Shown here piece by piece: positions 1-64,000 of a stretch of DNA of 64,000 bases. The position numbers were made by a program, and so were the translations under genes. Positions within the stretch are counted from its first letter, which is position 1. Every line of letters starts with the position of its first letter. The stretch comes from Bacteroidales bacterium (GTDB taxonomy: Bacteria; Bacteroidota; Bacteroidia; Bacteroidales; FEN-979), in contig JANXZO010000058.1 of assembly GCA_025355465.1 (NCBI GenBank), positions 6,164-70,163 on the forward strand. Reading direction: 5' to 3'. The notes under the pieces are model-generated. The model was not told the origin of the DNA and made no database searches. It was given only the letters and a program-made list of their open reading frames with translations.

Positions 1-915
1 ACATTACTCTCATTTCTGTTGCTGTTGATTGTTCACTTCGCCGGTGCACAAAACCCACGCTGGTCGCTGATCGAGAAGGGCTCATCGACCTCCTGCGACG
101 AGTGTGTATGTATTGACTCTCTTATGCAATACTGAGTCAAACCTGTCCATCCAAGGTCAATTGTACTTATCTACCACAATTTTTTCTCAGGGTTAAAGTG
201 CCAGCAATGTGACACCCTCGTAAAATACCTGACGCCAGACCATTCGGAGATCAGGACAAACAGGGACACTCAGTTCTATAAATTTTTCAACTGGAACAGT
301 TTTCAACTTTATTGTGATTCGGTACTGGGAATCTGAACAGGTTACCTGAAGATGCAGCGGTAAAGATTTCGATTGATTCGAAAACCTGGGACAGCCAGAC
401 AAGAACGGTTACACTTACCACAAAGTTTACGCCTTATCTGGCCGACCTTACCGGCACCTACATGGTAAACGCTGTACTTGCAGAAGACCGGGTATTGCAC
501 GACCAGAGTATGCTCGATAGTTGCGGTGGTTTCAGCGGAACGAGGGGCTCGTACCATCAGAATGTGGTGCGGAACATGACCTGCCAGTTTGGCGATCCTT
601 TAAAATCGGGCACCTGGCTCGCCAGCGAAGCCATAACCAGAACCTTCACATTCTCCGTTCCTGCTGAATCCGAGGCTGAAAACTGCCACAGGAAGCACAA
701 CGGCCTATCTCCGGGTTACAGAAGAGGGAACAGCCACCTTTTCAGTGATCGATATCAATGGCAGAGAGGTGATGCAGATCGACCGGGAATTATTAAAGCC
801 GGGAATCTATGTCAAACATTTCAATATGGATAACCTCCTCCCGGGAAATTTCCTTTTCAAGGTGACCCTGAACAATCAGGTGACACAGAAAAAGATGGTT
901 GTACTCAGACATTAA
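1..915 (+). pseudogene. Omp28-related/thioredoxin-like surface protein with T9SS C-terminal tail; 5' partial and disrupted
   Basis: Reading from nt 1 gives a signal-peptide tail (TLLSFLLLLIVHFAGAQN), then an in-frame TGA at 133-135. The same frame continues to 336 (VLIYHNFFSGLKCQQCDTLVKYL). The sense reading then moves to the frame of ORF 462..833, open from 318 (YMVNAVLAEDRVLHDQ..YHQNVVRNM). Near 660-700 it moves back to a Por-tail-like end (ATFSVIDINGREVMQIDRELLKPGIYVKHF..FKVTLNNQVTQKKMVVLRH, stop 913-915). Confidence 0.55.
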
Positions 916-1892
916 ACCAGGTAAACTTCCAAAATTTTGCACGCTGGCTCCGGAACCAGGGAAACATGATCCAGGATCGCCGGCAGTAATGTCACCTCCC
1001 CTTTTGTAAGGGTAACCATTCCCTGCTCATGGTGGATCTGCGCAGCTCCTTCCGTGCAGATGAGCAGCACGAAAGAATCCAGGTTGCCATAATCCTTGCG
1101 TATTGGTTCATTGAAGTCGAGGATGCTGGTGGTAAAATAGGGGGATTCCACAACCGGTACCGTTTTATTTGAGGCTTTGAGGTAATTGGTCCGGTATGAC
1201 GCATGCAAGGTGAAGTCGATGGCATCCAGGGCAAGCTCCGTATGCAGTTCACGCGGGTTTCCTTCATTATCGACCCGATCCCAATCATAAATGCGGTAGG
1301 TGGTATCGGAAGTTTGCTGAATTTCCGCAAGGAGGATTCCCGGTCCGAGGGCATGGACTCTGCCTGCCGGAATAAAAAAGACATCACCCTTTGAAACAGT
1401 TTCCGTGTTTAGTATCCCGCGAAGCGTCTTATTGCGGACACTTTCGAGGTAACTTTCCCGATCTATCTTTCGGTTGAAGCCAGTGATCAGTTCTGCTCCG
1501 GAATCGGCATCCAGGATGTACCACATCTCCGTTTTCCCGCTGCCAATCTTCCGGCTGGCAGCCAATGCATCATCGGGATGAACCTGGATGGACAGGTAAT
1601 CATTGGCATCGATAAACTTGATGAGTAAAGGAAATTCAACCCCATAGGTATCAAATGCCTTTTCGCCGACGAGGTCATCCATGTATATTTCCAGAATCTC
1701 GTTCAATTCGTTACCGGCAAGAAAGCCATTGCTCACCCTGGTCTGATTTCCCTCCACGCCCGACAAAACCCACGCTTCCCCGCAATTGGGAAGTTTTCCG
1801 AAGTCGAGGCCCAGACTGGTTCTGATCTTATCGCCACCCCAGATTTTATCCTTGAATAGCGGAGTGAATTTTAACGGATAGAGCATGTTCAT
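912..1892 (-). CDS. manA: Class I mannose-6-phosphate isomerase (phosphomannose isomerase)
   Basis: 326-aa intact ORF. The N-terminus MLYPLKFTPLFKDKIWGG and the motifs GEAWVLSG and SIQVHPDD are typical of type I PMI (cupin). Confidence 0.9.
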   Translation of the reverse strand: MNMLYPLKFTPLFKDKIWGGDKIRTSLGLDFGKLPNCGEAWVLSGVEGNQTRVSNGFLAGNELNEILEIYMDDLVGEKAFDTYGVEFPLLIKFIDANDYLSIQVHPDDALAASRKIGSGKTEMWYILDADSGAELITGFNRKIDRESYLESVRNKTLRGILNTETVSKGDVFFIPAGRVHALGPGILLAEIQQTSDTTYRIYDWDRVDNEGNPRELHTELALDAIDFTLHASYRTNYLKASNKTVPVVESPYFTTSILDFNEPIRKDYGNLDSFVLLICTEGAAQIHHEQGMVTLTKGEVTLLPAILDHVSLVPEPACKILEVYLV

Positions 1893-1923
1893 AAGTATAC
1901 CTTGACCGGCTTTTTGATTTCTT

Positions 1924-1931
1924 TAACTTTG
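1924..1931 (+). promoter_or_regulatory. Bacteroidota-type -7 promoter box (TAnnTTTG)
   Basis: taactttg matches the TAnnTTTG consensus and lies about 50 nt upstream of the GTG start at 1982. Confidence 0.4.
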
Positions 1932-1981
1932 TTCCGTGATGCAAGAACAAATTTACAGAAATTCAATCCAATACATCAGGC

Positions 1982-2575
1982 GTGCTTAAAACTATTTGTG
2001 TCTTCTGCGGCTCCAGTCTCGGATCTGACCCGGCCTATGCTGCCGGAGCTATCAAGCTGACAGAACTCTTTCTCACCAAGGGGATATCTCTCGTTTATGG
2101 AGGAGCAAATGTAGGTTTGATGCGCGTTTTGGCCGACGGGATGCTTGCCGGCGGAGGTCGTGTAACCGGGGTCATGCCAAAATCGCTTGTAGCACGGGAG
2201 GTAGCCCACACCCGTCTCACCGAAATGCACATTGTCGATAGCATGCAGGAACGTAAATTATTGATGGCTGAACTTTCGGATGCATTCATCGCCCTTCCCG
2301 GAGCCTATGGCACCTTCGATGAATTATTTGAGGTCCTTACCTGGAACCAGCTTGGAATTGTGGTAAAGCCGATCGGGCTCTTCAATATTAAAGGTTATTT
2401 TAACCCGTTAATACGAATGACCGACCTGGCAGCAGAGGATAAGTTTCTTCGCCCCGAGCACCGGAGTATCCTTCAGGTGGATGTGGATACAGAAGCGCTT
2501 CTGGGTAAACTTGAAGCCTGGCATCCGGTTACTGCCGAAAAATGGATTGAAGGTCTCAAAGAAGGGAAAATTTAA
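1982..2575 (+). CDS. LOG-family (TIGR00730) nucleotide 5'-monophosphate nucleosidase / cytokinin riboside 5'-monophosphate phosphoribohydrolase-like
   Basis: 197 aa with a GTG start. Carries ICVFCGSS, LVYGGANVGLMR and the PGAYGTFDELFE (PGGxGTxxE) signature. Confidence 0.88.
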   Translation: MLKTICVFCGSSLGSDPAYAAGAIKLTELFLTKGISLVYGGANVGLMRVLADGMLAGGGRVTGVMPKSLVAREVAHTRLTEMHIVDSMQERKLLMAELSDAFIALPGAYGTFDELFEVLTWNQLGIVVKPIGLFNIKGYFNPLIRMTDLAAEDKFLRPEHRSILQVDVDTEALLGKLEAWHPVTAEKWIEGLKEGKI

Positions 2576-2610
2576 ACAATCTGGATAAATCCCCGAAATC
2601 CGCGTCCTGA

Positions 2611-3180
2611 ATGAAAGAGTTATTGATCATTGGTATAACCGGAACCCTCGGTGCAGGCAAAGGTACCATCGTTGAGTACCTGACGGAAACAAAGGGCTTC
2701 CTGCATTTTTCGGTGCGGGCCTTTCTGCTGGAGGAGATAAGGCGGCTCGGAATGCCCGAAAACCGCGACAGTATGTTCAACCTGGCCAACAAACTTCGCG
2801 CTGAAAATACTCCTTCCTACGTAACTGATCAACTGTTCCTGCGCGCTGAAAAAACCGCCCGTAACTGCATTATTGAAAGCATCCGGACACCCGGCGAAAT
2901 CACCTCACTCCGCAGCAGTAAGAATTTTCAACTGTTTGCTGTGGATGCCCTTCCGGAGATCCGTTACCAACGGATCTATGAGCGGAAATCAGAAACCGAC
3001 AGCATAAGCTTCGAAACTTTCCGGGAAAACGAGATACGTGAAATGACCTCAACGGATCCAAATAAACAAAACCTGGCGGAGTGTATCCGTCAGGCTGATT
3101 TTGTTTTTGAAAACAATGGAGACAAAGAGGCGCTGTTCCTGCAAGTGGAGAAGGCTCTGGCAGAGATTACCGCAGGATGA
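2611..3180 (+). CDS. P-loop NTPase, small nucleotide/dephospho-CoA-kinase-like
   Basis: 189 aa with an N-terminal Walker A (GITGTLGAGKGT). Size and layout fit a small kinase; substrate unknown. Confidence 0.6.
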   Translation: MKELLIIGITGTLGAGKGTIVEYLTETKGFLHFSVRAFLLEEIRRLGMPENRDSMFNLANKLRAENTPSYVTDQLFLRAEKTARNCIIESIRTPGEITSLRSSKNFQLFAVDALPEIRYQRIYERKSETDSISFETFRENEIREMTSTDPNKQNLAECIRQADFVFENNGDKEALFLQVEKALAEITAG

Positions 3181-6100
3181 CCAGTTTTCTGATCAGATAA
3201 TCATGGTCAGACTTGATCCTCACAAAATAGCAACCTTGCGGCAGGGCCCCCAGATCGAATTCACAATTGCTGTTTACACTGCATTTTTCCGACCTGATCA
3301 CATTGCCGGTAAAATCCATCACCTTTACCTCAAGATAACCGGAGGCCGCATTTCCTGTCAGGATGCGAAATTTCCCGGTTGTCGGATTCGGAAAAAGTCT
3401 GATTCCGTCCGACAACACATCACCCACTGAAACGGCAGACTGCGATTGAGTTACTGTAACAAGCTGCGGGGAGATTCCGGCAACAGAAACCGTGATGGTG
3501 GCAATACGGGTGAAGTAATAGGGATTTTCTGCATAAACCGCGTTGATGGTACCATTGCCGCTACCGGATGGAGTAACATTACACCATGCTGAGTCTGCAG
3601 TGGCAGTCCAGCTGGTATTGGATGTGACGGTAAAGTCGGTGCTGCCTGGCAGGGGTGAAACGTTTCTGTTGGGCGGAGTTACAGTCAGGATAGCCACCGC
3701 GCTCTCCTGGGTAACGGTAACTATCATGACGGGCAATCCTGTTACGGAGACCGTGATATGGGCTATCCGCAGACTAACGATGAGATTTTCCTCATAGGTT
3801 GCATCTAAAGAGCCGTTACCCGAACCTGCGGTTGTTACTGCGCACCATGCTGCATCGCTTACTGCATTCCAGTTAGTATTTGAGGTTACGGCGAAAGATG
3901 TTGTTCCGGCAGCAGCAGTAACATCCTGATTTTGCGGCGTAATTCCGAGGGTTGGCGCTGCACCCGACTGGGTAACGGTAACTGTAACCGGAGCAAGTCC
4001 CCCCACGGTAACTGTGATAGTTGCAATTCTGGTGTTAATGGAACTGTTCTCAGAATAATTCACAGCAATATTTCCATTGCCTGTACCTGACGGTGTTATC
4101 GTACACCATGTTGCATTGCTAACGGCCGTCCAGTCCGTATTGGAAGTCACGGTAAAGCTGGTGGTACCAGCGGGTGCCGGCACATTCTGATTGGAAGGTT
4201 GAACCGTAAGTGTTGGCGTTGCTCCGGCCTGTGTTACTGTTACGGTTTGGGGAGGAATTCCGGTAACAGTTACCGTGAGCGTTGCCACCCTGGAAATAAC
4301 GGTTAAATTTTCAGTAAAATTTGCAACGATGGTTCCATTACCGGAGCCGGCAGCCGTTGGAATGCACCATGTTACATCGCTGGTAGCCGACCATGTTGTA
4401 TTACTGAGGACTGAAAAATTGGTTGTGCCGGCAGGGTAATTTACATTCTGGTTGGGAGGTGTCACAGCAAGGGTAGGCGCCGCCCCCGACTGGGTTACCG
4501 TAACTGTCTGGGCTAGCAGTCCTCCTGAAGGGGTGGCGGTGATGCCGGCAACACGGGGATTGATGGTTGGGTTTGAGGTATAATTTGCCGCAATGGTCCC
4601 GTTTCCGCTTCCTGACGGAGTAACCGTACACCAGGTGGCGTTGCTGGAAGCCGTCCATGAAGTAGAGGAGTTGGCGGTAACGGTAAAGGAGGTTGAACCG
4701 GCCAGGTCCGTTACATTTTGGTTAGCCGGAGTTACAGAAAATACCGAATAGAGGTCTGACTCCCACAATCCCCTTCCATAGGTGGCAGCTTTCAGCCTGT
4801 TATTCACCGCGTTCAGCGGGTCGTAAAAGATCTCCAGTTCCCGCACATCAACGGTTGGGAGTCCGGTGGAAAACGCGACCCAGTCGCTGATGGTGGCATC
4901 CTTGTAAAAAACATTCGTTTTATTTCCTACATAAAGCCCTTCATTGCTGTTCTTGTCGAAAACAATACAGTTATAGCTGACAGCCGGTAGCGTTCCGGAG
5001 ATATCCGTCCAGGAAACACCTTTATCGGAAGACTTATAAATTTTTGTACCGGCCGAAGCGTAAACGATATTCGCATTGGCAGGATGTGCCTCAAGGTCAG
5101 ACGGTGTCGTACTTCCGGGAAGGGAGCATGCAGTCCACACCGGCGTAGCTGCATTGGCGTTATCGGAACGCTTCAGTGACCCCGACCTGACAACATAAAC
5201 GATGTCGACGTTGGCAGGTGATTGTTCCAGGACCGTACAGTTGGCTGTTTCACCTGTTGAAATTTTCGTCCAGGTGACTGAGCTTGTGGAGACAGCTTTG
5301 ATATTGGTACTGCGCCATACATTCTGGTAACCGATGAACATGGTTGCCGCATTGGTTTCATGCAGAATATACGGGGTCACCCAACCACCTGCTTCGGTGA
5401 TACCATTAACCCCGTTTGCAGCGATGGTGTTGTACCCACCAACCGACCGCATGATGGTGCCATAGTAAATGGATCCATAACGATAATTGGTATCTCCCGG
5501 ATCGACGATGCACTCCATTCCGTCACCCCCGATAACAGTGTTGAAGGTCGTTCCCGTGTTTTTGGAAGTGCCGTTATCTTGATAACCGTTCATTGCAATT
5601 CCCTGGTAACCGGCACTCTGACCGATCTTGTACACCTGCGCTATGGCAAGTCCGGAAGAGATGTCTGTCCAGTTTGTTCCTCCGTTGGCGGTTTTATAAA
5701 CACCTCCGTCATTCCCGGTAAAAAGATTGCCATTCACCGGCGACCAGTCCAGGCAATGAATATCGGCGTGAACGGATGGCGCACAGGAAGTACCCCACGA
5801 ACTTCCAACCCAATGTGATGCGATGGTCCAGGTTACCCCGCCATTGATTGATTTCCAGATGTTTACTCCGCCTACATAGAGAATGTTCGCATTGTTGGGA
5901 TCTACCGCAATACAGAGGTCGTACCATGCCTGGCTGGCGGTGCCGCCTCCATCACAATTGTAATCCATGAGGTTGGGCGTAGTTGACTGGGTTGTAAAGG
6001 TAAGCCCGCTGTCGGTCGACTTTAGCAGACCTGCAAATGGTCCATTGGTCTGGCATAGGTAAACTGTTGCCGGCTGGTTTGCGCTTACCCCGATAACCAG

Positions 6101-7054
6101 CCTGCTTCCTGATACTCCTATCGGTATCTGTGTCCAGGTATCTCCTGTGTTGGCAGAGCGGTAAAAAAGTCCGCCTGCTGTGGAATAAACAGTGGTGGGA
6201 TCGACGGGTTTGAAACGGATGTCCTTGTAGGCGCTGGAATTGGATGACTTTCGTATCCAGTTTGAGCCTCCGTCAATACTTTTATAAATTCCGCCACTGG
6301 TGGCTGCCAGGATTATATTCGGATCTGAAGGGTGCCTCATCATCATCCCAACGGTGAGGTTGCCCATGCCAGTATTGGAAGGCACCCAGGTTGTACCGCC
6401 ATCAATGCTCTTGTAAACACCCATGCCCGGAGCATCATTGCCATCGCGGTCACCGGTACCGATAAGGATAAGGTTCGCATTGGTGGGATGTAAAAGGATG
6501 GACGAAACTCCCAAGGTAGGTGTGCTGGTAGTAAGGGCTGACCAGGTGGTGGCGCCGTCGGTGGTACGCCATAGGCCGCCCGAAGGAGAACCGGCATAAA
6601 AAGTGCCGGCATTGGAAGGATGAAAACAGAGGCCATTGATACGACCGAGACCGTTGGGCTGACTTGTAAGGTTGCCGGGTGATGTGACAGGACCCACCTG
6701 GCTCCAGTTGCCATTGGCCGATTTTGAATTAAGGTGGGTAGCAAAATATTGCTGGTATTCGGTTAGAATCTGATTGCCGGACGGCAGTGTTCCATCTGAC
6801 TGAACACGGTCCTGGTTGATATACTCCCAACGTTTGAAAACTTTCCAGCCATTGTGCCTGATATTTTCTCGTCCTGCCCAGTATTTTTCAAAAGCACGCT
6901 GGGTGTCCCGGAATTTCGCGGTAGGATCCTGCATCATCTGAACCCAATACGGATAATTGGCCGTGTCGCCGGCAGCAGGATTGGGCAGAAATTGTGCTTG
7001 AGCGCCAATAAAAAAGACCAAAAACAGGAGGGTAGTACAGGATAGTTTTTTCAT
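3167..7054 (-). CDS. T9SS-secreted BNR/sortilin (VPS10)-repeat protein with five BACON/Ig-like repeats and a Por C-terminal sorting domain
   Basis: 1295 aa intact with a signal peptide (MKKLSCTTLLFLVFFIGAQA). At least 8 SxDxGxTW-type BNR motifs are present (TTDGATTW, SIDGGTTW, SIDGGSNW, SINGGVTW, TANGGTNW, SSDKGVSW). Five ~87-aa repeats follow, then the tail LFPNPTTGKF..GCYFVRIKSD..KLVILR. Confidence 0.85.
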   Translation of the reverse strand: MKKLSCTTLLFLVFFIGAQAQFLPNPAAGDTANYPYWVQMMQDPTAKFRDTQRAFEKYWAGRENIRHNGWKVFKRWEYINQDRVQSDGTLPSGNQILTEYQQYFATHLNSKSANGNWSQVGPVTSPGNLTSQPNGLGRINGLCFHPSNAGTFYAGSPSGGLWRTTDGATTWSALTTSTPTLGVSSILLHPTNANLILIGTGDRDGNDAPGMGVYKSIDGGTTWVPSNTGMGNLTVGMMMRHPSDPNIILAATSGGIYKSIDGGSNWIRKSSNSSAYKDIRFKPVDPTTVYSTAGGLFYRSANTGDTWTQIPIGVSGSRLVIGVSANQPATVYLCQTNGPFAGLLKSTDSGLTFTTQSTTPNLMDYNCDGGGTASQAWYDLCIAVDPNNANILYVGGVNIWKSINGGVTWTIASHWVGSSWGTSCAPSVHADIHCLDWSPVNGNLFTGNDGGVYKTANGGTNWTDISSGLAIAQVYKIGQSAGYQGIAMNGYQDNGTSKNTGTTFNTVIGGDGMECIVDPGDTNYRYGSIYYGTIMRSVGGYNTIAANGVNGITEAGGWVTPYILHETNAATMFIGYQNVWRSTNIKAVSTSSVTWTKISTGETANCTVLEQSPANVDIVYVVRSGSLKRSDNANAATPVWTACSLPGSTTPSDLEAHPANANIVYASAGTKIYKSSDKGVSWTDISGTLPAVSYNCIVFDKNSNEGLYVGNKTNVFYKDATISDWVAFSTGLPTVDVRELEIFYDPLNAVNNRLKAATYGRGLWESDLYSVFSVTPANQNVTDLAGSTSFTVTANSSTSWTASSNATWCTVTPSGSGNGTIAANYTSNPTINPRVAGITATPSGGLLAQTVTVTQSGAAPTLAVTPPNQNVNYPAGTTNFSVLSNTTWSATSDVTWCIPTAAGSGNGTIVANFTENLTVISRVATLTVTVTGIPPQTVTVTQAGATPTLTVQPSNQNVPAPAGTTSFTVTSNTDWTAVSNATWCTITPSGTGNGNIAVNYSENSSINTRIATITVTVGGLAPVTVTVTQSGAAPTLGITPQNQDVTAAAGTTSFAVTSNTNWNAVSDAAWCAVTTAGSGNGSLDATYEENLIVSLRIAHITVSVTGLPVMIVTVTQESAVAILTVTPPNRNVSPLPGSTDFTVTSNTSWTATADSAWCNVTPSGSGNGTINAVYAENPYYFTRIATITVSVAGISPQLVTVTQSQSAVSVGDVLSDGIRLFPNPTTGKFRILTGNAASGYLEVKVMDFTGNVIRSEKCSVNSNCEFDLGALPQGCYFVRIKSDHDYLIRKLVILR
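3437..4750 (-). repeat. Five tandem ~87-aa (about 261-nt) BACON-like domain repeats inside the 1295-aa protein
   Basis: Each repeat reads TPxNQNVxxxAGTTSFTVTSNTxWTAxSxAxWCxVTPSGSGNGTIxxxYxENxxxxxRxATITVTVxGxxPxTVTVTQ. I counted five copies by hand in the translation. Confidence 0.8.
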
Positions 7055-7175
7055 AACAGAAACGGGTTTAACGCTTAATTTTCAGTCTGTAAAGATACGA
7101 ATTCAGACGCTATCCCAAAGCGGTGTTCATAAAAAAATGATTATTACCTTTACCGGAAATTGAAAATCGACCTCA

Positions 7176-7667
7176 ATGGATAACGAAAAATACCAGCGAC
7201 CCTCCTGGGACGAATATTTCATGGAGATTGCACATACGGTTTCAAAGCGGGCTACCTGCGACCGGGGCCGCAGCGGATGCGTGATTGCCCGCGACAAGCA
7301 GATACTGGTAAGTGGGTACGTAGGTTCGCCCCGTGGATTACCGCATTGCGATGAGGTAGGGCATCTGATGAAACAGGTGACCCACGACGATAGCCGCATT
7401 ACCCAGCATTGCATGCGAACGGTTCATGCGGAGCAAAATGCTATCTGCCAGGCAGCGCGACTGGGTATTTCACTCGAAAAATCCACCTTGTACTGCAGGA
7501 TGACTCCCTGCCGCACCTGTGCCATGCTGATTATCAACTGTGGGATCGAACGCGTGGTTTGTGAGCGTAAATATCATGACGGTAAAGAATCCGAGGAGAT
7601 GTTCCGCCTGGCCGGCGTTTCACTGGAATACGTTCATGATGAGGTTCAACTATACGAAAAACAGTGA
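7176..7667 (+). CDS. Deoxycytidylate (dCMP) deaminase
   Basis: 163 aa with SWDEYFM, the zinc motifs HAEQNA and PCRTCA, and a ComEB/dCMP deaminase layout. Confidence 0.9.
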   Translation: MDNEKYQRPSWDEYFMEIAHTVSKRATCDRGRSGCVIARDKQILVSGYVGSPRGLPHCDEVGHLMKQVTHDDSRITQHCMRTVHAEQNAICQAARLGISLEKSTLYCRMTPCRTCAMLIINCGIERVVCERKYHDGKESEEMFRLAGVSLEYVHDEVQLYEKQ

Positions 7668-7669
7668 CC

Positions 7670-8677
7670 TTACTTAAAAATTGCCACTAAACTCCGGTCA
7701 TCTGAGGTTTTATATCCGCGGAACATGGCATTGGAATTAAACGGCATGGCAATGTTACCCTCTTTGTCGACCGCGATCAGTCCGCCATCGGCCTTCTGAC
7801 TCTTGAGTTTATCGTTCACTATATATTCCGCAGCTTCAGCCAGCGGCAAACCTTTGTATTCCATAAGGGCGGAAAGGTCGTAGGCAACGACATTTCGGAT
7901 GAAAAACTCCCCGTGCCCGGTGCAGGATACCGCACAGGTTTTATTGTTGGCATAGGTTCCGGCTCCGATGATCGGCGTATCTCCCAGCCGTCCAACCATT
8001 TTCCGGGACATCCCGCCGGTTGAGGTTGCTGCCGCCAGGTTGCCCGACTGGTCAAGTGCAACAGCCCCTACGGTTCCATGAACGGCATCTGCTCCTGGTT
8101 TCGTCTGTTTCCATTTTTCATAGCGGTCGGTGACAATGAAATAGGAGGCAGGAACGATCTTAAGCCCCTGTTCTCTCGCAAAACGGTCGGCCCCCGGCCC
8201 GGCCAGCATGACATGCTTCGTTTTTTCCATGACTGCCACGGCTGCAAGAACCGGATTTTTCACAGTTCGAACGCCCCCAACAGCACCGGCTTTAAGGGTC
8301 CGGCCATCCATCACGGCGGCATCCAGCTCCGCTTTTCCCTCCTCATCGAGAACAGCCCCTTTACCTGCATTAAAAAGCGGACAGTCCTCCATAAAACAAA
8401 CCGCTGCAGTAACTGCTTCAAGGCTGGTTCCACCCGATCTGAGGATCGCAGACCCTGATTCGAGGGCCTGGCTGAGCATATTCAGGTAAGCCTCTTCCTG
8501 TGAGGCGGATAATGATCCTTTCACCGGTCCGCCTGCTCCCCCGTGAATAACAATTACCCATTTCGGGTTATCTTTTGACACAGGTTCTTTAACTGATTCC
8601 GCAGGCTGCGCCACAAGCCGGAAAAATGAGATAACAAGAAACAAATGGACCAACTGGGATTTTAAGAAATTGCACAT
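7670..8677 (-). CDS. Isoaspartyl peptidase / L-asparaginase (Ntn hydrolase, asparaginase_2 family), secreted
   Basis: 335 aa with a signal-like N-terminus. Motifs: VIVIHGGAGG, the autoprocessing site GTVGAVALD, and TSTGGM. Confidence 0.88.
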   Translation of the reverse strand: MCNFLKSQLVHLFLVISFFRLVAQPAESVKEPVSKDNPKWVIVIHGGAGGPVKGSLSASQEEAYLNMLSQALESGSAILRSGGTSLEAVTAAVCFMEDCPLFNAGKGAVLDEEGKAELDAAVMDGRTLKAGAVGGVRTVKNPVLAAVAVMEKTKHVMLAGPGADRFAREQGLKIVPASYFIVTDRYEKWKQTKPGADAVHGTVGAVALDQSGNLAAATSTGGMSRKMVGRLGDTPIIGAGTYANNKTCAVSCTGHGEFFIRNVVAYDLSALMEYKGLPLAEAAEYIVNDKLKSQKADGGLIAVDKEGNIAMPFNSNAMFRGYKTSDDRSLVAIFK

Positions 8678-8815
8678 CGGATAAAACTGGGTTAGACGTT
8701 ATAAACCGCTTTTTGTTGAAATAATTTTGATTCAGGCGATAAAGTTAGCGGTTTAAAAACATTTATTTGCAGTGAATTCCTGCAAAAAATCCTTCAGATT
8801 CTTTAATCACCAGCC

Positions 8816-10096
8816 ATGCGCAGAAAATTTGATGTCCTGATTGTGGGTGCCGGTCCGGCCGGTATGGCCACGGCGCTGTGCCTGGCAAATTCATATCTAT
8901 CGGTCGCGGTCCTGGATAAGGCCATATTCCCAAGAGAAAAAATTTGCGGCGACGGACTGACGTTGGACGTAATCAACCAGCTTTCAACTATTTCCATTGC
9001 ACTGGGAGAATCTTTCAAATCGCTTGCCGGCATACAATCCTGTTGCGGTGCCGAAATTTTTTCTCCCGGGTTTCAACAGGTTTCCCTTCCGGTGAAGCCG
9101 GCAGCTGAAAAAAAACAGATGTACACATGTCGCAGGATAGATTTCGACAACTTCCTGTTTCAGCATCTGAAACAACATTCTAACATAACAATCTACGAGT
9201 CTTGCATACCCGAGAAGATCAGAAACACTCCCGGTTGTGTGGAAATTGAGACGCGTCTGGGAACTTTTGAAGGTCGAATCCTGGTTGGGGCCGACGGGGT
9301 GAACTCCTTCGTTGCGCGACAAATGCGATTGAAGCACATTACGCCCGGGCACCAGTGCGTGGCGGTAAGAACCTATTTCCGCGGGCTGAAGCCACTGCAC
9401 GAGGGCAACCCGATTGAGATGTATCTTCCCAAAGAGATCCTTCCCGGGTATCTTTGGATATTTCACCTGGCAGATGGTACGTCGAATGTAGGGATCGGAA
9501 TACTCGCAACTGTGATAAGAAAAGAAAAAATCCGGCTGAAAAGGATCTTCGCTGAAATGTTACTTCAGGAGCCACTGAAAAGCCGTCTGGCCGGAGCCGA
9601 ACAGATCGAACCTGTAAAAGGACTGATCATTCCGTTGGGCGGCGAGCGACGAGAGATTTCGGGCAACCGGTTCCTGCTTGCCGGCGATGCAGCCGCGCTG
9701 GTCGACCCCATTACCGGGGAAGGAGTTGCCAACGCGATCCGGAGCGAGCGGATTGCTGCTGCCCATATCCTTGCAGGGAGTAAGTCGTGTGAATTTTCTG
9801 CCGCTTCTAACAAAGCCTACGACGATGAAATATACCGCAGAATGCTGCCCGAATTCAGGTTGCATATCATGCTCCGGGAGTTGCTGAACTATCCCGCCTT
9901 GATCAACTACATTATGGGTTCAGCAGCCAATCATCCGGAAATTGAACACGCGCTGCAGGAGATCATGTGGAACCTTGACGGAACCACTGCCCGGAAAAAA
10001 TTGCTGATCGTGCTGAAGATCTTCCACCTCTTTACCCTGAAAAATCTTTGGATTTCCGTGCTGAAAAGAAGAAGGAAACGGGCCGGATCAGGATAA
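8816..10096 (+). CDS. Geranylgeranyl-reductase-family FAD-dependent oxidoreductase
   Basis: 426 aa with an N-terminal FAD fold (DVLIVGAGPAGMATA), CGDGLT, and LAGDAAALVDPITGEG. Confidence 0.82.
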   Translation: MRRKFDVLIVGAGPAGMATALCLANSYLSVAVLDKAIFPREKICGDGLTLDVINQLSTISIALGESFKSLAGIQSCCGAEIFSPGFQQVSLPVKPAAEKKQMYTCRRIDFDNFLFQHLKQHSNITIYESCIPEKIRNTPGCVEIETRLGTFEGRILVGADGVNSFVARQMRLKHITPGHQCVAVRTYFRGLKPLHEGNPIEMYLPKEILPGYLWIFHLADGTSNVGIGILATVIRKEKIRLKRIFAEMLLQEPLKSRLAGAEQIEPVKGLIIPLGGERREISGNRFLLAGDAAALVDPITGEGVANAIRSERIAAAHILAGSKSCEFSAASNKAYDDEIYRRMLPEFRLHIMLRELLNYPALINYIMGSAANHPEIEHALQEIMWNLDGTTARKKLLIVLKIFHLFTLKNLWISVLKRRRKRAGSG

Positions 10097-10873
10097 AACC
10101 CTTTTCAAAAGTTCGGCAAAATTTACCAATCCGCTGATCTGTAAGATGGTTAATACCACCGATGCAACTATTACCGCACGGATGAATCCTGCCCCTTTTT
10201 TTACTGCCAGGTGGGAGGCAATGAGGGCTCCAATGATGCTGCCGGCAGAGAGGATCAACCCGTAGAGGTAGTTTACTTTACCGTCGATGACGAATACCAG
10301 AAGCGCAAAGATGGCGTAGAAGAAAACGATCAGGTTTTTAACGGCATTGGCTTTCACCAGATCGTAGCCGACACCCAGCACCAGCGACATCAGCAGGAAA
10401 TAGCCCACCCCTACCTGAATAAATCCGCCGTAAAATCCAACAACAAAGAAGATGACGAGCTGCCACCATTTTATTTTTCCCGACAGCATCACCGGGTTCT
10501 CCTTCAACCATTTGTCCGGTTTGTAGAAAAGGAAAAAGAGCATGATCACCATGGCAACGGCCATCGCAATTTCGATAACCCGCGTATTGACATCTACGGC
10601 CAGGTAGGCCCCGAGGATCGCCCCGATGGTAGCAGGAATACTCAACCATACGGGCTTCAGGTTGTCGAACATCTTCTGCCGTGTAAAACTCCCCACCGAC
10701 GAAAGTGTCTGAAAAAAGATACTGATCCGGTTTGTTCCGTTGGCAATGTTGGCCGGTAATCCCAGGATCAACAATAACGAAAGTGAGATTACCGAACCTC
10801 CGCCAGACAGCGTGTTGATAAACCCAACCACGATACCTGCGAGGATAATTACAACGATGGAGGTAAAACTCAT
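10088..10873 (-). CDS. TauE/SafE-family anion (sulfite) exporter membrane protein
   Basis: 261 aa and polytopic, with internally duplicated halves carrying GGGSV-type motifs (LSGGGSVISL). Confidence 0.75.
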   Translation of the reverse strand: MSFTSIVVIILAGIVVGFINTLSGGGSVISLSLLLILGLPANIANGTNRISIFFQTLSSVGSFTRQKMFDNLKPVWLSIPATIGAILGAYLAVDVNTRVIEIAMAVAMVIMLFFLFYKPDKWLKENPVMLSGKIKWWQLVIFFVVGFYGGFIQVGVGYFLLMSLVLGVGYDLVKANAVKNLIVFFYAIFALLVFVIDGKVNYLYGLILSAGSIIGALIASHLAVKKGAGFIRAVIVASVVLTILQISGLVNFAELLKRVLS

Positions 10874-10885
10874 GATGAAAATTAG

Positions 10886-10919
10886 GAGTTAAGAGTGAAG
10901 AGTTAAGAGTGAAGAGTTA
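10886..10919. repeat. Tandem heptamer array (GAGTTAA/GAGTGAA), about 5 units
   Basis: The sequence gagttaagagtgaagagttaagagtgaagagtta lies in the spacer between the permease stop (10967) and the TauE start (10873). Confidence 0.9.
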
Positions 10920-10966
10920 CATCAATATTTCCTAATGAAAGGTGATGGTTTAACAAATATCGATTG

Positions 10967-12754
10967 TCAATTATCGGTCGTTTTTTGTTTGCTGTGACGC
11001 TTGCTATACAAAAAATAAATCACCAGTCCGATGATCAGCCACACCAGAAAGCGCAACCAGTTTGTGATTCCGAGCTGTGCCATCAGGTAGAAGTTGGTAA
11101 GCAGTCCCAGCACCGGTATGAGTGAGAACTCGTTGCGGATGCTGAAAAAAGTGATCAGGACGGCAACGATGATAAAGAGTATCACAGGAAACTCGAACCG
11201 GAAGAGATCGGCCAGTCCGAAGGAGGCAAAACGGGTCATCTCGGGCGGACGCCAGAACCAGAGCAGGGTGAAAACGGCAAGCCAGATCAGCGGCAGGAAG
11301 TAACGGCTGTTGAGGTAGGGAACCCGAAATCCCTTGTCGATATTGAGGTTGCTGTTCTTTTTCCAGCCGTTCTCGAGCACCAGCACGCCACCCGAAACCA
11401 GCACGAAAGCAAAGAGTGTCCCAATGCTGGTAAGGTCGGTCATTTCGGTAAGATTCATGAACAGCGAAGGAACCGCCACGAGAATGCCGGTGATGATCGT
11501 AGCAAACCAGGGAGTTTTGAACCGGGGATGGATCTTCGAAAACGAAGGAGGCAGCAATCCATCGCGGCTCATGCTCATCCAGATACGTGGTTGTCCCACC
11601 TGGAACACCAGCAACACGCTGGCCATGGCGATCACGGCACTTACCGCAATCACGCCCGAAATCTTCGTCAGGTGAAGCTTTTGAAATGCATAGGCCAGTG
11701 GGTCGCCCACACCAAGTTCACCGTAGTGAATCATTCCGGTGAGGACGAGGCTGATCATCACATAGAGCACCGTGGTGATGATGAGGGTCAGGATGATGGC
11801 CCGCGGCAGGTCGCGCCGCGGATTGCGACACTCTTCGGCTGTGGTGGAGATCGCATCAAACCCGATGTAAGCGAAGAAGACTCCCGAAACTCCCTTCAGC
11901 ACACCGGTGAGCCCTTGCGGTGCAAAGGGATGCCAGTTTCCCGGGTCGATGTAAAAGGCCCCGACCCCAATGATCAGCAGGAGGATCCCGATCTTGAGCA
12001 GCACCATCGTGTTGGCCGCCACCTTTGTTTCGTAAATGCCGATGTAGACCAGTCCGGTGATGAAAACCACGATGGCAAAGGCGGGGATGTCGGCAATGAG
12101 CCTGACCCCTCCCACCACCGGGGCCGTTTGCCAGGCTGTATAAGCTTCTCTGAGGGCATCAGAGAGACCGGAGAACGGTACGCCCCGTGCCAACTCCAGC
12201 ATCGCAGCATGGTAACCCCGCGCTGCAGAAAGATAGTCGACCGCCAGGTAGTCGGGCAGATGCAGACCCAAACCACCCAGCAATCCGGTAAAGTATTCGG
12301 ACCAGCTGATGGCCACCGCGATGTTGCCGATGGCATACTCCATGATGAGGTCCCATCCGATGATCCAGGCAATGAGTTCGCCGAAACTGGCATAGGCGTA
12401 AGTATAGGCGCTTCCGCTGATGGGGATGAGGGAGGCGAACTGGGCATAACACAGGGCCGAGAAGGCGCACGCAAGGGCTGTAAAGACAAAGAGCAGGGAC
12501 ACGGCCGGACCTCCGCTGGCAGCAGCGGTGCCGATGGTGCTGAAGATACCGGCACCGATCACTGCTGCAACCCCCAGCCCGGTGAGATCATATACATTCA
12601 GGCTCCGCTTCAGCTCCGAAGTTTGCCCTTCGCCCGATCGGGCATCGCCCAGGATCTGGCTGATCGGTTTCTTCCGGAAAAGGCGGGAGGAGGCCAAGTT
12701 GTAATTTTTCGGTAAAGGTAGGATTTTGACGTTTATCCGGCACCCACGAATCAA
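10967..12754 (-). CDS. APC-superfamily amino acid permease (cationic amino acid transporter-like)
   Basis: About 590 aa and polytopic, with YDLTGLGVAAVIGAGIFSTIG and FAYIGFDAISTTAEE motifs. The ORF-track start at 12754 is TTG, and no in-frame ATG occurs near the N-terminus, so the true start is uncertain. Confidence 0.85.
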   Translation of the reverse strand: MIRGCRINVKILPLPKNYNLASSRLFRKKPISQILGDARSGEGQTSELKRSLNVYDLTGLGVAAVIGAGIFSTIGTAAASGGPAVSLLFVFTALACAFSALCYAQFASLIPISGSAYTYAYASFGELIAWIIGWDLIMEYAIGNIAVAISWSEYFTGLLGGLGLHLPDYLAVDYLSAARGYHAAMLELARGVPFSGLSDALREAYTAWQTAPVVGGVRLIADIPAFAIVVFITGLVYIGIYETKVAANTMVLLKIGILLLIIGVGAFYIDPGNWHPFAPQGLTGVLKGVSGVFFAYIGFDAISTTAEECRNPRRDLPRAIILTLIITTVLYVMISLVLTGMIHYGELGVGDPLAYAFQKLHLTKISGVIAVSAVIAMASVLLVFQVGQPRIWMSMSRDGLLPPSFSKIHPRFKTPWFATIITGILVAVPSLFMNLTEMTDLTSIGTLFAFVLVSGGVLVLENGWKKNSNLNIDKGFRVPYLNSRYFLPLIWLAVFTLLWFWRPPEMTRFASFGLADLFRFEFPVILFIIVAVLITFFSIRNEFSLIPVLGLLTNFYLMAQLGITNWLRFLVWLIIGLVIYFLYSKRHSKQKTTDN

Positions 12755-12921
12755 GGTTTCATCTATTTGCCTTGTAGCGCCTTGTCCGACCGCCCGTCTA
12801 TCAGATAAATAGACGCCTTATCATAGGTTGGGTATAACACATGGAAAGTCCTCCTGCCGTGAGGGTAGTATCAGGTTGATAGGCTATTTTAAATAGTCAT
12901 CAATGATTATCTTTTTTTGGT

Positions 12922-13275
12922 TCACATGGTTGCCCATGCGTTGGGATGATTCATTAATTCCGCCAGATTATCCGGTATTACCTGCCAGCGAAGTCTGAAT
13001 TTATCGATTTCACTTTGATCTGCACAGGTAATAATAAACGAAACTGCATCATTCAATGAATTATGCTCTTTTGCACTATTCATAAGCGTATAATTCTGAT
13101 CAAAGATTTTTATTTCGCACAATTCTGTATATCCACTCGGGGTTTCTCCCAGGGATACAATGTTACCAGCCTCGAAATCAGGTCCAAAAATACTTTTATA
13201 GTAGAGAATGATCTTCGAAATATCACCATTATCCTATCTAAACCAGATACATGGCGCGATTTTATTGTTTTTCAT
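12922..13275 (-). pseudogene. PhnB-like / 3-demethylubiquinone-9 3-methyltransferase-domain (VOC-fold) gene with an in-frame TAG and an internal deletion
   Basis: Hand translation from the ATG at 13275 gives MKNNKIAPCIWFR*DNGDISKIILYYKSIFGPDFE..FIITCADQSEIDKFRLRWQVIPDNLAELM. The TAG is at 13234-13236. The segment normally found between the ..EIDxxW.. and ..WQVIP.. motifs appears to be missing. Confidence 0.55.
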
Positions 13276-13368
13276 GATAGTTCCTCCATTTTATTATTTC
13301 AATTTTTACGAAAAAACTCAGGTGGGCTGAAAGTTCTGTACACGTTGATAATTGCAGCTTTCCTCCCA

Positions 13369-14052
13369 CTAAAAAATAAAAGGGATAAGACGATACTTTA
13401 CCTTTTTACAATACTCCTGATATCCCATTAAATTTTGTTTCAATTCCCTTTCTTCATCAATCGCTCTGTAAACAATAACAGCAATAAGAATCGGAAGAAG
13501 GAACAATCCATAATAAGATCCTAAGGCTACCGGCGTGAACAGTAATAAAACCAACGCTCCGGTGTACATGGGATGTCTCACAACTCCATACAATCCGGTT
13601 GAAACTACCTGTTGCTTTTCCTGTACTTCTATCGTTGCACTTAAAAATGTATTTTGCTTGAAAACATAGTACAACAGTACAAAAGACAGCGCACATATGA
13701 TGTCGGCAGCATAAGAAATTTCCAACGAAACATTTGACCATTTGTTTTTATAATCCAATGCCGATATAAGAAATAATCCAATGAATGCTAAACCGGCAAC
13801 GGACTGAATCACTTTCTGTATTGTTCGTGTTTCCGCAACAGGACCGGCAGCCAACCGACTTTTCAACAAATGTTTGTCGAACAAAAACAGATAAACGGTA
13901 ATCCAAACCACAGAAAATGCAAACACGAACAAATACACCCAGGCCAGGTTGTAATCAAAGCTTCCGTAAGATACAAACAACACCGTGCACAACACACAAA
14001 TCAAAAAAACTAATCCGGCGCCACTTTTCAATATCAATTCGGACTTTTTCAT
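13369..14052 (-). CDS. Isoprenylcysteine carboxyl methyltransferase (ICMT)/phospholipid methyltransferase-family membrane protein
   Basis: Polytopic, with GLYGVVRHPMYTGALVLL. The likely start is MKKSELIL at 14052; the ORF track extends to 14136. Ends with TAG at 13369-13371. Confidence 0.7.
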   Translation of the reverse strand: MKKSELILKSGAGLVFLICVLCTVLFVSYGSFDYNLAWVYLFVFAFSVVWITVYLFLFDKHLLKSRLAAGPVAETRTIQKVIQSVAGLAFIGLFLISALDYKNKWSNVSLEISYAADIICALSFVLLYYVFKQNTFLSATIEVQEKQQVVSTGLYGVVRHPMYTGALVLLLFTPVALGSYYGLFLLPILIAVIVYRAIDEERELKQNLMGYQEYCKKVKYRLIPFIF

Positions 14053-14140
14053 CTCTTGTACCTCCTTTGCAATCTTGTCATTAAATAGAACGGTAACGAC
14101 TGGCTGTTTAGTGACATGTAATGCTTCGCCTCTCAAATTT

Positions 14141-15178
14141 TTAAAAATAAGTTTTTACCGCGAATTCAAATTGGGAGATAAATATCTCTTTGAATTTTGA
14201 CAAGTTATTTTGTTCGTAAAACAGCAACATTGCCTTTTTGTAACCAACCGAGTCAACAGTCCTGAATGACATTGGGCAATGATTGCAACTCATTAAAATC
14301 GCGTTACTCACAATTCTTGCCGTTCTTTTATTTCCGTCCATGAATGGCTGGATGTAAGAAATCAACAATAAAATCAGCAGTGCCTTTTCAAACACATTTT
14401 CTTTCCTATTTACCAAATCGCAAGTTGAAAGTAATGCTTCTCGTATTTTAAATTCGTTGTCCATTGGTCTGTAATTCGTACCCGATATCCCAACCCTCCG
14501 TCTTCTCAGGTTTTTATCAACTGCCAATTCCTTTACCAGAAGGCTGTGTATATCTTCAATTTTCGATATTGTCAGCGGGATCAAGTAATCCGGGTTGTCA
14601 ACAATGAAATCTATGGCATCCTTGTGGTTTAAAAGCATTACTGCCTCTTCTTTTGTCTTCCCGGAAGCAGTCTCCTTTTCTTTAAGTAACCTTTCCGTTT
14701 CAAGTAAGGAGTATGTGTTTCCTTCTATTTGAGATGATTTCCAGCTTAAATCGATGGCAAGTCGCTCCAATTCCCTTCTAAATTCAAATTCTGACAACTG
14801 CGAAATGTTGGCCGTGTATTTTACCTGAAGTTCGGATAGCCATGTAAGTTCAGATTTACTCAGGATTTCAACTCTCGCCAATAAATCAAAAATATCGTGG
14901 TTGAATTCTTCCCTTACCTGCCTTTCGTCAATTTCCTTCTTATAATAATTATCTAAATCTATCGGGTAAAGTAACTCGTATGAAGGTGAAATGAAGTATC
15001 TGGTCCCCTTCCCTATTCCTGTTGAAACCAGATGATTCTTCGCTAATAATTGTGATATTGTTCTTTTGATGGTAGCGTAGCTCGTTGCAGATGCGAACTC
15101 TTTATGAACCTCGCCTGAAGAGCAGTTAGGATGTATTTGAATGAAATTTATAATCTCTATTTGTCTGTTATTTGGCAT
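14141..15178 (-). CDS. Fic-family protein (AMPylase-type) with N-terminal winged-helix
   Basis: Carries the Fic motif HPFMDGNKRTAR (HxFx[DE]GNxRxxR). The N-terminus IINFIQIHPNCSSGEVHKEF looks like an HTH. The likely start is MPNNRQIE at 15178. Confidence 0.85.
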   Translation of the reverse strand: MPNNRQIEIINFIQIHPNCSSGEVHKEFASATSYATIKRTISQLLAKNHLVSTGIGKGTRYFISPSYELLYPIDLDNYYKKEIDERQVREEFNHDIFDLLARVEILSKSELTWLSELQVKYTANISQLSEFEFRRELERLAIDLSWKSSQIEGNTYSLLETERLLKEKETASGKTKEEAVMLLNHKDAIDFIVDNPDYLIPLTISKIEDIHSLLVKELAVDKNLRRRRVGISGTNYRPMDNEFKIREALLSTCDLVNRKENVFEKALLILLLISYIQPFMDGNKRTARIVSNAILMSCNHCPMSFRTVDSVGYKKAMLLFYEQNNLSKFKEIFISQFEFAVKTYF

Positions 15179-15335
15179 ATTCTTACATTGTGGCTCACAA
15201 ATATACGATATACGGCTCACTTTTATCTGCCAATGAGCTAAATTTCTTTAAAAATGAGCCATAACGCCCGACTACTAAACTTATCAAAGGCAGCTTAATC
15301 AGCCACAATCATTTCGAAATTAAGAAACGCCTGCC

Positions 15336-16133
15336 TCAATCGATATATATTTCTCCAGTCATATACAATTTCCCCTCCCCTCCTATATAACATCTGTCAT
15401 CTCTGAACTCACAATACAACTCTCCGCCTCTTTTTGACAATTGCCTTGCAACAAGTTTTCTTTTGTTTAACCGACGGCTCCATAACGGGATAAGAGATGT
15501 ATGTGCTGATCCCGTCACCGGATCTTCGTCAACGCCAGACTGGGGTCCGAAAAAACGTGACACAAAATCAACGGATCTGCTCTCTGCGGTCACAATCAAC
15601 CCTCTTGCTTTGAGTTTCGAGATTCCGGGAAGGTTTGGCGTTAATTCCTTCAAAACCTTCTCATCTTCAAGTATCGCGATCAAGTCAGTTTTGCCCTTAA
15701 GAACTTCTGCTGGCCTGACTCCGATGCAATCTTCTATCTCTTTTGCGACTGAATCATCAACATTTTCCAGATCGTCAGTTGGAAAATCCAACACATAATG
15801 ACCTTCTGTCCTGGTCACCTTTAATATTCCGCTCCTTCTCGACAGAAAACTGATTTCCTTGCCGGATATGTGATAAATCTCAAACAATATCAGGGCTGAT
15901 GCCAGGGTAGCATGGCCGCATAAATCCACCTCTACGGTTGGTGTAAACCACCTTATCTCGAAGTCTTTACCCACAGGTACCACGAAGGCGGTTTCTGCCA
16001 AATTATTTTCATTACCGATCGATTGAAGAAGGTCATCATCCAACCATTGATCCAAAACACAAACTGCGGCAGGATTCCCTTTGAATAACTCCTTTGTAAA
16101 GGCATCTACCTGGTATAGCTTTATTTTTTTCAT
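15336..16133 (-). CDS. PhzF-family isomerase
   Basis: 265 aa with LYQVDAFT..FKGNPAAV, CGHATLA and GSAH, typical of the PhzF/DAP-epimerase-like fold. Confidence 0.82.
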   Translation of the reverse strand: MKKIKLYQVDAFTKELFKGNPAAVCVLDQWLDDDLLQSIGNENNLAETAFVVPVGKDFEIRWFTPTVEVDLCGHATLASALILFEIYHISGKEISFLSRRSGILKVTRTEGHYVLDFPTDDLENVDDSVAKEIEDCIGVRPAEVLKGKTDLIAILEDEKVLKELTPNLPGISKLKARGLIVTAESRSVDFVSRFFGPQSGVDEDPVTGSAHTSLIPLWSRRLNKRKLVARQLSKRGGELYCEFRDDRCYIGGEGKLYMTGEIYID

Positions 16134-16185
16134 TTTGACAGATTTTCAATTTTATAAGGTTGCAATCCGGTTTACCTGTTTTGCT

Positions 16186-16650
16186 TTAATATTCTCCCTT
16201 AATTACAAAATATGACCCCCGGATTGTTCCTGCAAGTATAGATTTCTGCCTGGCAAACTTAAACTTTCCGTTTAACTCCTTTGGCACCTCCATCCCCTCT
16301 GAAAGCTTAAACCCAACGGCTCGCTTTTTGGGATCATCAACCGTGTACAAGACATTGACGGAAAGTCCATCCTCATAAAAGACATAAGCCCACCGGATAT
16401 TTTCCACCTGAAAATTCGATGTTTCCAACGGCCTGGCAGAAAATTCGATATCACGTTCTACTTTTAAAATCCGGTTCACATAATCAAGGGTTTCGCGGCT
16501 TTCGTCAGCCGGAATAACGATAAATTCATGTTTGTACTTTTTCATAAAGTACCGAGCTTCATTAGCCCGTAAACCAGCAAGTTTTTCGGCTACGGGTGAC
16601 GATTCAAAGCCAACTGTGGAGACGTTTTTAAAATCAACAGGGGAGTTCAT
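16186..16650 (-). CDS. Hypothetical protein; possible lipoprotein that has lost its 5' end
   Basis: 154-aa ORF. In-frame upstream codons read ..EEIAFVKLPFVAGCNNTKRKK-MNSPV. That is a lipobox (VAGC) with no upstream start codon before a TAA. Confidence 0.45.
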   Translation of the reverse strand: MNSPVDFKNVSTVGFESSPVAEKLAGLRANEARYFMKKYKHEFIVIPADESRETLDYVNRILKVERDIEFSARPLETSNFQVENIRWAYVFYEDGLSVNVLYTVDDPKKRAVGFKLSEGMEVPKELNGKFKFARQKSILAGTIRGSYFVIKGEY

Positions 16651-16825
16651 TTTCTTCCTTTTAGTATTATTACATCCAGCGACAAACGGTAGTTTTACGA
16701 ATGCGATTTCTTCACCAGCTTATATCATAAATGAGTCGTCAGGTCTGACGGTATCACTTCTACGATTTGCCGAAACACCACCCATTGGATTTTTAGGACT
16801 TCTGTTATCTCCTGCAAAAAAACCG

Positions 16826-18087
16826 TCAAGAGAGATGACCAATTGGTAATGAAAAGTAAAAAGTCGTTCCGGTTCCGACCAAACTTTCGACCCAAATTTT
16901 CCCATTGTTTTTTTCAATAAATTCTTTGCATAGAATCAAACCCAGTCCTGTTCCATGTTCTTTTTGTGTGCCTTGCGTTGAATAAACTTCATTAATTTTG
17001 AATAATTTATTGATTCTCTCTTTTGATATTCCAACTCCAGTGTCGATTACCGAAATGGTTAACTCATTCTGCTTGACAACTGACGTAATTGTAATTTTTC
17101 CATTGGGCTGAGTGAATTTTATTGCATTAGAAATCAAATTTCTCAGCACGGTGCTAAGCATGGCTTTATCGGCATTAACTTGGATGCCAGACGAAAGCTT
17201 ATTTGAAATGATGATAGACTTTTGTTCAGCGTTACCTTTCATTAAAAATATAGCTTCGTTGGCAATTGTTTCTATTTCGCAATATTCAGGTCTGTATTCC
17301 ATCCGGCCAGATTGCGATTGAGCCCATTCCATAAGGTTCATAAGCAAATCCATTGCTCTATTAGTTGATTGCCGCACGATGTCAGCAAATACTCCAATTT
17401 GTTCATAGTCCTTTTCATTGACCTTTTCAAATACTTTAATGCCTTCAGCTAGTGCAAGAAAAGTCACAAATAAAATACCACCACCAATAAATAGGACTTC
17501 GTGTGGCACGCAGTGCCCAGCATGAAGTCCACGTTGAACAAAATCCATTGGTACTGGTTTCCTATGCACTTTACGCCAGAAGTTTCAGTTTAATGGCATC
17601 CGGATGGATTCCGAAAGATAAATTGAGTGGTTCTTTCTTAATCGCAATTGAAACATCACTTTTTGCTCCATTAAAATCTTCGAGTGCATTTTTAGCCAAC
17701 GCCTTGGTCATATATAATCCGGCCTGAGTATAACCAAGTTTTTCAGAAATTTCTAAATCTTTTAATCCATTTTTATTATCATCTAACAAACATTTCATTC
17801 CTCCACGAATAAAATACGCATCACAATTAGTTGGATTAACAGATACTTCTTTATCCATTTTCATAAGTAGACTCCTATAATTTCCATCCTTAATAAGTTT
17901 CGTTACTTCTTCTTTTTTTACACTTTTAAAACTTTGCGTAAAGTAGACTTCAAATTTTGTCTGAAATTGAGATTGTGAAAATGAGGATGTCCAAACAAAA
18001 AAACTAATTGTTATTAAAATTAGACTTTTCGTATGCTTATTGGAGTTGGATAAAAACTTGATTACACGAAAGTTAATTCAATTTAAT
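16826..18087 (-). pseudogene. Decayed signal-peptide/TPR/TM/histidine-kinase sensor gene
   Basis: The upstream frame (18087..17571) reads ..NKHTKSLILITISFFVWTSSFSQ.. plus a TPR-like segment, with no ATG/GTG/TTG start upstream of the internal ATG at 17864; it stops at 17571-17573. A 1-nt frame change leads into ORF 16826..17569, which has a TM segment (VLFIGGGILFVTFLALA), a dimerisation helix and an intact HATPase_c (NLISNAIKFT, DTGVGI, GTGLGL). No H-box histidine is visible where ..SHE/D.. is expected (FLALAEGIKVF). Confidence 0.55.
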
Positions 18088-18277
18088 TTTTATAACTGCT
18101 AACAATTGCCTTGCCGGTAACCCCTTTCTACCCCCAACCTCATCTCTCCTGTTTCAATCGGGAAGACGAAATTGGTCTTCCATTGGTTCTCCTGTTTAGC
18201 GGCCGAATTCACCGTAAACCAGAAGTCAGGACTGGGTGGATATTATTCCATCCCGAGAGTAGTTGGTAGTTCCTATT

Positions 18278-18625
18278 TCAAAACGGCATCCCACCCATCG
18301 GGTCATCGACTTCCAAATCGCCGGGTAAATCCTGGGGAAACGGCTTTGTTTGTTCTGTTCCGCCTTTTCGTGTACACTTCCAGGCTTTCACCTCGGTGTA
18401 CCAGCGGCCGTTGTATTCGCGGCTTTCGAGGTCGAACATGACTTCGGTTTCATCGCCTTCGGCCAGGGGGAACTGGTCGATCTTGTCGCCCCACAGGGAG
18501 AAGCAGACTTTTCTCGGAATTTTATCGCTGGTTTCAAGGATGTACTCCTGCTTTCGCCAGGTTCCGTTTTTCCCGGTACCGGTTTGAAGCGGGAGCAACC
18601 GGATGATCTTTCCTGTGATCTCCAT
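18278..18625 (-). CDS. DUF3127-family protein (OB-fold-like, common in Bacteroidota)
   Basis: 115 aa. The N-terminus MEITGKIIRLLPLQTGTGKNGTWRKQEYILET..KVCFSLWGDKIDQF matches my recollection of DUF3127. Confidence 0.75.
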   Translation of the reverse strand: MEITGKIIRLLPLQTGTGKNGTWRKQEYILETSDKIPRKVCFSLWGDKIDQFPLAEGDETEVMFDLESREYNGRWYTEVKAWKCTRKGGTEQTKPFPQDLPGDLEVDDPMGGMPF

Positions 18626-18637
18626 AAAAGATAGGTT

Positions 18638-20394
18638 TTAGTCAAATTGAAATACAAAAATGAAGGCCATAGCAAATCTATTACATTTCGGACAGAAATT
18701 ATGATTTGGGCTTAAAATTATTTCTCCCCAGCTTATCGAACGGTCGGTCACAGGTCCGCGATAAAGTGCCGGGTCGTTGTAGAAAGTGAGCTGCCCCGCC
18801 GTGCTCTCCTTCTCACTATAGTAGCGCACCACCAGTTCACACCCCTCCAGGTGTTTCGCAGTAAACCAATCCTGGCAGGCTCCTTTAAAATCTTTCAGCT
18901 CCATTTTTATCAATCCGCGCATGAAATAGCTCGCGGCACAACGGTTGTCGGCCCGGTTATGATACGCCACAGTAACCTTGGAATTTAATTCGATGGCCCG
19001 GTCGTTATCCAGAATGGCCCGTAGGTAATCGGCCGTATCAAAAAATGCAATCGCCCTCATCTCACAGGCGTTAGAATGGTAGTTGTTGATCGTAAGAACC
19101 TGGGTAAATAGCCTGATTGCCTCTCTGTAATCTTTTTCATTGAGTTTGATCTTACCCTCATTGAAAAGCTCTTCGGTAAGCGCTTCTTGCTCCTCACTGG
19201 TTTTCTTCGATTTGGATAAATTCAAGGTTGGCAAGGTGGCTTTCTCAACATTCCAGGTAACCAGATCGCGGTTGAGCCGGATACCCTTTTCGGCTCCGCG
19301 TTCTCCGGTGATATAATAATTTTGGGCAAGGCGCTCTTCAAAGTTCCGTAAAAAGGCCTCTTTGATCCTTGAACATTTTTCGTTGATCGAATTTTTTGTC
19401 GGATCGACTAGCTCATGAATACTTTGCTCCTCATCACGCCTGGTTTCACGATATGACAAATACTTATAAATGTTCAGCAACTCCTCCCGGTGATCGCATA
19501 GGTGCTTTAACATAACCCCTTCGGGATGCAGAAGAAAGAAGAGAAAGACCGTTTTTGGGAGGGGTGTCATGATAATCTCGAGATTACCATAGTCCGGAAG
19601 GAAGATGCGATAGTCCTTTTCGATCACGAGCCGGCTCAAACCATTTGCCCCGGCAGTTTCTGATGGTGTGGTATCGTTTTGACTTTCTGCCAAGATATTA
19701 AGCAACAGGTGCTGACCACCCACCTGTTTCAATTTTTCGATGGCGGCTTTTATCGACTCCGCCTGTTTATGCATTTCATAATCAAAACGGAAGTCGGCCA
19801 GTTCGTATGTCTTTCCATTTTGATAAAAGTGCTTTTCAGACGCCAACTGATAAAATTCATGTCTGCCCGGATGTCCGATGTGGCTGAAATAGAAATACAG
19901 GGCTTTCTCCAGTTCGACTTCACCGGAATAATGCAGACCGTCAAGGATCCTTTTGGAAAAATCCTTCGTTCGGTATGACAACAATTCCGATGTCAGCTTT
20001 CCGGTTCCATTATTCCCCACACCGGGGAAGTAATAATTCAATATTTTTCCGGCATCGGTATTATTGTTCCATTCGCTTTGAAGGGCAGGCAAGTAAATAA
20101 ACTCAACCGCTACATGGCAGTACTTATGAATGTCCTTAAGAATCTGTTGGAACCTGCCGTACCGTACCGGTTTGTGAAATAGTCGTTGATAACCGGATTA
20201 TACTCCTTTTCAAGATAGATAACCAGCTTGGGTTTTAATTTGAAACTGTTTTCAGGATGGCTGAAAATGTTGGCAAAAAGGGTTTCTATACCTGCATACC
20301 GTTTCTGAATTTCGACAGGAGGATATACATTCCCGCTGCGGTCGGCATCATTCCCGGGTATCTGCGAAATTAGTTTTTTGAAAAATCTGAACAT
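18638..20394 (-). pseudogene. Large uncharacterised protein with C-terminal TPR repeats, split by one frameshift
   Basis: ORF 20110..20394 (..VIYLEKEYNPV..) runs into nonsense and a TAG. A second frame opens right after a TAA near 20200 and reads GYQRLFHKPVRYGRFQQILKDIHKYCHVAVEFIYLPALQSEW.., continuous with ORF 18638..20092. The indel therefore lies near 20185-20205. The central region reads LFFLLHPEGVMLKHL..ELLNIYKYL..DPTKNSINEKCSRIKEAF. Confidence 0.5.
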
Positions 20395-20427
20395 CCTGAG
20401 GAATTTGGTCTGACCAAATTACGAAAT

Positions 20428-20502
20428 TGGCAGGCCGCCCCTTCATGTTTTCTATCCTGCCCTGCACTCTTTCTCCCTGAGGAGAAGGGGCCGGGGAATG
20501 AG
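20428..20502. repeat. Copy A of a ~75-bp structured intergenic repeat
   Basis: Copy A is tggcaggccgccccttcatgttttctatcctgccctgcactctttctccctgaggagaaggggcc.., near-identical to copy B at 20914-20988. It has an outer inverted repeat (GGCCGCCCCTTC / GAAGGGGCC) and an inner hairpin (CTTCTCC-TCAG-GGAGAAG, read on the minus strand). Confidence 0.85.
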
Positions 20503-20560
20503 TTGTATCTGTTGAAATTATATTTTAGAAATCAGTTCGATGAAACTTGATCGCTTTTAA

Positions 20561-20845
20561 TCATTGATAAATAATTTGTAGGTCTTGTTGAATACTGTCT
20601 TTTAAAATTTTATTCTTGACGGCTCCCTCGGTAACAAGGTCGACCTTAATGCCAAGTTTTTGTGAAATTTGATTTTCAACTTGAACCAACTGGAGTAGTG
20701 ACAAGGTGGATTTGAACCGAACCAAAATATCAATATCGCTTTCGACTGTGTTCTCATTTCTCGTATAGGAGCCGAACACGCCAATCATTTCCGCGTCGTA
20801 AGCACGCAAAGAATTGATAATAATATTTTTAATCTCCGGGTTCAT
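20561..20845 (-). CDS. MNT-type nucleotidyltransferase (antitoxin-like) without its HEPN partner
   Basis: 94 aa starting from the ATG at 20845, with GVFGSYTRNENTVESDIDILVRF..KVDLV. The ORF-track extension to 21106 is a translation of the repeat element. A 10-codon stub (MIKSDQVSSN*) starts in an ATGA overlap with the stop (20532-20564), where a HEPN gene would normally begin. Confidence 0.8.
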   Translation of the reverse strand: MNPEIKNIIINSLRAYDAEMIGVFGSYTRNENTVESDIDILVRFKSTLSLLQLVQVENQISQKLGIKVDLVTEGAVKNKILKDSIQQDLQIIYQ

Positions 20846-20896
20846 CTTACACCTTTTAGCAAAGATACAATTTTTTTTTTCGACTTTCCCCTGCCT

Positions 20897-20929
20897 AAAA
20901 ACAAGGGGCGACCTGGCAGGCCGCCCCTT
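20897..20929 (-). terminator. Intrinsic terminator-like hairpin downstream of the lipoprotein gene
   Basis: The minus strand reads AAGGGGCG-gcctgccaggt-CGCCCCTT-GTTTTT. This is a perfect 8-bp GC-rich stem, an 11-nt loop and a T tract, 68 nt after the stop at 20997. Confidence 0.6.
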
Positions 20930-20988
20930 CATGTTTTCTATGCTCCCCTGCACGCCTTTTCCCTGAGGAGAAGGGGCCTGTGAATAAG
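20914..20988. repeat. Copy B of the ~75-bp structured intergenic repeat
   Basis: Copy B is tggcaggccgccccttcatgttttctatgctcccctgcacgccttttccctgaggagaaggggcc.. It is a direct repeat of copy A, and the two copies bracket the MNT gene. Confidence 0.85.
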
Positions 20989-20996
20989 GTGCATTG

Positions 20997-21926
20997 TTAT
21001 AACCAGAGGTAAACGGTACCCGAATTGCCGTTCTTGGTCCAGTCGAGTTTGTATTTCGTGGGGCAATCGTTGTTGCCGATGGGCTGGTTGTTGCTGTCGT
21101 AACCATAGGTGATGAGGGCAGATTTGCCGTCGGAAGGAATGGTGTGCAGCTTCACGCCGGAACAGGGATCCCATCCGCAGACTTTTTTGTACACGATCGA
21201 TTGCTGAACCTGGGTGTAGAATTCATCGCCCTGGCGGTTGACACCCCAGACGACGAGGTTGGAATTTCCTCCTGCCTGTCCGAGCCCTTCAACGGTGGCG
21301 ACCAGGTTGCTCAGGGTTCCTGTGTAGGTCTTGCGCCGGTCAACATTCCATACACGGGTGGTGTTGTCGTCGAAAGTTACGGTCATGTTTCCCCAGGTTC
21401 TGTGAACAATGGAGGTGAGGGTGTTGCCGAGCATCCAGAAATGGCCGCCCGAGACGTTCTGATGGGTCTTGACTCCGTTAAGTGTGATCGATTTATTGTT
21501 GGAAACCCTGGTGATGCGGAAGTTGATATGCTTTACGATAACGGCAGCTCCCGGCTGTCCCCATTGCATACCGACATGTTTTTTGATCTCCACCTGGCCT
21601 GTACGTAATTTTGTTCCGCTGCAATTCAGCCCGTTGTAGGTGATGTAGATGGTGATCGAATCGTTTGCCACAGCGGTTGAATCGATGGTGGCGTTACAGG
21701 GAAGCTGCTCGGTCGACTTCAGGTTACCCGCAGTGAGCAGTTGGTTTACGTCGTTCATGGCTTCGTCGGAAGCAGACTGAAACTGGTTCTCATCACCGGC
21801 CAGCTGCTGGATGTTGGAAGGATCCATATTCCCTTTGCTGCCTTTGTTCTTATTGCAGCCGGTAAGGGCAAAACCCGCTACGATGATGAAGAGTACACTC
21901 AGTTTGATCAGGTTTGTGGCTTTCAT
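20997..21926 (-). CDS. Hypothetical lipoprotein
   Basis: The likely start is MKATNLIKLSVLFIIVAGFALTGC at 21926 (lipobox LTGC). About 309 aa, with no domain I recognise. Confidence 0.6.
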   Translation of the reverse strand: MKATNLIKLSVLFIIVAGFALTGCNKNKGSKGNMDPSNIQQLAGDENQFQSASDEAMNDVNQLLTAGNLKSTEQLPCNATIDSTAVANDSITIYITYNGLNCSGTKLRTGQVEIKKHVGMQWGQPGAAVIVKHINFRITRVSNNKSITLNGVKTHQNVSGGHFWMLGNTLTSIVHRTWGNMTVTFDDNTTRVWNVDRRKTYTGTLSNLVATVEGLGQAGGNSNLVVWGVNRQGDEFYTQVQQSIVYKKVCGWDPCSGVKLHTIPSDGKSALITYGYDSNNQPIGNNDCPTKYKLDWTKNGNSGTVYLWL

Positions 21927-22014
21927 GTTGATTGGTTTTAATTTATTGAATTTGTGTTTTCTGTTCATTATACACCGGGATGTGCTCTTACCCTGATGCC
22001 GGTGATAAAAATAT

Positions 22015-22836
22015 TTATGGCGTGACGGTGACGGACAGGGAGGTCATCGCAGAGACGCCGAAGAATCCGGTGGCTCCTGCACTCAGATTGGTTGCCACAT
22101 TCGCCGGCGCCGAATTAAAGAATCCGCCGCTCCAGCTTGTCTCCAGCAACATCTCCCTGATAAACTCCGCATGGGCCGGCGAAAGTGAGTAACGGCGCTC
22201 TTCAATAATGGTTCCTGCCGGAAATGAGATGGCCTCCATGGCAGGAGCAAAGATCTCGCTTACGTCCAGTGTTGGCAGGGTATAGAACAGCATCCTTGCC
22301 TGGCACAGGGCAGTGTCTGTTTTTTCGTAGCCCGGAACTTTCGACCAGTCGATCAAAAGTTCCCACATGGCTGGTTTTTCGGAATTGAATGCGCTTGCTA
22401 CAAAGTCGACATGATAACGGTCATCGCCGCTGTTCTTTACCCACCTCAGGGCTGCGAATTCAGATCCCGGGACCATAGAAGCCTGCGCCGAATAAATTTG
22501 CTTGTTTGCCGAAACAAAAAGTGAATAGGTTTGTCCGGTTACGGCAATGAAGGAGGGGGCCGTATGGTATTTGCCCGACCCGGCCGGCGCTTCTGTTAGC
22601 AGCCACGATGAATCCACGCCGGAGATGCGCACCACCGCTCCTGTTACCGGCTCCGGAACTGCATTGAGTGCGGTTACCGGATAGGTGAGGGTGATGGTCT
22701 GGGTACCGCGGTGGTCGATGATGGTTCCGTCGACGATCACCAGGCGCTGAGGCGGACCGTCAGTCGGCCAGTTCACCTGTTTTTCACAGCCGGCCACCGC
22801 CATCAGCAGGAGGATATATTTCGCTACTCTTTTCAT
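22015..22836 (-). CDS. DUF4249-family lipoprotein (partner of the TonB-dependent receptor)
   Basis: 273 aa with the signal MKRVAKYILLLMAVAGC, LVIVDGTI, a GKYH..GQTYSLFV pattern and a C-terminal GATGFFGV motif. Its start overlaps the receptor stop by 1 nt (TGATG). Confidence 0.65.
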   Translation of the reverse strand: MKRVAKYILLLMAVAGCEKQVNWPTDGPPQRLVIVDGTIIDHRGTQTITLTYPVTALNAVPEPVTGAVVRISGVDSSWLLTEAPAGSGKYHTAPSFIAVTGQTYSLFVSANKQIYSAQASMVPGSEFAALRWVKNSGDDRYHVDFVASAFNSEKPAMWELLIDWSKVPGYEKTDTALCQARMLFYTLPTLDVSEIFAPAMEAISFPAGTIIEERRYSLSPAHAEFIREMLLETSWSGGFFNSAPANVATNLSAGATGFFGVSAMTSLSVTVTP

Positions 22837-25505
22837 CAGAATCTGAACAGGTAATTGATGGATGGAATCATGCCCGCCACCGAAAGGCTGGTCGTATACA
22901 GTGTATTGCCCCCCTGAACATTCGCCGGCACCACAAAGCCGCCATCTGAATCCATGGTTTTATTGAAGTTTACCGAGAAGGGATTCAATCTGCCGTAGGC
23001 GTTATAGAGCGTGAGGGTAACACTGTGCTGGTAGCGTCTCCCCGGTTTGCTGATGGTGTAGGTGGCGGCCAGGTCGAGCCGGTGATAGTCGGGCAGCCGG
23101 TCGTTGTTCTTTGTGCCATAGAGGGGTACCGAGGTACCGTTGATGTAATAGAATCCGGTAGGTGTGGTGATGGCGCCACCGGTAAGGTAAAACCAGTTTG
23201 CGGTGAAGGCCCAGTGTTTACGGTCGGTGTAGGCCAGGTTGATGCAAAAATCATGGGGGCGGTCCCAGGAGGCGGCATAAACCTGTCCGTTGTTCACCTC
23301 CGGGGTGAGCACAAACGACCGCGAAAAAGTGTAGCCAATCCATCCGGTGAGGCGCCCTTCACTCTTACGCAGCATCAGCTCGAGTCCGTATGACCATGCA
23401 TTTCCAAACCTCAGCTCCCCTTCGATGAGCGGGTTGTAGAGCAGGTTTGCGTGGTCTTTGTAGTCGAGATGGTCCTGGTAGTATTTATAGTACACCTCGG
23501 CGGAAAAATTAAGCGCCGGCTTCCTGATCTTCAGGAAATAACCCAGTGAGATCTGATCACACACCTGCGGTTTGATGTTGGGTCCGGCCGGAGCCCACAC
23601 CTCCAGTGAAGTAAAAGGGCTGGTGGAGTTGGAGAGCATCTGCATGAACTGGGTCATCCGGCTGTAGCTCAGCTTCAGGGCCGAATTCTTCCCGGTTTCA
23701 TAGCGGATGCTGAGCCTGACCTCCGGACTTACAAAGGTGCTGTAGCTTTCAAGGTTCGACACATTCATGGTATCGCTCACCTGGTGGTTCACGTTGAAAA
23801 AGTAAACACTCGTCGGACCGATATTCTGCAGCACCGGGATCCGCATTCCGTAGTTCAGGATAAATTTTTCGCCGGCCTGTTGCTCGTTTCCCAGGTAGAG
23901 ATCATATTCGATGGCGTGATAGCGGGACACTGCCGGAGCGGGTTGACCAGCATCGTTTGCCAGGATCACATTACCGGGGTTTGAAAAATGGGAGGTCACC
24001 TCCACACCGCCCCGCAGGGTGTTTCGCGGATTCAGATACCAGGTGAGGTCGGTTTTGACAGTCAGGTTCGATATCTGTGAATTCCAGTAGTTGTCCTGCT
24101 GACTGGAGATAAACAGATCGTAATTGTAGCGGCTGTAGTTGATCGTGGTATTTGAAAAGAGCCGGTTGCTGAAAAGATGGTTCCAGCGTAAGGTCCCGGC
24201 AAGGTTGTTCCAGCTGATGCCGTAGGTGCGGAATGAGGCATCGGTGATGCGTGCGAAATCATCCTTTCCCGCATAAAAGGTGAAAAAAAGGCGGTTGTTG
24301 TCGTTGAGGATGAAGTTGAACTTGGCATTGACATCGAAAAATTGAAAATCGAAGTTGGGGATTGTATGGGTCACGCTGTTAATCCAGTTGATTGTGGAGA
24401 TCCTTCCTGAGATGAAAAAGGAGGCCCGGTTTTTAAGGATGGGTCCCTCGATGGAAAGATTGGATGCATAGGGACCGACATTGCCCGAAAATCCAAATCT
24501 TTTCATGTTTCCCTCTTTGGCCTTTATATCGATCACCGAGGAGAGCCGGCCGCCGTATTTAGCCGGAAAATCACCTTTATAAACATGTACATCGTTGATG
24601 GCATCCGGCGAAAAGGCCGAGAAAAACCCGAAAAGGTGAGACGGATTATACACTGGTACCTCATCAATAAGCATCAGGTTCTGGTCGGAATTTCCTCCCC
24701 TGACAAAATAGCGGGAAGAGCCGTCGCCGAAAGTCTGAATGCCCGGCACTGCCTGTAACGCCCTGATCACATCGAGGTTGCCGGCAAACCCGGGAAGTCT
24801 GGCGAGGGTTTTCTGGGTAAAACAGAACTCGCTGAGCTCATTGTTTTTCAGATCCGTCTCCGGATTTGCAGCAACGATCTCCACCTCCTGCGCTTCGAGC
24901 GACTCCTCTTCCAGATCGGTTTCGAGGATGGTGTTGGCATCCAACTCCACCGTTTGCAGCTGCGTCTTGTAACCCAGGTACGAAAAACTGACAAGGTACC
25001 TCCCCTGCGGAATGGTGATGGAGTAAAATCCGTAGCCATTGGTAAAAGTCCCCAGCGAGGTTCCCTGCATGCGGATGGTAGCCCCGATGAGTGCCTCCCC
25101 GGAGGATTTTTCACGAAGGAAACCGCTCAGGGTGTAGCTTCGCGACGGTAAGTTTACGACCACAGAATCCAGCGTTGCTGCATTACGAAAGGGCCTCAGG
25201 ATTACCTGGTTTTCGACCACGAAATAATCGATGGCGTTTTTCCTGAGCAGGGCATCGAGTACCATGCTGACGGGTTTCCTGCGGAGGTCGAGGGTTACCT
25301 TTTTGCCCGCCGGTATCACTTGCGGACTATAGGAAAAGTCGATATTTCCCTGTTGGCTGATCAATTTCAGCACCTCGGAAATGGGTTTATCGTTAACAAT
25401 GACCGTGATCTTTTTTGAGAGATCCTGGGTGTAAGCAAAAACGGAGTGGAGGAGGAGAATCGAAAGCAGGGTGGCGGTTCTGACAAGCTTCCGGGAAAAT
25501 GTCAT
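22836..25505 (-). CDS. TonB-dependent receptor with N-terminal STN signalling domain and carboxypeptidase-regulatory-like domain
   Basis: The likely start is MTFSRKLVRTATLLSILLLHSVFA at 25505. It has an STN segment (ITVIVNDKPISEVLKLISQQGNIDFSY), a CarbopepD_reg-like segment (YTLSGFLREKSSGEALIGATI), a plug (GNLDVIRALQAVPG), and a beta-barrel ending in the aromatic residues YLFRF. Confidence 0.88.
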   Translation of the reverse strand: MTFSRKLVRTATLLSILLLHSVFAYTQDLSKKITVIVNDKPISEVLKLISQQGNIDFSYSPQVIPAGKKVTLDLRRKPVSMVLDALLRKNAIDYFVVENQVILRPFRNAATLDSVVVNLPSRSYTLSGFLREKSSGEALIGATIRMQGTSLGTFTNGYGFYSITIPQGRYLVSFSYLGYKTQLQTVELDANTILETDLEEESLEAQEVEIVAANPETDLKNNELSEFCFTQKTLARLPGFAGNLDVIRALQAVPGIQTFGDGSSRYFVRGGNSDQNLMLIDEVPVYNPSHLFGFFSAFSPDAINDVHVYKGDFPAKYGGRLSSVIDIKAKEGNMKRFGFSGNVGPYASNLSIEGPILKNRASFFISGRISTINWINSVTHTIPNFDFQFFDVNAKFNFILNDNNRLFFTFYAGKDDFARITDASFRTYGISWNNLAGTLRWNHLFSNRLFSNTTINYSRYNYDLFISSQQDNYWNSQISNLTVKTDLTWYLNPRNTLRGGVEVTSHFSNPGNVILANDAGQPAPAVSRYHAIEYDLYLGNEQQAGEKFILNYGMRIPVLQNIGPTSVYFFNVNHQVSDTMNVSNLESYSTFVSPEVRLSIRYETGKNSALKLSYSRMTQFMQMLSNSTSPFTSLEVWAPAGPNIKPQVCDQISLGYFLKIRKPALNFSAEVYYKYYQDHLDYKDHANLLYNPLIEGELRFGNAWSYGLELMLRKSEGRLTGWIGYTFSRSFVLTPEVNNGQVYAASWDRPHDFCINLAYTDRKHWAFTANWFYLTGGAITTPTGFYYINGTSVPLYGTKNNDRLPDYHRLDLAATYTISKPGRRYQHSVTLTLYNAYGRLNPFSVNFNKTMDSDGGFVVPANVQGGNTLYTTSLSVAGMIPSINYLFRF

Positions 25506-25518
25506 CAGCCCGACGCGT

Positions 25519-26526
25519 TTAATTGCATCCGTTGCCCGAAATTTCGAATCCGGAGCCGGTGTTACTGATCTGCAGGTCGAGCGTGGCTTTGAGAACATTC
25601 AATACAGACTCCAGGGATTGTTTGTCAAAGGTAGCAGTTATCCTGCAACTGCCGGGGTTATTCTGCTTCAGCCGGATGGGCCGATGGTAAGCCGCCGACA
25701 GGGTTGCCAGCGCCTGGCTGAGGGGGGTGTTGACAAACACAAAGTGCAGGGTCTTCCACGACATGTAGTTGGGGTCTTCATTCACCGACTTGCTGATACC
25801 GGAAAAGTCGGCAGGGATTTCAGCCTTTTCACCCGGATCAAGGATTACCTGACCGGGTGTCTGCTCCTTAAAGTAAACGGATACCTTTCCGGAGGTAAGC
25901 ACCACCTCCATCGTTCCCCGGAGCGCCTTCGTATTTACGTTGAACTGTGTTCCCAGCACCTTCACGCGCACCTCACCGCAGGAGACAATGAACGGCATAT
26001 CTTCATTGCGGGTTACCTTGAAATAGCCTTCACCAGACAGCTTCACCTCGCGGGTGGAGCCTTTGAATTTTTCGGGGTATGCCAGGGTGGAGCCTGCGTT
26101 AAGGGTGATACCGGAGCCGTCGGGAAGGATGATTTCACGAACACTATTTTCGGCGGTGACCTGAACCATGGGTGCGGCGGCAAAATGGCGGTAGATGAAG
26201 AATGTCGGGATGAGGAGCAGGAGGATGAGGGCGGCGATGCGGAAAGCACCCACCCAACCTCCCCTGAACGGGAGCGGGATGATAGATGGCGAATGGCTTG
26301 TTGCCACCTTGCCCTGGATTTTTTTCCACTCGGCATCAACGTCAGTCCGGGTTTCGATCTTTTCGCGCTGAAGCAGCGACCAGGTCCGGGAATGCTCCTC
26401 AAAAATCTTTGTATGGGCAGCATCGGCGCTGACCCACGCCTCCAGGAAACGGATATCATCTTCCGATGCCTCTCCACTGAAGTAGCTCGTAATCAGATCG
26501 ATATAATATGTTTCGTTGATTTCCAT
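25519..26526 (-). CDS. FecR-family anti-sigma factor / transmembrane sensor
   Basis: The likely start is MEINETYYIDLITSYFSGEASEDD at 26526. It has a single TM segment (FRIAALILLLLIPTFFIY) and a FecR domain (ITLNAGSTL..VKLSGEGYFKV). Confidence 0.85.
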   Translation of the reverse strand: MEINETYYIDLITSYFSGEASEDDIRFLEAWVSADAAHTKIFEEHSRTWSLLQREKIETRTDVDAEWKKIQGKVATSHSPSIIPLPFRGGWVGAFRIAALILLLLIPTFFIYRHFAAAPMVQVTAENSVREIILPDGSGITLNAGSTLAYPEKFKGSTREVKLSGEGYFKVTRNEDMPFIVSCGEVRVKVLGTQFNVNTKALRGTMEVVLTSGKVSVYFKEQTPGQVILDPGEKAEIPADFSGISKSVNEDPNYMSWKTLHFVFVNTPLSQALATLSAAYHRPIRLKQNNPGSCRITATFDKQSLESVLNVLKATLDLQISNTGSGFEISGNGCN

Positions 26527-26610
26527 AACGTTTAACCGCCTATAATACACATGAAATAACCCCCACCCTTATCTGACATCATATTATTTTTCAAAGCCCA
26601 AGCGATGATT

Positions 26611-26675
26611 GATTTACGATTTTAGATGTACGATTTACGATTTTGTGCATTTGTGCATTCGTGCATTCGTGCATT
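26611..26675. repeat. Word array: ACGATTT units followed by four GTGCATT units
   Basis: The sequence is gatttacgattttagatgtacgatttacgatttt + gtgcatt tgtgcatt cgtgcatt cgtgcatt. It occupies much of the 147-nt sigma-to-FecR spacer and overlaps the sigma stop codon. Confidence 0.9.
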
Positions 26676-27219
26676 ATCTCAAAAGCATAATCACCACAAC
26701 ACTAAGGTACTCTCCGAGTCTGTTTCGCATGTGCTGAAGCGCCTTCGACATCTGGGCTTCCACTGTTTTTACAGAGATCTGAAGTCTGTCTGCGATCTCC
26801 TGGTACTTCAGGTTTTCCGAGCGGCTCAACACGAATATCTCCCTGCATTTTTCGGGGAGTTCACCGATTGAACCGGTAATTTTCTCCCGGATATCGGCTT
26901 CCACGAGCCTGTCGGGCTGTTCGTAGTAATCGTTGCCGGGGAGTTGTTCCAGGTCCAGCAGATCATGGCTGAACTTTTTATGGTCGCGGAGGTAGTTGAG
27001 GCAGCGGTTGCGCACTGCGGTGGCAAGATAGCTCTTTACCGGTTTTGACAGGTCAATGCGCTCCCTCTTCTCCCATAGGTTAAGAAAGGCCTCCTGAACG
27101 ATCTCACGGGCTGCTTCACCGTCTTTAACATAGGTAACGGCAAAATGGATCAGCCCTTTGAAGTGGTTTCTGAAAAGTTCTTCAAAGGCAATCTCATCAA
27201 GAAACCGCGGGGTCTCCAT
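26674..27219 (-). CDS. ECF-type RNA polymerase sigma-70 family factor
   Basis: 181 aa with region 2 (VQEAFLNLWEKRE) and a region 4 HTH (LKYQEIADRLQISVKTVEAQMSKAL). Confidence 0.88.
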   Translation of the reverse strand: METPRFLDEIAFEELFRNHFKGLIHFAVTYVKDGEAAREIVQEAFLNLWEKRERIDLSKPVKSYLATAVRNRCLNYLRDHKKFSHDLLDLEQLPGNDYYEQPDRLVEADIREKITGSIGELPEKCREIFVLSRSENLKYQEIADRLQISVKTVEAQMSKALQHMRNRLGEYLSVVVIMLLR

Positions 27220-27224
27220 TGGGA

Positions 27225-28865
27225 TCAGGTATAGAGAAATCTTTTGATCTTCTGTGTGGCGGTTTTCTGAAAAGGATCGTTCTGTGTACGGACGATCTGT
27301 ACCTGCGAGAATTTATTGACTCTGGCATTTACATAATGCTGAAGTTCCATGCGCAGCTCTTCGATCTTCAGATCGACATAATTGGCAACTTCATCCTTGA
27401 GGTGGTGGTAACGTTGCTCAATCTCCTCCTGGTTGAAGTGTACGAGTGCCACCAGTTTGCCTTTCTGCTCCAGCACCAGCGATTCGGCTACATGCCGGAA
27501 GTTGTTGATCACCGATTCGATATCTTCGGGATAGACGTTTTCGCCATTGGAGCGTACGATCATGCTTTTGACCCGGCCTTTGATAAAGACGTAGCCGGAA
27601 TCATCCACTGATGCCAGGTCGCCGGTTTTGAGCCAGCCATCTTCGGTAAGCACCTCGCGGGTGAGGACCGGCTCTTTGTAGTAGCCTTTCATCACATTGG
27701 GACCATTCGCCCAGATCTCGCCTTCACCCGTTTTAGGATCGGGGTTGACGATTTTCAGGGTAACGCCGATGCATGCCGGTCCGGTAGACTGCAGCCTGGC
27801 CTGCTGCGGGTTGAACCCAGCCAGCAACGGTGCGCTTTCGGTGAGGCCATAACCTACGGCATAGGGAAAACGGGCTTCGATGAGAAATTTCTCCACCGCA
27901 CGGTTGAGTTTGGCGCCGCCAATACCGAAAAAGGTGAGCTGTCCGCCAAAGGTCTTCATCAGTTTCTTCCCCGCAATGCGGTTGAGCACCTTGCGAAAAG
28001 GAGGAATCTGATAGATGGTCCGCATCACCGGTTTATCGGTAAATGCCGGCAGTATCTTCGAACGGTAAATTTTTTCGATGATGAGCGGAACGGTCAGGAT
28101 CGTTGTGGGTTTCACCTCCTGGAGTGCAGGAAGGAGAACGGCCGGTGTGGGCGGTTTGCCCAGGTAATAGACACAGGCTCCACGGTACATCGGCAGGATG
28201 AGGCCCAGGGTATTTTCGTAAGTATGCGACAAAGGCAGGATGCAGAGGAAGCGGTCCGTTTCTTTAATATGCTGTATCTCATGTCCCTTGATGGCTGTGA
28301 AACAGATATTTTTATGCGAAAGCATCACACCTTTGGGCTTACCTGTCGTTCCGCTGGTGTAGATGATAGCGGCCAGGTCATCTTCCAGCACCTTGTACGT
28401 TTGTGCCGGACTGGCCTGTTTGTCGTAGGTAATGCCCGTTTCGCCACCGGCAACAAGGCTGAAATCTTCAATCCTTATGATCGAATTGAGCTCTTTAGTT
28501 TCTACGCCCTTTAACTTGTATGCCAGATTTTCCGACACAAAAACGGCTTTTGACTCTGAGTGTTCCAGCAACATGGTAATTTCAGCCGGTAGAAATTCAG
28601 GCAACAAAGGCACGGCGACGGCACCCATGAAGGTGATAGCGTAATAACTTATCCCCCAGTTTGGCATGTTGGAACTGAGGATGGCCACCTTGTCGCCCGG
28701 ACCAATGTTGAGCTTTTCAAGCAATGCCATCAAGGCCATGATCCGCTGATGAACCTCAGTGTAACTCAAGGGAGCGCCGCCAACCGAGGTTAGCGCGGGT
28801 CGGTCAGCGTACCGACCCAGGGTCTCCGCGAAGAATGCCGGAAAAGTTAACGTGGGATAGTCCAA
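27225..28865 (-). CDS. Long-chain-fatty-acid--CoA ligase (AMP-binding enzyme)
   Basis: 546 aa with the AMP-binding signature IIYTSGTTGKPKGVMLSH, GYGLTE and WLKTGD. Confidence 0.88.
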   Translation of the reverse strand: MDYPTLTFPAFFAETLGRYADRPALTSVGGAPLSYTEVHQRIMALMALLEKLNIGPGDKVAILSSNMPNWGISYYAITFMGAVAVPLLPEFLPAEITMLLEHSESKAVFVSENLAYKLKGVETKELNSIIRIEDFSLVAGGETGITYDKQASPAQTYKVLEDDLAAIIYTSGTTGKPKGVMLSHKNICFTAIKGHEIQHIKETDRFLCILPLSHTYENTLGLILPMYRGACVYYLGKPPTPAVLLPALQEVKPTTILTVPLIIEKIYRSKILPAFTDKPVMRTIYQIPPFRKVLNRIAGKKLMKTFGGQLTFFGIGGAKLNRAVEKFLIEARFPYAVGYGLTESAPLLAGFNPQQARLQSTGPACIGVTLKIVNPDPKTGEGEIWANGPNVMKGYYKEPVLTREVLTEDGWLKTGDLASVDDSGYVFIKGRVKSMIVRSNGENVYPEDIESVINNFRHVAESLVLEQKGKLVALVHFNQEEIEQRYHHLKDEVANYVDLKIEELRMELQHYVNARVNKFSQVQIVRTQNDPFQKTATQKIKRFLYT

Positions 28866-28921
28866 TAGGAGAATTTTAATACCGGCGCAAAGATACGAGG
28901 AAATATTTAATAGCGATTTCG

Positions 28922-31765
28922 CTATTTATTTATTACCACCTTCTTCACCACCCTCGAATTCTTATTCCGGATCACCACGGTGTAGATTCCTGCAGCCGCA
29001 GGTCTGAAATCGACCACCATGCTGAACTGTCCGTTCACCTCGATGTTCTTCACCTCGCGGATCTGAGCACCCAGGTTGTTGTAGATGGTGAGCGTAAAGT
29101 TCTCCTGTACGGCCGAGGTCATCGATACGGTGAACCTGCCATCGTTGGGAACCGGGTAGATGTTGAAGTTGCCGGTGCCTGTTTGGGTATCGGAATAGAA
29201 CCACTGATTTCCCGTAGTGGCACTGCTGGTAAGGGTGTCGCCCGTGGCCACAACCACCGGGGTAGCTGGCTTGGGGTTCACGGTGATGGCGCTGGTGGTG
29301 GCTACCGAGCAGGTTACCCCTGCTGCTCCCTGGCATACGGACGATGTTCCCGTAAACTGTCAGGTTGCCACTGGTGACGCCGCGTGCCCTGAAGTGATAG
29401 GTTGTGTTGCCGGTGAGACCTGTCAGACCTGCGTTCATGCCGGTCAGGGTGTTTCCTGTAACGGAAGCGGGCGCTGCATTGGCAACATTTCCGTAGGCTA
29501 CACTGGTTCCCCAGTCAAAAAAGAGGTTGAAGGTCGTGTTGGATGCATTGGCGCTCCCGTTGAGGGTGGCCACATTATAAAGCACGCCTGATGCAGCCTG
29601 GGTGGTGATCAGCGGATTCACGGTCAGCGAATTGGCCTCCTGCCCGGTGTAGGTCTGCCATGAGGCGAGGGTCGGGAAATCGAAGTCAATGCCGAAGCCG
29701 TTCGTATATTTCTGGGCGATCTGGCCATTGTAGCCATCAATATAATAGTCATTGTTTTCGGCGTCATGGAGTTACGCAGGATGTTGTTGCGGACTTCAAA
29801 ATTGGCTCCGGTGGACTGGTAGTTGAATCCGATACAGGCCGATGAAGCATCATATTGGGAGGAAAGGAATGCCCCTGTAAAGGAGATGGTGTTGTGCAGA
29901 ATTTTCACATTTCCGCCTGAACGGATGAAGATACCATAGGTGATGTTCATTCCCACTCCCGGATTCATCCCCGGAGATTTGATGTCGTAAATAACGTTGT
30001 TCGAGATCTCGGTAACCGTTGTCGCATCCGAAGCATACCAGATGCCGGAAACGCCTCAGCCATCGTCGGAATTGCGGTAGAAATCATGGATCTTATTTTT
30101 GGTCACCTTCGTGCTCCTGGTCGTTGTAGGAACCAATCATGTTATTCGTGATCTGGATGTTATTGGATGAGAAAAAGACCGGAAAGATCCCCACAACGGA
30201 GGAGTTTACAGGCGTACCTTGTATTTTACAGTTACTGATGGTGATGTTGCTTGCCGGATTTGGCCCTCCGAAGTTCAGGAACATAATACCATAGGCCGCT
30301 GCCAGGGAGAGGGTTGTGTAGTCTTTTCCGACGCCGACGTGAAACACGCCCGATATTCCCTGGATGACGTTGTAGGAATAGGGAGCATTCGGGGGGGGTT
30401 GCAGGATGGCGGGTTAATAAAAAATCCACTCGCACCCAGCGATGGAAACGAGCCTGCATTTGGAGTTGCGGCCATGCCCTGAGCAACCAAATAATAAGAA
30501 ACCACGTCGCCAACAACGGTGCCTGCACCAAAAGTGAAGTTGTAGGTATTCCCCGAAACATAGGTTCCCTGCGCAGCCTGGTAACTTCCGGTGTTGACCT
30601 TCCAGTAGAGTACAGGCAAACCGGCACCTGACACGGGAACTCCGCCGCCGTCTACGATGGTTGCCGTGAGGGTTCTGGGATTGCCATTGTAAGTGTGGTT
30701 AAGCGGCGTATAGGTAATGGACGGAGGGGTGATATCGTTCGGAATACAACCGAACTCATCGGCTCCGAGGTCAGGAGCCAGCGGAGGATAGGATGCATTG
30801 ACCGGATATCCAGGGTTTGGATACCTGGCATCGTTGTCAAAATCGGTGGTAATCGCCACGGGGCTGCTAACAATTGACCCGCCATGTTCGCACTGGGTAG
30901 CAACATTGTTTTTGAGGTGCACATCGAACGGGGATGTTGTTTCGCACGTCGGCCGTTCCGCCGGAACCTGAATAAACATAAAGTGCCGTCGATCCGAAAT
31001 TGGCTGCCGAGGAGGAGAGATAAAATCCATAGATGTTGGATCCTGCCGTCAGTCCTTCAATATTCGAAACGGTATTCCGATAGAAATTTGAGAGTCCCGT
31101 GTTCGCGGAGACGTTATAGCCATAGATTCCATAAAAGGCACCTTCTGCCTTGCTGATGTTGGTAACTGTATTGTTGTAAACGTTCCTGGTCCCAATGTCG
31201 AAAGAGGCATTGATGCCGTAAGTTCCGCCGGTGGAAGCCACGATGTTGTTACTGACCAGATTGTTGTACATGTTCAGAAGACCTCCGTTTCCGGCAGCAG
31301 CGATAAATTGAGTCTGACCGCCTCCGGTGACCGATTGAATACGGCTGTTTCCGGTCACCGAGGGGGCGGCAATGGAGGTATTTACACTTGCATTGTGGTT
31401 GTTTGAATAGATCCCTTTGGTGTTCACCGAGGTCTTGTTCAGCGTGATCGCGCAATTTTTTATGGTAATATTCTGCGAACCGTTGACAGGTGACGACCTC
31501 AGGATGGCATAACCAAATTCCACGGCACCCGTGGTCTCCTGTACGTTGATCCCATCGAAAGTCACATAGTCGCTGCCCTCCGTGCAAAAGATATAGTCTA
31601 AGGTTCCGGGAGCCGTGGCAAACCCGGTGATCACGGGGTTCAGGCCCACACCACTTTTCTGAAAAACAATGCGGTTGGCAGCCGATCCGGTCGTTGTGTT
31701 GATCAATCCTGCAGTTAACGACGTAAAGGCAGGAAAACAACTGATGTGAACAAAATTTTCTTCAT
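28922..31765 (-). pseudogene. Heavily disrupted T9SS cargo gene: right-handed beta-helix adhesin-like protein with Por C-terminal tail
   Basis: Six or more consecutive minus-strand ORF pieces in different frames read as a single protein: 31765-31730 (signal MKKILFTSVVF), then 31706-30867, 31030-30275, 30347-30093, 29968-29624, 29621-28962 and 29281-28922. Beta-helix repeats are visible (NITIKNCAITLN.., VRNNI.., ISNNVIYDIKS), along with a tail YPVPNDGRFTV..GIYTVVIRNKNSRVVKKVVINK. There is an in-frame TGA at 30056-30058 (DDG*GVSGIWY). Frameshifts occur at the G8 tract 30391-30398, at a C4 run near 30940, and elsewhere. Confidence 0.75.
30391..30398. other. G8 (C8 on the coding strand) homopolymer coinciding with a frameshift
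   Basis: The minus strand reads ..ASGFFINPPSCN-CCCCCCCC-.. After the tract the sense reading continues in another frame (NAPYSYNVIQGISGVFHVGVGKDYTTL). Confidence 0.85.
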
Positions 31766-31795
31766 GGGTTCTCGGATTATTGGTTGTTAAATAAA

Positions 31796-31957
31796 CTACT
31801 CTTTGTCTGATTGTTTCATGTTTTCGATGATCTCCCGGAGTATCTTGTTTTGAAGTTTCTTCCGGTTAATGAAGTCCTGAATGAAATCCAGATCCTCATC
31901 AGGCCGGCCGTTTTTGTCGTCGAAGTCATTTTCGGTATCCTTATCTTCTTTTTCCAT
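31796..31957 (-). CDS. Small acidic hypothetical protein
   Basis: 53 aa from an internal ATG (MEKEDKDTENDFDDKNGRPDEDLDFIQDFINRKKLQNKILREIIENMKQSDKE). No homology recognised, so it may not be real. Confidence 0.3.
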   Translation of the reverse strand: MEKEDKDTENDFDDKNGRPDEDLDFIQDFINRKKLQNKILREIIENMKQSDKE

Positions 31958-32187
31958 CACGCACAAATAATTCAGGTAAATTCCGGACTGCGGTGCAAAT
32001 GTCTGCTCCCGATAGCCCGGTTGCAAATTTTTCGCAAGTACAAAAAAGCATCGCCTGGAAGAAACCACCTGTACATAACCTGTACATGGCTGCCACAAAT
32101 CGTGGATCATTCTGTGAATAAATGCTTTAACCGGAATAGATAATTATCACCTCCGGGAAGGAAAAACCGGAAAACAGGTGTTTTAAG

Positions 32188-33490
32188 TTAAAATTGGGAT
32201 AGAAAAGTGATGAGGTTGACTTCAGAATTGGAGATTCCGAGCTTCTGACGGAGACGATAGCGGGCGGTTTCGCGGGAGCTGACCCGCTGCCCGGTGAGGG
32301 ATGCGATATCTTTAGAGGACATGTTCAAACGAAGTAAAGCGCAGATTTTCAACGCACTGGGACTCAGGTTTGGGAATTTCACCAGGAGTTTGTCATAAAA
32401 TTCTCCATGTACCTCCTTGAACCTGAGCGAAAATTCACTCAGTATCTCGTCCTCCTGGCTCTTCTGCAGCTCTTTGGCCACCTTTTTAAGAGTATCCTTG
32501 CCCTCCTCTGTTTTTGCTTCTCCCTCAATCTTGATCAATTTTTCGGAAAGGTCGGCCAGCATTTCATTCTTCTTCATCAGTGCCATCACATTGAGGACCA
32601 TCTCTTTGTTCTTGAATTCCAACTCCTTTTCGAGACTCTCCTTGCGAAGGATGGCATTTTTCGCCCTCACCTTCAGTCTGCCCCGGAGCAAAAGAAGGAT
32701 AACGATCCCCGAGATCAGGATGATGATGAGGATGATGGTGATATAGTCCCTTCTTTGCTGTGCCAGGGTTTTCCGGGTTTGCTCCTTATCAAACTGATAT
32801 TGTGCCTCCAGCTTTGTCAGCGACCGTTGCTTCTCTCCGCTGGTGAGACTATCCTTGATCTGGCTTTCGAGGATGGTGTAATCATAGGCTTTCAGTGTGT
32901 CCCTAACGGCAAGACTCAAACGACGCATCAGCCCGGCGGCACTAAGCTCTACCTCCATAAACCCCATGCTTCGACTATGGTCGAGTGCTTCGCCGGCAGA
33001 TTCAAATCCCTTTGCGTAATTTCTGGTTTCCAGGCAGTACTCGCCAACCTGTACCTGGCATCTGGCGATCCTGAGCTGGTTTTTCAACTTGGTAAATATG
33101 GTGAGGGCACGTTCCAGGTATTGTATGGACAACGGATAATTTTTCAATTTCAGGTAGGTGGTGCCGATATTCAATGAGCTGCTGCCCTCCATGCGCGGAT
33201 CACTGTTTTTCACGGCAATCTGCAGCGCCTTCGGATAGTTTTTCTGCTGGTAGTACGACACCCCGATCCGGCTTGAGGATTGCGCCATGCCGCGTTGATC
33301 TTTCAGCGCTTCGTAGATCTTCAGACCCCGGAAGTAGTACTCCTAACTTTTGTCCTTGTCCCCAAAATCATCATAGATCGCTCCCATGGCATCAAGTGCA
33401 AGTGCGACCGCGATCCAGAACCCCGATCATAAAAAACGGGATCAATAAAAAGGGCAGGGTCAGGTAAACGGGGCTTTTCAAAAATGGCAT
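32188..33490 (-). pseudogene. TPR / TM / LuxR-type HTH regulator with one frameshift and one in-frame TAG
   Basis: The C-terminus is a LuxR HTH (MSSKDIASLTGQRVSSRETARYRLRQKLGI), preceded by a TM segment (YITIILIIILISGIVILLLL) and TPR units. Upstream in frame: ..FWIAVALALDAMGAIYDDFGDKDKS*EYYFRGLKIYEALKDQRGMAQ, with TAG at 33343-33345. The N-terminus MPFLKSPVYLTLPFLLIPFFMIG (ATG at 33490) is in another frame, with the junction at a G4 run near 33420. Confidence 0.6.
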
Positions 33491-33684
33491 GGTTTAAACT
33501 CAACCTGGAAATCAAATTCAAATCTACAAAATAATCCCCGGATAAGTATTTTTACGTCATTCAAAAGATACTTTCCGGAGGGAGAATACAGGTTTTTCAG
33601 GCTCCACAGAAAAAAATACGCGGAGTTTTACCGGCGCCAGCGAAAATATTGTATTTTTATGGAGACACTAAATTATCTGTACGC

Positions 33685-34614
33685 ATGAAAACAAGAATCT
33701 ATTTACTTCAACTGGTCACGCCCTTGCTGCTGGGCCTTGTGATATTTATCAGTGCTGCGGATCTGCAGGCCCAGCGCAACGGAGGGAAGTCCGCCAAAGG
33801 CGGCACCAACCGCGAAGCCTCCTCCAGGTCGGCCTCCGGTCAGTCGAGAGGCGGCGGCGGCGATATGCAGAAGTCCGGCCAGGGAGGAACGAACAATTCA
33901 ACGGGCAACAGAACCGATGTGTCGGGTGGTAACAAAACCAACGTGTCGGGCGGTAACAATACCAACGTGTCGGGTGGAAACAAAACCAACATCTCGGGTG
34001 GAAACAAGACCAACGTCAGCGGAAACAATGTAAACATCAACAACAGCAAGAATGTGAACATCAACAACAGCCGCACCACGGTGGTGGTGGCCAATCCGCG
34101 GCCCTACCCGCGACCGCCGTACGCCTACGGAGGCCACAGCTATTACGCCTACCATCCTTACTATTATCATCCCTATAAGCCATTCTATTACGGACCGGCT
34201 TTTCATCCCATGGGGTTTTTTATTGCCACCATGGCAGCCACAGCCATCATTGTCACTGTTGCCAGTCAGCAATATCATTACGATCAGGGGGTTTATTATG
34301 TAGCCAGCAACGGTGGTTATACCGTCGTCCCTGCACCGGTCGGGGCTACTGTCAAAACACTTCCTCCTGCCACACAAACCGTCGTGATCAACGAAACCAA
34401 CAACAACTATTATTATGGAGGCACCTATTATGAGAAAAAGCCCGACGGGTATGTGGTGGTTCCTCCAACTGCCGGTTCAGTGGTAGAGAACCTTCCCGAA
34501 GGTGGCAAGGAGGTAAAGGTGGGCGAAGTAACCTATGTTCAGGTAGGCGAAACCTACTATCAGCCCATCGAAAAGGATGGCAAACCGATGTTCGAAGTGG
34601 TGGAGGTGAAGTGA
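33685..34614 (+). CDS. Secreted/membrane protein with an Asn-rich octapeptide repeat, a Tyr/Pro-rich segment and a conserved C-terminal region
   Basis: Starts at MKTRIYLLQLVTPLLLGLVIFISA (ATG at 33685). It has the repeats (NKTNVSGG)n, a segment RPYPRPPYAYGGHSYYAYHPYYYHPYKPFYYGP, a TM segment (FFIATMAATAIIVTVA), and then YYYGGTYYEKKPDGYVVVPPTAG..TYYQPIEKDG. Confidence 0.7.
   Translation: MKTRIYLLQLVTPLLLGLVIFISAADLQAQRNGGKSAKGGTNREASSRSASGQSRGGGGDMQKSGQGGTNNSTGNRTDVSGGNKTNVSGGNNTNVSGGNKTNISGGNKTNVSGNNVNINNSKNVNINNSRTTVVVANPRPYPRPPYAYGGHSYYAYHPYYYHPYKPFYYGPAFHPMGFFIATMAATAIIVTVASQQYHYDQGVYYVASNGGYTVVPAPVGATVKTLPPATQTVVINETNNNYYYGGTYYEKKPDGYVVVPPTAGSVVENLPEGGKEVKVGEVTYVQVGETYYQPIEKDGKPMFEVVEVK
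33919..34035 (+). repeat. 24-bp tandem repeat (about 4.8 units) encoding NKTNVSGG units
   Basis: The units are gtgtcgggtggtaacaaaaccaac / gtgtcgggcggtaacaataccaac / gtgtcgggtggaaacaaaaccaac / atctcgggtggaaacaagaccaac / gtcagcggaaacaatgtaaac. Confidence 0.9.
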
Positions 34615-34626
34615 CAGCACTGCTGA

Positions 34627-35937
34627 TCACCACCACCTGATGCCGGCAAGCCGGCAAAGCTCCATTCTTGATAACAGCAGGTTATATTCAAACTGCAGGC
34701 GACTTAGCTGCGCATCTTTGTAGTTTGTGAGTGAGGTCAGCAGGTCCAGGTTGGTGATCACGCCGTATTTGTAACGGTCGGCTGCCAGTTCGCGGGCCAG
34801 CTGCGCCTGACGGATCAGGGTGTCGGCGCCGGCCAGTTTCTTCTGGTTCTTTGCGATGTCGTCGAGTGCATTCAGGAGGTCCTTGTTCAGGTTCACCTTT
34901 TGCGCCTCCAGGGCCTGCTTCGACGCATTGAGCTGGATGGTCGCCATCTTCTTCTGCAGCCCGGGTCGCGATGCCGCAAGGATCGGGATCGTAATTCCTC
35001 CTCCTACATAATAGTTGAACGCTGCCGCATCGATGTTGGGCATGAATCCGTTCTTGACACCCAGTCCGGCCATCAGGTTCATGGTTGGCAGGAAGTTGCG
35101 GTTGGCCGAAACAATATCCCAGGAGGCCGATCTGATCTTGTCGCCGGCAACACGCAGCTCGGGGTTATTCTGATAGGCAAGGGCCATGATGGAATCGGTG
35201 GCTACCCCGAACGTGGACTGGTCCACCACCGTGTCGCTAAGGTAACGGGAGCCGCTGTTGCCGGTAAGCATTCCCAGCATGTTGTACTGTTTATTAAGCT
35301 GGGTGGTGAGGTCGGTATAGAAATTCTCGGCATTGGTGTATTTTACCTGGGTCGAAACAAGATCGTAGCTGAGCGCATCTCCGTTTTTCACCTTCACCGT
35401 TATCTGCTGCAGGGTGGACTGAAGGAGGTTGATCTGCTCCTGCTGTACAACCAGACTCTTGTTGAGGAAGATGATGGAATAGTACACCTGTGCAACCTGG
35501 TAGGCCAGCTGAATCTTGAAATTCTCCAGGTTGTCCTTTGAGGTCTCCAGCTCGCTTTTGGCCTTGTTCACCGTGGCGGAAGTCCGCAGGTCGATAACGG
35601 GCTGAACCAGGCTTACCGAGGCGTTGTAATTGTCGGCCGGAAGAAACCTGATATCCTGCAACTGTCCCTGCCCCATGGGGAACTGAATTGTCGGGGTGGG
35701 GTACTGACGGCGATAGGAAAGGTCGCCGCTGGCAACGGGAAGGTAGCCCGCTTTGCCAAGGCTCACCTTCACCTCGCTCATCCGCACCAGGTCGACCATT
35801 TCAGCCACCCTCGGGTATTTCTGAAACGACTGGCCAACAAATCCCTTCAGGGTTCCGGGCACCGCAATCTCCTGCGCTTTTAAACCCGGCAGCAAGAACG
35901 GGATGACGAAAATTAAAACAAAAACTCTCATAAACAT
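34627..35937 (-). CDS. TolC-family outer-membrane efflux protein
   Basis: The likely start is MFMRVFVLIFVIPFLLPGLKAQE at 35937. About 436 aa with two OEP repeats. It is the last gene of the HlyD-MFS-TolC operon. Confidence 0.85.
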   Translation of the reverse strand: MFMRVFVLIFVIPFLLPGLKAQEIAVPGTLKGFVGQSFQKYPRVAEMVDLVRMSEVKVSLGKAGYLPVASGDLSYRRQYPTPTIQFPMGQGQLQDIRFLPADNYNASVSLVQPVIDLRTSATVNKAKSELETSKDNLENFKIQLAYQVAQVYYSIIFLNKSLVVQQEQINLLQSTLQQITVKVKNGDALSYDLVSTQVKYTNAENFYTDLTTQLNKQYNMLGMLTGNSGSRYLSDTVVDQSTFGVATDSIMALAYQNNPELRVAGDKIRSASWDIVSANRNFLPTMNLMAGLGVKNGFMPNIDAAAFNYYVGGGITIPILAASRPGLQKKMATIQLNASKQALEAQKVNLNKDLLNALDDIAKNQKKLAGADTLIRQAQLARELAADRYKYGVITNLDLLTSLTNYKDAQLSRLQFEYNLLLSRMELCRLAGIRWW

Positions 35938-35944
35938 CAATTTT

Positions 35945-35967
35945 AAATCGTAAATCGTAAATCGTAA
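35945..35967. repeat. (AAATCGT)x3 heptamer array
   Basis: aaatcgtaaatcgtaaatcgtaa makes up 23 of the 35 nt between the MFS stop (35973) and the TolC start (35937). Confidence 0.9.
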
Positions 35968-35972
35968 TTCGC

Positions 35973-37535
35973 TCAATGTGCTTCTCCGGCTGCGCTCATC
36001 TGATCACCCCCTATCTTTCGGTTCCGTGCAATGAAGATCAGGGGGAATGAGATGAGAATGAAAATCGTTGCGAACAGGAACGCGTCCAGGTAACTCAGCA
36101 TGAAGGTCTGCTTCATCACAGTAATTTCGATCACCTGGTAAGTCTGTTGCTGCAGGTTTGTCCCGGCCGGCAGCCTCGACTGAAGTCCCTGGAAGACCTG
36201 ATTGTAGCGTTCGGCAAACTGCGCACTGCCGTTGTAAATGTTGCTGATGAGGTCGGTACGGTGTATGGCTACCCGGTGTGCAATGTAATTGTTCATGATG
36301 GCAATACCAAAGGAGCCGCCAAGTTGTCTCATCATGTTGTTCAGCGCCACTCCCTGGGGAATATCGCGTGGCTGAAGTCCGGCCACGGCCATCGCATTCA
36401 GCGGAACGAAAAGGCAGGCCAGTCCGGCGCCCCGGATCATCAGGGGCAGGGCAAAAAATCCCGAGGTAACGTTCAGATCGGCCTGCGACATCAATATCCC
36501 GAATCCCATCAGGGCAATGAAACCGAGGGTCACAAAGATCTTTGGCGAGGCTCCGATCTGCAGCATCTTGCCGATGAAGGGCATGAAGATCAGGGAGAGG
36601 ATGGAGGCCGGCAGCAGCGTGAGCCCGGTTTCGTAGGCCGTATAGCCCAGCACCCTTTGCAGCATCAGGGGAAAGATGAACACCGACGTGAACAGGATAA
36701 ACCCCACGATGAAGGTGAGGATGGTTGTAAGCGCCAGGTTCCGGTCTTTAAGTATGCGCAGCTTCACCACAGGTTCCTTCTGTTTTAGCTCCCACCATAC
36801 AAAGGTTACAAGTCCCACCACCGCGATCACGGTAAACCAGATGATAAGCCGCGAGTCGAACCAGTCTTCCGATTCGCCCCGTTCGAGCACATACTGCAAC
36901 GCGCCGATGCCGATGGTGAGCAGAAAGATCCCCGACCAGTCGATGCGCGGCTTGGCCGTGATGTCGAACCCCCGGGGGATGAACCGGTAGGTCAGGAGAC
37001 TGGCCATGATGCCAAACGGCACATTGATGTAAAATATCAGCGGCCACGCATAGCTGTCGATGATCAGTCCGCCAACTGTTGGTCCGAGCGTGGGGCCAAG
37101 TACCACCCCCATTCCGAAGAGCGCAGCGGCCAGTCCCCGTTGTTTTCCCGGGAAAGTTTCGAACAGGATGGATTGCGAGGTGGAGAGCAGTCCGCCGCCG
37201 CCCAGCCCCTGCACAAAACGCCACAGTACGATCTGCCAGAGCGAGGTCGACATGCCACAGAAGACGGAGGCGATGGTAAAGATGGCGATGGAGGCCATGT
37301 AGTAACGCCGGCGTCCGAAATAGGCTGCCAGAAAACCGGTCATGGGGATGATGATCACGTTGGCAATGGCATAGGAGGTGATCACCCAGGCAATGTCCTC
37401 GATGGAAGCGCCCAGGTTTCCGGCCATCTGGTTCAGCGCCACATTCACAATGGAGGTATCGATCAGCTCCATGATGGCTGCCGAGATGGTGGTGAGCGCG
37501 ATGAATATTTTAGCTGCTTTGTCGAGGGAACTCAT
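35973..37535 (-). CDS. MFS transporter, DHA2 (EmrB/QacA) 14-TM drug-efflux family
   Basis: 520 aa with MELIDTSIVNVAL and GRRRYYMASIAIFTIASVFCG, and a 14-TM layout. Confidence 0.88.
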   Translation of the reverse strand: MSSLDKAAKIFIALTTISAAIMELIDTSIVNVALNQMAGNLGASIEDIAWVITSYAIANVIIIPMTGFLAAYFGRRRYYMASIAIFTIASVFCGMSTSLWQIVLWRFVQGLGGGGLLSTSQSILFETFPGKQRGLAAALFGMGVVLGPTLGPTVGGLIIDSYAWPLIFYINVPFGIMASLLTYRFIPRGFDITAKPRIDWSGIFLLTIGIGALQYVLERGESEDWFDSRLIIWFTVIAVVGLVTFVWWELKQKEPVVKLRILKDRNLALTTILTFIVGFILFTSVFIFPLMLQRVLGYTAYETGLTLLPASILSLIFMPFIGKMLQIGASPKIFVTLGFIALMGFGILMSQADLNVTSGFFALPLMIRGAGLACLFVPLNAMAVAGLQPRDIPQGVALNNMMRQLGGSFGIAIMNNYIAHRVAIHRTDLISNIYNGSAQFAERYNQVFQGLQSRLPAGTNLQQQTYQVIEITVMKQTFMLSYLDAFLFATIFILISFPLIFIARNRKIGGDQMSAAGEAH

Positions 37536-37543
37536 CGCACCGG

Positions 37544-38593
37544 TCAGATATGTACAGAAACTACCACACTCATTCCGGCGCGCATCACATCCTTGTATCT
37601 TCCGGCGTCGATGATCTCGACCCGGACCGGGATGCGCTGGGTCACCTTCACAAAATTTCCGGTCGCATTGTCGGGCGGCAGGAGCGAAAATTTGGCGCCG
37701 GTAGCTTCCGACAGAGAGACTACCTTGCCTTCTACCTTCAGTTTGGGATAGCCGTCGATTTTTATTTCGACCAGCTGGCCTACATAAATATTCTTTACCT
37801 GGTTCTCTTTGAAGTTGGCCACCACCCAGCGGTTTTGGCTGTTAACCACCGTAAAGAGCGGTGTTCCGGCCTGGATGAACTGCCCCTCGTCGATGTTTCG
37901 TTTTCCCAGCTTGCCGTCGGCAATGGCATAAACACGGCAGTAACTGAGCTTAAGTTTCTGCTGCTCGATGCGGGCCTTTTTGATGTCGGACTGCGCCAGT
38001 GCCTTGTTCACCAGCGAGCGCAGCACCTCCAGCCGGGTTTCGGCTACCCTTACATCGAGCTGGCTCGACGCCAGCTGCTGGGTGTTTACATCAAAGTTCG
38101 ACTGGCTGTCGTCCATCTGCTTTTTGGTGATCGCATTGCCTTCAAACAGCGCATTGTCACGCGTCAGATCGTTGGCCGATTTCGCCTGCCTGAGCCGGAT
38201 CACCTCCAGGCTGCCTTTGGCGGAAGCAAGGGATGCCTCTGCATTGGTGAGGGAGGCACGCGCATTGTCAATATCGGAAAGCGATTGCGTTAAATCTGCC
38301 TGCATCTCCTGCAGCTGAAGGCCCAGTTCAGTGCTGTCGATCACCATCAGCACCTGACCCTTCGTGACATCCGCATAATCGTCAACGTATATTTTATCAA
38401 CATAACCCGTCACCCGCGCCAGAATGGGAACGATCCGCATCTCCACCTGTGCATTGTCGGTCTCTTCGTGATGAATGGCATTCCATACATAGTTCACGAG
38501 ATAGATCAATCCGATCACGACAACCGCGCCGATGATGATTCTGGGCAAAATCTTCTTACCTGGTTTCAGTACTTTTCGGGATTCAGTCTCCAT
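37544..38593 (-). CDS. HlyD-family membrane fusion protein (EmrA-like)
   Basis: 349 aa with an N-terminal TM segment, a biotinyl-lipoyl-like segment (VTGYVDKIYVDDYADVTKGQVLMVID), a long coiled coil, and a beta-barrel end. Confidence 0.85.
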   Translation of the reverse strand: METESRKVLKPGKKILPRIIIGAVVVIGLIYLVNYVWNAIHHEETDNAQVEMRIVPILARVTGYVDKIYVDDYADVTKGQVLMVIDSTELGLQLQEMQADLTQSLSDIDNARASLTNAEASLASAKGSLEVIRLRQAKSANDLTRDNALFEGNAITKKQMDDSQSNFDVNTQQLASSQLDVRVAETRLEVLRSLVNKALAQSDIKKARIEQQKLKLSYCRVYAIADGKLGKRNIDEGQFIQAGTPLFTVVNSQNRWVVANFKENQVKNIYVGQLVEIKIDGYPKLKVEGKVVSLSEATGAKFSLLPPDNATGNFVKVTQRIPVRVEIIDAGRYKDVMRAGMSVVVSVHI

Positions 38594-38608
38594 GTAATTA
38601 GTTTTTTA

Positions 38609-38624
38609 TATTTTTGCAAAAGTA
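38609..38624. promoter_or_regulatory. Back-to-back divergent -7 boxes (TATTTTTG on plus, TACTTTTG on minus)
   Basis: tatttttgcaaaagta carries a plus-strand TAnnTTTG at 38609-38616 (marR side) and a minus-strand TAnnTTTG at 38617-38624, 24 nt upstream of the HlyD ATG at 38593. Confidence 0.5.
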
Positions 38625-38631
38625 AACGAAG

Positions 38632-38649
38632 TTGACGGTTTTTCGACAA
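38632..38649 (+). promoter_or_regulatory. Candidate MarR operator (imperfect palindrome, with an AGTTGAC direct repeat)
   Basis: ttgacggtttttcgacaa is an imperfect palindrome (half-sites TTGACGG and TCGACAA). agttgac recurs at 38655-38661, within the marR leader. Confidence 0.3.
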
Positions 38650-38682
38650 GTTAGTTGACCATTATTTTAACGATTTTTTGCA

Positions 38683-39150
38683 ATGATCTCAAAATCAGTC
38701 AGAAAAAAAATGATCGCCGGGCGAACTGCCAAGGAGGAGAGTTTCGGCCGTCAGATCTATTATCTCTATCGTTTCATGGTTGTGTGGAATGAGAACATGT
38801 GGCCGAAAATCGATGGTCTTCACCTTGGACCCAGCCATATCCATTTGCTCTTCACCATTGGGCTCGATGGTGTTTCGAACAGCGAGATGGCCCGTCGGGC
38901 GAAGGTTTCAAAGCAGGCCATGAGCAAACTGGTGCAGGAGATCCTGAAGTACGGGCTCATCGAAATAACCGTGAACGACCAGGACAGCCGGTGCAACATC
39001 ATCACCCTTACTGATAAGGGAGCCGGAGTGCTGGTAAAAATATGGGATGCAAACAAGAAGATGGCGGAAGCGTTTGAAAACCGCATCGGGAAGGTCAAAG
39101 CCAAACGGTTACTGACCCTGATGGCCGAACTGGTGGAGGCGCTGGAATAG
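38683..39150 (+). CDS. MarR-family transcriptional regulator
   Basis: 155 aa with a winged HTH (NSEMARRAKVSKQAMSKLVQEILKYGLIE..DQDSRCNIITLTDKG), divergent from the efflux operon. The start could be a downstream Met. Confidence 0.82.
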   Translation: MISKSVRKKMIAGRTAKEESFGRQIYYLYRFMVVWNENMWPKIDGLHLGPSHIHLLFTIGLDGVSNSEMARRAKVSKQAMSKLVQEILKYGLIEITVNDQDSRCNIITLTDKGAGVLVKIWDANKKMAEAFENRIGKVKAKRLLTLMAELVEALE

Positions 39151-39155
39151 CAGCC

Positions 39156-40427
39156 TTATGCTGCCGGCTTGTCGGGAAGGGTAAAATAGAATGTCGCCCC
39201 TTCGCCCACTTTGCCGTCAGCCCAGATCCTGCCGCCATGCCGTTCGAGGACCCTGCGCACCGTAGCCAGTCCGACGCCGATCCCCGGAAATTCCTGGTTG
39301 GTGTGAAGTCGCTCGAAAGGGTTGAACATCTTGTAACTTTTAGCCGGATCGAAACCGGCTCCGTTATCCTTTACAAAATAGACCGTTTCGCCTTTCTCCT
39401 CCTTTTTTCCTACAAAGATCACTGGAAAATCCGTTTTCCGGGTATATTTCCAGGCATTGCTCAGAAGGTTCTCCATCACAATCTCCATGAGACGATGATC
39501 GGCTGTTACCAATAAATTATCGGCTGCCTTGCATTCAATGGTACGGCCGTATTCACGCATCCTCAGATTCTCAAATATCTCTCTGGCTACCCGGGTCAGA
39601 TCGACCTGTTTCAGCTCCATCGGTGCATTTGCCGAACGGGAGAAATTAAGAAGGTCCTCCACGAGTTGTGCCATCGATTTGGTGGCGTCAAGTATGGTGG
39701 AAAGATACTCCTTCGCCGAATCATCCAGCGCCACTCCGTATTCGTCAATCAACAGGCGCACATATCCTCCGATGGTGTGCAGGGGGGAGCGCAGATCATG
39801 CGAAACGGTATGGGCAAACGCCTCCAGCTCGCGATTGGCCGACAGCAGTTCCTCATTTGAAGCTTCCAGTTGGGCCTGGGTGAGAATAAGCTCATCGTTG
39901 CGCTGAACGGCGGCTTCATATACCGACAGCAACAAATCGAGGATCTGTTTCTTGTCGGAATTGATCGAATATTTGTTCCCCTTGAAAATGACCTCGATGA
40001 GCATGTCGGCACCGCCCGCATGGCGCAACGCCCGGTTTGCGAGCAGGTACTGTATTCTCGAGAGAAGATACTGATCTTCGTAAGGTTTGGTGATAAAATT
40101 GTCGGCGCCCGCCTGCAACCCCCTGATAATGTCCAGTGGATCGCGCAGCGAAGTAAGCAAAATAAAAGGCACCTCCCGGAGCTCGCTGTCGCTTTTAAAC
40201 CGTGTGCAAAGCTCATACCCGTCCATCTCCGGCATCACAATATCACTGATAACAAGGAATGGCTTATTCTCAGCCGACACCTTGAGGGCATCGATACCGT
40301 TGATGCTTATGCGGACTTCAAAGCCATTCTCCTCCAATAAAAATTTCAGCTTCTTGGCCTGCACATTCGAATCTTCAACAACAAGCACGTAACCTGATCG
40401 CTGATTTAAATTGAAAAAATTACTCAT
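39156..40427 (-). CDS. Hybrid response-regulator receiver / histidine kinase (REC-HisKA-HATPase_c)
   Basis: 423 aa. REC domain: VLVVEDS, phospho-acceptor LVISDIVMPEMDG, and ITKP. H-box: FAHTVSHDLRSPLHTIGGY. ATPase boxes: LLSNAWKYT, DNGAGF, GIGVGL. It is the last gene of the che-like operon, 10 nt after cheB. Confidence 0.88.
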   Translation of the reverse strand: MSNFFNLNQRSGYVLVVEDSNVQAKKLKFLLEENGFEVRISINGIDALKVSAENKPFLVISDIVMPEMDGYELCTRFKSDSELREVPFILLTSLRDPLDIIRGLQAGADNFITKPYEDQYLLSRIQYLLANRALRHAGGADMLIEVIFKGNKYSINSDKKQILDLLLSVYEAAVQRNDELILTQAQLEASNEELLSANRELEAFAHTVSHDLRSPLHTIGGYVRLLIDEYGVALDDSAKEYLSTILDATKSMAQLVEDLLNFSRSANAPMELKQVDLTRVAREIFENLRMREYGRTIECKAADNLLVTADHRLMEIVMENLLSNAWKYTRKTDFPVIFVGKKEEKGETVYFVKDNGAGFDPAKSYKMFNPFERLHTNQEFPGIGVGLATVRRVLERHGGRIWADGKVGEGATFYFTLPDKPAA

Positions 40428-40437
40428 GGTGGTTAGA

Positions 40438-41505
40438 TTAAGTATGAAGGTAGTTAAGTAATGTTTCTGCTATTTTTCCTGAAGGCAGGAGGTGACAAAC
40501 CGCCCCGATCCGACAGGCTTCGCCGGGCATTCCAAACACAAGCGACGACTTCTCGTCCTGTGCAATGGTGATGCTTCCTGCATCTTTCATCGATTTGAGC
40601 TCCACGGCTCCATCACGGCCCATGCCCGACAGCAGGATGCCCAGTGCATTCCGTCCATACACCTGCCGTACCGAACGGAAGAGAAATGAAACCGAAGGTC
40701 TGAGCCCCCCTTCCGGGGGTTCCTGGGTAACCCGTATCCGCTTATCCCTCCCAACCGAAAGGTGATGATTGCCCGGCGCCATGTGAATTCTGCCGGCAAC
40801 AGGGGTATCTCCGTTATTGGAAATGCTGACCGGTATTCCGGTGCGGCTGGTCAGCCATTCGGCAAAACCACTGGCGAAACCTGCATCGATGTGCTGAACC
40901 AGCAATACAGGTACCGGCAATCGTCCATCCATCCGGCGGAACAACTCCACCAACGCCTCCGGCCCTCCGGCCGATGCGCCAATGGCGATCATGGTGACCG
41001 GCTGATGCGGCAGCAACAACGGCACGCCAATGCATGGAACGGGAGGTGCAGCAACAGCTCCTGCCCCATCCACCCGAAGGTGGGTTCGCCTCACCACACG
41101 AACCTCCGACATGGCCTTGATGGTAGAACAAAATTTCTTTACCGATTTTTCAAAATCCGGAGAACCCGGACCCGGAGGCTTTGGCAGAATGGCCACGGCA
41201 CCCGCCTCCAACGCCCGGAACGACTGGGCCGTTTCGGAGGAGGAATAATTTCCGCTGACAATCACGATGGGGATGGCATACTGTTTCAACACGGCGGCGG
41301 TTGTTTCAAAACCATCCATGCCGGGCATGTTGATATCCATCGTGATCACGTCGGGAATATGGTGTTTGAGGAAATTCAGCCCGGTGTTACCATCCGGGGC
41401 GGTGCCGATAACTTCGATGCCCGGATCGGTACCGAAGATCATCCCCAGGAGGTTCCTCGCCACAAAGCTGTCATCCACGACCAGTACCGTGACCTTTTTT
41501 TCCAT
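40438..41505 (-). CDS. cheB: Protein-glutamate methylesterase CheB (REC + methylesterase)
   Basis: 355 aa with a REC domain (VLVVDDS..DVITMDINMPGMDG) and a catalytic domain (IAIGASAGGPEAL, VQHI, LSGMGRDG). Confidence 0.9.
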   Translation of the reverse strand: MEKKVTVLVVDDSFVARNLLGMIFGTDPGIEVIGTAPDGNTGLNFLKHHIPDVITMDINMPGMDGFETTAAVLKQYAIPIVIVSGNYSSSETAQSFRALEAGAVAILPKPPGPGSPDFEKSVKKFCSTIKAMSEVRVVRRTHLRVDGAGAVAAPPVPCIGVPLLLPHQPVTMIAIGASAGGPEALVELFRRMDGRLPVPVLLVQHIDAGFASGFAEWLTSRTGIPVSISNNGDTPVAGRIHMAPGNHHLSVGRDKRIRVTQEPPEGGLRPSVSFLFRSVRQVYGRNALGILLSGMGRDGAVELKSMKDAGSITIAQDEKSSLVFGMPGEACRIGAVCHLLPSGKIAETLLNYLHT

Positions 41506-41517
41506 CTTTTGCCGTTC

Positions 41518-43722
41518 TCAGATCAACCGCCCTATCACTTCAAGGAGGTTGCTCTGTTCGAAATTACTCTTTACAATGTAGGCATTCGCACCGCAATCCA
41601 TCCCGCGCTGTCGGTCGCCGACCGATTCGAGGGCCGTGACCAGGATCACCGGCAGATCGCTGAAACAACTGTCTTCCCGTATCTTCGTTATGAGTTCAAA
41701 TCCGTTCATGTTCGGCATCTCCACATCGGATACCACCAGGTCGAACTCCCCGTTTTTCAGATGCATGAACGCTTCCAGTCCGTCGACGGCTGTCTTTACT
41801 ATAAATCCCGACGATTCGAGGATGTTCCTGAGCAGCGACCGGGCTGTTATCGAGTCTTCTGCAACCAGGATGTGCCGCTGCCTTTCACCGGCTTCCGGAT
41901 CATCTTTCACAGCATCGCCGGAAGAGATCGTCTCCCGTTTTCCGAAACCGGTCTCCAGCAGGTCGGGAACATTCAGTATGGGAACAACCCTTCCGTTTCC
42001 GAGAATGGTGGCCCCGGTGATGCTTCTGGCGTTTTTGAGCACGCCGCCCGGGTTTTTCACAATACCCTCCTCCTCCTCCAGTATCTCGTCCACCAGGAAG
42101 GCGATCCGGTGAGCGCCTGAGGCGAGGATGAGCGCGTGGTCAAGCCCTCCGGCGGATTTTCCCTGGCGCCTGACGGGGATATCCAGCAACTGTCCGAGGT
42201 GTTTCACCGGAACCGGCACTCCCGCAACCATGATCACCTTCTGGTCCTCGATGCTGGTCAGCGCCTCTTTGTCAATGCGGATGGCCTTTTCGATGAAGTT
42301 ATCCGGGACGAGGAAAAAATGGTCGCTGAGGCGAATGAGAATACCACGGAAAGTTGCCAGTTTCAGTGGCAGCCTGATAAAAAAAACGGTCCCATTTCCC
42401 GGCTCCGATTCAATGGTAAGGTCTCCTCCGAGCAGGTTCACCTTCTCCGCCACAATGGCCAGCCCGAGTCCACGCCCCGACAAATCGGTAATAAACCGGC
42501 TGGTGGAGATGCCCGACAGCAAAGCCAGGTTAAATACCTCCCTGTCGCTGAGGGCTTCCCCCTTTTCGCGGGTCATGAATCCATTCTGCAAGGCAGCTTC
42601 AAGTATGTTTTTCCGGTTCATCCCGGCGCCATCGTCGCGGATCTCGATTTCGATGTAACGATCCATTTTAGTCACCGAAACCAGCAGTGTGCCGGTGGAA
42701 GGCTTGCCATTTTTCAACCGTGTTGCCGGCAGTTCAATGCCGTGGTCGATACAGTTTCTCACCAGATGGATAAACGGATCTTTCACCTCCTCCAGCACCC
42801 GGCGGTCGATCTCGGTTTCGCCACCCGCAATGGTAAGACTTACCTGTTTTCCCTGGTCATGGCTGAGATCGCGTACCATCTTCGGCAGCAGATCCAGCAC
42901 AGACGAAAAGGGAAAAAGAAGCGTACCCCGGATGGAGGCGAGAAGATCATCGATCATCCGGGTGGAGTTCCGCTTCAGCAGGTCGAGATTGGCTGAGAGT
43001 TCCTCAAGTTTTTTCACGGTACTGTTAACCTCTTCGCTGCCGGCAATGGTGGCTTTCCCTTTTAACTCCCTGCGGATCTGTCTGACCAGCTTAACATTGT
43101 ATGCCAACTCACTCTTTACCGGCACAAACTCTTCGGTCCGCAACAGGAGATCGGCCAGCTTTTCGACCGAAACACGCACGGTTTCACGGGTTCCCGGGAT
43201 GGATAAACCCACTTCTGCCGGCTTGTGACCAGATTCGGGCTGATGTGCTGCAGGATCAGCGGAGGCCTCCGCTGCAGCCTGCTCCGCTGCCGGTTTTGTG
43301 TTACCTGTGTCGTGGCTCCGGATCGATTGCAGCGCCCCGATGATTTTGACAGTCTGCTCACCGCGAACGGACCTGTTGCCGGTTTTAACATCCGAAAGCA
43401 TGCTGTTAAGCACATCCATGGCCTGGTGAACAGTATCGAAAAACAGCGGGGTGGTTTCGATGGTTTGCTCCTTCAGCCGCGAAAACACTGACTCCAGCGA
43501 CTGGCAAACCCGTTCAACCTCCACAAGACTCACCGCCCTGGCAGCGCCTTTGAGGCTGTGCATCTCGCGGTAAGCCTGCTCGATCGACTTTTTGAACACC
43601 GCCTCCGGGGGATCCTTCTCCAGCCCGATGATGCAGTTTACGATGGCCACGTAATGCTCCTCCGCCTCAACCTGGAAGTCGTTGAGAAGTTCTCTCAGAA
43701 ACTTTTCCTGCTTCTTGTCCAT
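41518..43722 (-). CDS. cheA: Chemotaxis histidine kinase CheA with C-terminal receiver (Hpt-dimerisation-HATPase-CheW-REC)
   Basis: 734 aa. Hpt: MHSLKGAARAV. ATPase: HLVRNCIDHGIE, RDDGAGM, GRGLGL. It also has a CheW-like domain and a C-terminal REC (ILVAEDS..DLVVSDVEMPNMNG). Confidence 0.9.
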   Translation of the reverse strand: MDKKQEKFLRELLNDFQVEAEEHYVAIVNCIIGLEKDPPEAVFKKSIEQAYREMHSLKGAARAVSLVEVERVCQSLESVFSRLKEQTIETTPLFFDTVHQAMDVLNSMLSDVKTGNRSVRGEQTVKIIGALQSIRSHDTGNTKPAAEQAAAEASADPAAHQPESGHKPAEVGLSIPGTRETVRVSVEKLADLLLRTEEFVPVKSELAYNVKLVRQIRRELKGKATIAGSEEVNSTVKKLEELSANLDLLKRNSTRMIDDLLASIRGTLLFPFSSVLDLLPKMVRDLSHDQGKQVSLTIAGGETEIDRRVLEEVKDPFIHLVRNCIDHGIELPATRLKNGKPSTGTLLVSVTKMDRYIEIEIRDDGAGMNRKNILEAALQNGFMTREKGEALSDREVFNLALLSGISTSRFITDLSGRGLGLAIVAEKVNLLGGDLTIESEPGNGTVFFIRLPLKLATFRGILIRLSDHFFLVPDNFIEKAIRIDKEALTSIEDQKVIMVAGVPVPVKHLGQLLDIPVRRQGKSAGGLDHALILASGAHRIAFLVDEILEEEEGIVKNPGGVLKNARSITGATILGNGRVVPILNVPDLLETGFGKRETISSGDAVKDDPEAGERQRHILVAEDSITARSLLRNILESSGFIVKTAVDGLEAFMHLKNGEFDLVVSDVEMPNMNGFELITKIREDSCFSDLPVILVTALESVGDRQRGMDCGANAYIVKSNFEQSNLLEVIGRLI

Positions 43723-43736
43723 GGTTTACAGCCCTT

Positions 43737-45227
43737 TCAGGCGTTGAATTTTCCGGCCATGGCCTTAAGGTTTTTGCCCAGGTCGTTCAGGTTGTTGGCG
43801 GCTACCTGCGTTTGTTTTGTTCCGATCACGTTCTGTTCGCTGGCCTGGCGTATGTTCTCCATGGCAGGTACAATCTGGTTCATGCCGGCCATCTGCTGCT
43901 GGCTCGACGAGGATATCTGCATGGCCGACTGTGCTGCATCGCTTACCGACTCGGCCAGCAGGTCAATAACATCGCCGCTTTTCTCGGCCAGCTTCTTTCC
44001 CGACTCCACCGCCTTCATCCCCTGTTCGGTAGCCATTACTGCCTGGTTCACCGATTTCTGGATTTCATTCAGGATCTCCCTTACCTGCGTTGTAGCCTGT
44101 TTCGATTGTTCCGCCAGACTCCTGATCTCCTGTGCCACGATGGTGAAGCCGCGTCCCTGGTCGCCGGCTTTGGCAGCCTCGATGGCCGCGTTTACGGCCA
44201 GCAGGTTCGACTGATCGGCAAGGTCGTTCACCGTGGCAGTGATCTCACCGATGGAGCGGCTTTGTTCACTTAACCGGATCACTGAATTCGACACGAGGTT
44301 CATCTGCTGGTCGATGCGGTTCATCCCTTCGATGGTCTCCTCTACCGCCTTTTTACCGTCGCCCGACACCTGGGTTGCCTTTTGTGCACTTTCAAGTACC
44401 GAGCCGGCTTTTTGGCTCGATAGCTGCGCGGTCTGCCTCACCTCCTCGATGGTTGTGGTGGTTTCTGCCACCGCTGTGGCCGTCTCGGTAGCGCCTGTTG
44501 ACACCTCGGTGGCCGTGGTAAGGATTTCGGCAGCAGAGGTGCTTAACACGGCAATGCCTTCATTGATTTCCGAAGTGATGGTGCGGATCATCCGGATCAT
44601 GGATGCAACCATGAGGAAGCACAAGGCAATGGCGGCGAAACCCAGAATGATGACCAGCCATTGGTTTCGGTTAGCAACCTTAGCCGAATGAGCCATCAGG
44701 CTGGCCGTTGTGATGTTCTCCCCCTTGTCGAGGTCGCTCAGATGCGTTAGAATGGTATTGTAAAGCGTGGAATGACTGCCGCCTGAGAATGCGATGGCCT
44801 CTGCACGCTTTCCCTCTTTGATGAGCCTGAATATCTTATTCCTGTTTTCTCGGTATTCGCTGAGTTTCTGCTTCACCTCGGCAAGTTTGGCAGCTTTTGC
44901 CGGATCTGCACTAAAATAGCGCGTAATCCTGGCGATGAGGGTATCGTTTTCGGGGCCCTGGTTCACGATCTCCTTTTGCAGTGCCTCGTGTTCTGCCAGG
45001 TCGTCAGAAAGAAGGATATTATATACCAGGGCATGATTTCGGTTCCGGTTGGCCCTTAATTCCGAGAGGTAGTGGTTGACCTGAAAAGTAGCAGCCAGGT
45101 TTTTCTGTGCCTGGCTCATCTCCGACATGCTGTAATAGGAAACCAGGATGACAACCAGGAATAACAGGATGATGATGGCGGCGCCTGTGTAAAGTTTGAA
45201 CCTGAAGCTGAAACGGGATGATGTCAT
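43737..45227 (-). CDS. Methyl-accepting chemotaxis protein, 2-TM with a periplasmic four-helix-bundle-like sensor
   Basis: 496 aa. TM1 is [14 protein letters not shown] and TM2 is [19 protein letters not shown]. The signalling hairpin reads [36 protein letters not shown]. Confidence 0.9.
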
Positions 45228-45251
45228 AATTTTTCCTCCTTTTTACAATTA

Positions 45252-45782
45252 TTATTTGGAAACCATTTTTTCAAAATTCAACAACTTTTCTCCATCCAGC
45301 AGCATCAGTCCGGTGGATGTAATTCCCCTGATAAACTCTGTACCAGGCAGTTGTAGCGTGACTGGCAATGGCATAAATCCGGAAAGCGGTTGCACGGAGT
45401 TGCCAGCGATTCCATCGGTAAGAACCCCCAGGATGTTACCGGAGGCATGCAGGATGATGATCTTTGTTTCGGCGGTAAGACCCTTGTCGGGCATGCTGAA
45501 GAGGCGTTTCAGGTCGGCCACCGGGAAGAGCTGACCCCGCAGGTTCGAAATTCCGACAATGCAGGAGGGTGCCCCGGGAACCTTGGCCAGCTCTGTCAGC
45601 AGGGCGGTCTCCAGAAGGTAGGCAATTTCAATGCAGTAAAGTTCGGCGGCAAGCCTGAAACTTACCACACGGATCTGCTCCCCTGCTTCAGCCGGCGATA
45701 TTACAGCTGCCCTGGCAAGATCGCGGGCACGTCTTTCCAGAATTGCATCCGCCTGTGCTGTGCTCATAACCAGTTCATCCAT
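45252..45782 (-). CDS. cheW: CheW-like coupling protein
   Basis: 176 aa, CheW fold (VVSFRLAAELYCIEIAYLLE..IVGISNLRGQLFPVADLK). Confidence 0.85.
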   Translation of the reverse strand: MDELVMSTAQADAILERRARDLARAAVISPAEAGEQIRVVSFRLAAELYCIEIAYLLETALLTELAKVPGAPSCIVGISNLRGQLFPVADLKRLFSMPDKGLTAETKIIILHASGNILGVLTDGIAGNSVQPLSGFMPLPVTLQLPGTEFIRGITSTGLMLLDGEKLLNFEKMVSK

Positions 45783-45818
45783 GTTGTTCGCGAGATGTTT
45801 TCATTGGTGAACCCTGAA

Positions 45819-47108
45819 TTATTTCATCGAATTTACAATTTCTTTTAATCTTCCGGCAGTCATTCCCTCCGATCCCGGAATTATTTCTTCATCCTTATAT
45901 ACCGCCAGCAACTCTTTTACATTCCGGTAATGCCTTTTCGATTTTGTCTCCTTGCCCAGCATGGCGGCAATTCTGCCCATCAGAAAATGTGAAAGCAAAT
46001 GCGACGGGTCGAGGTACAAGGCTTTCTGCAAGGCCTGTTCCGCCGCTTCCGGAAGGTTGTTCTCGTGGGCCATGGCTGCCTGGGTATAAAAGGAGGCGGC
46101 ATTGATGGGCTCGCTGATGGGCGGCGCATCTTTCACAGCCGGTTTTGCAGGTTGCCGCCTGATGACTTCCGGTCCGGAGGATGAGGGCTTCAACGGTTTT
46201 TTCCGGGGGACCGGCAATGGCGGAACGGTATGGAATTCGGTTGGCCGTTGCGGTGGTGCCGGCAACCCTTTCCGGTAGAGGGTGAGTCCGTCGATGACCA
46301 CCGGGGTGAAAAGGCCGAAAACCGGCTGGGAGACCTCCACCGGACTGGTAATTATCCACCCGTTATCCGCCAGGGATCTGTGAAATCGCCCGGCAACACC
46401 GGCGGCTATTTCTGTGGAAAAGTACATCAGCACATTCCGGCAGAATATGACATCCTGTCGGCTGAGCGAACTGGCAGTTACAGGGTCCGCGTCCATCACC
46501 AGGTTCAGCGGCAGGAAGGTCACCATTTTCCGGATCGCGGGACTAATTTCAAAATTATTGCCCCGTTTGGTGAAATAGCGCGCTGTCTGTTCTTTTGTGT
46601 TGTCTCTGAGCGACCAGGAGGTATAGATTCCCCGTTTTGCCTTTTCGAGGAACAGCAGATTCAGATCGGTGGCCATGATCCGGATGTTCCAGGCACCGGG
46701 GTCGGGCAGGAGTTCGGTAAGGATCATCGCGATGGTGTAGGGCTCCTCCCCGCTGCAGCAACCTGCACTCCAGATGCGAAGCGTTCTGTCGCCGGAACTT
46801 CGTTCATCCAGCAACGGCTTGAGAATATGGTCGCGGAACACATTCAGGGTCGGCATGTCGCGGAAAAAGAAAGTCTCCCCGGTGGTAAGGTTCGAAATCA
46901 GCGTTTCACTTTGGGCGGCAGTCATCTCCTGCCGTTCGATCAAACGGACGAGTTCACACAAGTCGCAGGGAAGTCCAAGCTCCTTTGCTGTGTTAAGCAG
47001 CGCCTTTTGCAGGTTTCCCAGGTTCGCCCCGGTGAAGAAGATCCCGTATCTTGCGGCAATGAGCTCTCCGGCCCGCGCTGTTGCATTATGCAGTGAATTT
47101 TCTGTCAT
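45819..47108 (-). CDS. cheR: CheR-type protein-glutamate O-methyltransferase with C-terminal TPR region
   Basis: 429 aa with TGETFFFRD and the SAM motif LRIWSAGCCSGEEPYT. A Pro-rich linker is followed by a TPR-like tail (AEQALQKALYLDPSHLLSHFLMGRI). Confidence 0.9.
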   Translation of the reverse strand: MTENSLHNATARAGELIAARYGIFFTGANLGNLQKALLNTAKELGLPCDLCELVRLIERQEMTAAQSETLISNLTTGETFFFRDMPTLNVFRDHILKPLLDERSSGDRTLRIWSAGCCSGEEPYTIAMILTELLPDPGAWNIRIMATDLNLLFLEKAKRGIYTSWSLRDNTKEQTARYFTKRGNNFEISPAIRKMVTFLPLNLVMDADPVTASSLSRQDVIFCRNVLMYFSTEIAAGVAGRFHRSLADNGWIITSPVEVSQPVFGLFTPVVIDGLTLYRKGLPAPPQRPTEFHTVPPLPVPRKKPLKPSSSGPEVIRRQPAKPAVKDAPPISEPINAASFYTQAAMAHENNLPEAAEQALQKALYLDPSHLLSHFLMGRIAAMLGKETKSKRHYRNVKELLAVYKDEEIIPGSEGMTAGRLKEIVNSMK

Positions 47109-47569
47109 CCTGCCTTCGGCGGGTTAAAAATGGCAGCCAGCGCATGGGCGTCGTACAGCGGAAAAAACTTTTCGAGGTCGTAAATGAGCACCAGTCCGTC
47201 ATTCCGTTTAAGAACTCCGTCTGCCTCAATACCGGCAACAAGTTCTTCAGACCGGGTAAAATCATCCATGCGGAACCGGTCAATTTCCGACACCTCGTCG
47301 GCAACGAAGGCAAACCTTTGCTTCGGGAGGCTGATGATGACAAAACGGTCGTCTGGCACAACCTGTTTAAGCGGCAGACCAAGCCGCGCCCGGAGGTTGA
47401 TCACCGGGACTATTTCACCATGGATATTGATAACCCCATGAACAATCGCAGGGGCATTGGGCACCGTGGTTACCTTCACCGCCCGGATGACCCGCTCAAC
47501 CGGCGCCAGGGCGATGGCCAGCATGAGGTGGGCGCAGTTGAAGATCAAAAGATGATCGTTGGCTAGCAT
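47105..47569 (-). CDS. cheW: CheW-like coupling protein (first gene of the operon)
   Basis: 154 aa with VHGVINIHGEIVPVINLR. Its stop overlaps the cheR start by 4 nt. Confidence 0.85.
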   Translation of the reverse strand: MLANDHLLIFNCAHLMLAIALAPVERVIRAVKVTTVPNAPAIVHGVINIHGEIVPVINLRARLGLPLKQVVPDDRFVIISLPKQRFAFVADEVSEIDRFRMDDFTRSEELVAGIEADGVLKRNDGLVLIYDLEKFFPLYDAHALAAIFNPPKAG

Positions 47570-47653
47570 GATCGCGGATTTGAATACGAATATAGGTCAA
47601 GTTTTTACATGAACCATAAAACGTTCGGAAAATAGCTTTGGCGAAACAGGGAA

Positions 47654-47986
47654 ATGGTGAAAATATTCCTATCTTCGTCAACCAATCCATTCACCGTGCC
47701 CAATTTTTCAACCATCCGCCGGACTATCCGCTATGCCGGCACACTCCTTTTCGTGGCCATGAACCTCTTTCCTCCGTGGAGTGCAGCCATCGACCCGCCG
47801 AAGTATATGGAGAAGATCCCTCTCGGGTGCCATTTTATTGCCTATCCGCCGCAGAGTCCGTTTGGGTACCAGTCGTATATTGTGATCGACTTCCCACGGC
47901 TCATCCTTGAGTGGGTGGTGTTTTTCGCCATCATGCTGGTCATTTATTATGCCGCGGAACCGGTGATAAAGCGGTTTCAGAAGTAA
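47654..47986 (+). CDS. Hypothetical small membrane protein
   Basis: 110-aa ORF with two hydrophobic segments (AGTLLFVAMNLFPPW, WVVFFAIMLVIYY). No recognised domain, and the start is uncertain. Confidence 0.35.
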   Translation: MVKIFLSSSTNPFTVPNFSTIRRTIRYAGTLLFVAMNLFPPWSAAIDPPKYMEKIPLGCHFIAYPPQSPFGYQSYIVIDFPRLILEWVVFFAIMLVIYYAAEPVIKRFQK

Positions 47987-47995
47987 TCCCGGGCA

Positions 47996-48247
47996 CTATC
48001 CAGCGGGCACTTCCGGCTCCTCCTCCTCCCTGTTTTTCGCCTTTCTTGCCTGGTACAACTTCTTGCCGCCGTACAATGCACCCATGGCCAAAAGAATACC
48101 AAGTCCGCCATCGATGGGGGCGCCTACGGGGGGACCACCCGTTCCTGAATTGCCTGTTGCTCCTCCCAAGGGAGGCGGTGGTGGATCGGCAGACCCGTTA
48201 AACGCAAAGAATCCAATGAACGCAAGTGATAACAGTATTTTTTTCAT
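47996..48247 (-). CDS. Small secreted Pro/Gly-rich protein with a PEP-CTERM-like (PID..TM..basic) C-terminal signal
   Basis: 83 aa. Signal peptide MKKILLSLAFIGFFAFNGSA, then a low-complexity region DPPPPPLGGATGNSGTGGPPVGA, then PIDGG-LGILLAMGALYGG-KKLYQARKAKNR, then an acidic tail. Confidence 0.6.
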   Translation of the reverse strand: MKKILLSLAFIGFFAFNGSADPPPPPLGGATGNSGTGGPPVGAPIDGGLGILLAMGALYGGKKLYQARKAKNREEEEPEVPAG

Positions 48248-48274
48248 ATCCGTTGGTATTTTTTTTGAGATCGC

Positions 48275-49729
48275 TTAGTTGACAAACACTTTTCGTGATT
48301 TTACCCCATTCTCCGTCACCAGGGAGACCAGGTAGGTCCCGGTGGTTCCATTCACAGGAATGGTCATGATTCCGGGCGATTGAAGTTGTTGCCGGAAGAT
48401 ACATTGGCCAATGATGTTATAAACGGAAACCGTACCATTCAGGGCGACGGGGGTTTTGAGGTAGATGATTTTATCCTTAGCATATGTGGACACACCTGCC
48501 AGTTCATTCTCTTCAATTCCCACGGTGGAGAATAAAAGATTGAACCTGTTGCTGAACTCACCTTTTGTCGATTGAAAAGTGTAAACAGGATTTTGCCTCA
48601 GGTTGATCTTCGCTCCGGTAACCTTATCTTCCAGGAAGATGGGTGTGTTAAAAGGGAACGATTCCATTCCTTCAGCGGTAAAGGTATACCCCGCATCCGC
48701 CCCTGCTTTGAATCCCAGCGGGATCACCGGCGACTCCTGCGGGGAGGTTCGTGCATCGATAGATAAAATGGGGTTGCCTGCTGTGAAAAGTTCCGGGGCG
48801 GTTGCATCTCCGCGAAGCTTGTACGCATCATAATCCGGATCAAATCCGGCAGTCGCCCTGGAATCGAAATAGACAAACAACTTGTCAGAGTAAGTATTTG
48901 CATCGGTGGTTACTGCCAATGTGAGCAGGTTGCTCAACTGCGTGGATTTATAATACAATAATGAGGCGCTGTGAACCCTTGCGGCATTGGTAAACGTCAA
49001 CGTGGGTGAACTGGTTACCTGCACAAAAAATCCTTGTCCGCTGGGAATTATTCCTCCAGTAAGACCGCCGGGTCCATCTACATATGATTTCCAGTTGGCT
49101 GTAGCAGCATTCCAGACATACACAGAGGCTAATAATCCTGATTTTGTCAACGCATCCCAGCTGATGGCCGAGGGATAGGGATTTCCTACCATATTCCATC
49201 CATCTCCTCCGGGATTTGCAGTTTGAGTCAAAGATGAACCTATTGCAAGGTCTCCTGTTCCAAGTGTCCCGGTAAAGTTGGCCGTTGTGGAACTGATACC
49301 GCTCAGGAACACCGTGTAACCCTTTCCCTGCGTAATGGATTCTGAATAAATATGGTTTGTGTAGGTGTTTGTGGCTTCGGTATAATCACGAACCCAGATG
49401 TTGCTCTGGTTTGTCGGGAAAACGGTTCCAAGGTCTACGGATACAACCGATGGCGAAAAAATATGATATTCTGCGTCCCCGCTGAGGTATCGCTCTACTG
49501 TTTGAGTTCCGCCAAATGTCACATTCGCACCTGTCGCATTCTGGTCGAGGAATGAGCCTGTTCCGTTAACATCCGATTTTACCGTGATGCCTGCCGTTCC
49601 GGTGGCCGTGAGTTTCGCCCCATTCTGAACTGTGATCATTCCACCGGGTTGGATGGTGATGCCTTGACCGAAAAAAAGTTGGGGACTACCAATTATGGCT
49701 AAAATTGTAATTAACGTTTTTATTTTCAT
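48275..49729 (-). CDS. T9SS C-terminal-target-domain protein (function unknown)
   Basis: 484 aa with a signal peptide (MKIKTLITILAIIGSPQLFFGQ) and a Por-type tail (VSVYNIIGQCIFRQQL..GTYLVSLVTENGVKSRKVFVN). Confidence 0.8.
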   Translation of the reverse strand: MKIKTLITILAIIGSPQLFFGQGITIQPGGMITVQNGAKLTATGTAGITVKSDVNGTGSFLDQNATGANVTFGGTQTVERYLSGDAEYHIFSPSVVSVDLGTVFPTNQSNIWVRDYTEATNTYTNHIYSESITQGKGYTVFLSGISSTTANFTGTLGTGDLAIGSSLTQTANPGGDGWNMVGNPYPSAISWDALTKSGLLASVYVWNAATANWKSYVDGPGGLTGGIIPSGQGFFVQVTSSPTLTFTNAARVHSASLLYYKSTQLSNLLTLAVTTDANTYSDKLFVYFDSRATAGFDPDYDAYKLRGDATAPELFTAGNPILSIDARTSPQESPVIPLGFKAGADAGYTFTAEGMESFPFNTPIFLEDKVTGAKINLRQNPVYTFQSTKGEFSNRFNLLFSTVGIEENELAGVSTYAKDKIIYLKTPVALNGTVSVYNIIGQCIFRQQLQSPGIMTIPVNGTTGTYLVSLVTENGVKSRKVFVN

Positions 49730-49803
49730 GGTAAATGTTTTTTCATGGGTGATAGATTCGATTTACTCCCATTGCTGATCCGCAAATTAATTTCATAAGG
49801 AAG

Positions 49804-50460
49804 TTATTTCGTGGTAATATTTCGACTTCCTACAGTATTAATTTCGTAGTGAATATCAAAAGCCAGTAAAAAACAATCCTCTGTATTTGGATCAGCATCT
49901 CCTGATCTGTAAAGTCGGACCATTAGAATGCTGGATATTTTTTTATCAGCTTCCGTAATACCGGTTGCTCCAATATTAGTTATTTGCTGTTGCCCGGTAA
50001 CCCCGCATGCAGCAACACTGGTCGAGATCGTTGACACTGTTCCGGCAAATGTTTCATTTATATTCTTCCATTCATAGTCCATGGCCCAAGTAACGTTAGA
50101 TGTACTTGTGCCATTTGGGGCCCAATGAACGTGAGGATAAATGGTCGTCCCTTCTTTCCAGGAGTGGGGCATCTGAATTTCAAAGTAGACATTATTAATA
50201 TTAACTCCGGAAAACTTATAAGCATACAAGGTTCCTTGCATTTGAGAATAGGTGGGATTGGTTCCACCTGACCCTCTAGTGATTAGTGCCACTCTTACAT
50301 CCTCCCAAACAGTTGAACTACCATTAAACTCAAGCGATCCATCCGCTTCTATCTTTGAGTAATTCGTCCCCGGTGTTCCGATTTGAACGTCCTGTGCATT
50401 GAGCAGGTTCCCAATTCCAAAAAGTGCCAGAGTAAACAGAGCAAGAGTAAATTTTTTCAT
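49804..50460 (-). CDS. Secreted hypothetical protein
   Basis: The likely start is MKKFTLALFTLALFGIGNLLNAQ at 50460. About 218 aa and beta-rich, in an AT-rich gene, with no recognised domain. Confidence 0.6.
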   Translation of the reverse strand: MKKFTLALFTLALFGIGNLLNAQDVQIGTPGTNYSKIEADGSLEFNGSSTVWEDVRVALITRGSGGTNPTYSQMQGTLYAYKFSGVNINNVYFEIQMPHSWKEGTTIYPHVHWAPNGTSTSNVTWAMDYEWKNINETFAGTVSTISTSVAACGVTGQQQITNIGATGITEADKKISSILMVRLYRSGDADPNTEDCFLLAFDIHYEINTVGSRNITTK

Positions 50461-50629
50461 AAACAGCAGTTTTAAGTGAGACATTATTGTAATTGTTATT
50501 TTTCTAACACTCAAAGATAATCGGAAATACCCCTGTTGTCAAGATATCTAATAAATTTCCATATAACCGATTCCAAATTTATAATTGATATGAATAAGTT
50601 ATCCTTTTGCTAAGGCGCATAGATCAGAT

Positions 50630-50698
50630 GCAAAATGGCAAAATGGCAAAATGTAAAATAATTATTTTGCCATTTTAGATCTTACCATTTTACCATTT
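50630..50698. repeat. Word array (GCAAAATG units) with a perfect 12-bp hairpin and the left 35-bp inverted repeat
   Basis: The sequence is gcaaaatggcaaaatggcaaaatgtaaaataattattttgccattttagatcttaccattttaccattt. The stem AAATGGCAAAAT (50641-50652) pairs with ATTTTGCCATTT (50664-50675). IR-L spans 50664-50698. Confidence 0.9.
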
Positions 50699-50732
50699 GT
50701 TAACTTTACGTAAACTTATAAATCTTCCAGAC

Positions 50733-51845
50733 ATGGTCAGTTTCGTACGTTCAATGTTTATCTTGCTATCGGTGTGTAGTTTCTTCTGCACCAGTTGTAA
50801 AAGCAACGCTACCGGAGAATTGTCGCCCCCTGAAAAGCTGGAGGTATTCAAGGTTGATGCGCCATTTCGGACGGATAAATACCTCCGCATGGGGTATACG
50901 ATCAGGAGCTGGGAGTTTGCCAAAGACGGGCTGGTCCTGCAGCAGATCCTGGTGATCGACAATACCACCAAAGGGGTTCTGATGACGCTCAACAAAGACG
51001 GTCTGCCCAGGATTCATAAAAGTCCGCTGCCGGCCAACCCATGGTTCCCAAACGACGTTCTTTCGTACTACTACCTCTCCATTCAACTGCCGATCCCGCT
51101 TGGAACAGCTCCACCCGCATCGGTAACCCACCGGTTTGTGTTCCAGGATACGGTGCGGAACCAGCCGGTAACGGTGGATGGCGCCACATTTGCGGGCAAC
51201 ACGACCGGCCAGCCACTGATCATCGCCTCCCCGGTGAAGGGTTCAAATTGGGTCTTTATCAACCAATCGACGCTCGGATACCATTTCAATACCATGTTCT
51301 TTGTGGGCGGCAAAATCGGCACCGGCGAGCGGTATGCCTTTGACAACCTTCAGGTAGATGAGAAGGGTGAGTCATTTTCCGGGGACCCGAAGGTGAATGA
51401 ATCTTACTACAATTACAAGGACACGCTGTATGCCGTGGCGGATGGAACAGTAAAGCTGCTCGTGGACGGACATCCGGAGAACAACGGAAATGCGCACAAC
51501 ATCACCTTCATAACCGCCAACGACCTGGCCGGAAACTATCTCGTATTGGATATGGGAAATGGCAGGTATGCATTTTACTGCCATTGCGTTCCCGGTTCTT
51601 TCATGACACAGGTCGGAAAGGTGGTGCACGAAGGTGACCCCATTGCCCTGCTGGGTAATTCAGGAAACTCCGACTGTCCGCACCTCCATTTTCAGATCAC
51701 CGATTCGGAGGAGCTTTTCATGACCAACGGACAACCTTTCGTGCTGAAAAAATACACCAAGACCGCCGAATTCCCGACACCGGTCACACCTACCGTCATT
51801 ACCAACGCCATGATGGAGGGCAATGTGGTGATGAGCTTCGAATGA
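50733..51845 (+). CDS. M23-family metallopeptidase lipoprotein
   Basis: Starts at MVSFVRSMFILLSVCSFFCTSC (ATG at 50733). The C-terminal LytM/M23 motifs are GDPIALLGNSGNSDCPHLHFQI. Confidence 0.82.
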   Translation: MVSFVRSMFILLSVCSFFCTSCKSNATGELSPPEKLEVFKVDAPFRTDKYLRMGYTIRSWEFAKDGLVLQQILVIDNTTKGVLMTLNKDGLPRIHKSPLPANPWFPNDVLSYYYLSIQLPIPLGTAPPASVTHRFVFQDTVRNQPVTVDGATFAGNTTGQPLIIASPVKGSNWVFINQSTLGYHFNTMFFVGGKIGTGERYAFDNLQVDEKGESFSGDPKVNESYYNYKDTLYAVADGTVKLLVDGHPENNGNAHNITFITANDLAGNYLVLDMGNGRYAFYCHCVPGSFMTQVGKVVHEGDPIALLGNSGNSDCPHLHFQITDSEELFMTNGQPFVLKKYTKTAEFPTPVTPTVITNAMMEGNVVMSFE

Positions 51846-51905
51846 AATGGTAAAATGGCAAGATCTAAAATGGTAAAATCGTACTTTTGCCATTTCGTTA
51901 TTTCG
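51845..51905. repeat. Word array containing the right 35-bp inverted repeat (IR-R 51845-51879)
   Basis: aaatggtaaaatggcaagatctaaaatggtaaaat is the reverse complement of IR-L, with 2 mismatches in 35. It starts at the last base of the M23 stop codon. Confidence 0.9.
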
Positions 51906-52335
51906 CTTTTTCGCCAATTTTAAACCCTATCTTTTTTCTATTTTTCAAGGAAGCTTCTTGTTGTTGGAAAGATTTTAAGTAATCCAGAATAAGCATTATT
52001 TTCTTCTCCTGTGCATTATCGTTATTCTCCAGCGCTATTATCCGTTCCAAAATCTCCTGATGGGTTTCAAGAAATTTTCTCACTTTAGTAAAAACCCTTA
52101 TGATTCGGATATTCATCTGGATTGCCAAATCACTGTTCAAAACGCTGCTTAACATGGCAACTCCCTGCTCAGAAAAAGCCAGTGGTTTCTTTCGCAGACC
52201 CTTGTTCAGCAAATTGGAAGTCACAAATTGTGACTTCCAATTTGCCAGTTCTTCAGAACTTAACTGAAACATAAAATCCTCGGGGAATCGTTTAATATTT
52301 CTCCTTACAGCTTGATTCAACACTTTAGTTTCCAC
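51898..52335 (-). pseudogene. 5'-truncated ORF6N/KilA-N-type DNA-binding gene
   Basis: The ORF reads ..(FYNDLASLYH)VETKVLNQAVRRNIKRFPEDFMFQLSSEE..LAFSEQGVAMLSSVL, which is an ORF6N domain. The usual N-terminal ~25 aa (..IRG.KVMLD.DLA..) are absent, and an in-frame TGA lies just upstream. Confidence 0.6.
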
Positions 52336-52464
52336 GTGATAGAGTGAAGCCAGATCATTGTAAAAAGTAAACTCATTTCAATGGAAAGTTTTTAACAATA
52401 TTATACCAGATGCCAAAACTCAAACCCCAACGACGGCTCGTTCTATTTCAAAATAACCCGCGAC

Positions 52465-52571
52465 ATGGAGGGCAATGTGGTGATGAGCTTCGAATGAAAT
52501 GGTAAAATCGTAAGATCTAAAAAGGTAAAATCGTATTTTTGCCATTTCGCTATTTTGCGATTTTACCATTT
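52465..52571. repeat. Second copy of the M23 3' end plus word array (direct repeat of 51813-51898), extended by further words
   Basis: atggagggcaatgtggtgatgagcttcgaatgaaatggtaaaatcgtaagatctaaaaaggtaaaatcgtatttttgccatttcgc differs from 51813-51898 by about 5 mismatches. It is followed by tattttgcgattttaccattt. Confidence 0.9.
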
Positions 52572-52577
52572 AATTAA

Positions 52578-54194
<1,617 letters not shown>

Positions 54195-54264
54195 GTCACT
54201 TTTGGAGGAAATTTGGAGGATTGAAGGTAAATTTGCAGACAAATAATATAAAACCATCTGCAAC

Positions 54265-54905
54265 GTGAGAACAAACCGATACATTATCTTTCTGACGATC
54301 CTGATAACAGTAGTGCAGTTCACCTCCAATGCCCAGAACGGTCCGCCCTGGGTGAAGTACAATGTTGGCTACAACTACATCCTCCGCGGGATTGATTTTC
54401 CTTCCAACCAGAACAACATCGGCTTCACTGCCGGGGAGTCGCTGACCTCAATAACGGATTCATTGCCGGGTGGCCAAAGCTTTCCGGCGGCTGGAGCGGG
54501 TTCGATAAAACCACCGATGGCGGAACAACGTGGACCATTGCTACCGGCATCACCAACCCACCGATGCATGGCTGTTATGTTTCCGGCAACACCTATTATA
54601 TGACTGATAACGGAGGAAATATCCGGAAATCGACCAACAACGGGATTGCCTGCGGCGATTACGGATTGGTCTGCAGAACCTGCAATGGCGCCTTCACCCT
54701 GAACGGTAAAACGGAAAGCGAAACTCAGCTCTGTCTGAAGGTTTTTAACCCACTTGGAAAGCAAATCTATTCCCTTGATAAGATACAGGTCAACGGAACC
54801 TATTCGCAGCAAATCGATCTGGGCGCAGTTGCTCCGGGATTATACAGCGTGGTTGTGAACATCGGACCCGAAAGGAGCGTTCAAAAGGTTGTGATAACCC
54901 GATAA
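54265..54905 (+). pseudogene. Remnant of a BNR-repeat T9SS cargo gene (frameshifted)
   Basis: ORF 54265..54603 begins with a signal (MRTNRYIIFLTILITVVQFTSNAQ) and a sensible region up to ..IGFTAGESLT. A second frame then reads ..GWSGFDKTTDGGTTWTIATG.., and ORF 54564..54905 ends in a Por tail (LKVFNPLGKQIYSLD..GLYSVVVNIGPERSVQKVVITR). Confidence 0.6.
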
Positions 54906-54924
54906 TTCTTTCAAATGAAAAATT

Positions 54925-54967
54925 GTAAAATGGCAAAATCGTAAAATCGTAATTTGTTTACCATTTG
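54925..54967. repeat. Word array (GTAAAATGG / CAAAATCGT / AAAATCGT ... TACCATTTG)
   Basis: gtaaaatggcaaaatcgtaaaatcgtaatttgtttaccatttg lies between the T9SS remnant stop (54905) and the KP-rich gene stop (54970). Confidence 0.85.
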
Positions 54968-54969
54968 AT

Positions 54970-55203
54970 TTAAGGCCACGGCGGGGCGGGTGGTCCTTTG
55001 GGTTTGTGGGGTTTGGGCGGCTTTTCCGGTTTGGGAGCCTTGGGTTTTGGAGCCTTTGCCGGCTTAGGTGGCTTTTTGGGCTTGGGTGGCTTTCCTGGTT
55101 TCTGGATCTCGGTGTTTATGGAAGTGTTGCCGGAAGCAGTCTGTGTTGCCGGAAAACTACTTACTAAAATCGCGAACGCCAATCCGCAGATCAGTTTTTT
55201 CAT
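54970..55203 (-). CDS. Small secreted Lys/Pro-repeat protein
   Basis: 77 aa with the signal MKKLICGLAFAILVSSFPA, followed by KPGKPPKPKKPPKPAKAPKPKAPKPEKPPKPHKPKGPPAPPWP. Confidence 0.55.
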   Translation of the reverse strand: MKKLICGLAFAILVSSFPATQTASGNTSINTEIQKPGKPPKPKKPPKPAKAPKPKAPKPEKPPKPHKPKGPPAPPWP

Positions 55204-55234
55204 ATCCCTGTTGTTTTTACAAAGGTAGTCAAAT

Positions 55235-55603
55235 TCATTTCACCCACGCCTGGGCCTCCTTCAGGGTGTTGAAAATTTTGGTTTTCCAACCCATCGCATT
55301 CAACTCGGAAAAATAGTGAACCACAATCGGGATGAAATTCTCATCGGTGGTAACCACGGCGATTTTCATCGGATGGTTATTCCAACGCGACGAAGTGCGG
55401 TCGAGGGTACCAATCACCTTTGCATCTCTGACGGTGATACGGTTGTCGGTAACTGCGGAATAGTCAGAGATCTGGTACCTGATGTGTTCAAACCGCCGGT
55501 CGCCATACATGATGTCGTTAAAGGTCTTCACCTCTTCATCAGTCACGGTATCTGAATGGGAAAACAGGGTGCCGTGTTCAAACCATTTTATCTTACATGC
55601 CAT
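55235..55603 (-). CDS. Hypothetical cytoplasmic protein
   Basis: 122-aa intact ORF (MACKIKWFEHGTLFSHSDTVTDEEV..). No domain recognised with confidence. Confidence 0.5.
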   Translation of the reverse strand: MACKIKWFEHGTLFSHSDTVTDEEVKTFNDIMYGDRRFEHIRYQISDYSAVTDNRITVRDAKVIGTLDRTSSRWNNHPMKIAVVTTDENFIPIVVHYFSELNAMGWKTKIFNTLKEAQAWVK

Positions 55604-55615
55604 TGGAGCTGATAT

Positions 55616-56167
55616 TTAGCGTACAACAAGTTTTTGCAGCCTACCGTAATTTCCGTCACCGGCAACCAGCATGCTGTAGGTATTCTGTACCATGAGATAG
55701 TCGCCACCCACCTCCACCACCATCACCTCTTTACCATACCGCGACACCATATCGTTCATGTTGTTTGCCAGGTCGTTGATGGTCGTTTTGTAATCGGAAC
55801 CCAGCCAAAAGGGATAGTAAGACAAACCGATGATGTCGTACCGCATTCCCATCTGCTTTGCCCTCAGCGCCATCGTCACCACCTCCTTTTTGCTGCAATG
55901 ACCGTTGATCTTATCGCTGCCGGGATTCACAAATACACGCAACCTCACTGTGTTGATGCCGTGATCCTGAAGGATTTGCAAACATCCGGACTGAACCCCG
56001 GTAGTGTCGTAAAATTTATACCCCGTAGCCTCCATCTGCTCGAGCCACCCGATGTCGGCGCCACGAACAAACTGCGCCCTGACCGGCAACGCGATACCCA
56101 GTGCGAAAGCCAAACCACAAACCACCAGAGCGTGGCGAACTCCGAAAGAACATTGACACCCAAACAT
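55616..56167 (-). pseudogene. GH53 (arabinogalactan endo-beta-1,4-galactanase)-like gene with a large internal deletion
   Basis: The sequence FVRGADIGWLEQMEATGYKFYD..ILQDHGINTVRLRVFVNP..AKQMGMRY runs directly into DIIGLSYYPFWLGS..VVEVG. The central barrel segment expected between these motifs is missing. Confidence 0.45.
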
Positions 56168-56228
56168 ATCCGGAAGTTTATAAGTTACTCGAGTCCGTAA
56201 AGTTACATTTTTTCGAATAGCCTACTCA

Positions 56229-56259
56229 CCATTTTACCATTTTACCATTTCGCCATTTT
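56229..56259. repeat. Octamer word array (CCATTTTA CCATTTTA CCATTTCG CCATTTT)
   Basis: ccattttaccattttaccatttcgccatttt overlaps the terminal codons of the decayed Por tail. Confidence 0.9.
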
Positions 56260-56767
56260 CAGAAAGGCAATCCCTCCCGGATGAGTAATTTTTACGATGT
56301 ACAATCCTGACATCAAAGTTTAGCCATCGGCAGTTTTCCCATCCCAGTCGAGTTGATTTGATCCCTGTGTGAGGTTCACATGGGGAATCTCCCGCAGCGG
56401 ATGGCCCTGCAGATCTCAAATCACGATATCAGCATTTCCGGGCCGGATTGCATGGATGGTGAAAATGCATTTTTCGCCGAAAGGATTCGGATAGACATTT
56501 GTCTTCGCTGTCGGCTGCTCCATCGGGGGGCCTCCGGTGACAAATGAATTCAGGATAAATTCCGCCTCTTTCTGATCTGATGGGGGGGGGTCCGTTAAAC
56601 AGATGAAAATTGATGCGCAGGTTTTCTGCTCCCGGAATGGGAACCTGACCCGGATAATTGTAGGTCCACGTGTGGGAAGCATCACCCCAGGCGCTTTTGA
56701 AGGCAACGGAATCGGGCGTCCAGTCGAGTATGACATCTACTTTGTAAATGTACTCTTTAAGTTTCAT
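56242..56767 (-). pseudogene. Concanavalin/GH16-like jelly-roll fragment plus Por C-terminal tail, with a frameshift and two in-frame stops
   Basis: MKLKEYIYKVDVILDWTPDSVAFKSAWGD..ENLRINFHLFNGPPP is followed, after a frame change at the C9 tract, by SDQKEAEFILNSFVTGG..VYPNPFGEKCIFTIHAIRPGNADIVI*DLQGHPL..DWDGKTADG*TLMSGLYIVKI..*. The in-frame stops are TGA at 56416-56418 and TAA at 56320-56322. Confidence 0.55.
56582..56590. other. G9 (C9 on the coding strand) homopolymer coinciding with a frameshift
   Basis: The two overlapping minus-strand ORFs (56429..56767 and 56416..56736) exchange sense reading exactly at this tract (..HLFNG-PPP-SDQKEAEF..). Confidence 0.85.
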
Positions 56768-56967
56768 ATCTCCGTTTTCCTCGACTTATTCAATTCCACT
56801 AATTTCCTGATCTTTTCCTTGAATTTTTCATCCTCCTTGATGCCGAGGCCGACCAGCAGCTTGTCATGGAGATTTATCCATTGTTCGGGGCGGGCGACTG
56901 GGTGGATGATGTCAGGATTGCCGGAATTTGTTTTACTTTTACAGCATCCCGGTAAAATAAAAAACCC

Positions 56968-57978
56968 ATGAATTCAAGTTTAATTTTCAGATCTCTCTGC
57001 ACGGCCTTCTGCCTGGTGCTGGTTCTGAGTTGTGCCAAAAAAACAGAAGAGACGCCTCCCCTCCCCGCGCCTGCCGAACTCACCACTGCCACGGTAAGCG
57101 GAATTACCCAGTCAGCCGCTACAACCGGAGGAACCATCACGTCCGACGGCGGCGCTTCAATAACTGCCCGCGGTGTCTGCTGGAGTACGTCGGCCCAACC
57201 TACCACGGCGGATCCGCACACCACGGATGGCAACGGTACTGGATCCTTTACAAGTACAATGGCCGGACTTACTCCCAATACCCTGTATAATGTTCGCGCC
57301 TATGCCTCCAACAGCGCCGGAACTTCCTATGGTAATGTGCTTTCTTTAACTACCCTGAAGCAACCTGCAGATACCGTGACCGACTTCGACGGCAATGTTT
57401 ATCATCTGGTAACCATCGGTAACCAGGTCTGGTTGGCAGAAAACTTAAAGGTTACCCATTATAACGACGGCACTCCGATACCCAATGTAACTCCCGATGC
57501 GCAATGGAAAATACTTACCACCGGAGCCTGGTGCAAGTATGACAACGTCACTTCCAATGCCACAACTTACGGACTTCTTTACAACTGGTTTGCCGTGACC
57601 GACAGCCGCAATATCTGTCCTGCAGGGTGGCATATCCCCGCAGATGGAGAGTGGGCGTCGTTGTCTGCTTTCCTGGGCGGAGATGCCACCGCCGGAGGAA
57701 AAATGAAATCGACCGGAACCTACGAGGCGGGCAACGGATTATGGTATGCCCCCAACACCGGCGCTACCAATACAAGCGGATTCAAAGCCCTGCCGGCTGG
57801 TCTCAGGATCAATTACGGAAACTACTATTCGCTCGGGAATATTGCCGATTTCTGGTGCGTCTCCGACTCCTCCGCAGCCTTTTCCTGGGATTATATTCTC
57901 GATGCGAACAACGAAAGCCTGACCAGGGGATACGACTTCAAAACCAATGGATTCTCCGTTCGGTGTATCAAAGACTGA
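56968..57978 (+). CDS. Lipoprotein with an N-terminal Ig/FN3-like module and a FISUMP (Fibrobacter succinogenes major paralogous, TIGR02145) domain
   Basis: 336 aa with the lipobox LVLSC. The FISUMP pattern is DFDGNVYHLVTIGNQVWLAENL, YGLLYNW, CPAGWHIPADGEW, GGKMKS, GFKALPAG and GFSVRCIKD. Confidence 0.8.
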   Translation: MNSSLIFRSLCTAFCLVLVLSCAKKTEETPPLPAPAELTTATVSGITQSAATTGGTITSDGGASITARGVCWSTSAQPTTADPHTTDGNGTGSFTSTMAGLTPNTLYNVRAYASNSAGTSYGNVLSLTTLKQPADTVTDFDGNVYHLVTIGNQVWLAENLKVTHYNDGTPIPNVTPDAQWKILTTGAWCKYDNVTSNATTYGLLYNWFAVTDSRNICPAGWHIPADGEWASLSAFLGGDATAGGKMKSTGTYEAGNGLWYAPNTGATNTSGFKALPAGLRINYGNYYSLGNIADFWCVSDSSAAFSWDYILDANNESLTRGYDFKTNGFSVRCIKD

Positions 57979-58023
57979 CCCGATTGACAAAGGTGTCCCG
58001 GGTTGCTTCCGTGAGGATCCTGG

Positions 58024-59856
58024 CTATTCGCGGTACAGGATGGTAGCGGAACAGGCAGGCACAGCAATCGTCCCGGATACGGTTGGCCCGTTCCTGGTGA
58101 ACCGGTAGTTCTGCAGGGCGATCAGATCCTGGTAATAGGTTACCAGCTCGCTGTTCTCATACTTCCAGTCCCAGTCGATCCGGTTTACCGAATCGGGTTT
58201 GTTGAATGAGTTATGTTCCCCGCCCTTGGTCCTTTTCATCTCCTCTCCGGCATGCAGAAAAGGAATACCCTGCGAGGTCAGCACGATGGTATTGGAAAGT
58301 TTATCCATCTTCACAAGATCCGCCTCAGAAGCATCGGGCCGCGAAACTTTCAGCTTATCGTAAAGTGTCTGATTGTCATGACACGACACATAATTGATCA
58401 CCTCACCGGGATTTTTTGTATAGGGAGCTTTGGAGTAGCTCACCTTCGCATAATTGATCTGCGGATGCTGCCCGGCCGCCACAATCCCGAATTTTACCGA
58501 CTCGGTAACCTCTTTCGCTCCGTTTACAAAGCCGGTGCTCTTCTCTTCAAATACACTTCCTTTGATGCCATCGCGGATGTCGTCGCTGAAAACCGAAACC
58601 CCATCCATTTTCAGGGCATTCTTTTTCAGCGCCCGGTATTGTTCTGGCAACGGAGAGTCGCCGGCCGTCCAACCTTCACCATAAACAAGGATGGTCGGAT
58701 CGAGGGCCTTCAGTGCAGCGGCAACCTGGTTCATCGTCTCCATATCATGAATGGCCATGAGGTCGAACCTGAACCCGTCAACATGGTACTCTTTCACCCA
58801 CCAAATGACCGACTCGATGATGAATTTCCGGTACATCGCCCGGTCTGACGCGGTTTCATTGCCGCAGCCCGAAGCGTTGCTGTAGCCGCCGTCCTTCTCC
58901 CATTGCCGGTAATAATAACCGGGAACCAGTTGATCCAGGTTCGAATTGTGAGTCCATCCGGTATGGTTGTAAACCACATCCATCACCACCCGCAACCCTT
59001 TCTGATGCATCGTCTGAACCATCCTTTTATACTCCCTGATGCGCACCTTTCCGTCCGCCGGATCCGTTGAATAGGAACCTTCCGGAACGTTGTAGTTTTG
59101 CGGATCATAGCCCCAGTTATATTGGGGAACGGTTAACTTTGTCTCATCTACGCTGCAGAAATCATACGCCGGCAAGAGATGAACATGGGTAACGCCCAAT
59201 TCAGCGATGTGATCGATTCCGGTACTTTGTCCATGACTGTTCCTTGTCCCGGTCTCAGTCAGTCCGAGGAATTTCCCCTTGTTTTTGATCCCGGAATTGG
59301 AAGCCATCGAGAGATCTCTCACATGCAGTTCATACAGGATCACATCCAGCCGGCTATTAAGCGCCGGCGATTTGTCGTCTTCCCAACCTGTAGGATCGGT
59401 CTCCCTAAAATCGATGATCTCTCCGCGCCTGCCGTTCACGCCAACAGCTTTGGCATAAGGATCGGGATTTTCATCCATCCACTTTCCACCGATCTTTGCC
59501 TGGAAAGTGTAAAATGTGTTCTTCCTGTCGCCCTCCAACCTGACAGTCCAGATGCCCTCCGCCTCCTTCCGGCATACAACCTCTTCCGTGAGATCGTTTC
59601 CCAGCGAGGTTTTATACAGTTTCAGCTTCATCTCCTGCGCTGGCGGCGACCATACCTTCAGCGTGGTTTCCGTCGGGGTATACGTCACACCCAGATCGTT
59701 GCCCCGGTACACGGGATAATTTTCATAGGGGTTATAAGCCAGGTTGGTCGAAACTACATCATTGTTTATAGAAAGAATATATCCTCTTTTTTTCTCTTGA
59801 GACAAAACCTGTCCAAATAGAAGAATCATCATCAACAGGAATCCAATATGCTTCAT
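58024..59856 (-). CDS. pulA: Type I pullulanase (GH13 with N-terminal CBM)
   Basis: 610 aa with a signal peptide. Motifs: YNWGYDPQNYNVPEGSYSTDP, VVMDVVYNHT, GFRFDLM, YGEGW, YVSCHDN. Confidence 0.88.
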   Translation of the reverse strand: MKHIGFLLMMILLFGQVLSQEKKRGYILSINNDVVSTNLAYNPYENYPVYRGNDLGVTYTPTETTLKVWSPPAQEMKLKLYKTSLGNDLTEEVVCRKEAEGIWTVRLEGDRKNTFYTFQAKIGGKWMDENPDPYAKAVGVNGRRGEIIDFRETDPTGWEDDKSPALNSRLDVILYELHVRDLSMASNSGIKNKGKFLGLTETGTRNSHGQSTGIDHIAELGVTHVHLLPAYDFCSVDETKLTVPQYNWGYDPQNYNVPEGSYSTDPADGKVRIREYKRMVQTMHQKGLRVVMDVVYNHTGWTHNSNLDQLVPGYYYRQWEKDGGYSNASGCGNETASDRAMYRKFIIESVIWWVKEYHVDGFRFDLMAIHDMETMNQVAAALKALDPTILVYGEGWTAGDSPLPEQYRALKKNALKMDGVSVFSDDIRDGIKGSVFEEKSTGFVNGAKEVTESVKFGIVAAGQHPQINYAKVSYSKAPYTKNPGEVINYVSCHDNQTLYDKLKVSRPDASEADLVKMDKLSNTIVLTSQGIPFLHAGEEMKRTKGGEHNSFNKPDSVNRIDWDWKYENSELVTYYQDLIALQNYRFTRNGPTVSGTIAVPACSATILYRE

Positions 59857-59938
59857 GGTATATGGATCTATTTATTGTCCCTTTAAAATTTTCCCCCCTG
59901 CCGTGCGGCCTGTAACAGTAGAAAAGGAAGAACATCAA

Positions 59939-60187
59939 TTAGCCGTAGTGTATTAACCGGTTGCGAAACCCGACAATTTTTCTGGCATTCTCAAGTGTTG
60001 ATTCCGGTTGCAGTTTGTCAAATTTATTAACCGCTTCACCTATGATACTTAGTTGTCGTTCAATAACGCTTTGTGTCTTGAGATCCAATAAATATTCCCG
60101 CTACCTTGCAGTCGATGCGGAAAACTGCTCAATTAGTTCAATTGACCGCATAATATCAGACAAATGTTTTTTGCTTTGTTCCGTCAT
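59939..60187 (-). pseudogene. HEPN (DUF86) toxin-like gene with an in-frame TAG and a truncated C-terminus
   Basis: Hand translation gives MTEQSKKHLSDIMRSIELIEQFSASTAR*REYLLDLKTQSVIERQLSIIGEAVNKF..ARKIVGFRNRLIHYG*. The TAG is at 60101-60103. The RxxxxH motif (RNRLIH) is present, but the protein ends soon after it. Confidence 0.6.
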
Positions 60188-60197
60188 AAATTAAAAT

Positions 60198-60392
60198 CTA
60201 TGTCGAATTAATGCTATTTCTTAAATATGGATTATGAATTGATGATTCAGTAAGCAAATCTATGTCGCTAAGATCTTTATCAAATTTCGTTGTGACAGCT
60301 GAACCAAATGCATATAAATATTTGACTCTATGCGCTTTACATAAAGATTGAAAATCCTTCTCCTTATCCGATATTTCTTCTTTTATAAACAT
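60198..60392 (-). pseudogene. MNT-type nucleotidyltransferase with an internal deletion
   Basis: 64 aa. YLYAFGSAVTTKFDKDLSDIDLL runs straight into TESSIHNPYLRNSI, so the ..VEF...KVDLV.. middle section is missing. It sits 10 nt upstream of the HEPN remnant. Confidence 0.55.
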
Positions 60393-60491
60393 AATTCATA
60401 AATAATTGACTTTCCAATAAGTTCAATCCCTATGGATTGCATTTTCATTGGCTTGTTGCTTACTCCGTTTACAGGGTATAAAACCCAGCTC

Positions 60492-63488
60492 CTATTCGAC
60501 CGTAAACCGCGTGATAAAAATGCGGGTGTCATTTTTCAGTTTCAGGAGATAAACGCCACGGGTTAGTCCGCGGGTGTCGACCTGCTGAATACTGACTCCT
60601 GGCAAATCTTCGAAGGTTTCGCCGAGTACACTTCTTCCACTGAGATCGGTTACCTCCATCACAAGTCTCTTTTCGACACCGCTTATGGCGATGTTAAGGT
60701 CTCCATGAACCGGGTTGGGATAGATCCTGATCTCTGCCTGAAGTTTCTGCTGGTCGACTCCGGTGCAAACAACCACGGTCACAAGGCGTGAACTGCTGCT
60801 TCCGGTACCGCAGAAGTTGTTTCCTGCAGCGGTGATTGTACCCGTAACCGACGAGGGTCCGAATTCAACCTGGATGGCATTGGTCCCCTGGCCCTGGGTG
60901 ATGGTCGCCCCGACAGGCAGGGTCCATACATAGGATGAAGCGTTGGAAATTACCGGTATACTAAACTGGTAGCCCCCTTGCGCCTGGCAGACCGTATCCG
61001 GTCCCTGAATGGCCTGGGCATTGCCGGGTAGGGTCTCTATGGCAACATTCAGTGTGGCGGCTCCGCTGATGCAAAGGCCGGCCTGTGCGTTAACCGTGAC
61101 AAGGCCTGCATTGTTTCCCCATTGTACGTTGATGGTTGCGGTTCCCTGCCCGGAGGTGATCGATGCCCCGGTTGGTACTGTCCAGTTGTTGATTTCACCG
61201 GCGATAACAGGAACGCTGTAACTAACCGCGGAGCCGGTGCAAACGACCGTGGGACCACTGATGGGACCCGGCGTTGACGGGGTGCTGGCAAGCACTACCG
61301 CCAGCTGACTGGCCGCACTTGTACCGCAGTTGTTTCCGGCTGTTACGGTCACGTTTCCGGAGGTCATTCCCCACTGAACGCCAGCGGAAACGGAACCTTG
61401 GCCGGAGACAATGGTCGCCCCGGCAGGCACTGTCCAGGTGTAGTTTGTGGCCCCGGCAACAGGTGCAATGCTGTAATATTCAGTGGCTCCCATGCATGGG
61501 GTGGCGTTGCCCGAGATGGTACCGGGTACCGCCGGCACGGTGGATACCGTTACCATCACACTGTCCTTGGCAACATGGGCGGCATTGTCGTGCAGGGTGC
61601 AGATATACCGTGTGTTGACGGTTGGGTTTGCCGTAGGATTGGGCAGCGTGGAGTTGAATCCGGCCGGGTTTGAAGTCCAGGTATAGGTATACGGACTGAC
61701 CCCGTTGCTGGCGGTGGCCTGAAGCTGCGTGGTGGCTCCTGAACAGACCGGATTCGGTGTTGCGGAAACAGTGACTGTCATGGATTGCGTTGGCAACACT
61801 GTGATGGTCGCATTCCGCTGGTGAACCGGGGTGCCGTTGGGTCCTTTGGCAAAGAACGATGCCTGGTAGGTTGTCAGCGGTACGTTGCCTGCTAATTTCA
61901 CACGAACGATTTTAGACCCCGGAAAGGCTGTGATCTGGCTCCCCTGCGGAAAACTAAAGGTGATGGTTCCCGTTGCAGGCACCGGCGTGATCTGGCCGCT
62001 GAGGAAAACTGAATCGGTATAAAGTTTCACGCCGGGGATGCTGACCACGAAATCGGCGCTGTCACTATTCACATACAAGGTGTCGGTGTTATGGTTGATC
62101 GCCATGGCGAAATCCGGGAAATAGGCGGTGGCGCTCATGAAACTTCCCGCGCGGAAATCTGTCCAGCCCACCATACCCACTTTTTTATTGGAGATGACGC
62201 CGTTGTAGTCGCCTTGGTAACGCGGTGTTCCGCCACCGCCGCAGGTCGGACAGTCGATCTTCATTTTCTGGTTTGAGACGGCCTGGTTGGCAGCCCAGGT
62301 AACGCCGCCATTGTCGGAATAGGAGGCGTAGATGAGGGCGCTGTCGTTGGTCGGACAGTTGCGTGTATCCATCCACATGGCATACAGCCGTCCTGTTTGT
62401 TTGTCGCACCAGATGGCAGGATGCCACTGGTTATGCGTTTGCGGTGTTGGATCGTCGTTCACCAGGATCGGGGATGACCAGGTAGTTCCGCCATCGGTGG
62501 AGTAACGGCACCAGATGTCCGGTTTATTAAGATCCCCCGGGGGATCGTTGGATGCATAGACACAATAAAGCCGACCGCGGCTCGACGCGTAACTGTTGTC
62601 GGCAGCAATCATCGGGTAAGGCCGTGTACGCATGTTCTGAACCGAATTACGGCCATTCACCTGCGTCCCCACGGTGTTTGAGAAACTTTGCGTCGACATC
62701 AGACTGAACGTAAGTCCGCCGTCGGTGGAACGGTAAAAGGTGTACACCGAGTTAAAGGAGCTTCCGCTGTTGGTAACCACATAAACCGCCTTGCCCTGGA
62801 TATTGCTGTTCGGACCAACACAGGTCATCATCCCGGGGATGCTCTGCGTGGTGGGGCTGAACGTGGTGGTAAAGGTTGTTCCATGATCGGTACTGCGGGC
62901 AAAATTCCCACCCGGACCGCCGGTCATGCAAACATAAACGTTATTGGCGTTCGGGCCACTTGTCTGGTCACAGGCCATCCAGTTCTTGTCATTTCCGGCT
63001 ACTGCTGTAACAGCTGCCCCCCAGGTAGCGCCGTTGTCGGTCGATTTCATCACTTTAACCCCGGCAATCGAAGTTCCGTACATGTTCTCGTAGAAGAGGT
63101 TTCCAAGGCTGTCGTAGGCAACCACAGGGTCACCCTGCATGGATGCCCCAAAGGAGGGACTTGCATCTGCCCAGTTCAGACCATTTTCGGTATGGTGAAC
63201 AGTATTGGTGTTGTAGGCCGTAAAATACCAGGCCGGGTTCAGCGGATTCTCAGCCATGTTGCTCTCGCCGAAGTCGGTGCCAAGGTTAAAATTATCGAAG
63301 TTGTTGACAGTGATCACCGTCGATAATGGAAGTCGGGGCGTATTTGACGCGGCTTCACGCAGGTAAACCGGAATCTGGTCAAGATTTGGATTATCAATAT
63401 ATTGGGCGTGAAGTGACGGAGATGAGAGCAGTGCGATGAATATCATCACCACAGCCGTCGAAAGGCTTAAACGGGAAAATCGGGACAT
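60492..63488 (-). CDS. T9SS-secreted BNR/sialidase-like beta-propeller protein with four Ig/PKD-like repeats and a Por C-terminal tail
   Basis: 998 aa intact with the signal MSRFSRLSLSTAVVMIFIALLSSPSLHA. BNR motifs: STDNGATW, STDHGTTF, STDGGLTF, STDGGTTW, SDNGGVTW. Repeats of the form ISGxxxVCxGxxxxYSxPxxxGAxxYxWTxPxGAxIxxGQGTxxIxVxxG are present, and the tail reads IRIYPNPVHGDLNI..GVYLLKLKNDTRIFITRFTVE. Confidence 0.85.
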   Translation of the reverse strand: MSRFSRLSLSTAVVMIFIALLSSPSLHAQYIDNPNLDQIPVYLREAASNTPRLPLSTVITVNNFDNFNLGTDFGESNMAENPLNPAWYFTAYNTNTVHHTENGLNWADASPSFGASMQGDPVVAYDSLGNLFYENMYGTSIAGVKVMKSTDNGATWGAAVTAVAGNDKNWMACDQTSGPNANNVYVCMTGGPGGNFARSTDHGTTFTTTFSPTTQSIPGMMTCVGPNSNIQGKAVYVVTNSGSSFNSVYTFYRSTDGGLTFSLMSTQSFSNTVGTQVNGRNSVQNMRTRPYPMIAADNSYASSRGRLYCVYASNDPPGDLNKPDIWCRYSTDGGTTWSSPILVNDDPTPQTHNQWHPAIWCDKQTGRLYAMWMDTRNCPTNDSALIYASYSDNGGVTWAANQAVSNQKMKIDCPTCGGGGTPRYQGDYNGVISNKKVGMVGWTDFRAGSFMSATAYFPDFAMAINHNTDTLYVNSDSADFVVSIPGVKLYTDSVFLSGQITPVPATGTITFSFPQGSQITAFPGSKIVRVKLAGNVPLTTYQASFFAKGPNGTPVHQRNATITVLPTQSMTVTVSATPNPVCSGATTQLQATASNGVSPYTYTWTSNPAGFNSTLPNPTANPTVNTRYICTLHDNAAHVAKDSVMVTVSTVPAVPGTISGNATPCMGATEYYSIAPVAGATNYTWTVPAGATIVSGQGSVSAGVQWGMTSGNVTVTAGNNCGTSAASQLAVVLASTPSTPGPISGPTVVCTGSAVSYSVPVIAGEINNWTVPTGASITSGQGTATINVQWGNNAGLVTVNAQAGLCISGAATLNVAIETLPGNAQAIQGPDTVCQAQGGYQFSIPVISNASSYVWTLPVGATITQGQGTNAIQVEFGPSSVTGTITAAGNNFCGTGSSSSRLVTVVVCTGVDQQKLQAEIRIYPNPVHGDLNIAISGVEKRLVMEVTDLSGRSVLGETFEDLPGVSIQQVDTRGLTRGVYLLKLKNDTRIFITRFTVE

Positions 63489-63612
63489 GCGGAAACTTGA
63501 TTTAGTGGATTTTTCAGCCCATAAAATTATGAAAAAATCCGGCTGAAATTACGTTGTCATGTTATGGAGACCTAACAACCAGATCACCATCGCGGGTGAG
63601 TTCCCAAAAATG

Positions 63613-64000
63613 CTACCTGTAAGCGGTCATTAAAAAAACCGGGTACTCAATAAATTTTTCCGGCGAAACCTCTTTCGTGATCACAAAACAAGGATCTATC
63701 GTGATGCCCTTAAAATCCTGCCGATGCAGAATTGAGGTTAGTTTCTCCGGGTCAAATCCACGGTGAACTTTCATGTCACCATCGTGAAACGATCCGTCCT
63801 CCGTGTAAAGGTCTGCGAATGCAATGATGCCTCCGGGCTTTAACAGATGATATAATTTTCGGAAGATGGCTTCGATGTCACTGATATGGTGAAGAACCAT
63901 CTGGCTATAGATGATATCAAACGAATCTCCTCCGTATTCTTCATTTTCCAGGTTCAGGAACAAGGTTTTGAATTTCAACCGGTCATCAGGTTCCATCTTT
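63613..64000 (-). CDS. Class I SAM-dependent methyltransferase (3' part; N-terminus beyond the window end)
   Basis: The sequence is FDIIYSQMVLHHISDIEAIFRKLYHLLKPGGIIAFADL. The SAM-binding motif I must lie upstream of nt 64000. Confidence 0.65.
   Translation of the reverse strand, partial: KMEPDDRLKFKTLFLNLENEEYGGDSFDIIYSQMVLHHISDIEAIFRKLYHLLKPGGIIAFADLYTEDGSFHDGDMKVHRGFDPEKLTSILHRQDFKGITIDPCFVITKEVSPEKFIEYPVFLMTAYR

Follow-up and report, generated by a model that had tools for sequence, protein, structure and literature searches.

Tandem heptamer families dispersed in the non-coding DNA of one lineage are familiar from cyanobacteria (Calothrix/Nostoc), where the STRR1-3 words are CCCCAGT, TTGGTCA and CAACAGT. 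A different kind of intergenic repeat, the REP/BIME and REPIN elements, is found in Enterobacteria and Pseudomonas. Long simple sequence repeats (LSSRs) with 5-11-nt units have been described in prokaryotes (Mrazek, Guo and Shah 2007, as reported in PMC4679880), and the intergenic heptamers GGGAATC and GGGGAYT in Xanthomonas and Nostoc, respectively (Rehm et al. 2015, PMC4692102). The latter are 89-93% intergenic, lie near the 5' ORF, are rare in divergent spacers and vary in length between species (PMC4692102). TAACTGA direct repeats are intergenic, comprise 2-43 copies, contain stop codons in their forward orientation and occur in Beggiatoaceae, cyanobacteria and five Bacteroidetes (PMC4679880). 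Since these Bacteroidetes, Paludibacter among them, possess TAACTGA and other heptamer arrays (MacGregor 2015, PMC4679880), the original prediction, whose author knew of no counterpart in Bacteroidota, was not entirely right on this point. Such repeats have been described before, in cyanobacteria, Xanthomonas, Beggiatoaceae and a few Bacteroidetes.

We analysed a 64-kb stretch of DNA, in the following called the window, whose host is an uncultured sediment Bacteroidales. TRF (score at least 40) detected 11 arrays with a period of 7 or 8 at eight sites of the window: 10886-10917, 26611-26643, 26645-26675, 35944-35971, 50630-50653, 50664-50698, 51845-51883, 52497-52535, 52537-52571, 54919-54952 and 56228-56259. 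All eight repeat sites of the original prediction do exist, at most a few bases from where it had placed them. Five of them are tandem arrays as described, but those at 50630-50698, 51845-51914 and 52497-52571 are copies of a composite hairpin element. The features are as follows.

10886..10919, minus strand: direct heptamer array in the permease-TauE spacer, mRNA sense TAACTCT/TCACTCT, about 5 units
26611..26643, minus strand: AAATCGT/AAAATCGT block, including a single odd unit (ACATCT), in the sigma-FecR spacer
26645..26675, minus strand: octamer array, mRNA sense (TGCACGAA)x2 (TGCACAAA)x2, beginning at the ECF sigma stop codon (TAA)
35944..35971, minus strand: heptamer array in the MFS-TolC spacer, mRNA sense (ACGATTT)x3-4
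50620..50705, minus strand: copy A of the ~95-nt composite hairpin element, inverted, upstream of the M23 peptidase gene (from alignment)
51845..51930, plus strand: copy B of the composite hairpin element, its first base being the third of the M23 stop codon
52462..52496, plus strand: 33-nt duplicate of the 3' end of the M23 ORF (MEGNVVMSFE*), joined to copy C (from alignment)
52497..52585, plus strand: copy C of the composite hairpin element, reaching the ABC-F start codon
54919..54967, plus strand: octamer array AAAATTGT AAAATGGC (AAAATCGT)x2 with a short inverted CCATTT tail
56228..56259, minus strand: octamer array AAAATGGC GAAATGGT (AAAATGGT)x2 in minus-strand reading, adjoining a truncated GH53 gene

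The arrays are neither expected by chance nor peculiar to one assembly. Dinucleotide-preserving shuffles of the window (n=100) gave no period-7/8 array, compared to 11 in the real sequence, and the AAATSG three-word pattern occurs four times in the window against 0.01 expected. The window arrays were recovered letter for letter, at contig level, in independent Logan assemblies of four sediment runs, and that of the permease-TauE spacer (site 1) in two further Logan runs. All 11 arrays are intergenic, between ORFs, and over 120 loci (892 kb) only 28% of the array bases fall into naive ORFs, compared to 89% of all bases. With regard to the placement of contingency SSRs, the arrays sit outside ORFs, in operon spacers or at gene ends. 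The proposed location of three arrays within operons is borne out by Pfam, which gives AA_permease/TauE, ECF sigma/FecR and MFS/OEP as neighbours. The other sites had been assigned to gene remnants, and this applies to the ORF6N fragment, the GH53 fragment and the lone Por_Secre_tail, but the M23 gene looks intact.

The likeness to cyanobacterial STRR heptamers that had been pointed out is apt, as both are tandem heptamer families dispersed in the non-coding DNA of one lineage. However, it is an analogy: membership in STRR1-3 was rejected, since the words (here AAAATGGY, AAATCGT, GTGCATTY and GAGTKAA) and the phylum of the host, a member of the Bacteroidales, are different. With the TAACTGA repeats the arrays share the organization as intergenic heptamer direct repeats with stop codons in the forward sense. 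The unit TAACTGA itself was not encountered, so that membership was rejected here as well; the nearest word is TAACTCT/TCACTCT at 10886-10919, in an array that stops 13 nt short of the TauE ATG and in this resembles the placement of TAACTGA repeats. In contrast to the latter, a placement at stop codons is commoner than one at start codons, and there are 8-nt units and hairpin composites, which are not described for TAACTGA repeats (PMC4679880).

The window arrays consist of head-to-tail units within the 5-11-nt range of long SSRs and are longer than composition predicts. Like LSSRs and the Xanthomonas/Nostoc heptamers, they are made of 7-nt-class tandem units of few word families at many loci, are overwhelmingly intergenic, as is also typical of STRR-like repeats, lie near the upstream ORF, are scarce between divergent genes and occur as inverted pairs in some places, and their unit number and sequence at one and the same site vary among related genomes. 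There are also differences: octamers occur as often as heptamers, composites consist of adjoining blocks with different words, and the host lineage is one of uncultured Bacteroidales. Since the words are A/T-rich and not G-rich as in Xanthomonas/Nostoc, they cannot form G-quadruplexes. Imperfect palindromes with a stable predicted hairpin, as in REP/BIME and REPIN elements, are present at only three of the eight sites (copies A, B and C). These copies share with such elements the intergenic position at gene borders, the occurrence in several copies and either orientation, but have arms that consist of tandem words and vary in length.

The sites follow two architectures, the composite hairpin element in three copies and direct unstructured arrays, the latter including all three operon spacers (predicted dG 0 to -2; 0.0 for the permease-TauE and -1.7 for the MFS-TolC array). 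The array at 54919..54967, situated between two convergent ORFs (the Por_Secre_tail fragment and a small minus-strand ORF), folds no differently from its shuffles.

The comparison of orthologous spacers, which had been proposed as a check for unit-number variation, revealed such variation at MFS-TolC and sigma-FecR. The MFS-TolC array of the window extends from just past the TGA stop to about 11-17 nt ahead of the TolC ATG, and a heptamer array is present in this spacer in 9/9 members of the window's clade. The words differ within the clade yet are related stepwise (GAATATY, GAATGTC, GAATCGT, ACAATGT and ACGATTT), with GAATCGT nested within the GAATATY group, and L124 and L131 have 8 and 5 units, respectively, at 94.9% nucleotide identity. 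In the sister clade (n=9) the spacers are plain, A-rich and about 45 nt long, except for L144 with a 20-nt repeat. In the sigma-FecR spacer, the AAATCGT/AAAATCGT block precedes a conserved FecR leader of about 55 nt. The word family of the array at 26645..26675 recurs at the equivalent sigma stop codon of L214, with 8 units against 4 in the window, and in L213 an incipient two-unit repeat overlaps a stop codon. The permease-TauE spacer contains four different arrays across four genomes; the array of the window at 10886..10919 is identical in L001 and L002. In L205, a spacer of 22 nt consists of array over its entire length, from stop to ATG. The lack of conservation of word and orientation at orthologous spacers argues against iterons as well as against a specific RNA motif.

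Around the M23 gene and the ORF6N remnant, the composite element occurs three times in a stretch of 2 kb, twice in direct and once in inverted orientation. The three copies have in common the odd unit AAGATCT and a switch point between forward and reverse words. Their folds are stable, with dG about -20 to -30 and z -2.5 to -6.2. In copy A (dG -22.1, z -4.9), which contains the odd unit AGATCT, AAAATGGC words stand opposite CCATTTT words. The right arm of copy B provides the ORF6N remnant ORF with its last codons and stop. Copy C (dG -30.3, z -6.2) stands in place of the promoter and leader that precede ABC-F in relatives. As the M23 coding end is duplicated beside copy C, the duplication or conversion tract extended past the array; Logan unitigs break at both copies of this duplicate. 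The earlier suggestion of recombination substrates is supported locally, by three copies of one element and a duplication that reaches 33 nt into the M23 coding end.

In our opinion, these sites are probably local members of a lineage-wide class of LSSRs with 7-/8-nt units, which arises by slippage and persists as tolerated AU-rich spacer DNA. Where intergenic DNA is free of constraint, replication slippage would create the arrays and keep their units homogeneous. Once present in a spacer, an array might last long, while its word drifts by concerted evolution and its unit number changes fast. Growth would halt at a constraint, usually the stop codon upstream and, at the other end, the leader (roughly 15-45 nt) of the following gene. 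In line with this, 61 of 230 arrays begin no more than 3 nt from a stop codon. Since the sense words contain a stop and the period is 7 or 8 nt, three units would close all three frames, so that arrays in this orientation could not survive inside genes. Composite pieces may occasionally be copied by local duplication or ectopic recombination, as with the ~95-nt hairpin in three copies and the 36-nt GTGCATT block, which recurs unchanged elsewhere in the genome. The words would not have any specific function: direct arrays would simply be unstructured AU-rich intercistronic RNA, and inverted blocks would give imperfect hairpins at gene borders. Such unstructured RNA might do no harm, or even be slightly beneficial, in Bacteroidia, where translation does not rely on Shine-Dalgarno pairing; according to PMC6847099, what tunes initiation in these bacteria is instead a low degree of mRNA structure together with A-rich positions. 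The slippage-prone spacers suggested in the original prediction are supported by the unit numbers at orthologous sites (8 vs 5 in L124/L131, 4 vs 8 in the window/L214).

A small vocabulary (AAAATGGY, GAAATGGT, GGTAGCGA, AAATCGT and CACCTGT) recurs across unrelated loci and many genomes, with many word families side by side within one genome, and this recurrence counts against independent slippage alone, which does not predict it. AAAATSGY arrays are concentrated in MAGs of uncultured Bacteroidales and show a roughly 2:1 sense-strand bias (46 vs 21). In one relative, CAIWMX, word blocks follow a fixed 5'-to-3' order (7:0, 12:1 and 3:0). This block order, an idiosyncratic unit series common to two MAGs, the strand bias and the occurrence of an MFS-TolC array throughout a clade (9/9), which could also mean selection, were counted against the slippage reading.

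It is possible, though unlikely, that the arrays are cis elements at the RNA level, with sense arrays as three-frame stops and unstructured pads for ribosome landing or re-initiation, and inverted blocks as REP/BIME-like 3' hairpins (terminators or stabilisers). The strand bias would fit such a role, as would the depletion of divergent spacers (6/89 vs 92/619 in the background) and the start of many arrays next to a stop codon (within 3 nt in 61/230). A stop codon (TAA, TGA or TAG) is present in all sense-strand words and in none of the reverse-strand words. The dG near 0 of direct arrays beside the z of -5 to -9 of hairpins, the L205 spacer made up wholly of array and the MFS-TolC array in all nine clade members point in the same direction. 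However, the MFS-TolC operon of the sister clade manages without an array, and word, orientation and length are all unconserved. Copy A lies between divergent genes and is not read into by any gene. The terminator scan called none of the array hairpins, its total calls equalling the shuffle expectation, and intrinsic terminators, with a G+C-rich stem, short loop and U tract, were rejected on this basis. Moreover, both stop-codon content and strand bias may follow from passive exclusion from ORFs.

An origin of the composite arrays as non-autonomous elements (MITE/REPIN-like, consisting of tandem words), mobile or dispersed by recombination, which were inserted at gene borders and then resized by slippage, appears rather improbable to us. 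The three neighbouring copies of the ~95-nt element in both orientations are compatible with it, as are the block order in CAIWMX and the vocabulary common to several genomes. The 36-nt GTGCATT block of the sigma-FecR array has an identical copy in another contig of equal depth, and the ACGATTT/TAGATGT block is common to many metagenome contigs; at 26611..26643, summed contig depth rises from 20 to about 1100, so that the block there is shared by many contigs. Furthermore, L084 contains one hairpin element in two direct copies, whose odd unit series is shared by L091, a different MAG. On the other hand, neither terminal inverted repeats nor target-site duplications were seen, there is no transposase near the arrays within the window, and every traceable copy is local. 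The AGATCT-type module is absent from all 215 fetched loci, and the gene tree shows the words of orthologous sites changing in situ, step by step.

A combination of both ideas, a self-propagating intergenic family dispersed by recombination (REPIN/BIME-like, but of tandem words), whose sense words serve on RNA as three-frame stop/restart pads that insulate or couple cistrons in Bacteroidales, a group that does without Shine-Dalgarno pairing, has in our view a small chance of being correct. Besides the stop codon present in each sense word, TAAAATGG reads as a stop-AA-AUG junction. If true, this reading would explain why genomes share a vocabulary, why some of them have a fixed block order and why every member of a clade has kept an array.

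The original prediction had derived a DNA-level role from the occurrence of the same word in both orientations. Both orientations are indeed present, since the mRNAs of two minus-strand operons read ACGATTT (MFS-TolC) and AAATCGT (sigma-FecR), but orientation alone does not indicate such a role, and a sense-strand bias exists. Sites for a sequence-specific protein (iteron-type, nucleoid protein or uptake-signal receptor) are very improbable: identical words in both orientations at many loci and inverted word pairs at gene ends, as known for the DNA uptake sequences of Neisseria, would suit them, but units of 7-8 nt in variable number and many word families in one genome would not, and iterons were rejected as the same spacer in close relatives has unrelated or reverse-complement words, or no array in the sister clade, and Pfam revealed no rep/origin genes nearby.

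The slippage-made LSSRs remain the best explanation, namely as a class with 7-/8-nt units that characterizes a clade of uncultured Bacteroidales. The arrays described here are therefore best read as an additional case of the STRR/LSSR kind.

The tandem arrays of 7-8-nt words, among them AAAATGGY and AAAATGGT, are clearly more than a product of base composition. At a TRF score of at least 40 the window contains 11 arrays of period 7/8, all of them intergenic as judged by the ORF positions, and each site named in the original prediction has such an array, with the sequence described there. When the window was shuffled 100 times with its dinucleotide content preserved, no period-7/8 array appeared, and a pattern scan found three consecutive AAATSG words four times, with 0.01 expected. 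The arrays are also not artefacts of the assembly, since they are reproduced in Logan contigs (public assemblies of sequencing runs) of independent runs: contigs from four sediment-metagenome runs cover them with zero differences from the window, and the array at 10886-10919 in the permease-TauE spacer is identical in contigs of two additional runs. No unit-number variants within the metagenome were found among the Logan contigs, which hide minor alleles.

The in-operon contexts proposed for three of the arrays (AA_permease/TauE, ECF sigma/FecR and MFS/OEP-TolC) agree with Pfam, from which the following assignments were obtained.

Genes flanking the arrays in the window
10088-10873, TauE gene
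10967-12754, AA_permease gene
26674-27219, ECF sigma gene, with FecR as its neighbour
35973-37535, MFS gene, with OEP/TolC as its neighbour
50733-51845, M23 peptidase gene
51898-52335, ORF6N ORF, N-terminally truncated
52584-54194, ABC-F gene
between ABC-F and the truncated GH53, lone Por_Secre_tail ORF
adjoining the array at 56228-56259, truncated GH53

A repeat of a distinct class lies at 33907-34016, where a 24-nt unit is present 4.6 times (score 150), in frame within ORF 33649-34614, and encodes an 8-residue repeat.

The MFS-TolC spacer was compared across 79 loci, retrieved by searching metagenomes with the MFS protein and grouped by an MFS tree. All nine members of the window's clade possess a heptamer array in this spacer, the words being ACGATTT (window), GAATCGT, GAATATY/GAATGTC, ACAATGT and CTCATSR. 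The GAATCGT members sit inside the GAATATY group, which is expected under stepwise drift in place. Two loci with 94.9% identity over 5.7 kb (L124 and L131) share the same word in 8 and 5 units, respectively. The spacers of the sister clade (n = 9) are plain, A-rich and about 45 nt long, with one 20-nt repeat as the sole exception. At permease-TauE, four related genomes (TauE 84-90% identical) carry four different arrays.

Arrays in the permease-TauE spacer
Array 1 (window): TAACTCT/TCACTCT
Array 2: (CCACATC)x7
Array 3: (GAGGTAGC)x3 (GAAATGGT)x2, occupying the entire 22 nt from stop to ATG
Array 4: (AAAAYGGT)x5, then (GTCACCT)x4

At sigma-FecR, one relative (FecR 68% identical) has the same word at the same TAA stop, in 8 units versus 4 in the window, and the array is missing in two other relatives compared. 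The variation in unit number that the original prediction proposed to look for is thus found at two orthologous spacers. In one of these two relatives without an array, a Prolixibacteraceae MAG (CAYHCQ; L213, 2405-2430), just two ACTCTGTG units overlap the TGA stop of the sigma gene, suggesting an array at its very beginning that was seeded on the stop codon. Directly 5' of the FecR start, a leader of about 55 nt, reading AGATAAGGGT..(T/C)GTGTATTATA..., is conserved in four of four genomes (window 26527-26585, minus strand; 2445-2500 in loci L213-L215), and the remaining spacer varies freely. This leader might serve the anti-sigma and TonB-receptor genes as a regulatory RNA or an internal promoter. 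An array can therefore stay at one site for long, while its unit number varies quickly and neither its word nor even its strand is fixed. Such persistence of the site with free word and strand is hard to reconcile with a specific RNA motif or with the protein-binding iteron suggested earlier, the more so as some orthologous spacers have no array at all.

The placement of the arrays was counted with naive ORF calls in 120 loci, each AAAATSG array being turned forward; counts from the same spacer are not independent.

Placement of AAAATSG arrays
Co-directional spacer, sense: 46
Co-directional spacer, antisense: 21
Convergent spacer: 16
Divergent spacer: 6

The background comprises 450 co-directional, 77 convergent and 92 divergent gene pairs, and the arrays are depleted in divergent spacers. 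The claim that the words occur in both orientations relative to transcription holds, but there is a sense bias of roughly 2:1. Arrays sit closer to stop codons than to start codons: 61 of 230 start no more than 3 nt from a stop, and 24 of 161 lie no more than 3 nt from a start. Common sense-strand words contain stops (TAG in GGTAGCGA, TGA in GTGAAATG, TAA in GGTAAAAT) and their complements do not; since 8 mod 3 = 2, three units block all frames. Passive exclusion from ORFs or seeding on stop codons explains this pattern, and no function is needed. The same picture of placement and orientation is described for the heptamers GGGAATC of Xanthomonas and GGGGAYT of Nostoc (PMC4692102) and for TAACTGA repeats, which are also known from five Bacteroidetes (PMC4679880).

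We regard the arrays as probably being long simple-sequence repeats that arise by replication slippage, are bounded, are at times copied locally and are tolerated as spacers. Slippage would both generate and homogenise them, the upstream stop codon would limit them on one side and the downstream leader on the other, and local copying would occur now and then. They would be tolerated as AU-rich spacers, which suit Bacteroidia, since weak mRNA structure and A-rich positions, not Shine-Dalgarno pairing, govern initiation in this class (PMC6847099).

Arrays could alternatively act at the RNA level, where they would be 3' hairpins and stop/restart pads. Within operons they consist of direct repeats, and in folds of the transcribed strand these are essentially unstructured (permease-TauE dG 0.0; MFS-TolC dG -1.7; sigma-FecR dG -9.2, the same as shuffles). 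Long imperfect hairpins are predicted at 50620-50705 (dG -22, z -4.9), 51835-51925 (dG -20.5, z -2.5) and 52487-52580 (dG -30, z -6.2), each with an AAAATGG-type word block opposite a CCATTTT-type block. However, the terminator scan did not call these array hairpins. Together with the turnover of word and strand at orthologous spacers, this makes a role in RNA unlikely. Rfam at a permissive threshold gave only chance-level matches in 50400-56500.

Judging from their alignment, a single composite element of about 95 nt is present at all three hairpin sites (copies A, 50620-50705; B, 51845-51930; C, 52497-52585). Each copy contains the odd unit AAGATCT and switches from forward to reverse words at the same point; B and C have one orientation and A the opposite one. 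B and C also have the final 33 nt of the M23 ORF in common, so the duplication or conversion tract extended past the array, and Logan unitig breaks fall exactly on the duplicated stretches. The AGATCT-type module has no match in 215 other loci, and we dropped it as a conserved core motif in favour of a variant array unit. The M23 lipoprotein peptidase gene, which looks intact, sits between the inverted copies A and B (50664-51879), an arrangement that could in principle permit inversion or cassette-like exchange. In run X4, a single Logan contig, whose depth is that of the organism itself, joins 50653 and 56231 through 13 intervening letters. One side of the joint is only 22 nt long, and we read it as probably a further AAAATGG array locus, not as a 5.6-kb deletion allele.

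In every relative (L066, L210, L211, L212) the ABC-F1 gene (536 aa) directly precedes another ABC-F gene of 547 aa. This second gene is missing from 52584-56400 of the window, where gene fragments stand instead: the Por_Secre_tail ORF, the truncated GH53 and a small ORF rich in G and P. Gene content upstream of ABC-F1 is different in each relative, which marks the region as one where genes are gained and lost especially often. The relatives have a common Bacteroidetes-type promoter and leader there, GTACCTTTGCAC ... AACATAACAAACA ... AATTAAATG (L066 2500-2568, L210 5940-6000, L212 5940-6000), in whose place copy C stands in the window (52497-52583). L066 has no array and was considered as an empty-site control for the element upstream of ABC-F. 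We dropped it, since synteny upstream of ABC-F differs in every relative and leaves no site that is cleanly empty.

Such copies raise the possibility of a word-built MITE/REPIN-like element. The 36-nt block 26640-26675 recurs identically, at equal depth, in a different 6.9-kb contig, and summed contig depth rises from ~20 to ~1100 over 26612-26635, indicating that the ACGATTT-type block is present in many community contigs. A scan for (AAAATSGY)x3 with one genome per species gave at least 119 stretches. The taxon counts are lower bounds and could be affected by the order of scanning; the genome of the window is absent among the stretches listed. Judged by titles, about 85 of the 119 listed are from Bacteroidota, clustered in a few uncultured Bacteroidales MAGs (at least 19 loci in CAIWMX, 8 in JBBQUQ, 6 in CAJBYO and 5 in CAWDBP); Saprospiraceae and Prolixibacteraceae MAGs and scattered single matches from other phyla are also among them. 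Many further arrays near these stretches use other words (GAAATGGT, GGTAGCGA, CCACCTGT, AAATCGT, AAGAGTT, CGAAGGA). Composites in CAIWMX (AM-2014_bin-2482; loci L016-L123) follow the 5'-to-3' order GGTAGCGA, GAAATGGT, AAAATGGY (7:0, 12:1, 3:0) and often continue into C-rich CCACCTGT or CACCCGT blocks; in other genomes the last two blocks of this order show no consistent arrangement (3:4). We dropped the idea that C-rich blocks 3' of A-rich ones are Rho-loading sites, because of G-rich counter-examples (L129, L025) and because the window has no C-rich block. One locus (L084) has two direct copies of one hairpin element, whose odd unit series recurs in another MAG (L091). Independent slippage does not explain the fixed order in CAIWMX, nor does slippage alone account for the paired copies with their recurring unit series or for a vocabulary common to unrelated loci and different genomes. 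These points leave some room for dispersal by ectopic recombination or mobilisation, and for functional RNA, both as minority explanations; we consider a mobile element quite improbable. That the arrays are DNA-binding sites is very doubtful indeed, as words and strand turn over at orthologous spacers.

Slippage-born repeats tolerated as spacers thus remain our preferred reading. Knowledge of repeats of the heptamer class goes back to the STRR papers, and the arrays belong to this kind. The observation is solid and its novelty modest. For annotators of Bacteroidales MAGs it is relevant that arrays break k-mer assemblies and may lengthen or shorten ORF calls; the final codons and stop of the ORF6N remnant (51898-51915, ..GEKAK*), for instance, come from the reverse strand of copy B. 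Beyond that, the lineage offers a natural experiment, with conserved operon spacers in dozens of metagenome relatives, in which site-by-site comparison reveals the rate of unit gain, word drift and array loss. It opens the questions of whether the arrays are neutral debris or selected, and how much spacer content weighs in translation without Shine-Dalgarno pairing.

Follow-up and report, generated by a model that had tools for sequence, protein, structure and literature searches.

A conserved seven-gene chemosensory operon of Bacteroidales, probably of the ACF class, with a receiver-histidine kinase as its last gene

In the 64-kb stretch of Bacteroidales DNA analysed here (the window), we found a seven-gene chemosensory operon that is probably an ACF-class (Wsp-type), non-flagellar system with a receiver-histidine kinase (REC-HK) as its output. 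The operon is conserved across many Bacteroidales genomes, and by analogy with studied pathways CheA most likely phosphorylates the receiver (REC) of the terminal kinase, which would then control an unlinked response regulator. ORF calling placed the seven genes on the minus strand from 47569 to 39156 in the order cheW, cheR, cheW, MCP, cheA-REC, cheB and REC-HK. In 5' to 3' gene order, the stop of the first cheW overlaps the start of cheR by 4 nt, and the remaining junctions are gaps of 36, 24, 14, 12 and 10 nt. These coordinates exactly reproduced the co-directional packing described in an earlier note on this DNA, and the Pfam domains agreed with its part list of two CheW, CheR, a 2-TM MCP, CheA-REC, CheB and a REC-HisKA-HATPase protein.

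The first gene, cheW-1 (47105..47569; 154 aa; Pfam CheW, E 2.9e-24), has an orthologue in 44 related loci. Opposite its start lies a divergent 110-aa ORF (47654-47986, plus strand), and the short intergenic stretch between them (47570..47653) is, from the ORF layout, the presumed operon promoter region, where sequence inspection revealed no convincing promoter motif. At the other end, a convergent MarR-family gene (38683..39150, plus strand; Pfam) stops 5 nt from the REC-HK stop and marks the boundary outside the system; it is kept in no related locus save L001, which is the same contig assembled elsewhere. Beyond it lie HlyD-MFS-OEP efflux genes (Pfam), and this MarR/efflux unit together with hypothetical proteins forms the nearest neighbourhood of the che operon. 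The earlier description of the surroundings as dominated by T9SS cargo was overstated, as across the 64 kb Por_Secre_tail was matched clearly in two proteins and weakly in a third. The reported absence of flagellar and pilus genes was borne out, with no Pfam matches to flagellar or type IV pilus genes among the scanned ORFs of the window. Likewise, no CheV, CheZ, CheC or CheD was found with the che genes.

The cheR gene (45819..47108, minus strand) encodes a 429-aa protein built of a SAM-dependent methyltransferase, a proline-rich linker and a short, weak TPR. The CheR part of the earlier assignment stood firmly (Pfam CheR, E 1.5e-45), but its C-terminal TPR, some two repeats around aa 338-389, was matched by TPR_17, TPR_2 and TPR_1 only at scores under the Pfam gathering cut-offs (E 1e-4 to 4e-4) and weakly by TIGR02521. 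Orthologous CheR proteins are longer, with a median of 490 aa versus 429 aa in the window. The second cheW (45252..45782, minus strand; 176 aa; Pfam CheW, E 4.1e-23) precedes the MCP gene. The cheA-REC hybrid (41518..43722, minus strand; 734 aa; Pfam Hpt, HATPase_c, CheW and Response_reg) contains, in order, a single Hpt (H55), a linker in which Pfam found no P2 domain, a weak P3 (faint Pfam match to H-kinase_dim), HATPase, a CheW-like P5 and a C-terminal receiver (D666). Its P3-P5 region matched CheA structures in the PDB at E 1e-62, and the phospho-sites are conserved in 51/52 (H55) and 52/52 (D666) orthologues. CheB (40438..41505, minus strand; 355 aa; Pfam Response_reg and CheB_methylest, 3.6e-55), which was also matched by NCBIfam CheB subfamily models, carries the receiver residue D57 and the methylesterase residues S178/H205/D298, all four invariant in 58/58 orthologues.

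A single, dedicated MCP (43737..45227, minus strand; 496 aa; Pfam 4HB_MCP_1, 3e-17, and MCPsignal, 3.6e-37) is laid out as TM1, periplasmic four-helix bundle, TM2 and signalling domain; its 2-TM topology is supported by two hydrophobic segments, at about 13-33 and 189-211. No HAMP domain was found by Pfam even at E<=5. The signalling domain forms a hairpin with its tip at D356 and arms of ~140 aa each. Its 270-aa alignment with McpS of S. meliloti pSymA, a 40H receptor according to the literature, contains no gaps and shows 45.6% identity. From this gapless alignment and the arm length, the MCP belongs to heptad class 40H, which settles the class assignment called for earlier. Among putative methylation sites in MCP orthologues, E261 is invariant and Q443 near-invariant (47/52).

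For classification of the pathway, the scheme of Wuichet & Zhulin (2010) was followed. The core MCP, CheA and CheW are encoded contiguously, a multidomain REC-fused output regulator replaces single-domain CheY, the associated receptor is of class 40H, and CheA has the Hpt-dim-HATPase-CheW-REC architecture without P2 that is shared by cheaACF entries of a MiST-based census. The best full-length CheA matches in a plasmid collection came from the pSymA che2 cluster of S. meliloti, a system that the literature assigns to the ACF class; many further che-bearing replicons were among the hits of that search. The census also lists the Schleiferia thermophila CheA (750 aa) as cheaACF; this entry equals in length the CheA ORF at 6680-8932 of locus L067, which sits in an MCP-CheW-CheR-CheW-CheA-CheB-REC-HK cluster. 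The CheA core of the window is only ~35% identical to the Schleiferia ACF CheA and scores about as well against the F1 CheA of T. maritima, so the class is transferred from synteny and architecture rather than from class HMMs. Taken with the absence of CheY, these features support the original reading of the operon as Wsp-type and resemble the ACF class more than a flagellar one.

The terminal gene (39156..40427, minus strand) encodes a 423-aa protein with Pfam Response_reg, HisKA and HATPase_c domains; neither PAS nor any further Pfam domain separates REC from HisKA. Its receiver carries D62/T92/K114, its DHp domain H210 and its CA domain intact N, G1 and G2 boxes. Invariant columns were taken from alignments of 15 and 120 sequences, and all of these residues and boxes are invariant in the 120-sequence alignment. 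A family-specific linker motif, F148..I155-x-S157..K160-Q-I-L-D-L-L-L-S168, opens a long helix that continues into the DHp domain (H210). The AF2 model (mean pLDDT 77.8) found its best structural match in Leptospira LvrB (PDB 8vc9), with TM-scores of 0.31-0.36, and NCBIfam LvrA was the top-scoring histidine kinase model. No cognate response regulator is encoded inside or beside the operon.

The link between this kinase and the che genes was examined in 79 related loci from species-representative genomes. REC-HK lies directly 3' of cheB in 55 of them (median spacing ~6 nt), and the exact seven-gene order is kept in 35. This arrangement, recurring in 35 independent loci, is far beyond chance. 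No conserved gene follows REC-HK across the 55 loci, where the downstream content varies. With one exception, the che-linked REC-HKs form their own clade, apart from an orphan paralogue clade that is found beside gap (GAPDH) in a housekeeping neighbourhood with no che genes. Synteny of the kinase with the che genes, which had been posed as a check, is thus confirmed.

Based on these features, we propose the following signalling route, in which every phosphotransfer step, the sign of receiver control, the stimulus and the target are inferred by analogy. The HAMP-less, 2-TM 40H receptor would use its four-helix bundle to sense a cue from the periplasm or envelope and, with the two CheW proteins, govern autophosphorylation of CheA-REC at His55 of the Hpt domain. 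Phosphorylated CheA could then pass its phosphoryl group to its own C-terminal receiver (D666), which is probably a phosphate sink, to CheB (D57), which with CheR would provide methylation-based adaptation, and to the receiver (D62) of the terminal REC-HK. Phosphorylation of D62 is expected either to activate or to silence the HisKA/HATPase module (H210) joined to that receiver, so that REC-HK would set the phosphorylation of a response regulator encoded elsewhere, with a transcriptional or other non-motor output.

Other explanations were weighed against this relay. That REC-HK is a mere neighbouring two-component gene outside the chemosensory pathway is highly improbable and effectively refuted by synteny: although REC-HisKA-HATPase proteins are widespread away from che genes, as on plasmids of Deinococcus and Acaryochloris, and the paralogous clade adjoins gap, the kinases in question follow cheB at a distance of a few nt in 55 loci, form a clade of their own and are followed by variable genes; in the window 10 nt separate REC-HK from cheB, and a convergent gene comes next. 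Less easily dismissed, yet still unlikely, is that REC-HK tunes CheA signalling with no forward relay, whether by drawing off phosphate as a sink, by working as a phosphatase or by feedback kinase action on the receivers of CheB or CheA. The H-box of REC-HK reads H-D-L-R-S-P-L, and this motif type is tied to bifunctional kinase/phosphatase activity in EnvZ-type HisKA kinases. Fused receivers are documented as sinks in CheA3 and in H. pylori CheAY2, and none of the 55 loci contains a linked partner regulator. Nevertheless, the invariance of H210 and of the N, G1 and G2 boxes of the CA domain over 120 sequences would be needless for a pure sink, and the existence of an orphan clade without che genes means that the REC-HK family can work with partners outside the che operon.

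It is also doubtful that the pathway is a true taxis system by which a non-flagellated Bacteroidota cell steers its surface (gliding/T9SS-dependent) motility, with REC-HK passing the signal to a regulator of the gliding apparatus. A Bacteroidales/Prolixibacteraceae-like host that encodes T9SS cargo proteins would fit such a role, and the full adaptation module (CheR, CheB and the conserved putative methylation sites) suits a temporal-gradient sensor. However, tblastn across the 64-kb window detected no stand-alone CheY-like or single-domain REC gene, and gld/spr genes were absent both from the window and from the conserved portion of the related loci. An output through a kinase implies that the relay is slower and probably transcriptional; the ACF systems studied so far govern biofilm, cysts or development rather than taxis, and the MiST-based census gives the gliding Cytophagales and Saprospiraceae a different, F1-class CheA. 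No chemosensory control of Bacteroidota gliding is described in the retrieved papers. A more speculative extension of the relay, to which we give little probability, is that in many Bacteroidales a single ACF array feeds a lineage-specific REC-HK family with the invariant KQILDLLLS linker. Its two paralogues, the one closing the che operon and the orphan beside gap, would both be controlled by CheA and would act through an unlinked regulator on T9SS/gliding, envelope or carbon-use programmes or on some other process specific to Bacteroidota. If true, this would be a first functional role of a Che pathway in Bacteroidota.

Compared with the Wsp system of P. aeruginosa (WspA-F, WspR), the operon shares one dedicated MCP, two CheW, CheR, CheA-REC, CheB and the lack of CheY, and in both the last gene encodes a REC-fused output protein; the C-terminal TPR of the Wsp CheR has a sub-threshold counterpart in the window. 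The wsp genes are ordered wspA(MCP)-B(CheW)-C(CheR)-D(CheW)-E(CheA)-F(CheB)-R, an order (MCP-CheW-CheR-CheW-CheA-CheB-output) that we found only in L066 and L067 (Schleiferia thermophila), whereas in the window the MCP gene is fourth (W-R-W-MCP-A-B-output) and its product has no HAMP. As noted earlier and agreed by Pfam, the position of WspR, a REC-GGDEF diguanylate cyclase, is filled here by a REC-HisKA-HATPase protein without GGDEF. Leptospira LvrB has the same REC-DHp-CA domain order as REC-HK, but the two share 16-18% sequence identity and LvrB is not che-linked; the structural match tells nothing about REC-HK partners.

A receiver-kinase in the WspR position is not unusual: among CheR-TPR clusters no output architecture is more common, and REC-HisKA-HATPase proteins account for ~40% of their response regulators (Munoz-Martinez et al. 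2012). Clusters such as that of Methylobacterium extorquens have the identical output architecture, but those of the 2012 survey are proteobacterial, whereas the Bacteroidota REC-HK has its own invariant linker motif; 'Bacteroidetes' is absent from the main text of that survey and was found once in its supplementary files, in a tally of sequenced genomes. Since che operons with a REC-HK output are already known in other phyla, the novelty is modest, and the role of this operon type in Bacteroidota is not known to have been studied. The S. meliloti pSymA che2 cluster resembles the operon in its CheA (31-32% identity over ~100% of the length), its 40H MCP and the local order cheR-cheW-mcp-cheA(REC)-cheB, but it has one CheW and no 3' REC-HK, carries a large PAS kinase and a LuxR-type regulator upstream, and adjoins Flp/Tad pilus genes. 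The Che3 cluster of R. centenum is likewise of the ACF class and combines CheA-REC with a second hybrid kinase bearing an N-terminal receiver. CheS3 differs in having two RECs and a PAS domain, against a single REC and no PAS in REC-HK, and the gene for its substrate, CheY3, belongs to the cluster, whereas the window operon has no in-cluster substrate. The loose comparison with CheS3 drawn earlier is nonetheless apt: in R. centenum, experiments established that the receiver of CheA3 is a phosphate sink and that CheA3 phosphorylates REC1 of CheS3, thereby controlling its kinase output.

Seven open reading frames (ORFs) were called on the minus strand between positions 47569 and 39156 of the window, and they encode, in order, a CheW of 154 aa (Pfam CheW), a CheR of 429 aa (CheR), a second CheW of 176 aa (CheW), an MCP of 496 aa (4HB_MCP_1 and MCPsignal), a CheA of 734 aa (Hpt, HATPase_c, CheW and Response_reg), a CheB of 355 aa (Response_reg and CheB_methylest) and a receiver-histidine kinase hybrid of 423 aa (Response_reg, HisKA and HATPase_c; hereafter REC-HK), with NCBIfam assignments in agreement. 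The junctions comprise a 4-nt overlap (47105-47108) followed by gaps of 36, 24, 14, 12 and 10 nt, matching exactly the layout, overlap and gap sizes of the earlier note. The che operon is a discrete unit, with an opposite-strand 110-aa ORF starting 85 nt from the first cheW on its 5' side and a convergent MarR gene ending 5 nt from the REC-HK stop on its 3' side, followed by HlyD-MFS-OEP efflux genes. Scans for sigma-70 promoters (12 against a shuffle expectation of 6.8 ± 2.6) and terminators (16 against 11.6 ± 3.6) gave counts not clearly higher than expected; the scan models do not represent Bacteroidota promoters and were therefore used solely to record this absence of a clear signal.

CheR carries a proline-rich linker and then about two TPR repeats (approximately aa 338-389), which at E-values of 1e-4 to 4e-4, under the Pfam gathering scores, represent the sole weak element among the predicted domains of the operon. 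In the MCP, hydrophobic segments at about 13-33 and 189-211 lie on either side of a four-helix-bundle sensor, no HAMP domain was found by Pfam even at E<=5, and the hairpin tip is D356 with approximately 140 residues (20 heptads) per arm. [quoted passage not shown] Among the orthologues, the putative methylation site E261 is invariant and Q443 nearly so (47/52). CheA contains one Hpt (H55, kept in 51/52 orthologues), a weak P3 match, P4, P5 and a CheY-like receiver (D666, kept in all 52), while no P2 domain was found by Pfam at E<=5. D57, S178, H205 and D298 of CheB are kept in 58/58 orthologues.

In the REC-HK, D62, T92, K114 and H210 together with the N, G1 and G2 boxes were invariant among 120 homologues, and so was a family-specific linker motif (F148, I155, S157, K160-Q-I-L-D-L-L-L-S168). 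Pfam found no domain inside the linker at E<=5. The AF2 model (mean pLDDT 77.8) predicts the motif as the start of a long helix into the DHp, past a low-confidence beta-hairpin, and the nearest solved structure to this model is the Leptospira REC-HK hybrid LvrB.

Relatives of the REC-HK were searched in one genome per species, which yielded 300 stretches, and 79 retrieved loci were compared by tblastn and ORF clustering. The closest match, at 78% identity, came from an uncultured Prolixibacteraceae MAG. The REC-HK gene lies directly 3' of cheB in 55/79 loci, the median distance between the two genes being about 6 nt. The complete order cheW-cheR-cheW-mcp-cheA-cheB-REC-HK is identical in 35 loci, and a neighbour-joining tree separated, with one exception, a che-linked REC-HK clade, including the window protein, from an orphan clade. 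Given this synteny and the separate che-linked clade, the reading that the kinase is merely adjacent to the che operon fails and is highly improbable; the REC-HK is a syntenic operon member, and the objection foreseen in the earlier note falls away. No conserved partner regulator was found 3' of the REC-HK in the 55 loci, where the downstream genes vary. Searched against plasmids by tblastn, the protein matched REC-HKs of Deinococcus and Acaryochloris at 32-34% identity, matches that have no bearing on its origin.

The orphan REC-HKs (related loci L035, L037, L039-L041, L043, L045-L048, L054, L058, L060 and L072; position about 10001-11260 in full-length loci) share 50-53% identity with the window protein and have the same invariant linker motif. 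They lie directly 3' of gap (GAPDH) with no che genes around, in a conserved housekeeping neighbourhood of pyrG, yidC, sdaA and PEP-synthase-like genes, assigned by reading the sequences, and several MAGs contain both paralogues. The che operon itself occurs within the gap neighbourhood in some Prolixibacteraceae-like genomes (L003, L004 and L036, about 300-11260; L006, L007 and L018), in the order gap, orphan REC-HK, sdaA, cheW to cheB and REC-HK. In L007 the che operon directly follows gap, and in L018 a che-clade REC-HK does so with no che genes. These variants suggest local duplication, insertion or deletion of che genes.

In eight loci (L021, L022, L025, L028, L029, L034, L044 and L063) a hybrid kinase gene in the same orientation lies just 5' of the first cheW. 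Its product, of about 750 aa, was read from sequence rather than Pfam as REC-PAS-PAS-HisKA-HATPase-REC, and this kinase is absent from the window. It resembles the large PAS kinase 5' of che2, the McpS-containing cluster of S. meliloti pSymA. On the pSymA locus (L081), the stretch at 3310-4340 that separates cheR of che2 from the PAS kinase is unannotated; one of its reading frames encodes a REC domain and a different one a LuxR-type HTH. A response-regulator gene that is frameshifted or missing from the annotation may lie here. Omissions from the PLSDB gene table are known.

The probable assignment of the window system to the ACF class was made from four independent lines, using class definitions as given in later papers citing the scheme of Wuichet & Zhulin (2010). 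The predicted architecture, with a CheA-REC without P2, two CheW, a CheR whose TPR is weak, a single 40H MCP and a multidomain REC output, and with no CheY, CheV or CheZ in the system, matches the literature description of ACF. In a plasmid collection, where many other replicons with che genes were also matched, the window CheA had its best full-length matches in the pSymA-type che2 CheAs of S. meliloti and S. fredii; che2, classed as ACF in the literature, shares the local order cheR-cheW-mcp-cheA-cheB. In the rows covered of a MiST-based census, the sole CheA of Schleiferia thermophila (750 aa) is listed as cheaACF, and the other Bacteroidota CheAs (Cytophagales, Saprospiraceae, Ignavibacteria) are F1-class and without REC. 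The S. thermophila locus (L067) has a 750-aa CheA ORF at 6680-8932 inside the arrangement MCP-CheW-CheR-CheW-CheA-CheB-REC-HK. The CheA core of the window scored 214 bits against this Schleiferia CheA and about 215 bits against T. maritima CheA, and because such raw scores do not separate the two, class membership is not claimed on CheA similarity alone. Readings as a Tfp-class or a REC-bearing F-class (F3, F5) system were rejected on the single Hpt, the single CheW domain in CheA and the lack of CheV, PilG and PilH.

The earlier note's description of the surroundings as T9SS-dominated was overstated, as the window contains two clear Por_Secre_tail cargos (3167-7054 and 60492-63488) and a third, weak one (48275-49729). 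Between this weak candidate, a 484-aa protein with a putative T9SS tail, and the che operon, an 83-aa secreted protein is encoded at 47996-48247 (-); it had no Pfam match at E<=0.001 in the window scan, and its counterpart in L001, the same contig assembled elsewhere, has a precomputed match to the PF28310 PID_CTERM sorting domain. A minus-strand gene set at 22015-27219 resembles the units for trans-envelope signalling and uptake that are typical of Bacteroidota: an ECF sigma factor gene (26674-27219), a gene for a FecR anti-sigma factor (25519-26550), one for a TonB-dependent receptor that has an STN domain (22836-25598) and one for a DUF4249 protein (22015-22836). The stretch 14000-18000 has a GC content of 0.37-0.40, against about 0.50 elsewhere, and may be an acquired island; it carries a gene with a Fic domain (14141-15220), another that is PhzF-like, and a HATPase_c ORF of 247 aa (16826-17569), which also matches the HisKA region by tblastn and may be a truncated histidine kinase. 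At 55616-56167 (-), where long ORFs are scarce (54200-56900), an ORF of 183 aa aligns with no more than the N-terminal part of the GH53 profile, which has 340 positions; this ORF may be what is left of a disrupted gene for a glycoside hydrolase.

By analogy, the most likely mechanism is a relay in the style of Rhodospirillum centenum Che3, for which the model was experimentally tested; for the window operon we infer all phosphotransfer steps, as well as stimulus and target. The MCP would control the autophosphorylation state of CheA, and CheA~P would serve as phosphodonor to three acceptors. Its own REC would be a phosphate sink, CheB would act with CheR in adaptation, and phosphorylation of the third, the REC of the terminal kinase, would switch the HisKA/HATPase module. 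The REC-HK would then signal to an unlinked response regulator. It is unlikely that the REC-HK instead has a sink, phosphatase or feedback role, and control of gliding or T9SS motility by the pathway appears equally doubtful.

Classical chemotaxis is generally considered to be absent from Bacteroidota, and literature searches for the function of a Che pathway in Bacteroidota, Prolixibacteraceae or Schleiferia gave no result. The operon is intact, its order is conserved across dozens of species-level genomes, most labelled as Bacteroidales or Prolixibacteraceae-like MAGs, and it is present in the cultured strain Schleiferia thermophila DSM 21410, which makes it a well-defined target for studying which processes a chemosensory array unconnected with motility controls in these anaerobes, which are abundant in sediment and freshwater. 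Carriers with complete genomes include OY759717.1, CAXXEH010000003.1 and S. thermophila GCF_003337435.1.

The interpretation put forward in the earlier note was supported, but the novelty it attached to the pathway was overstated: REC-HisKA-HATPase proteins made up about 40% of regulators in CheR-TPR clusters in a 2012 survey (Munoz-Martinez et al.), and the MiST-based census already lists an ACF CheA for Bacteroidota. The operon offers little that is new in concept, since ACF pathways with a receiver-kinase as output are on record and the biochemistry of one of them has been worked out. In outline the system would function like Pseudomonas aeruginosa Wsp and Che3. It differs from Wsp sensu stricto in having no GGDEF output and in the position of the MCP gene, and from a CheS3-type cluster in that its REC-HK has a single REC and no PAS and the operon has no in-cluster CheY.
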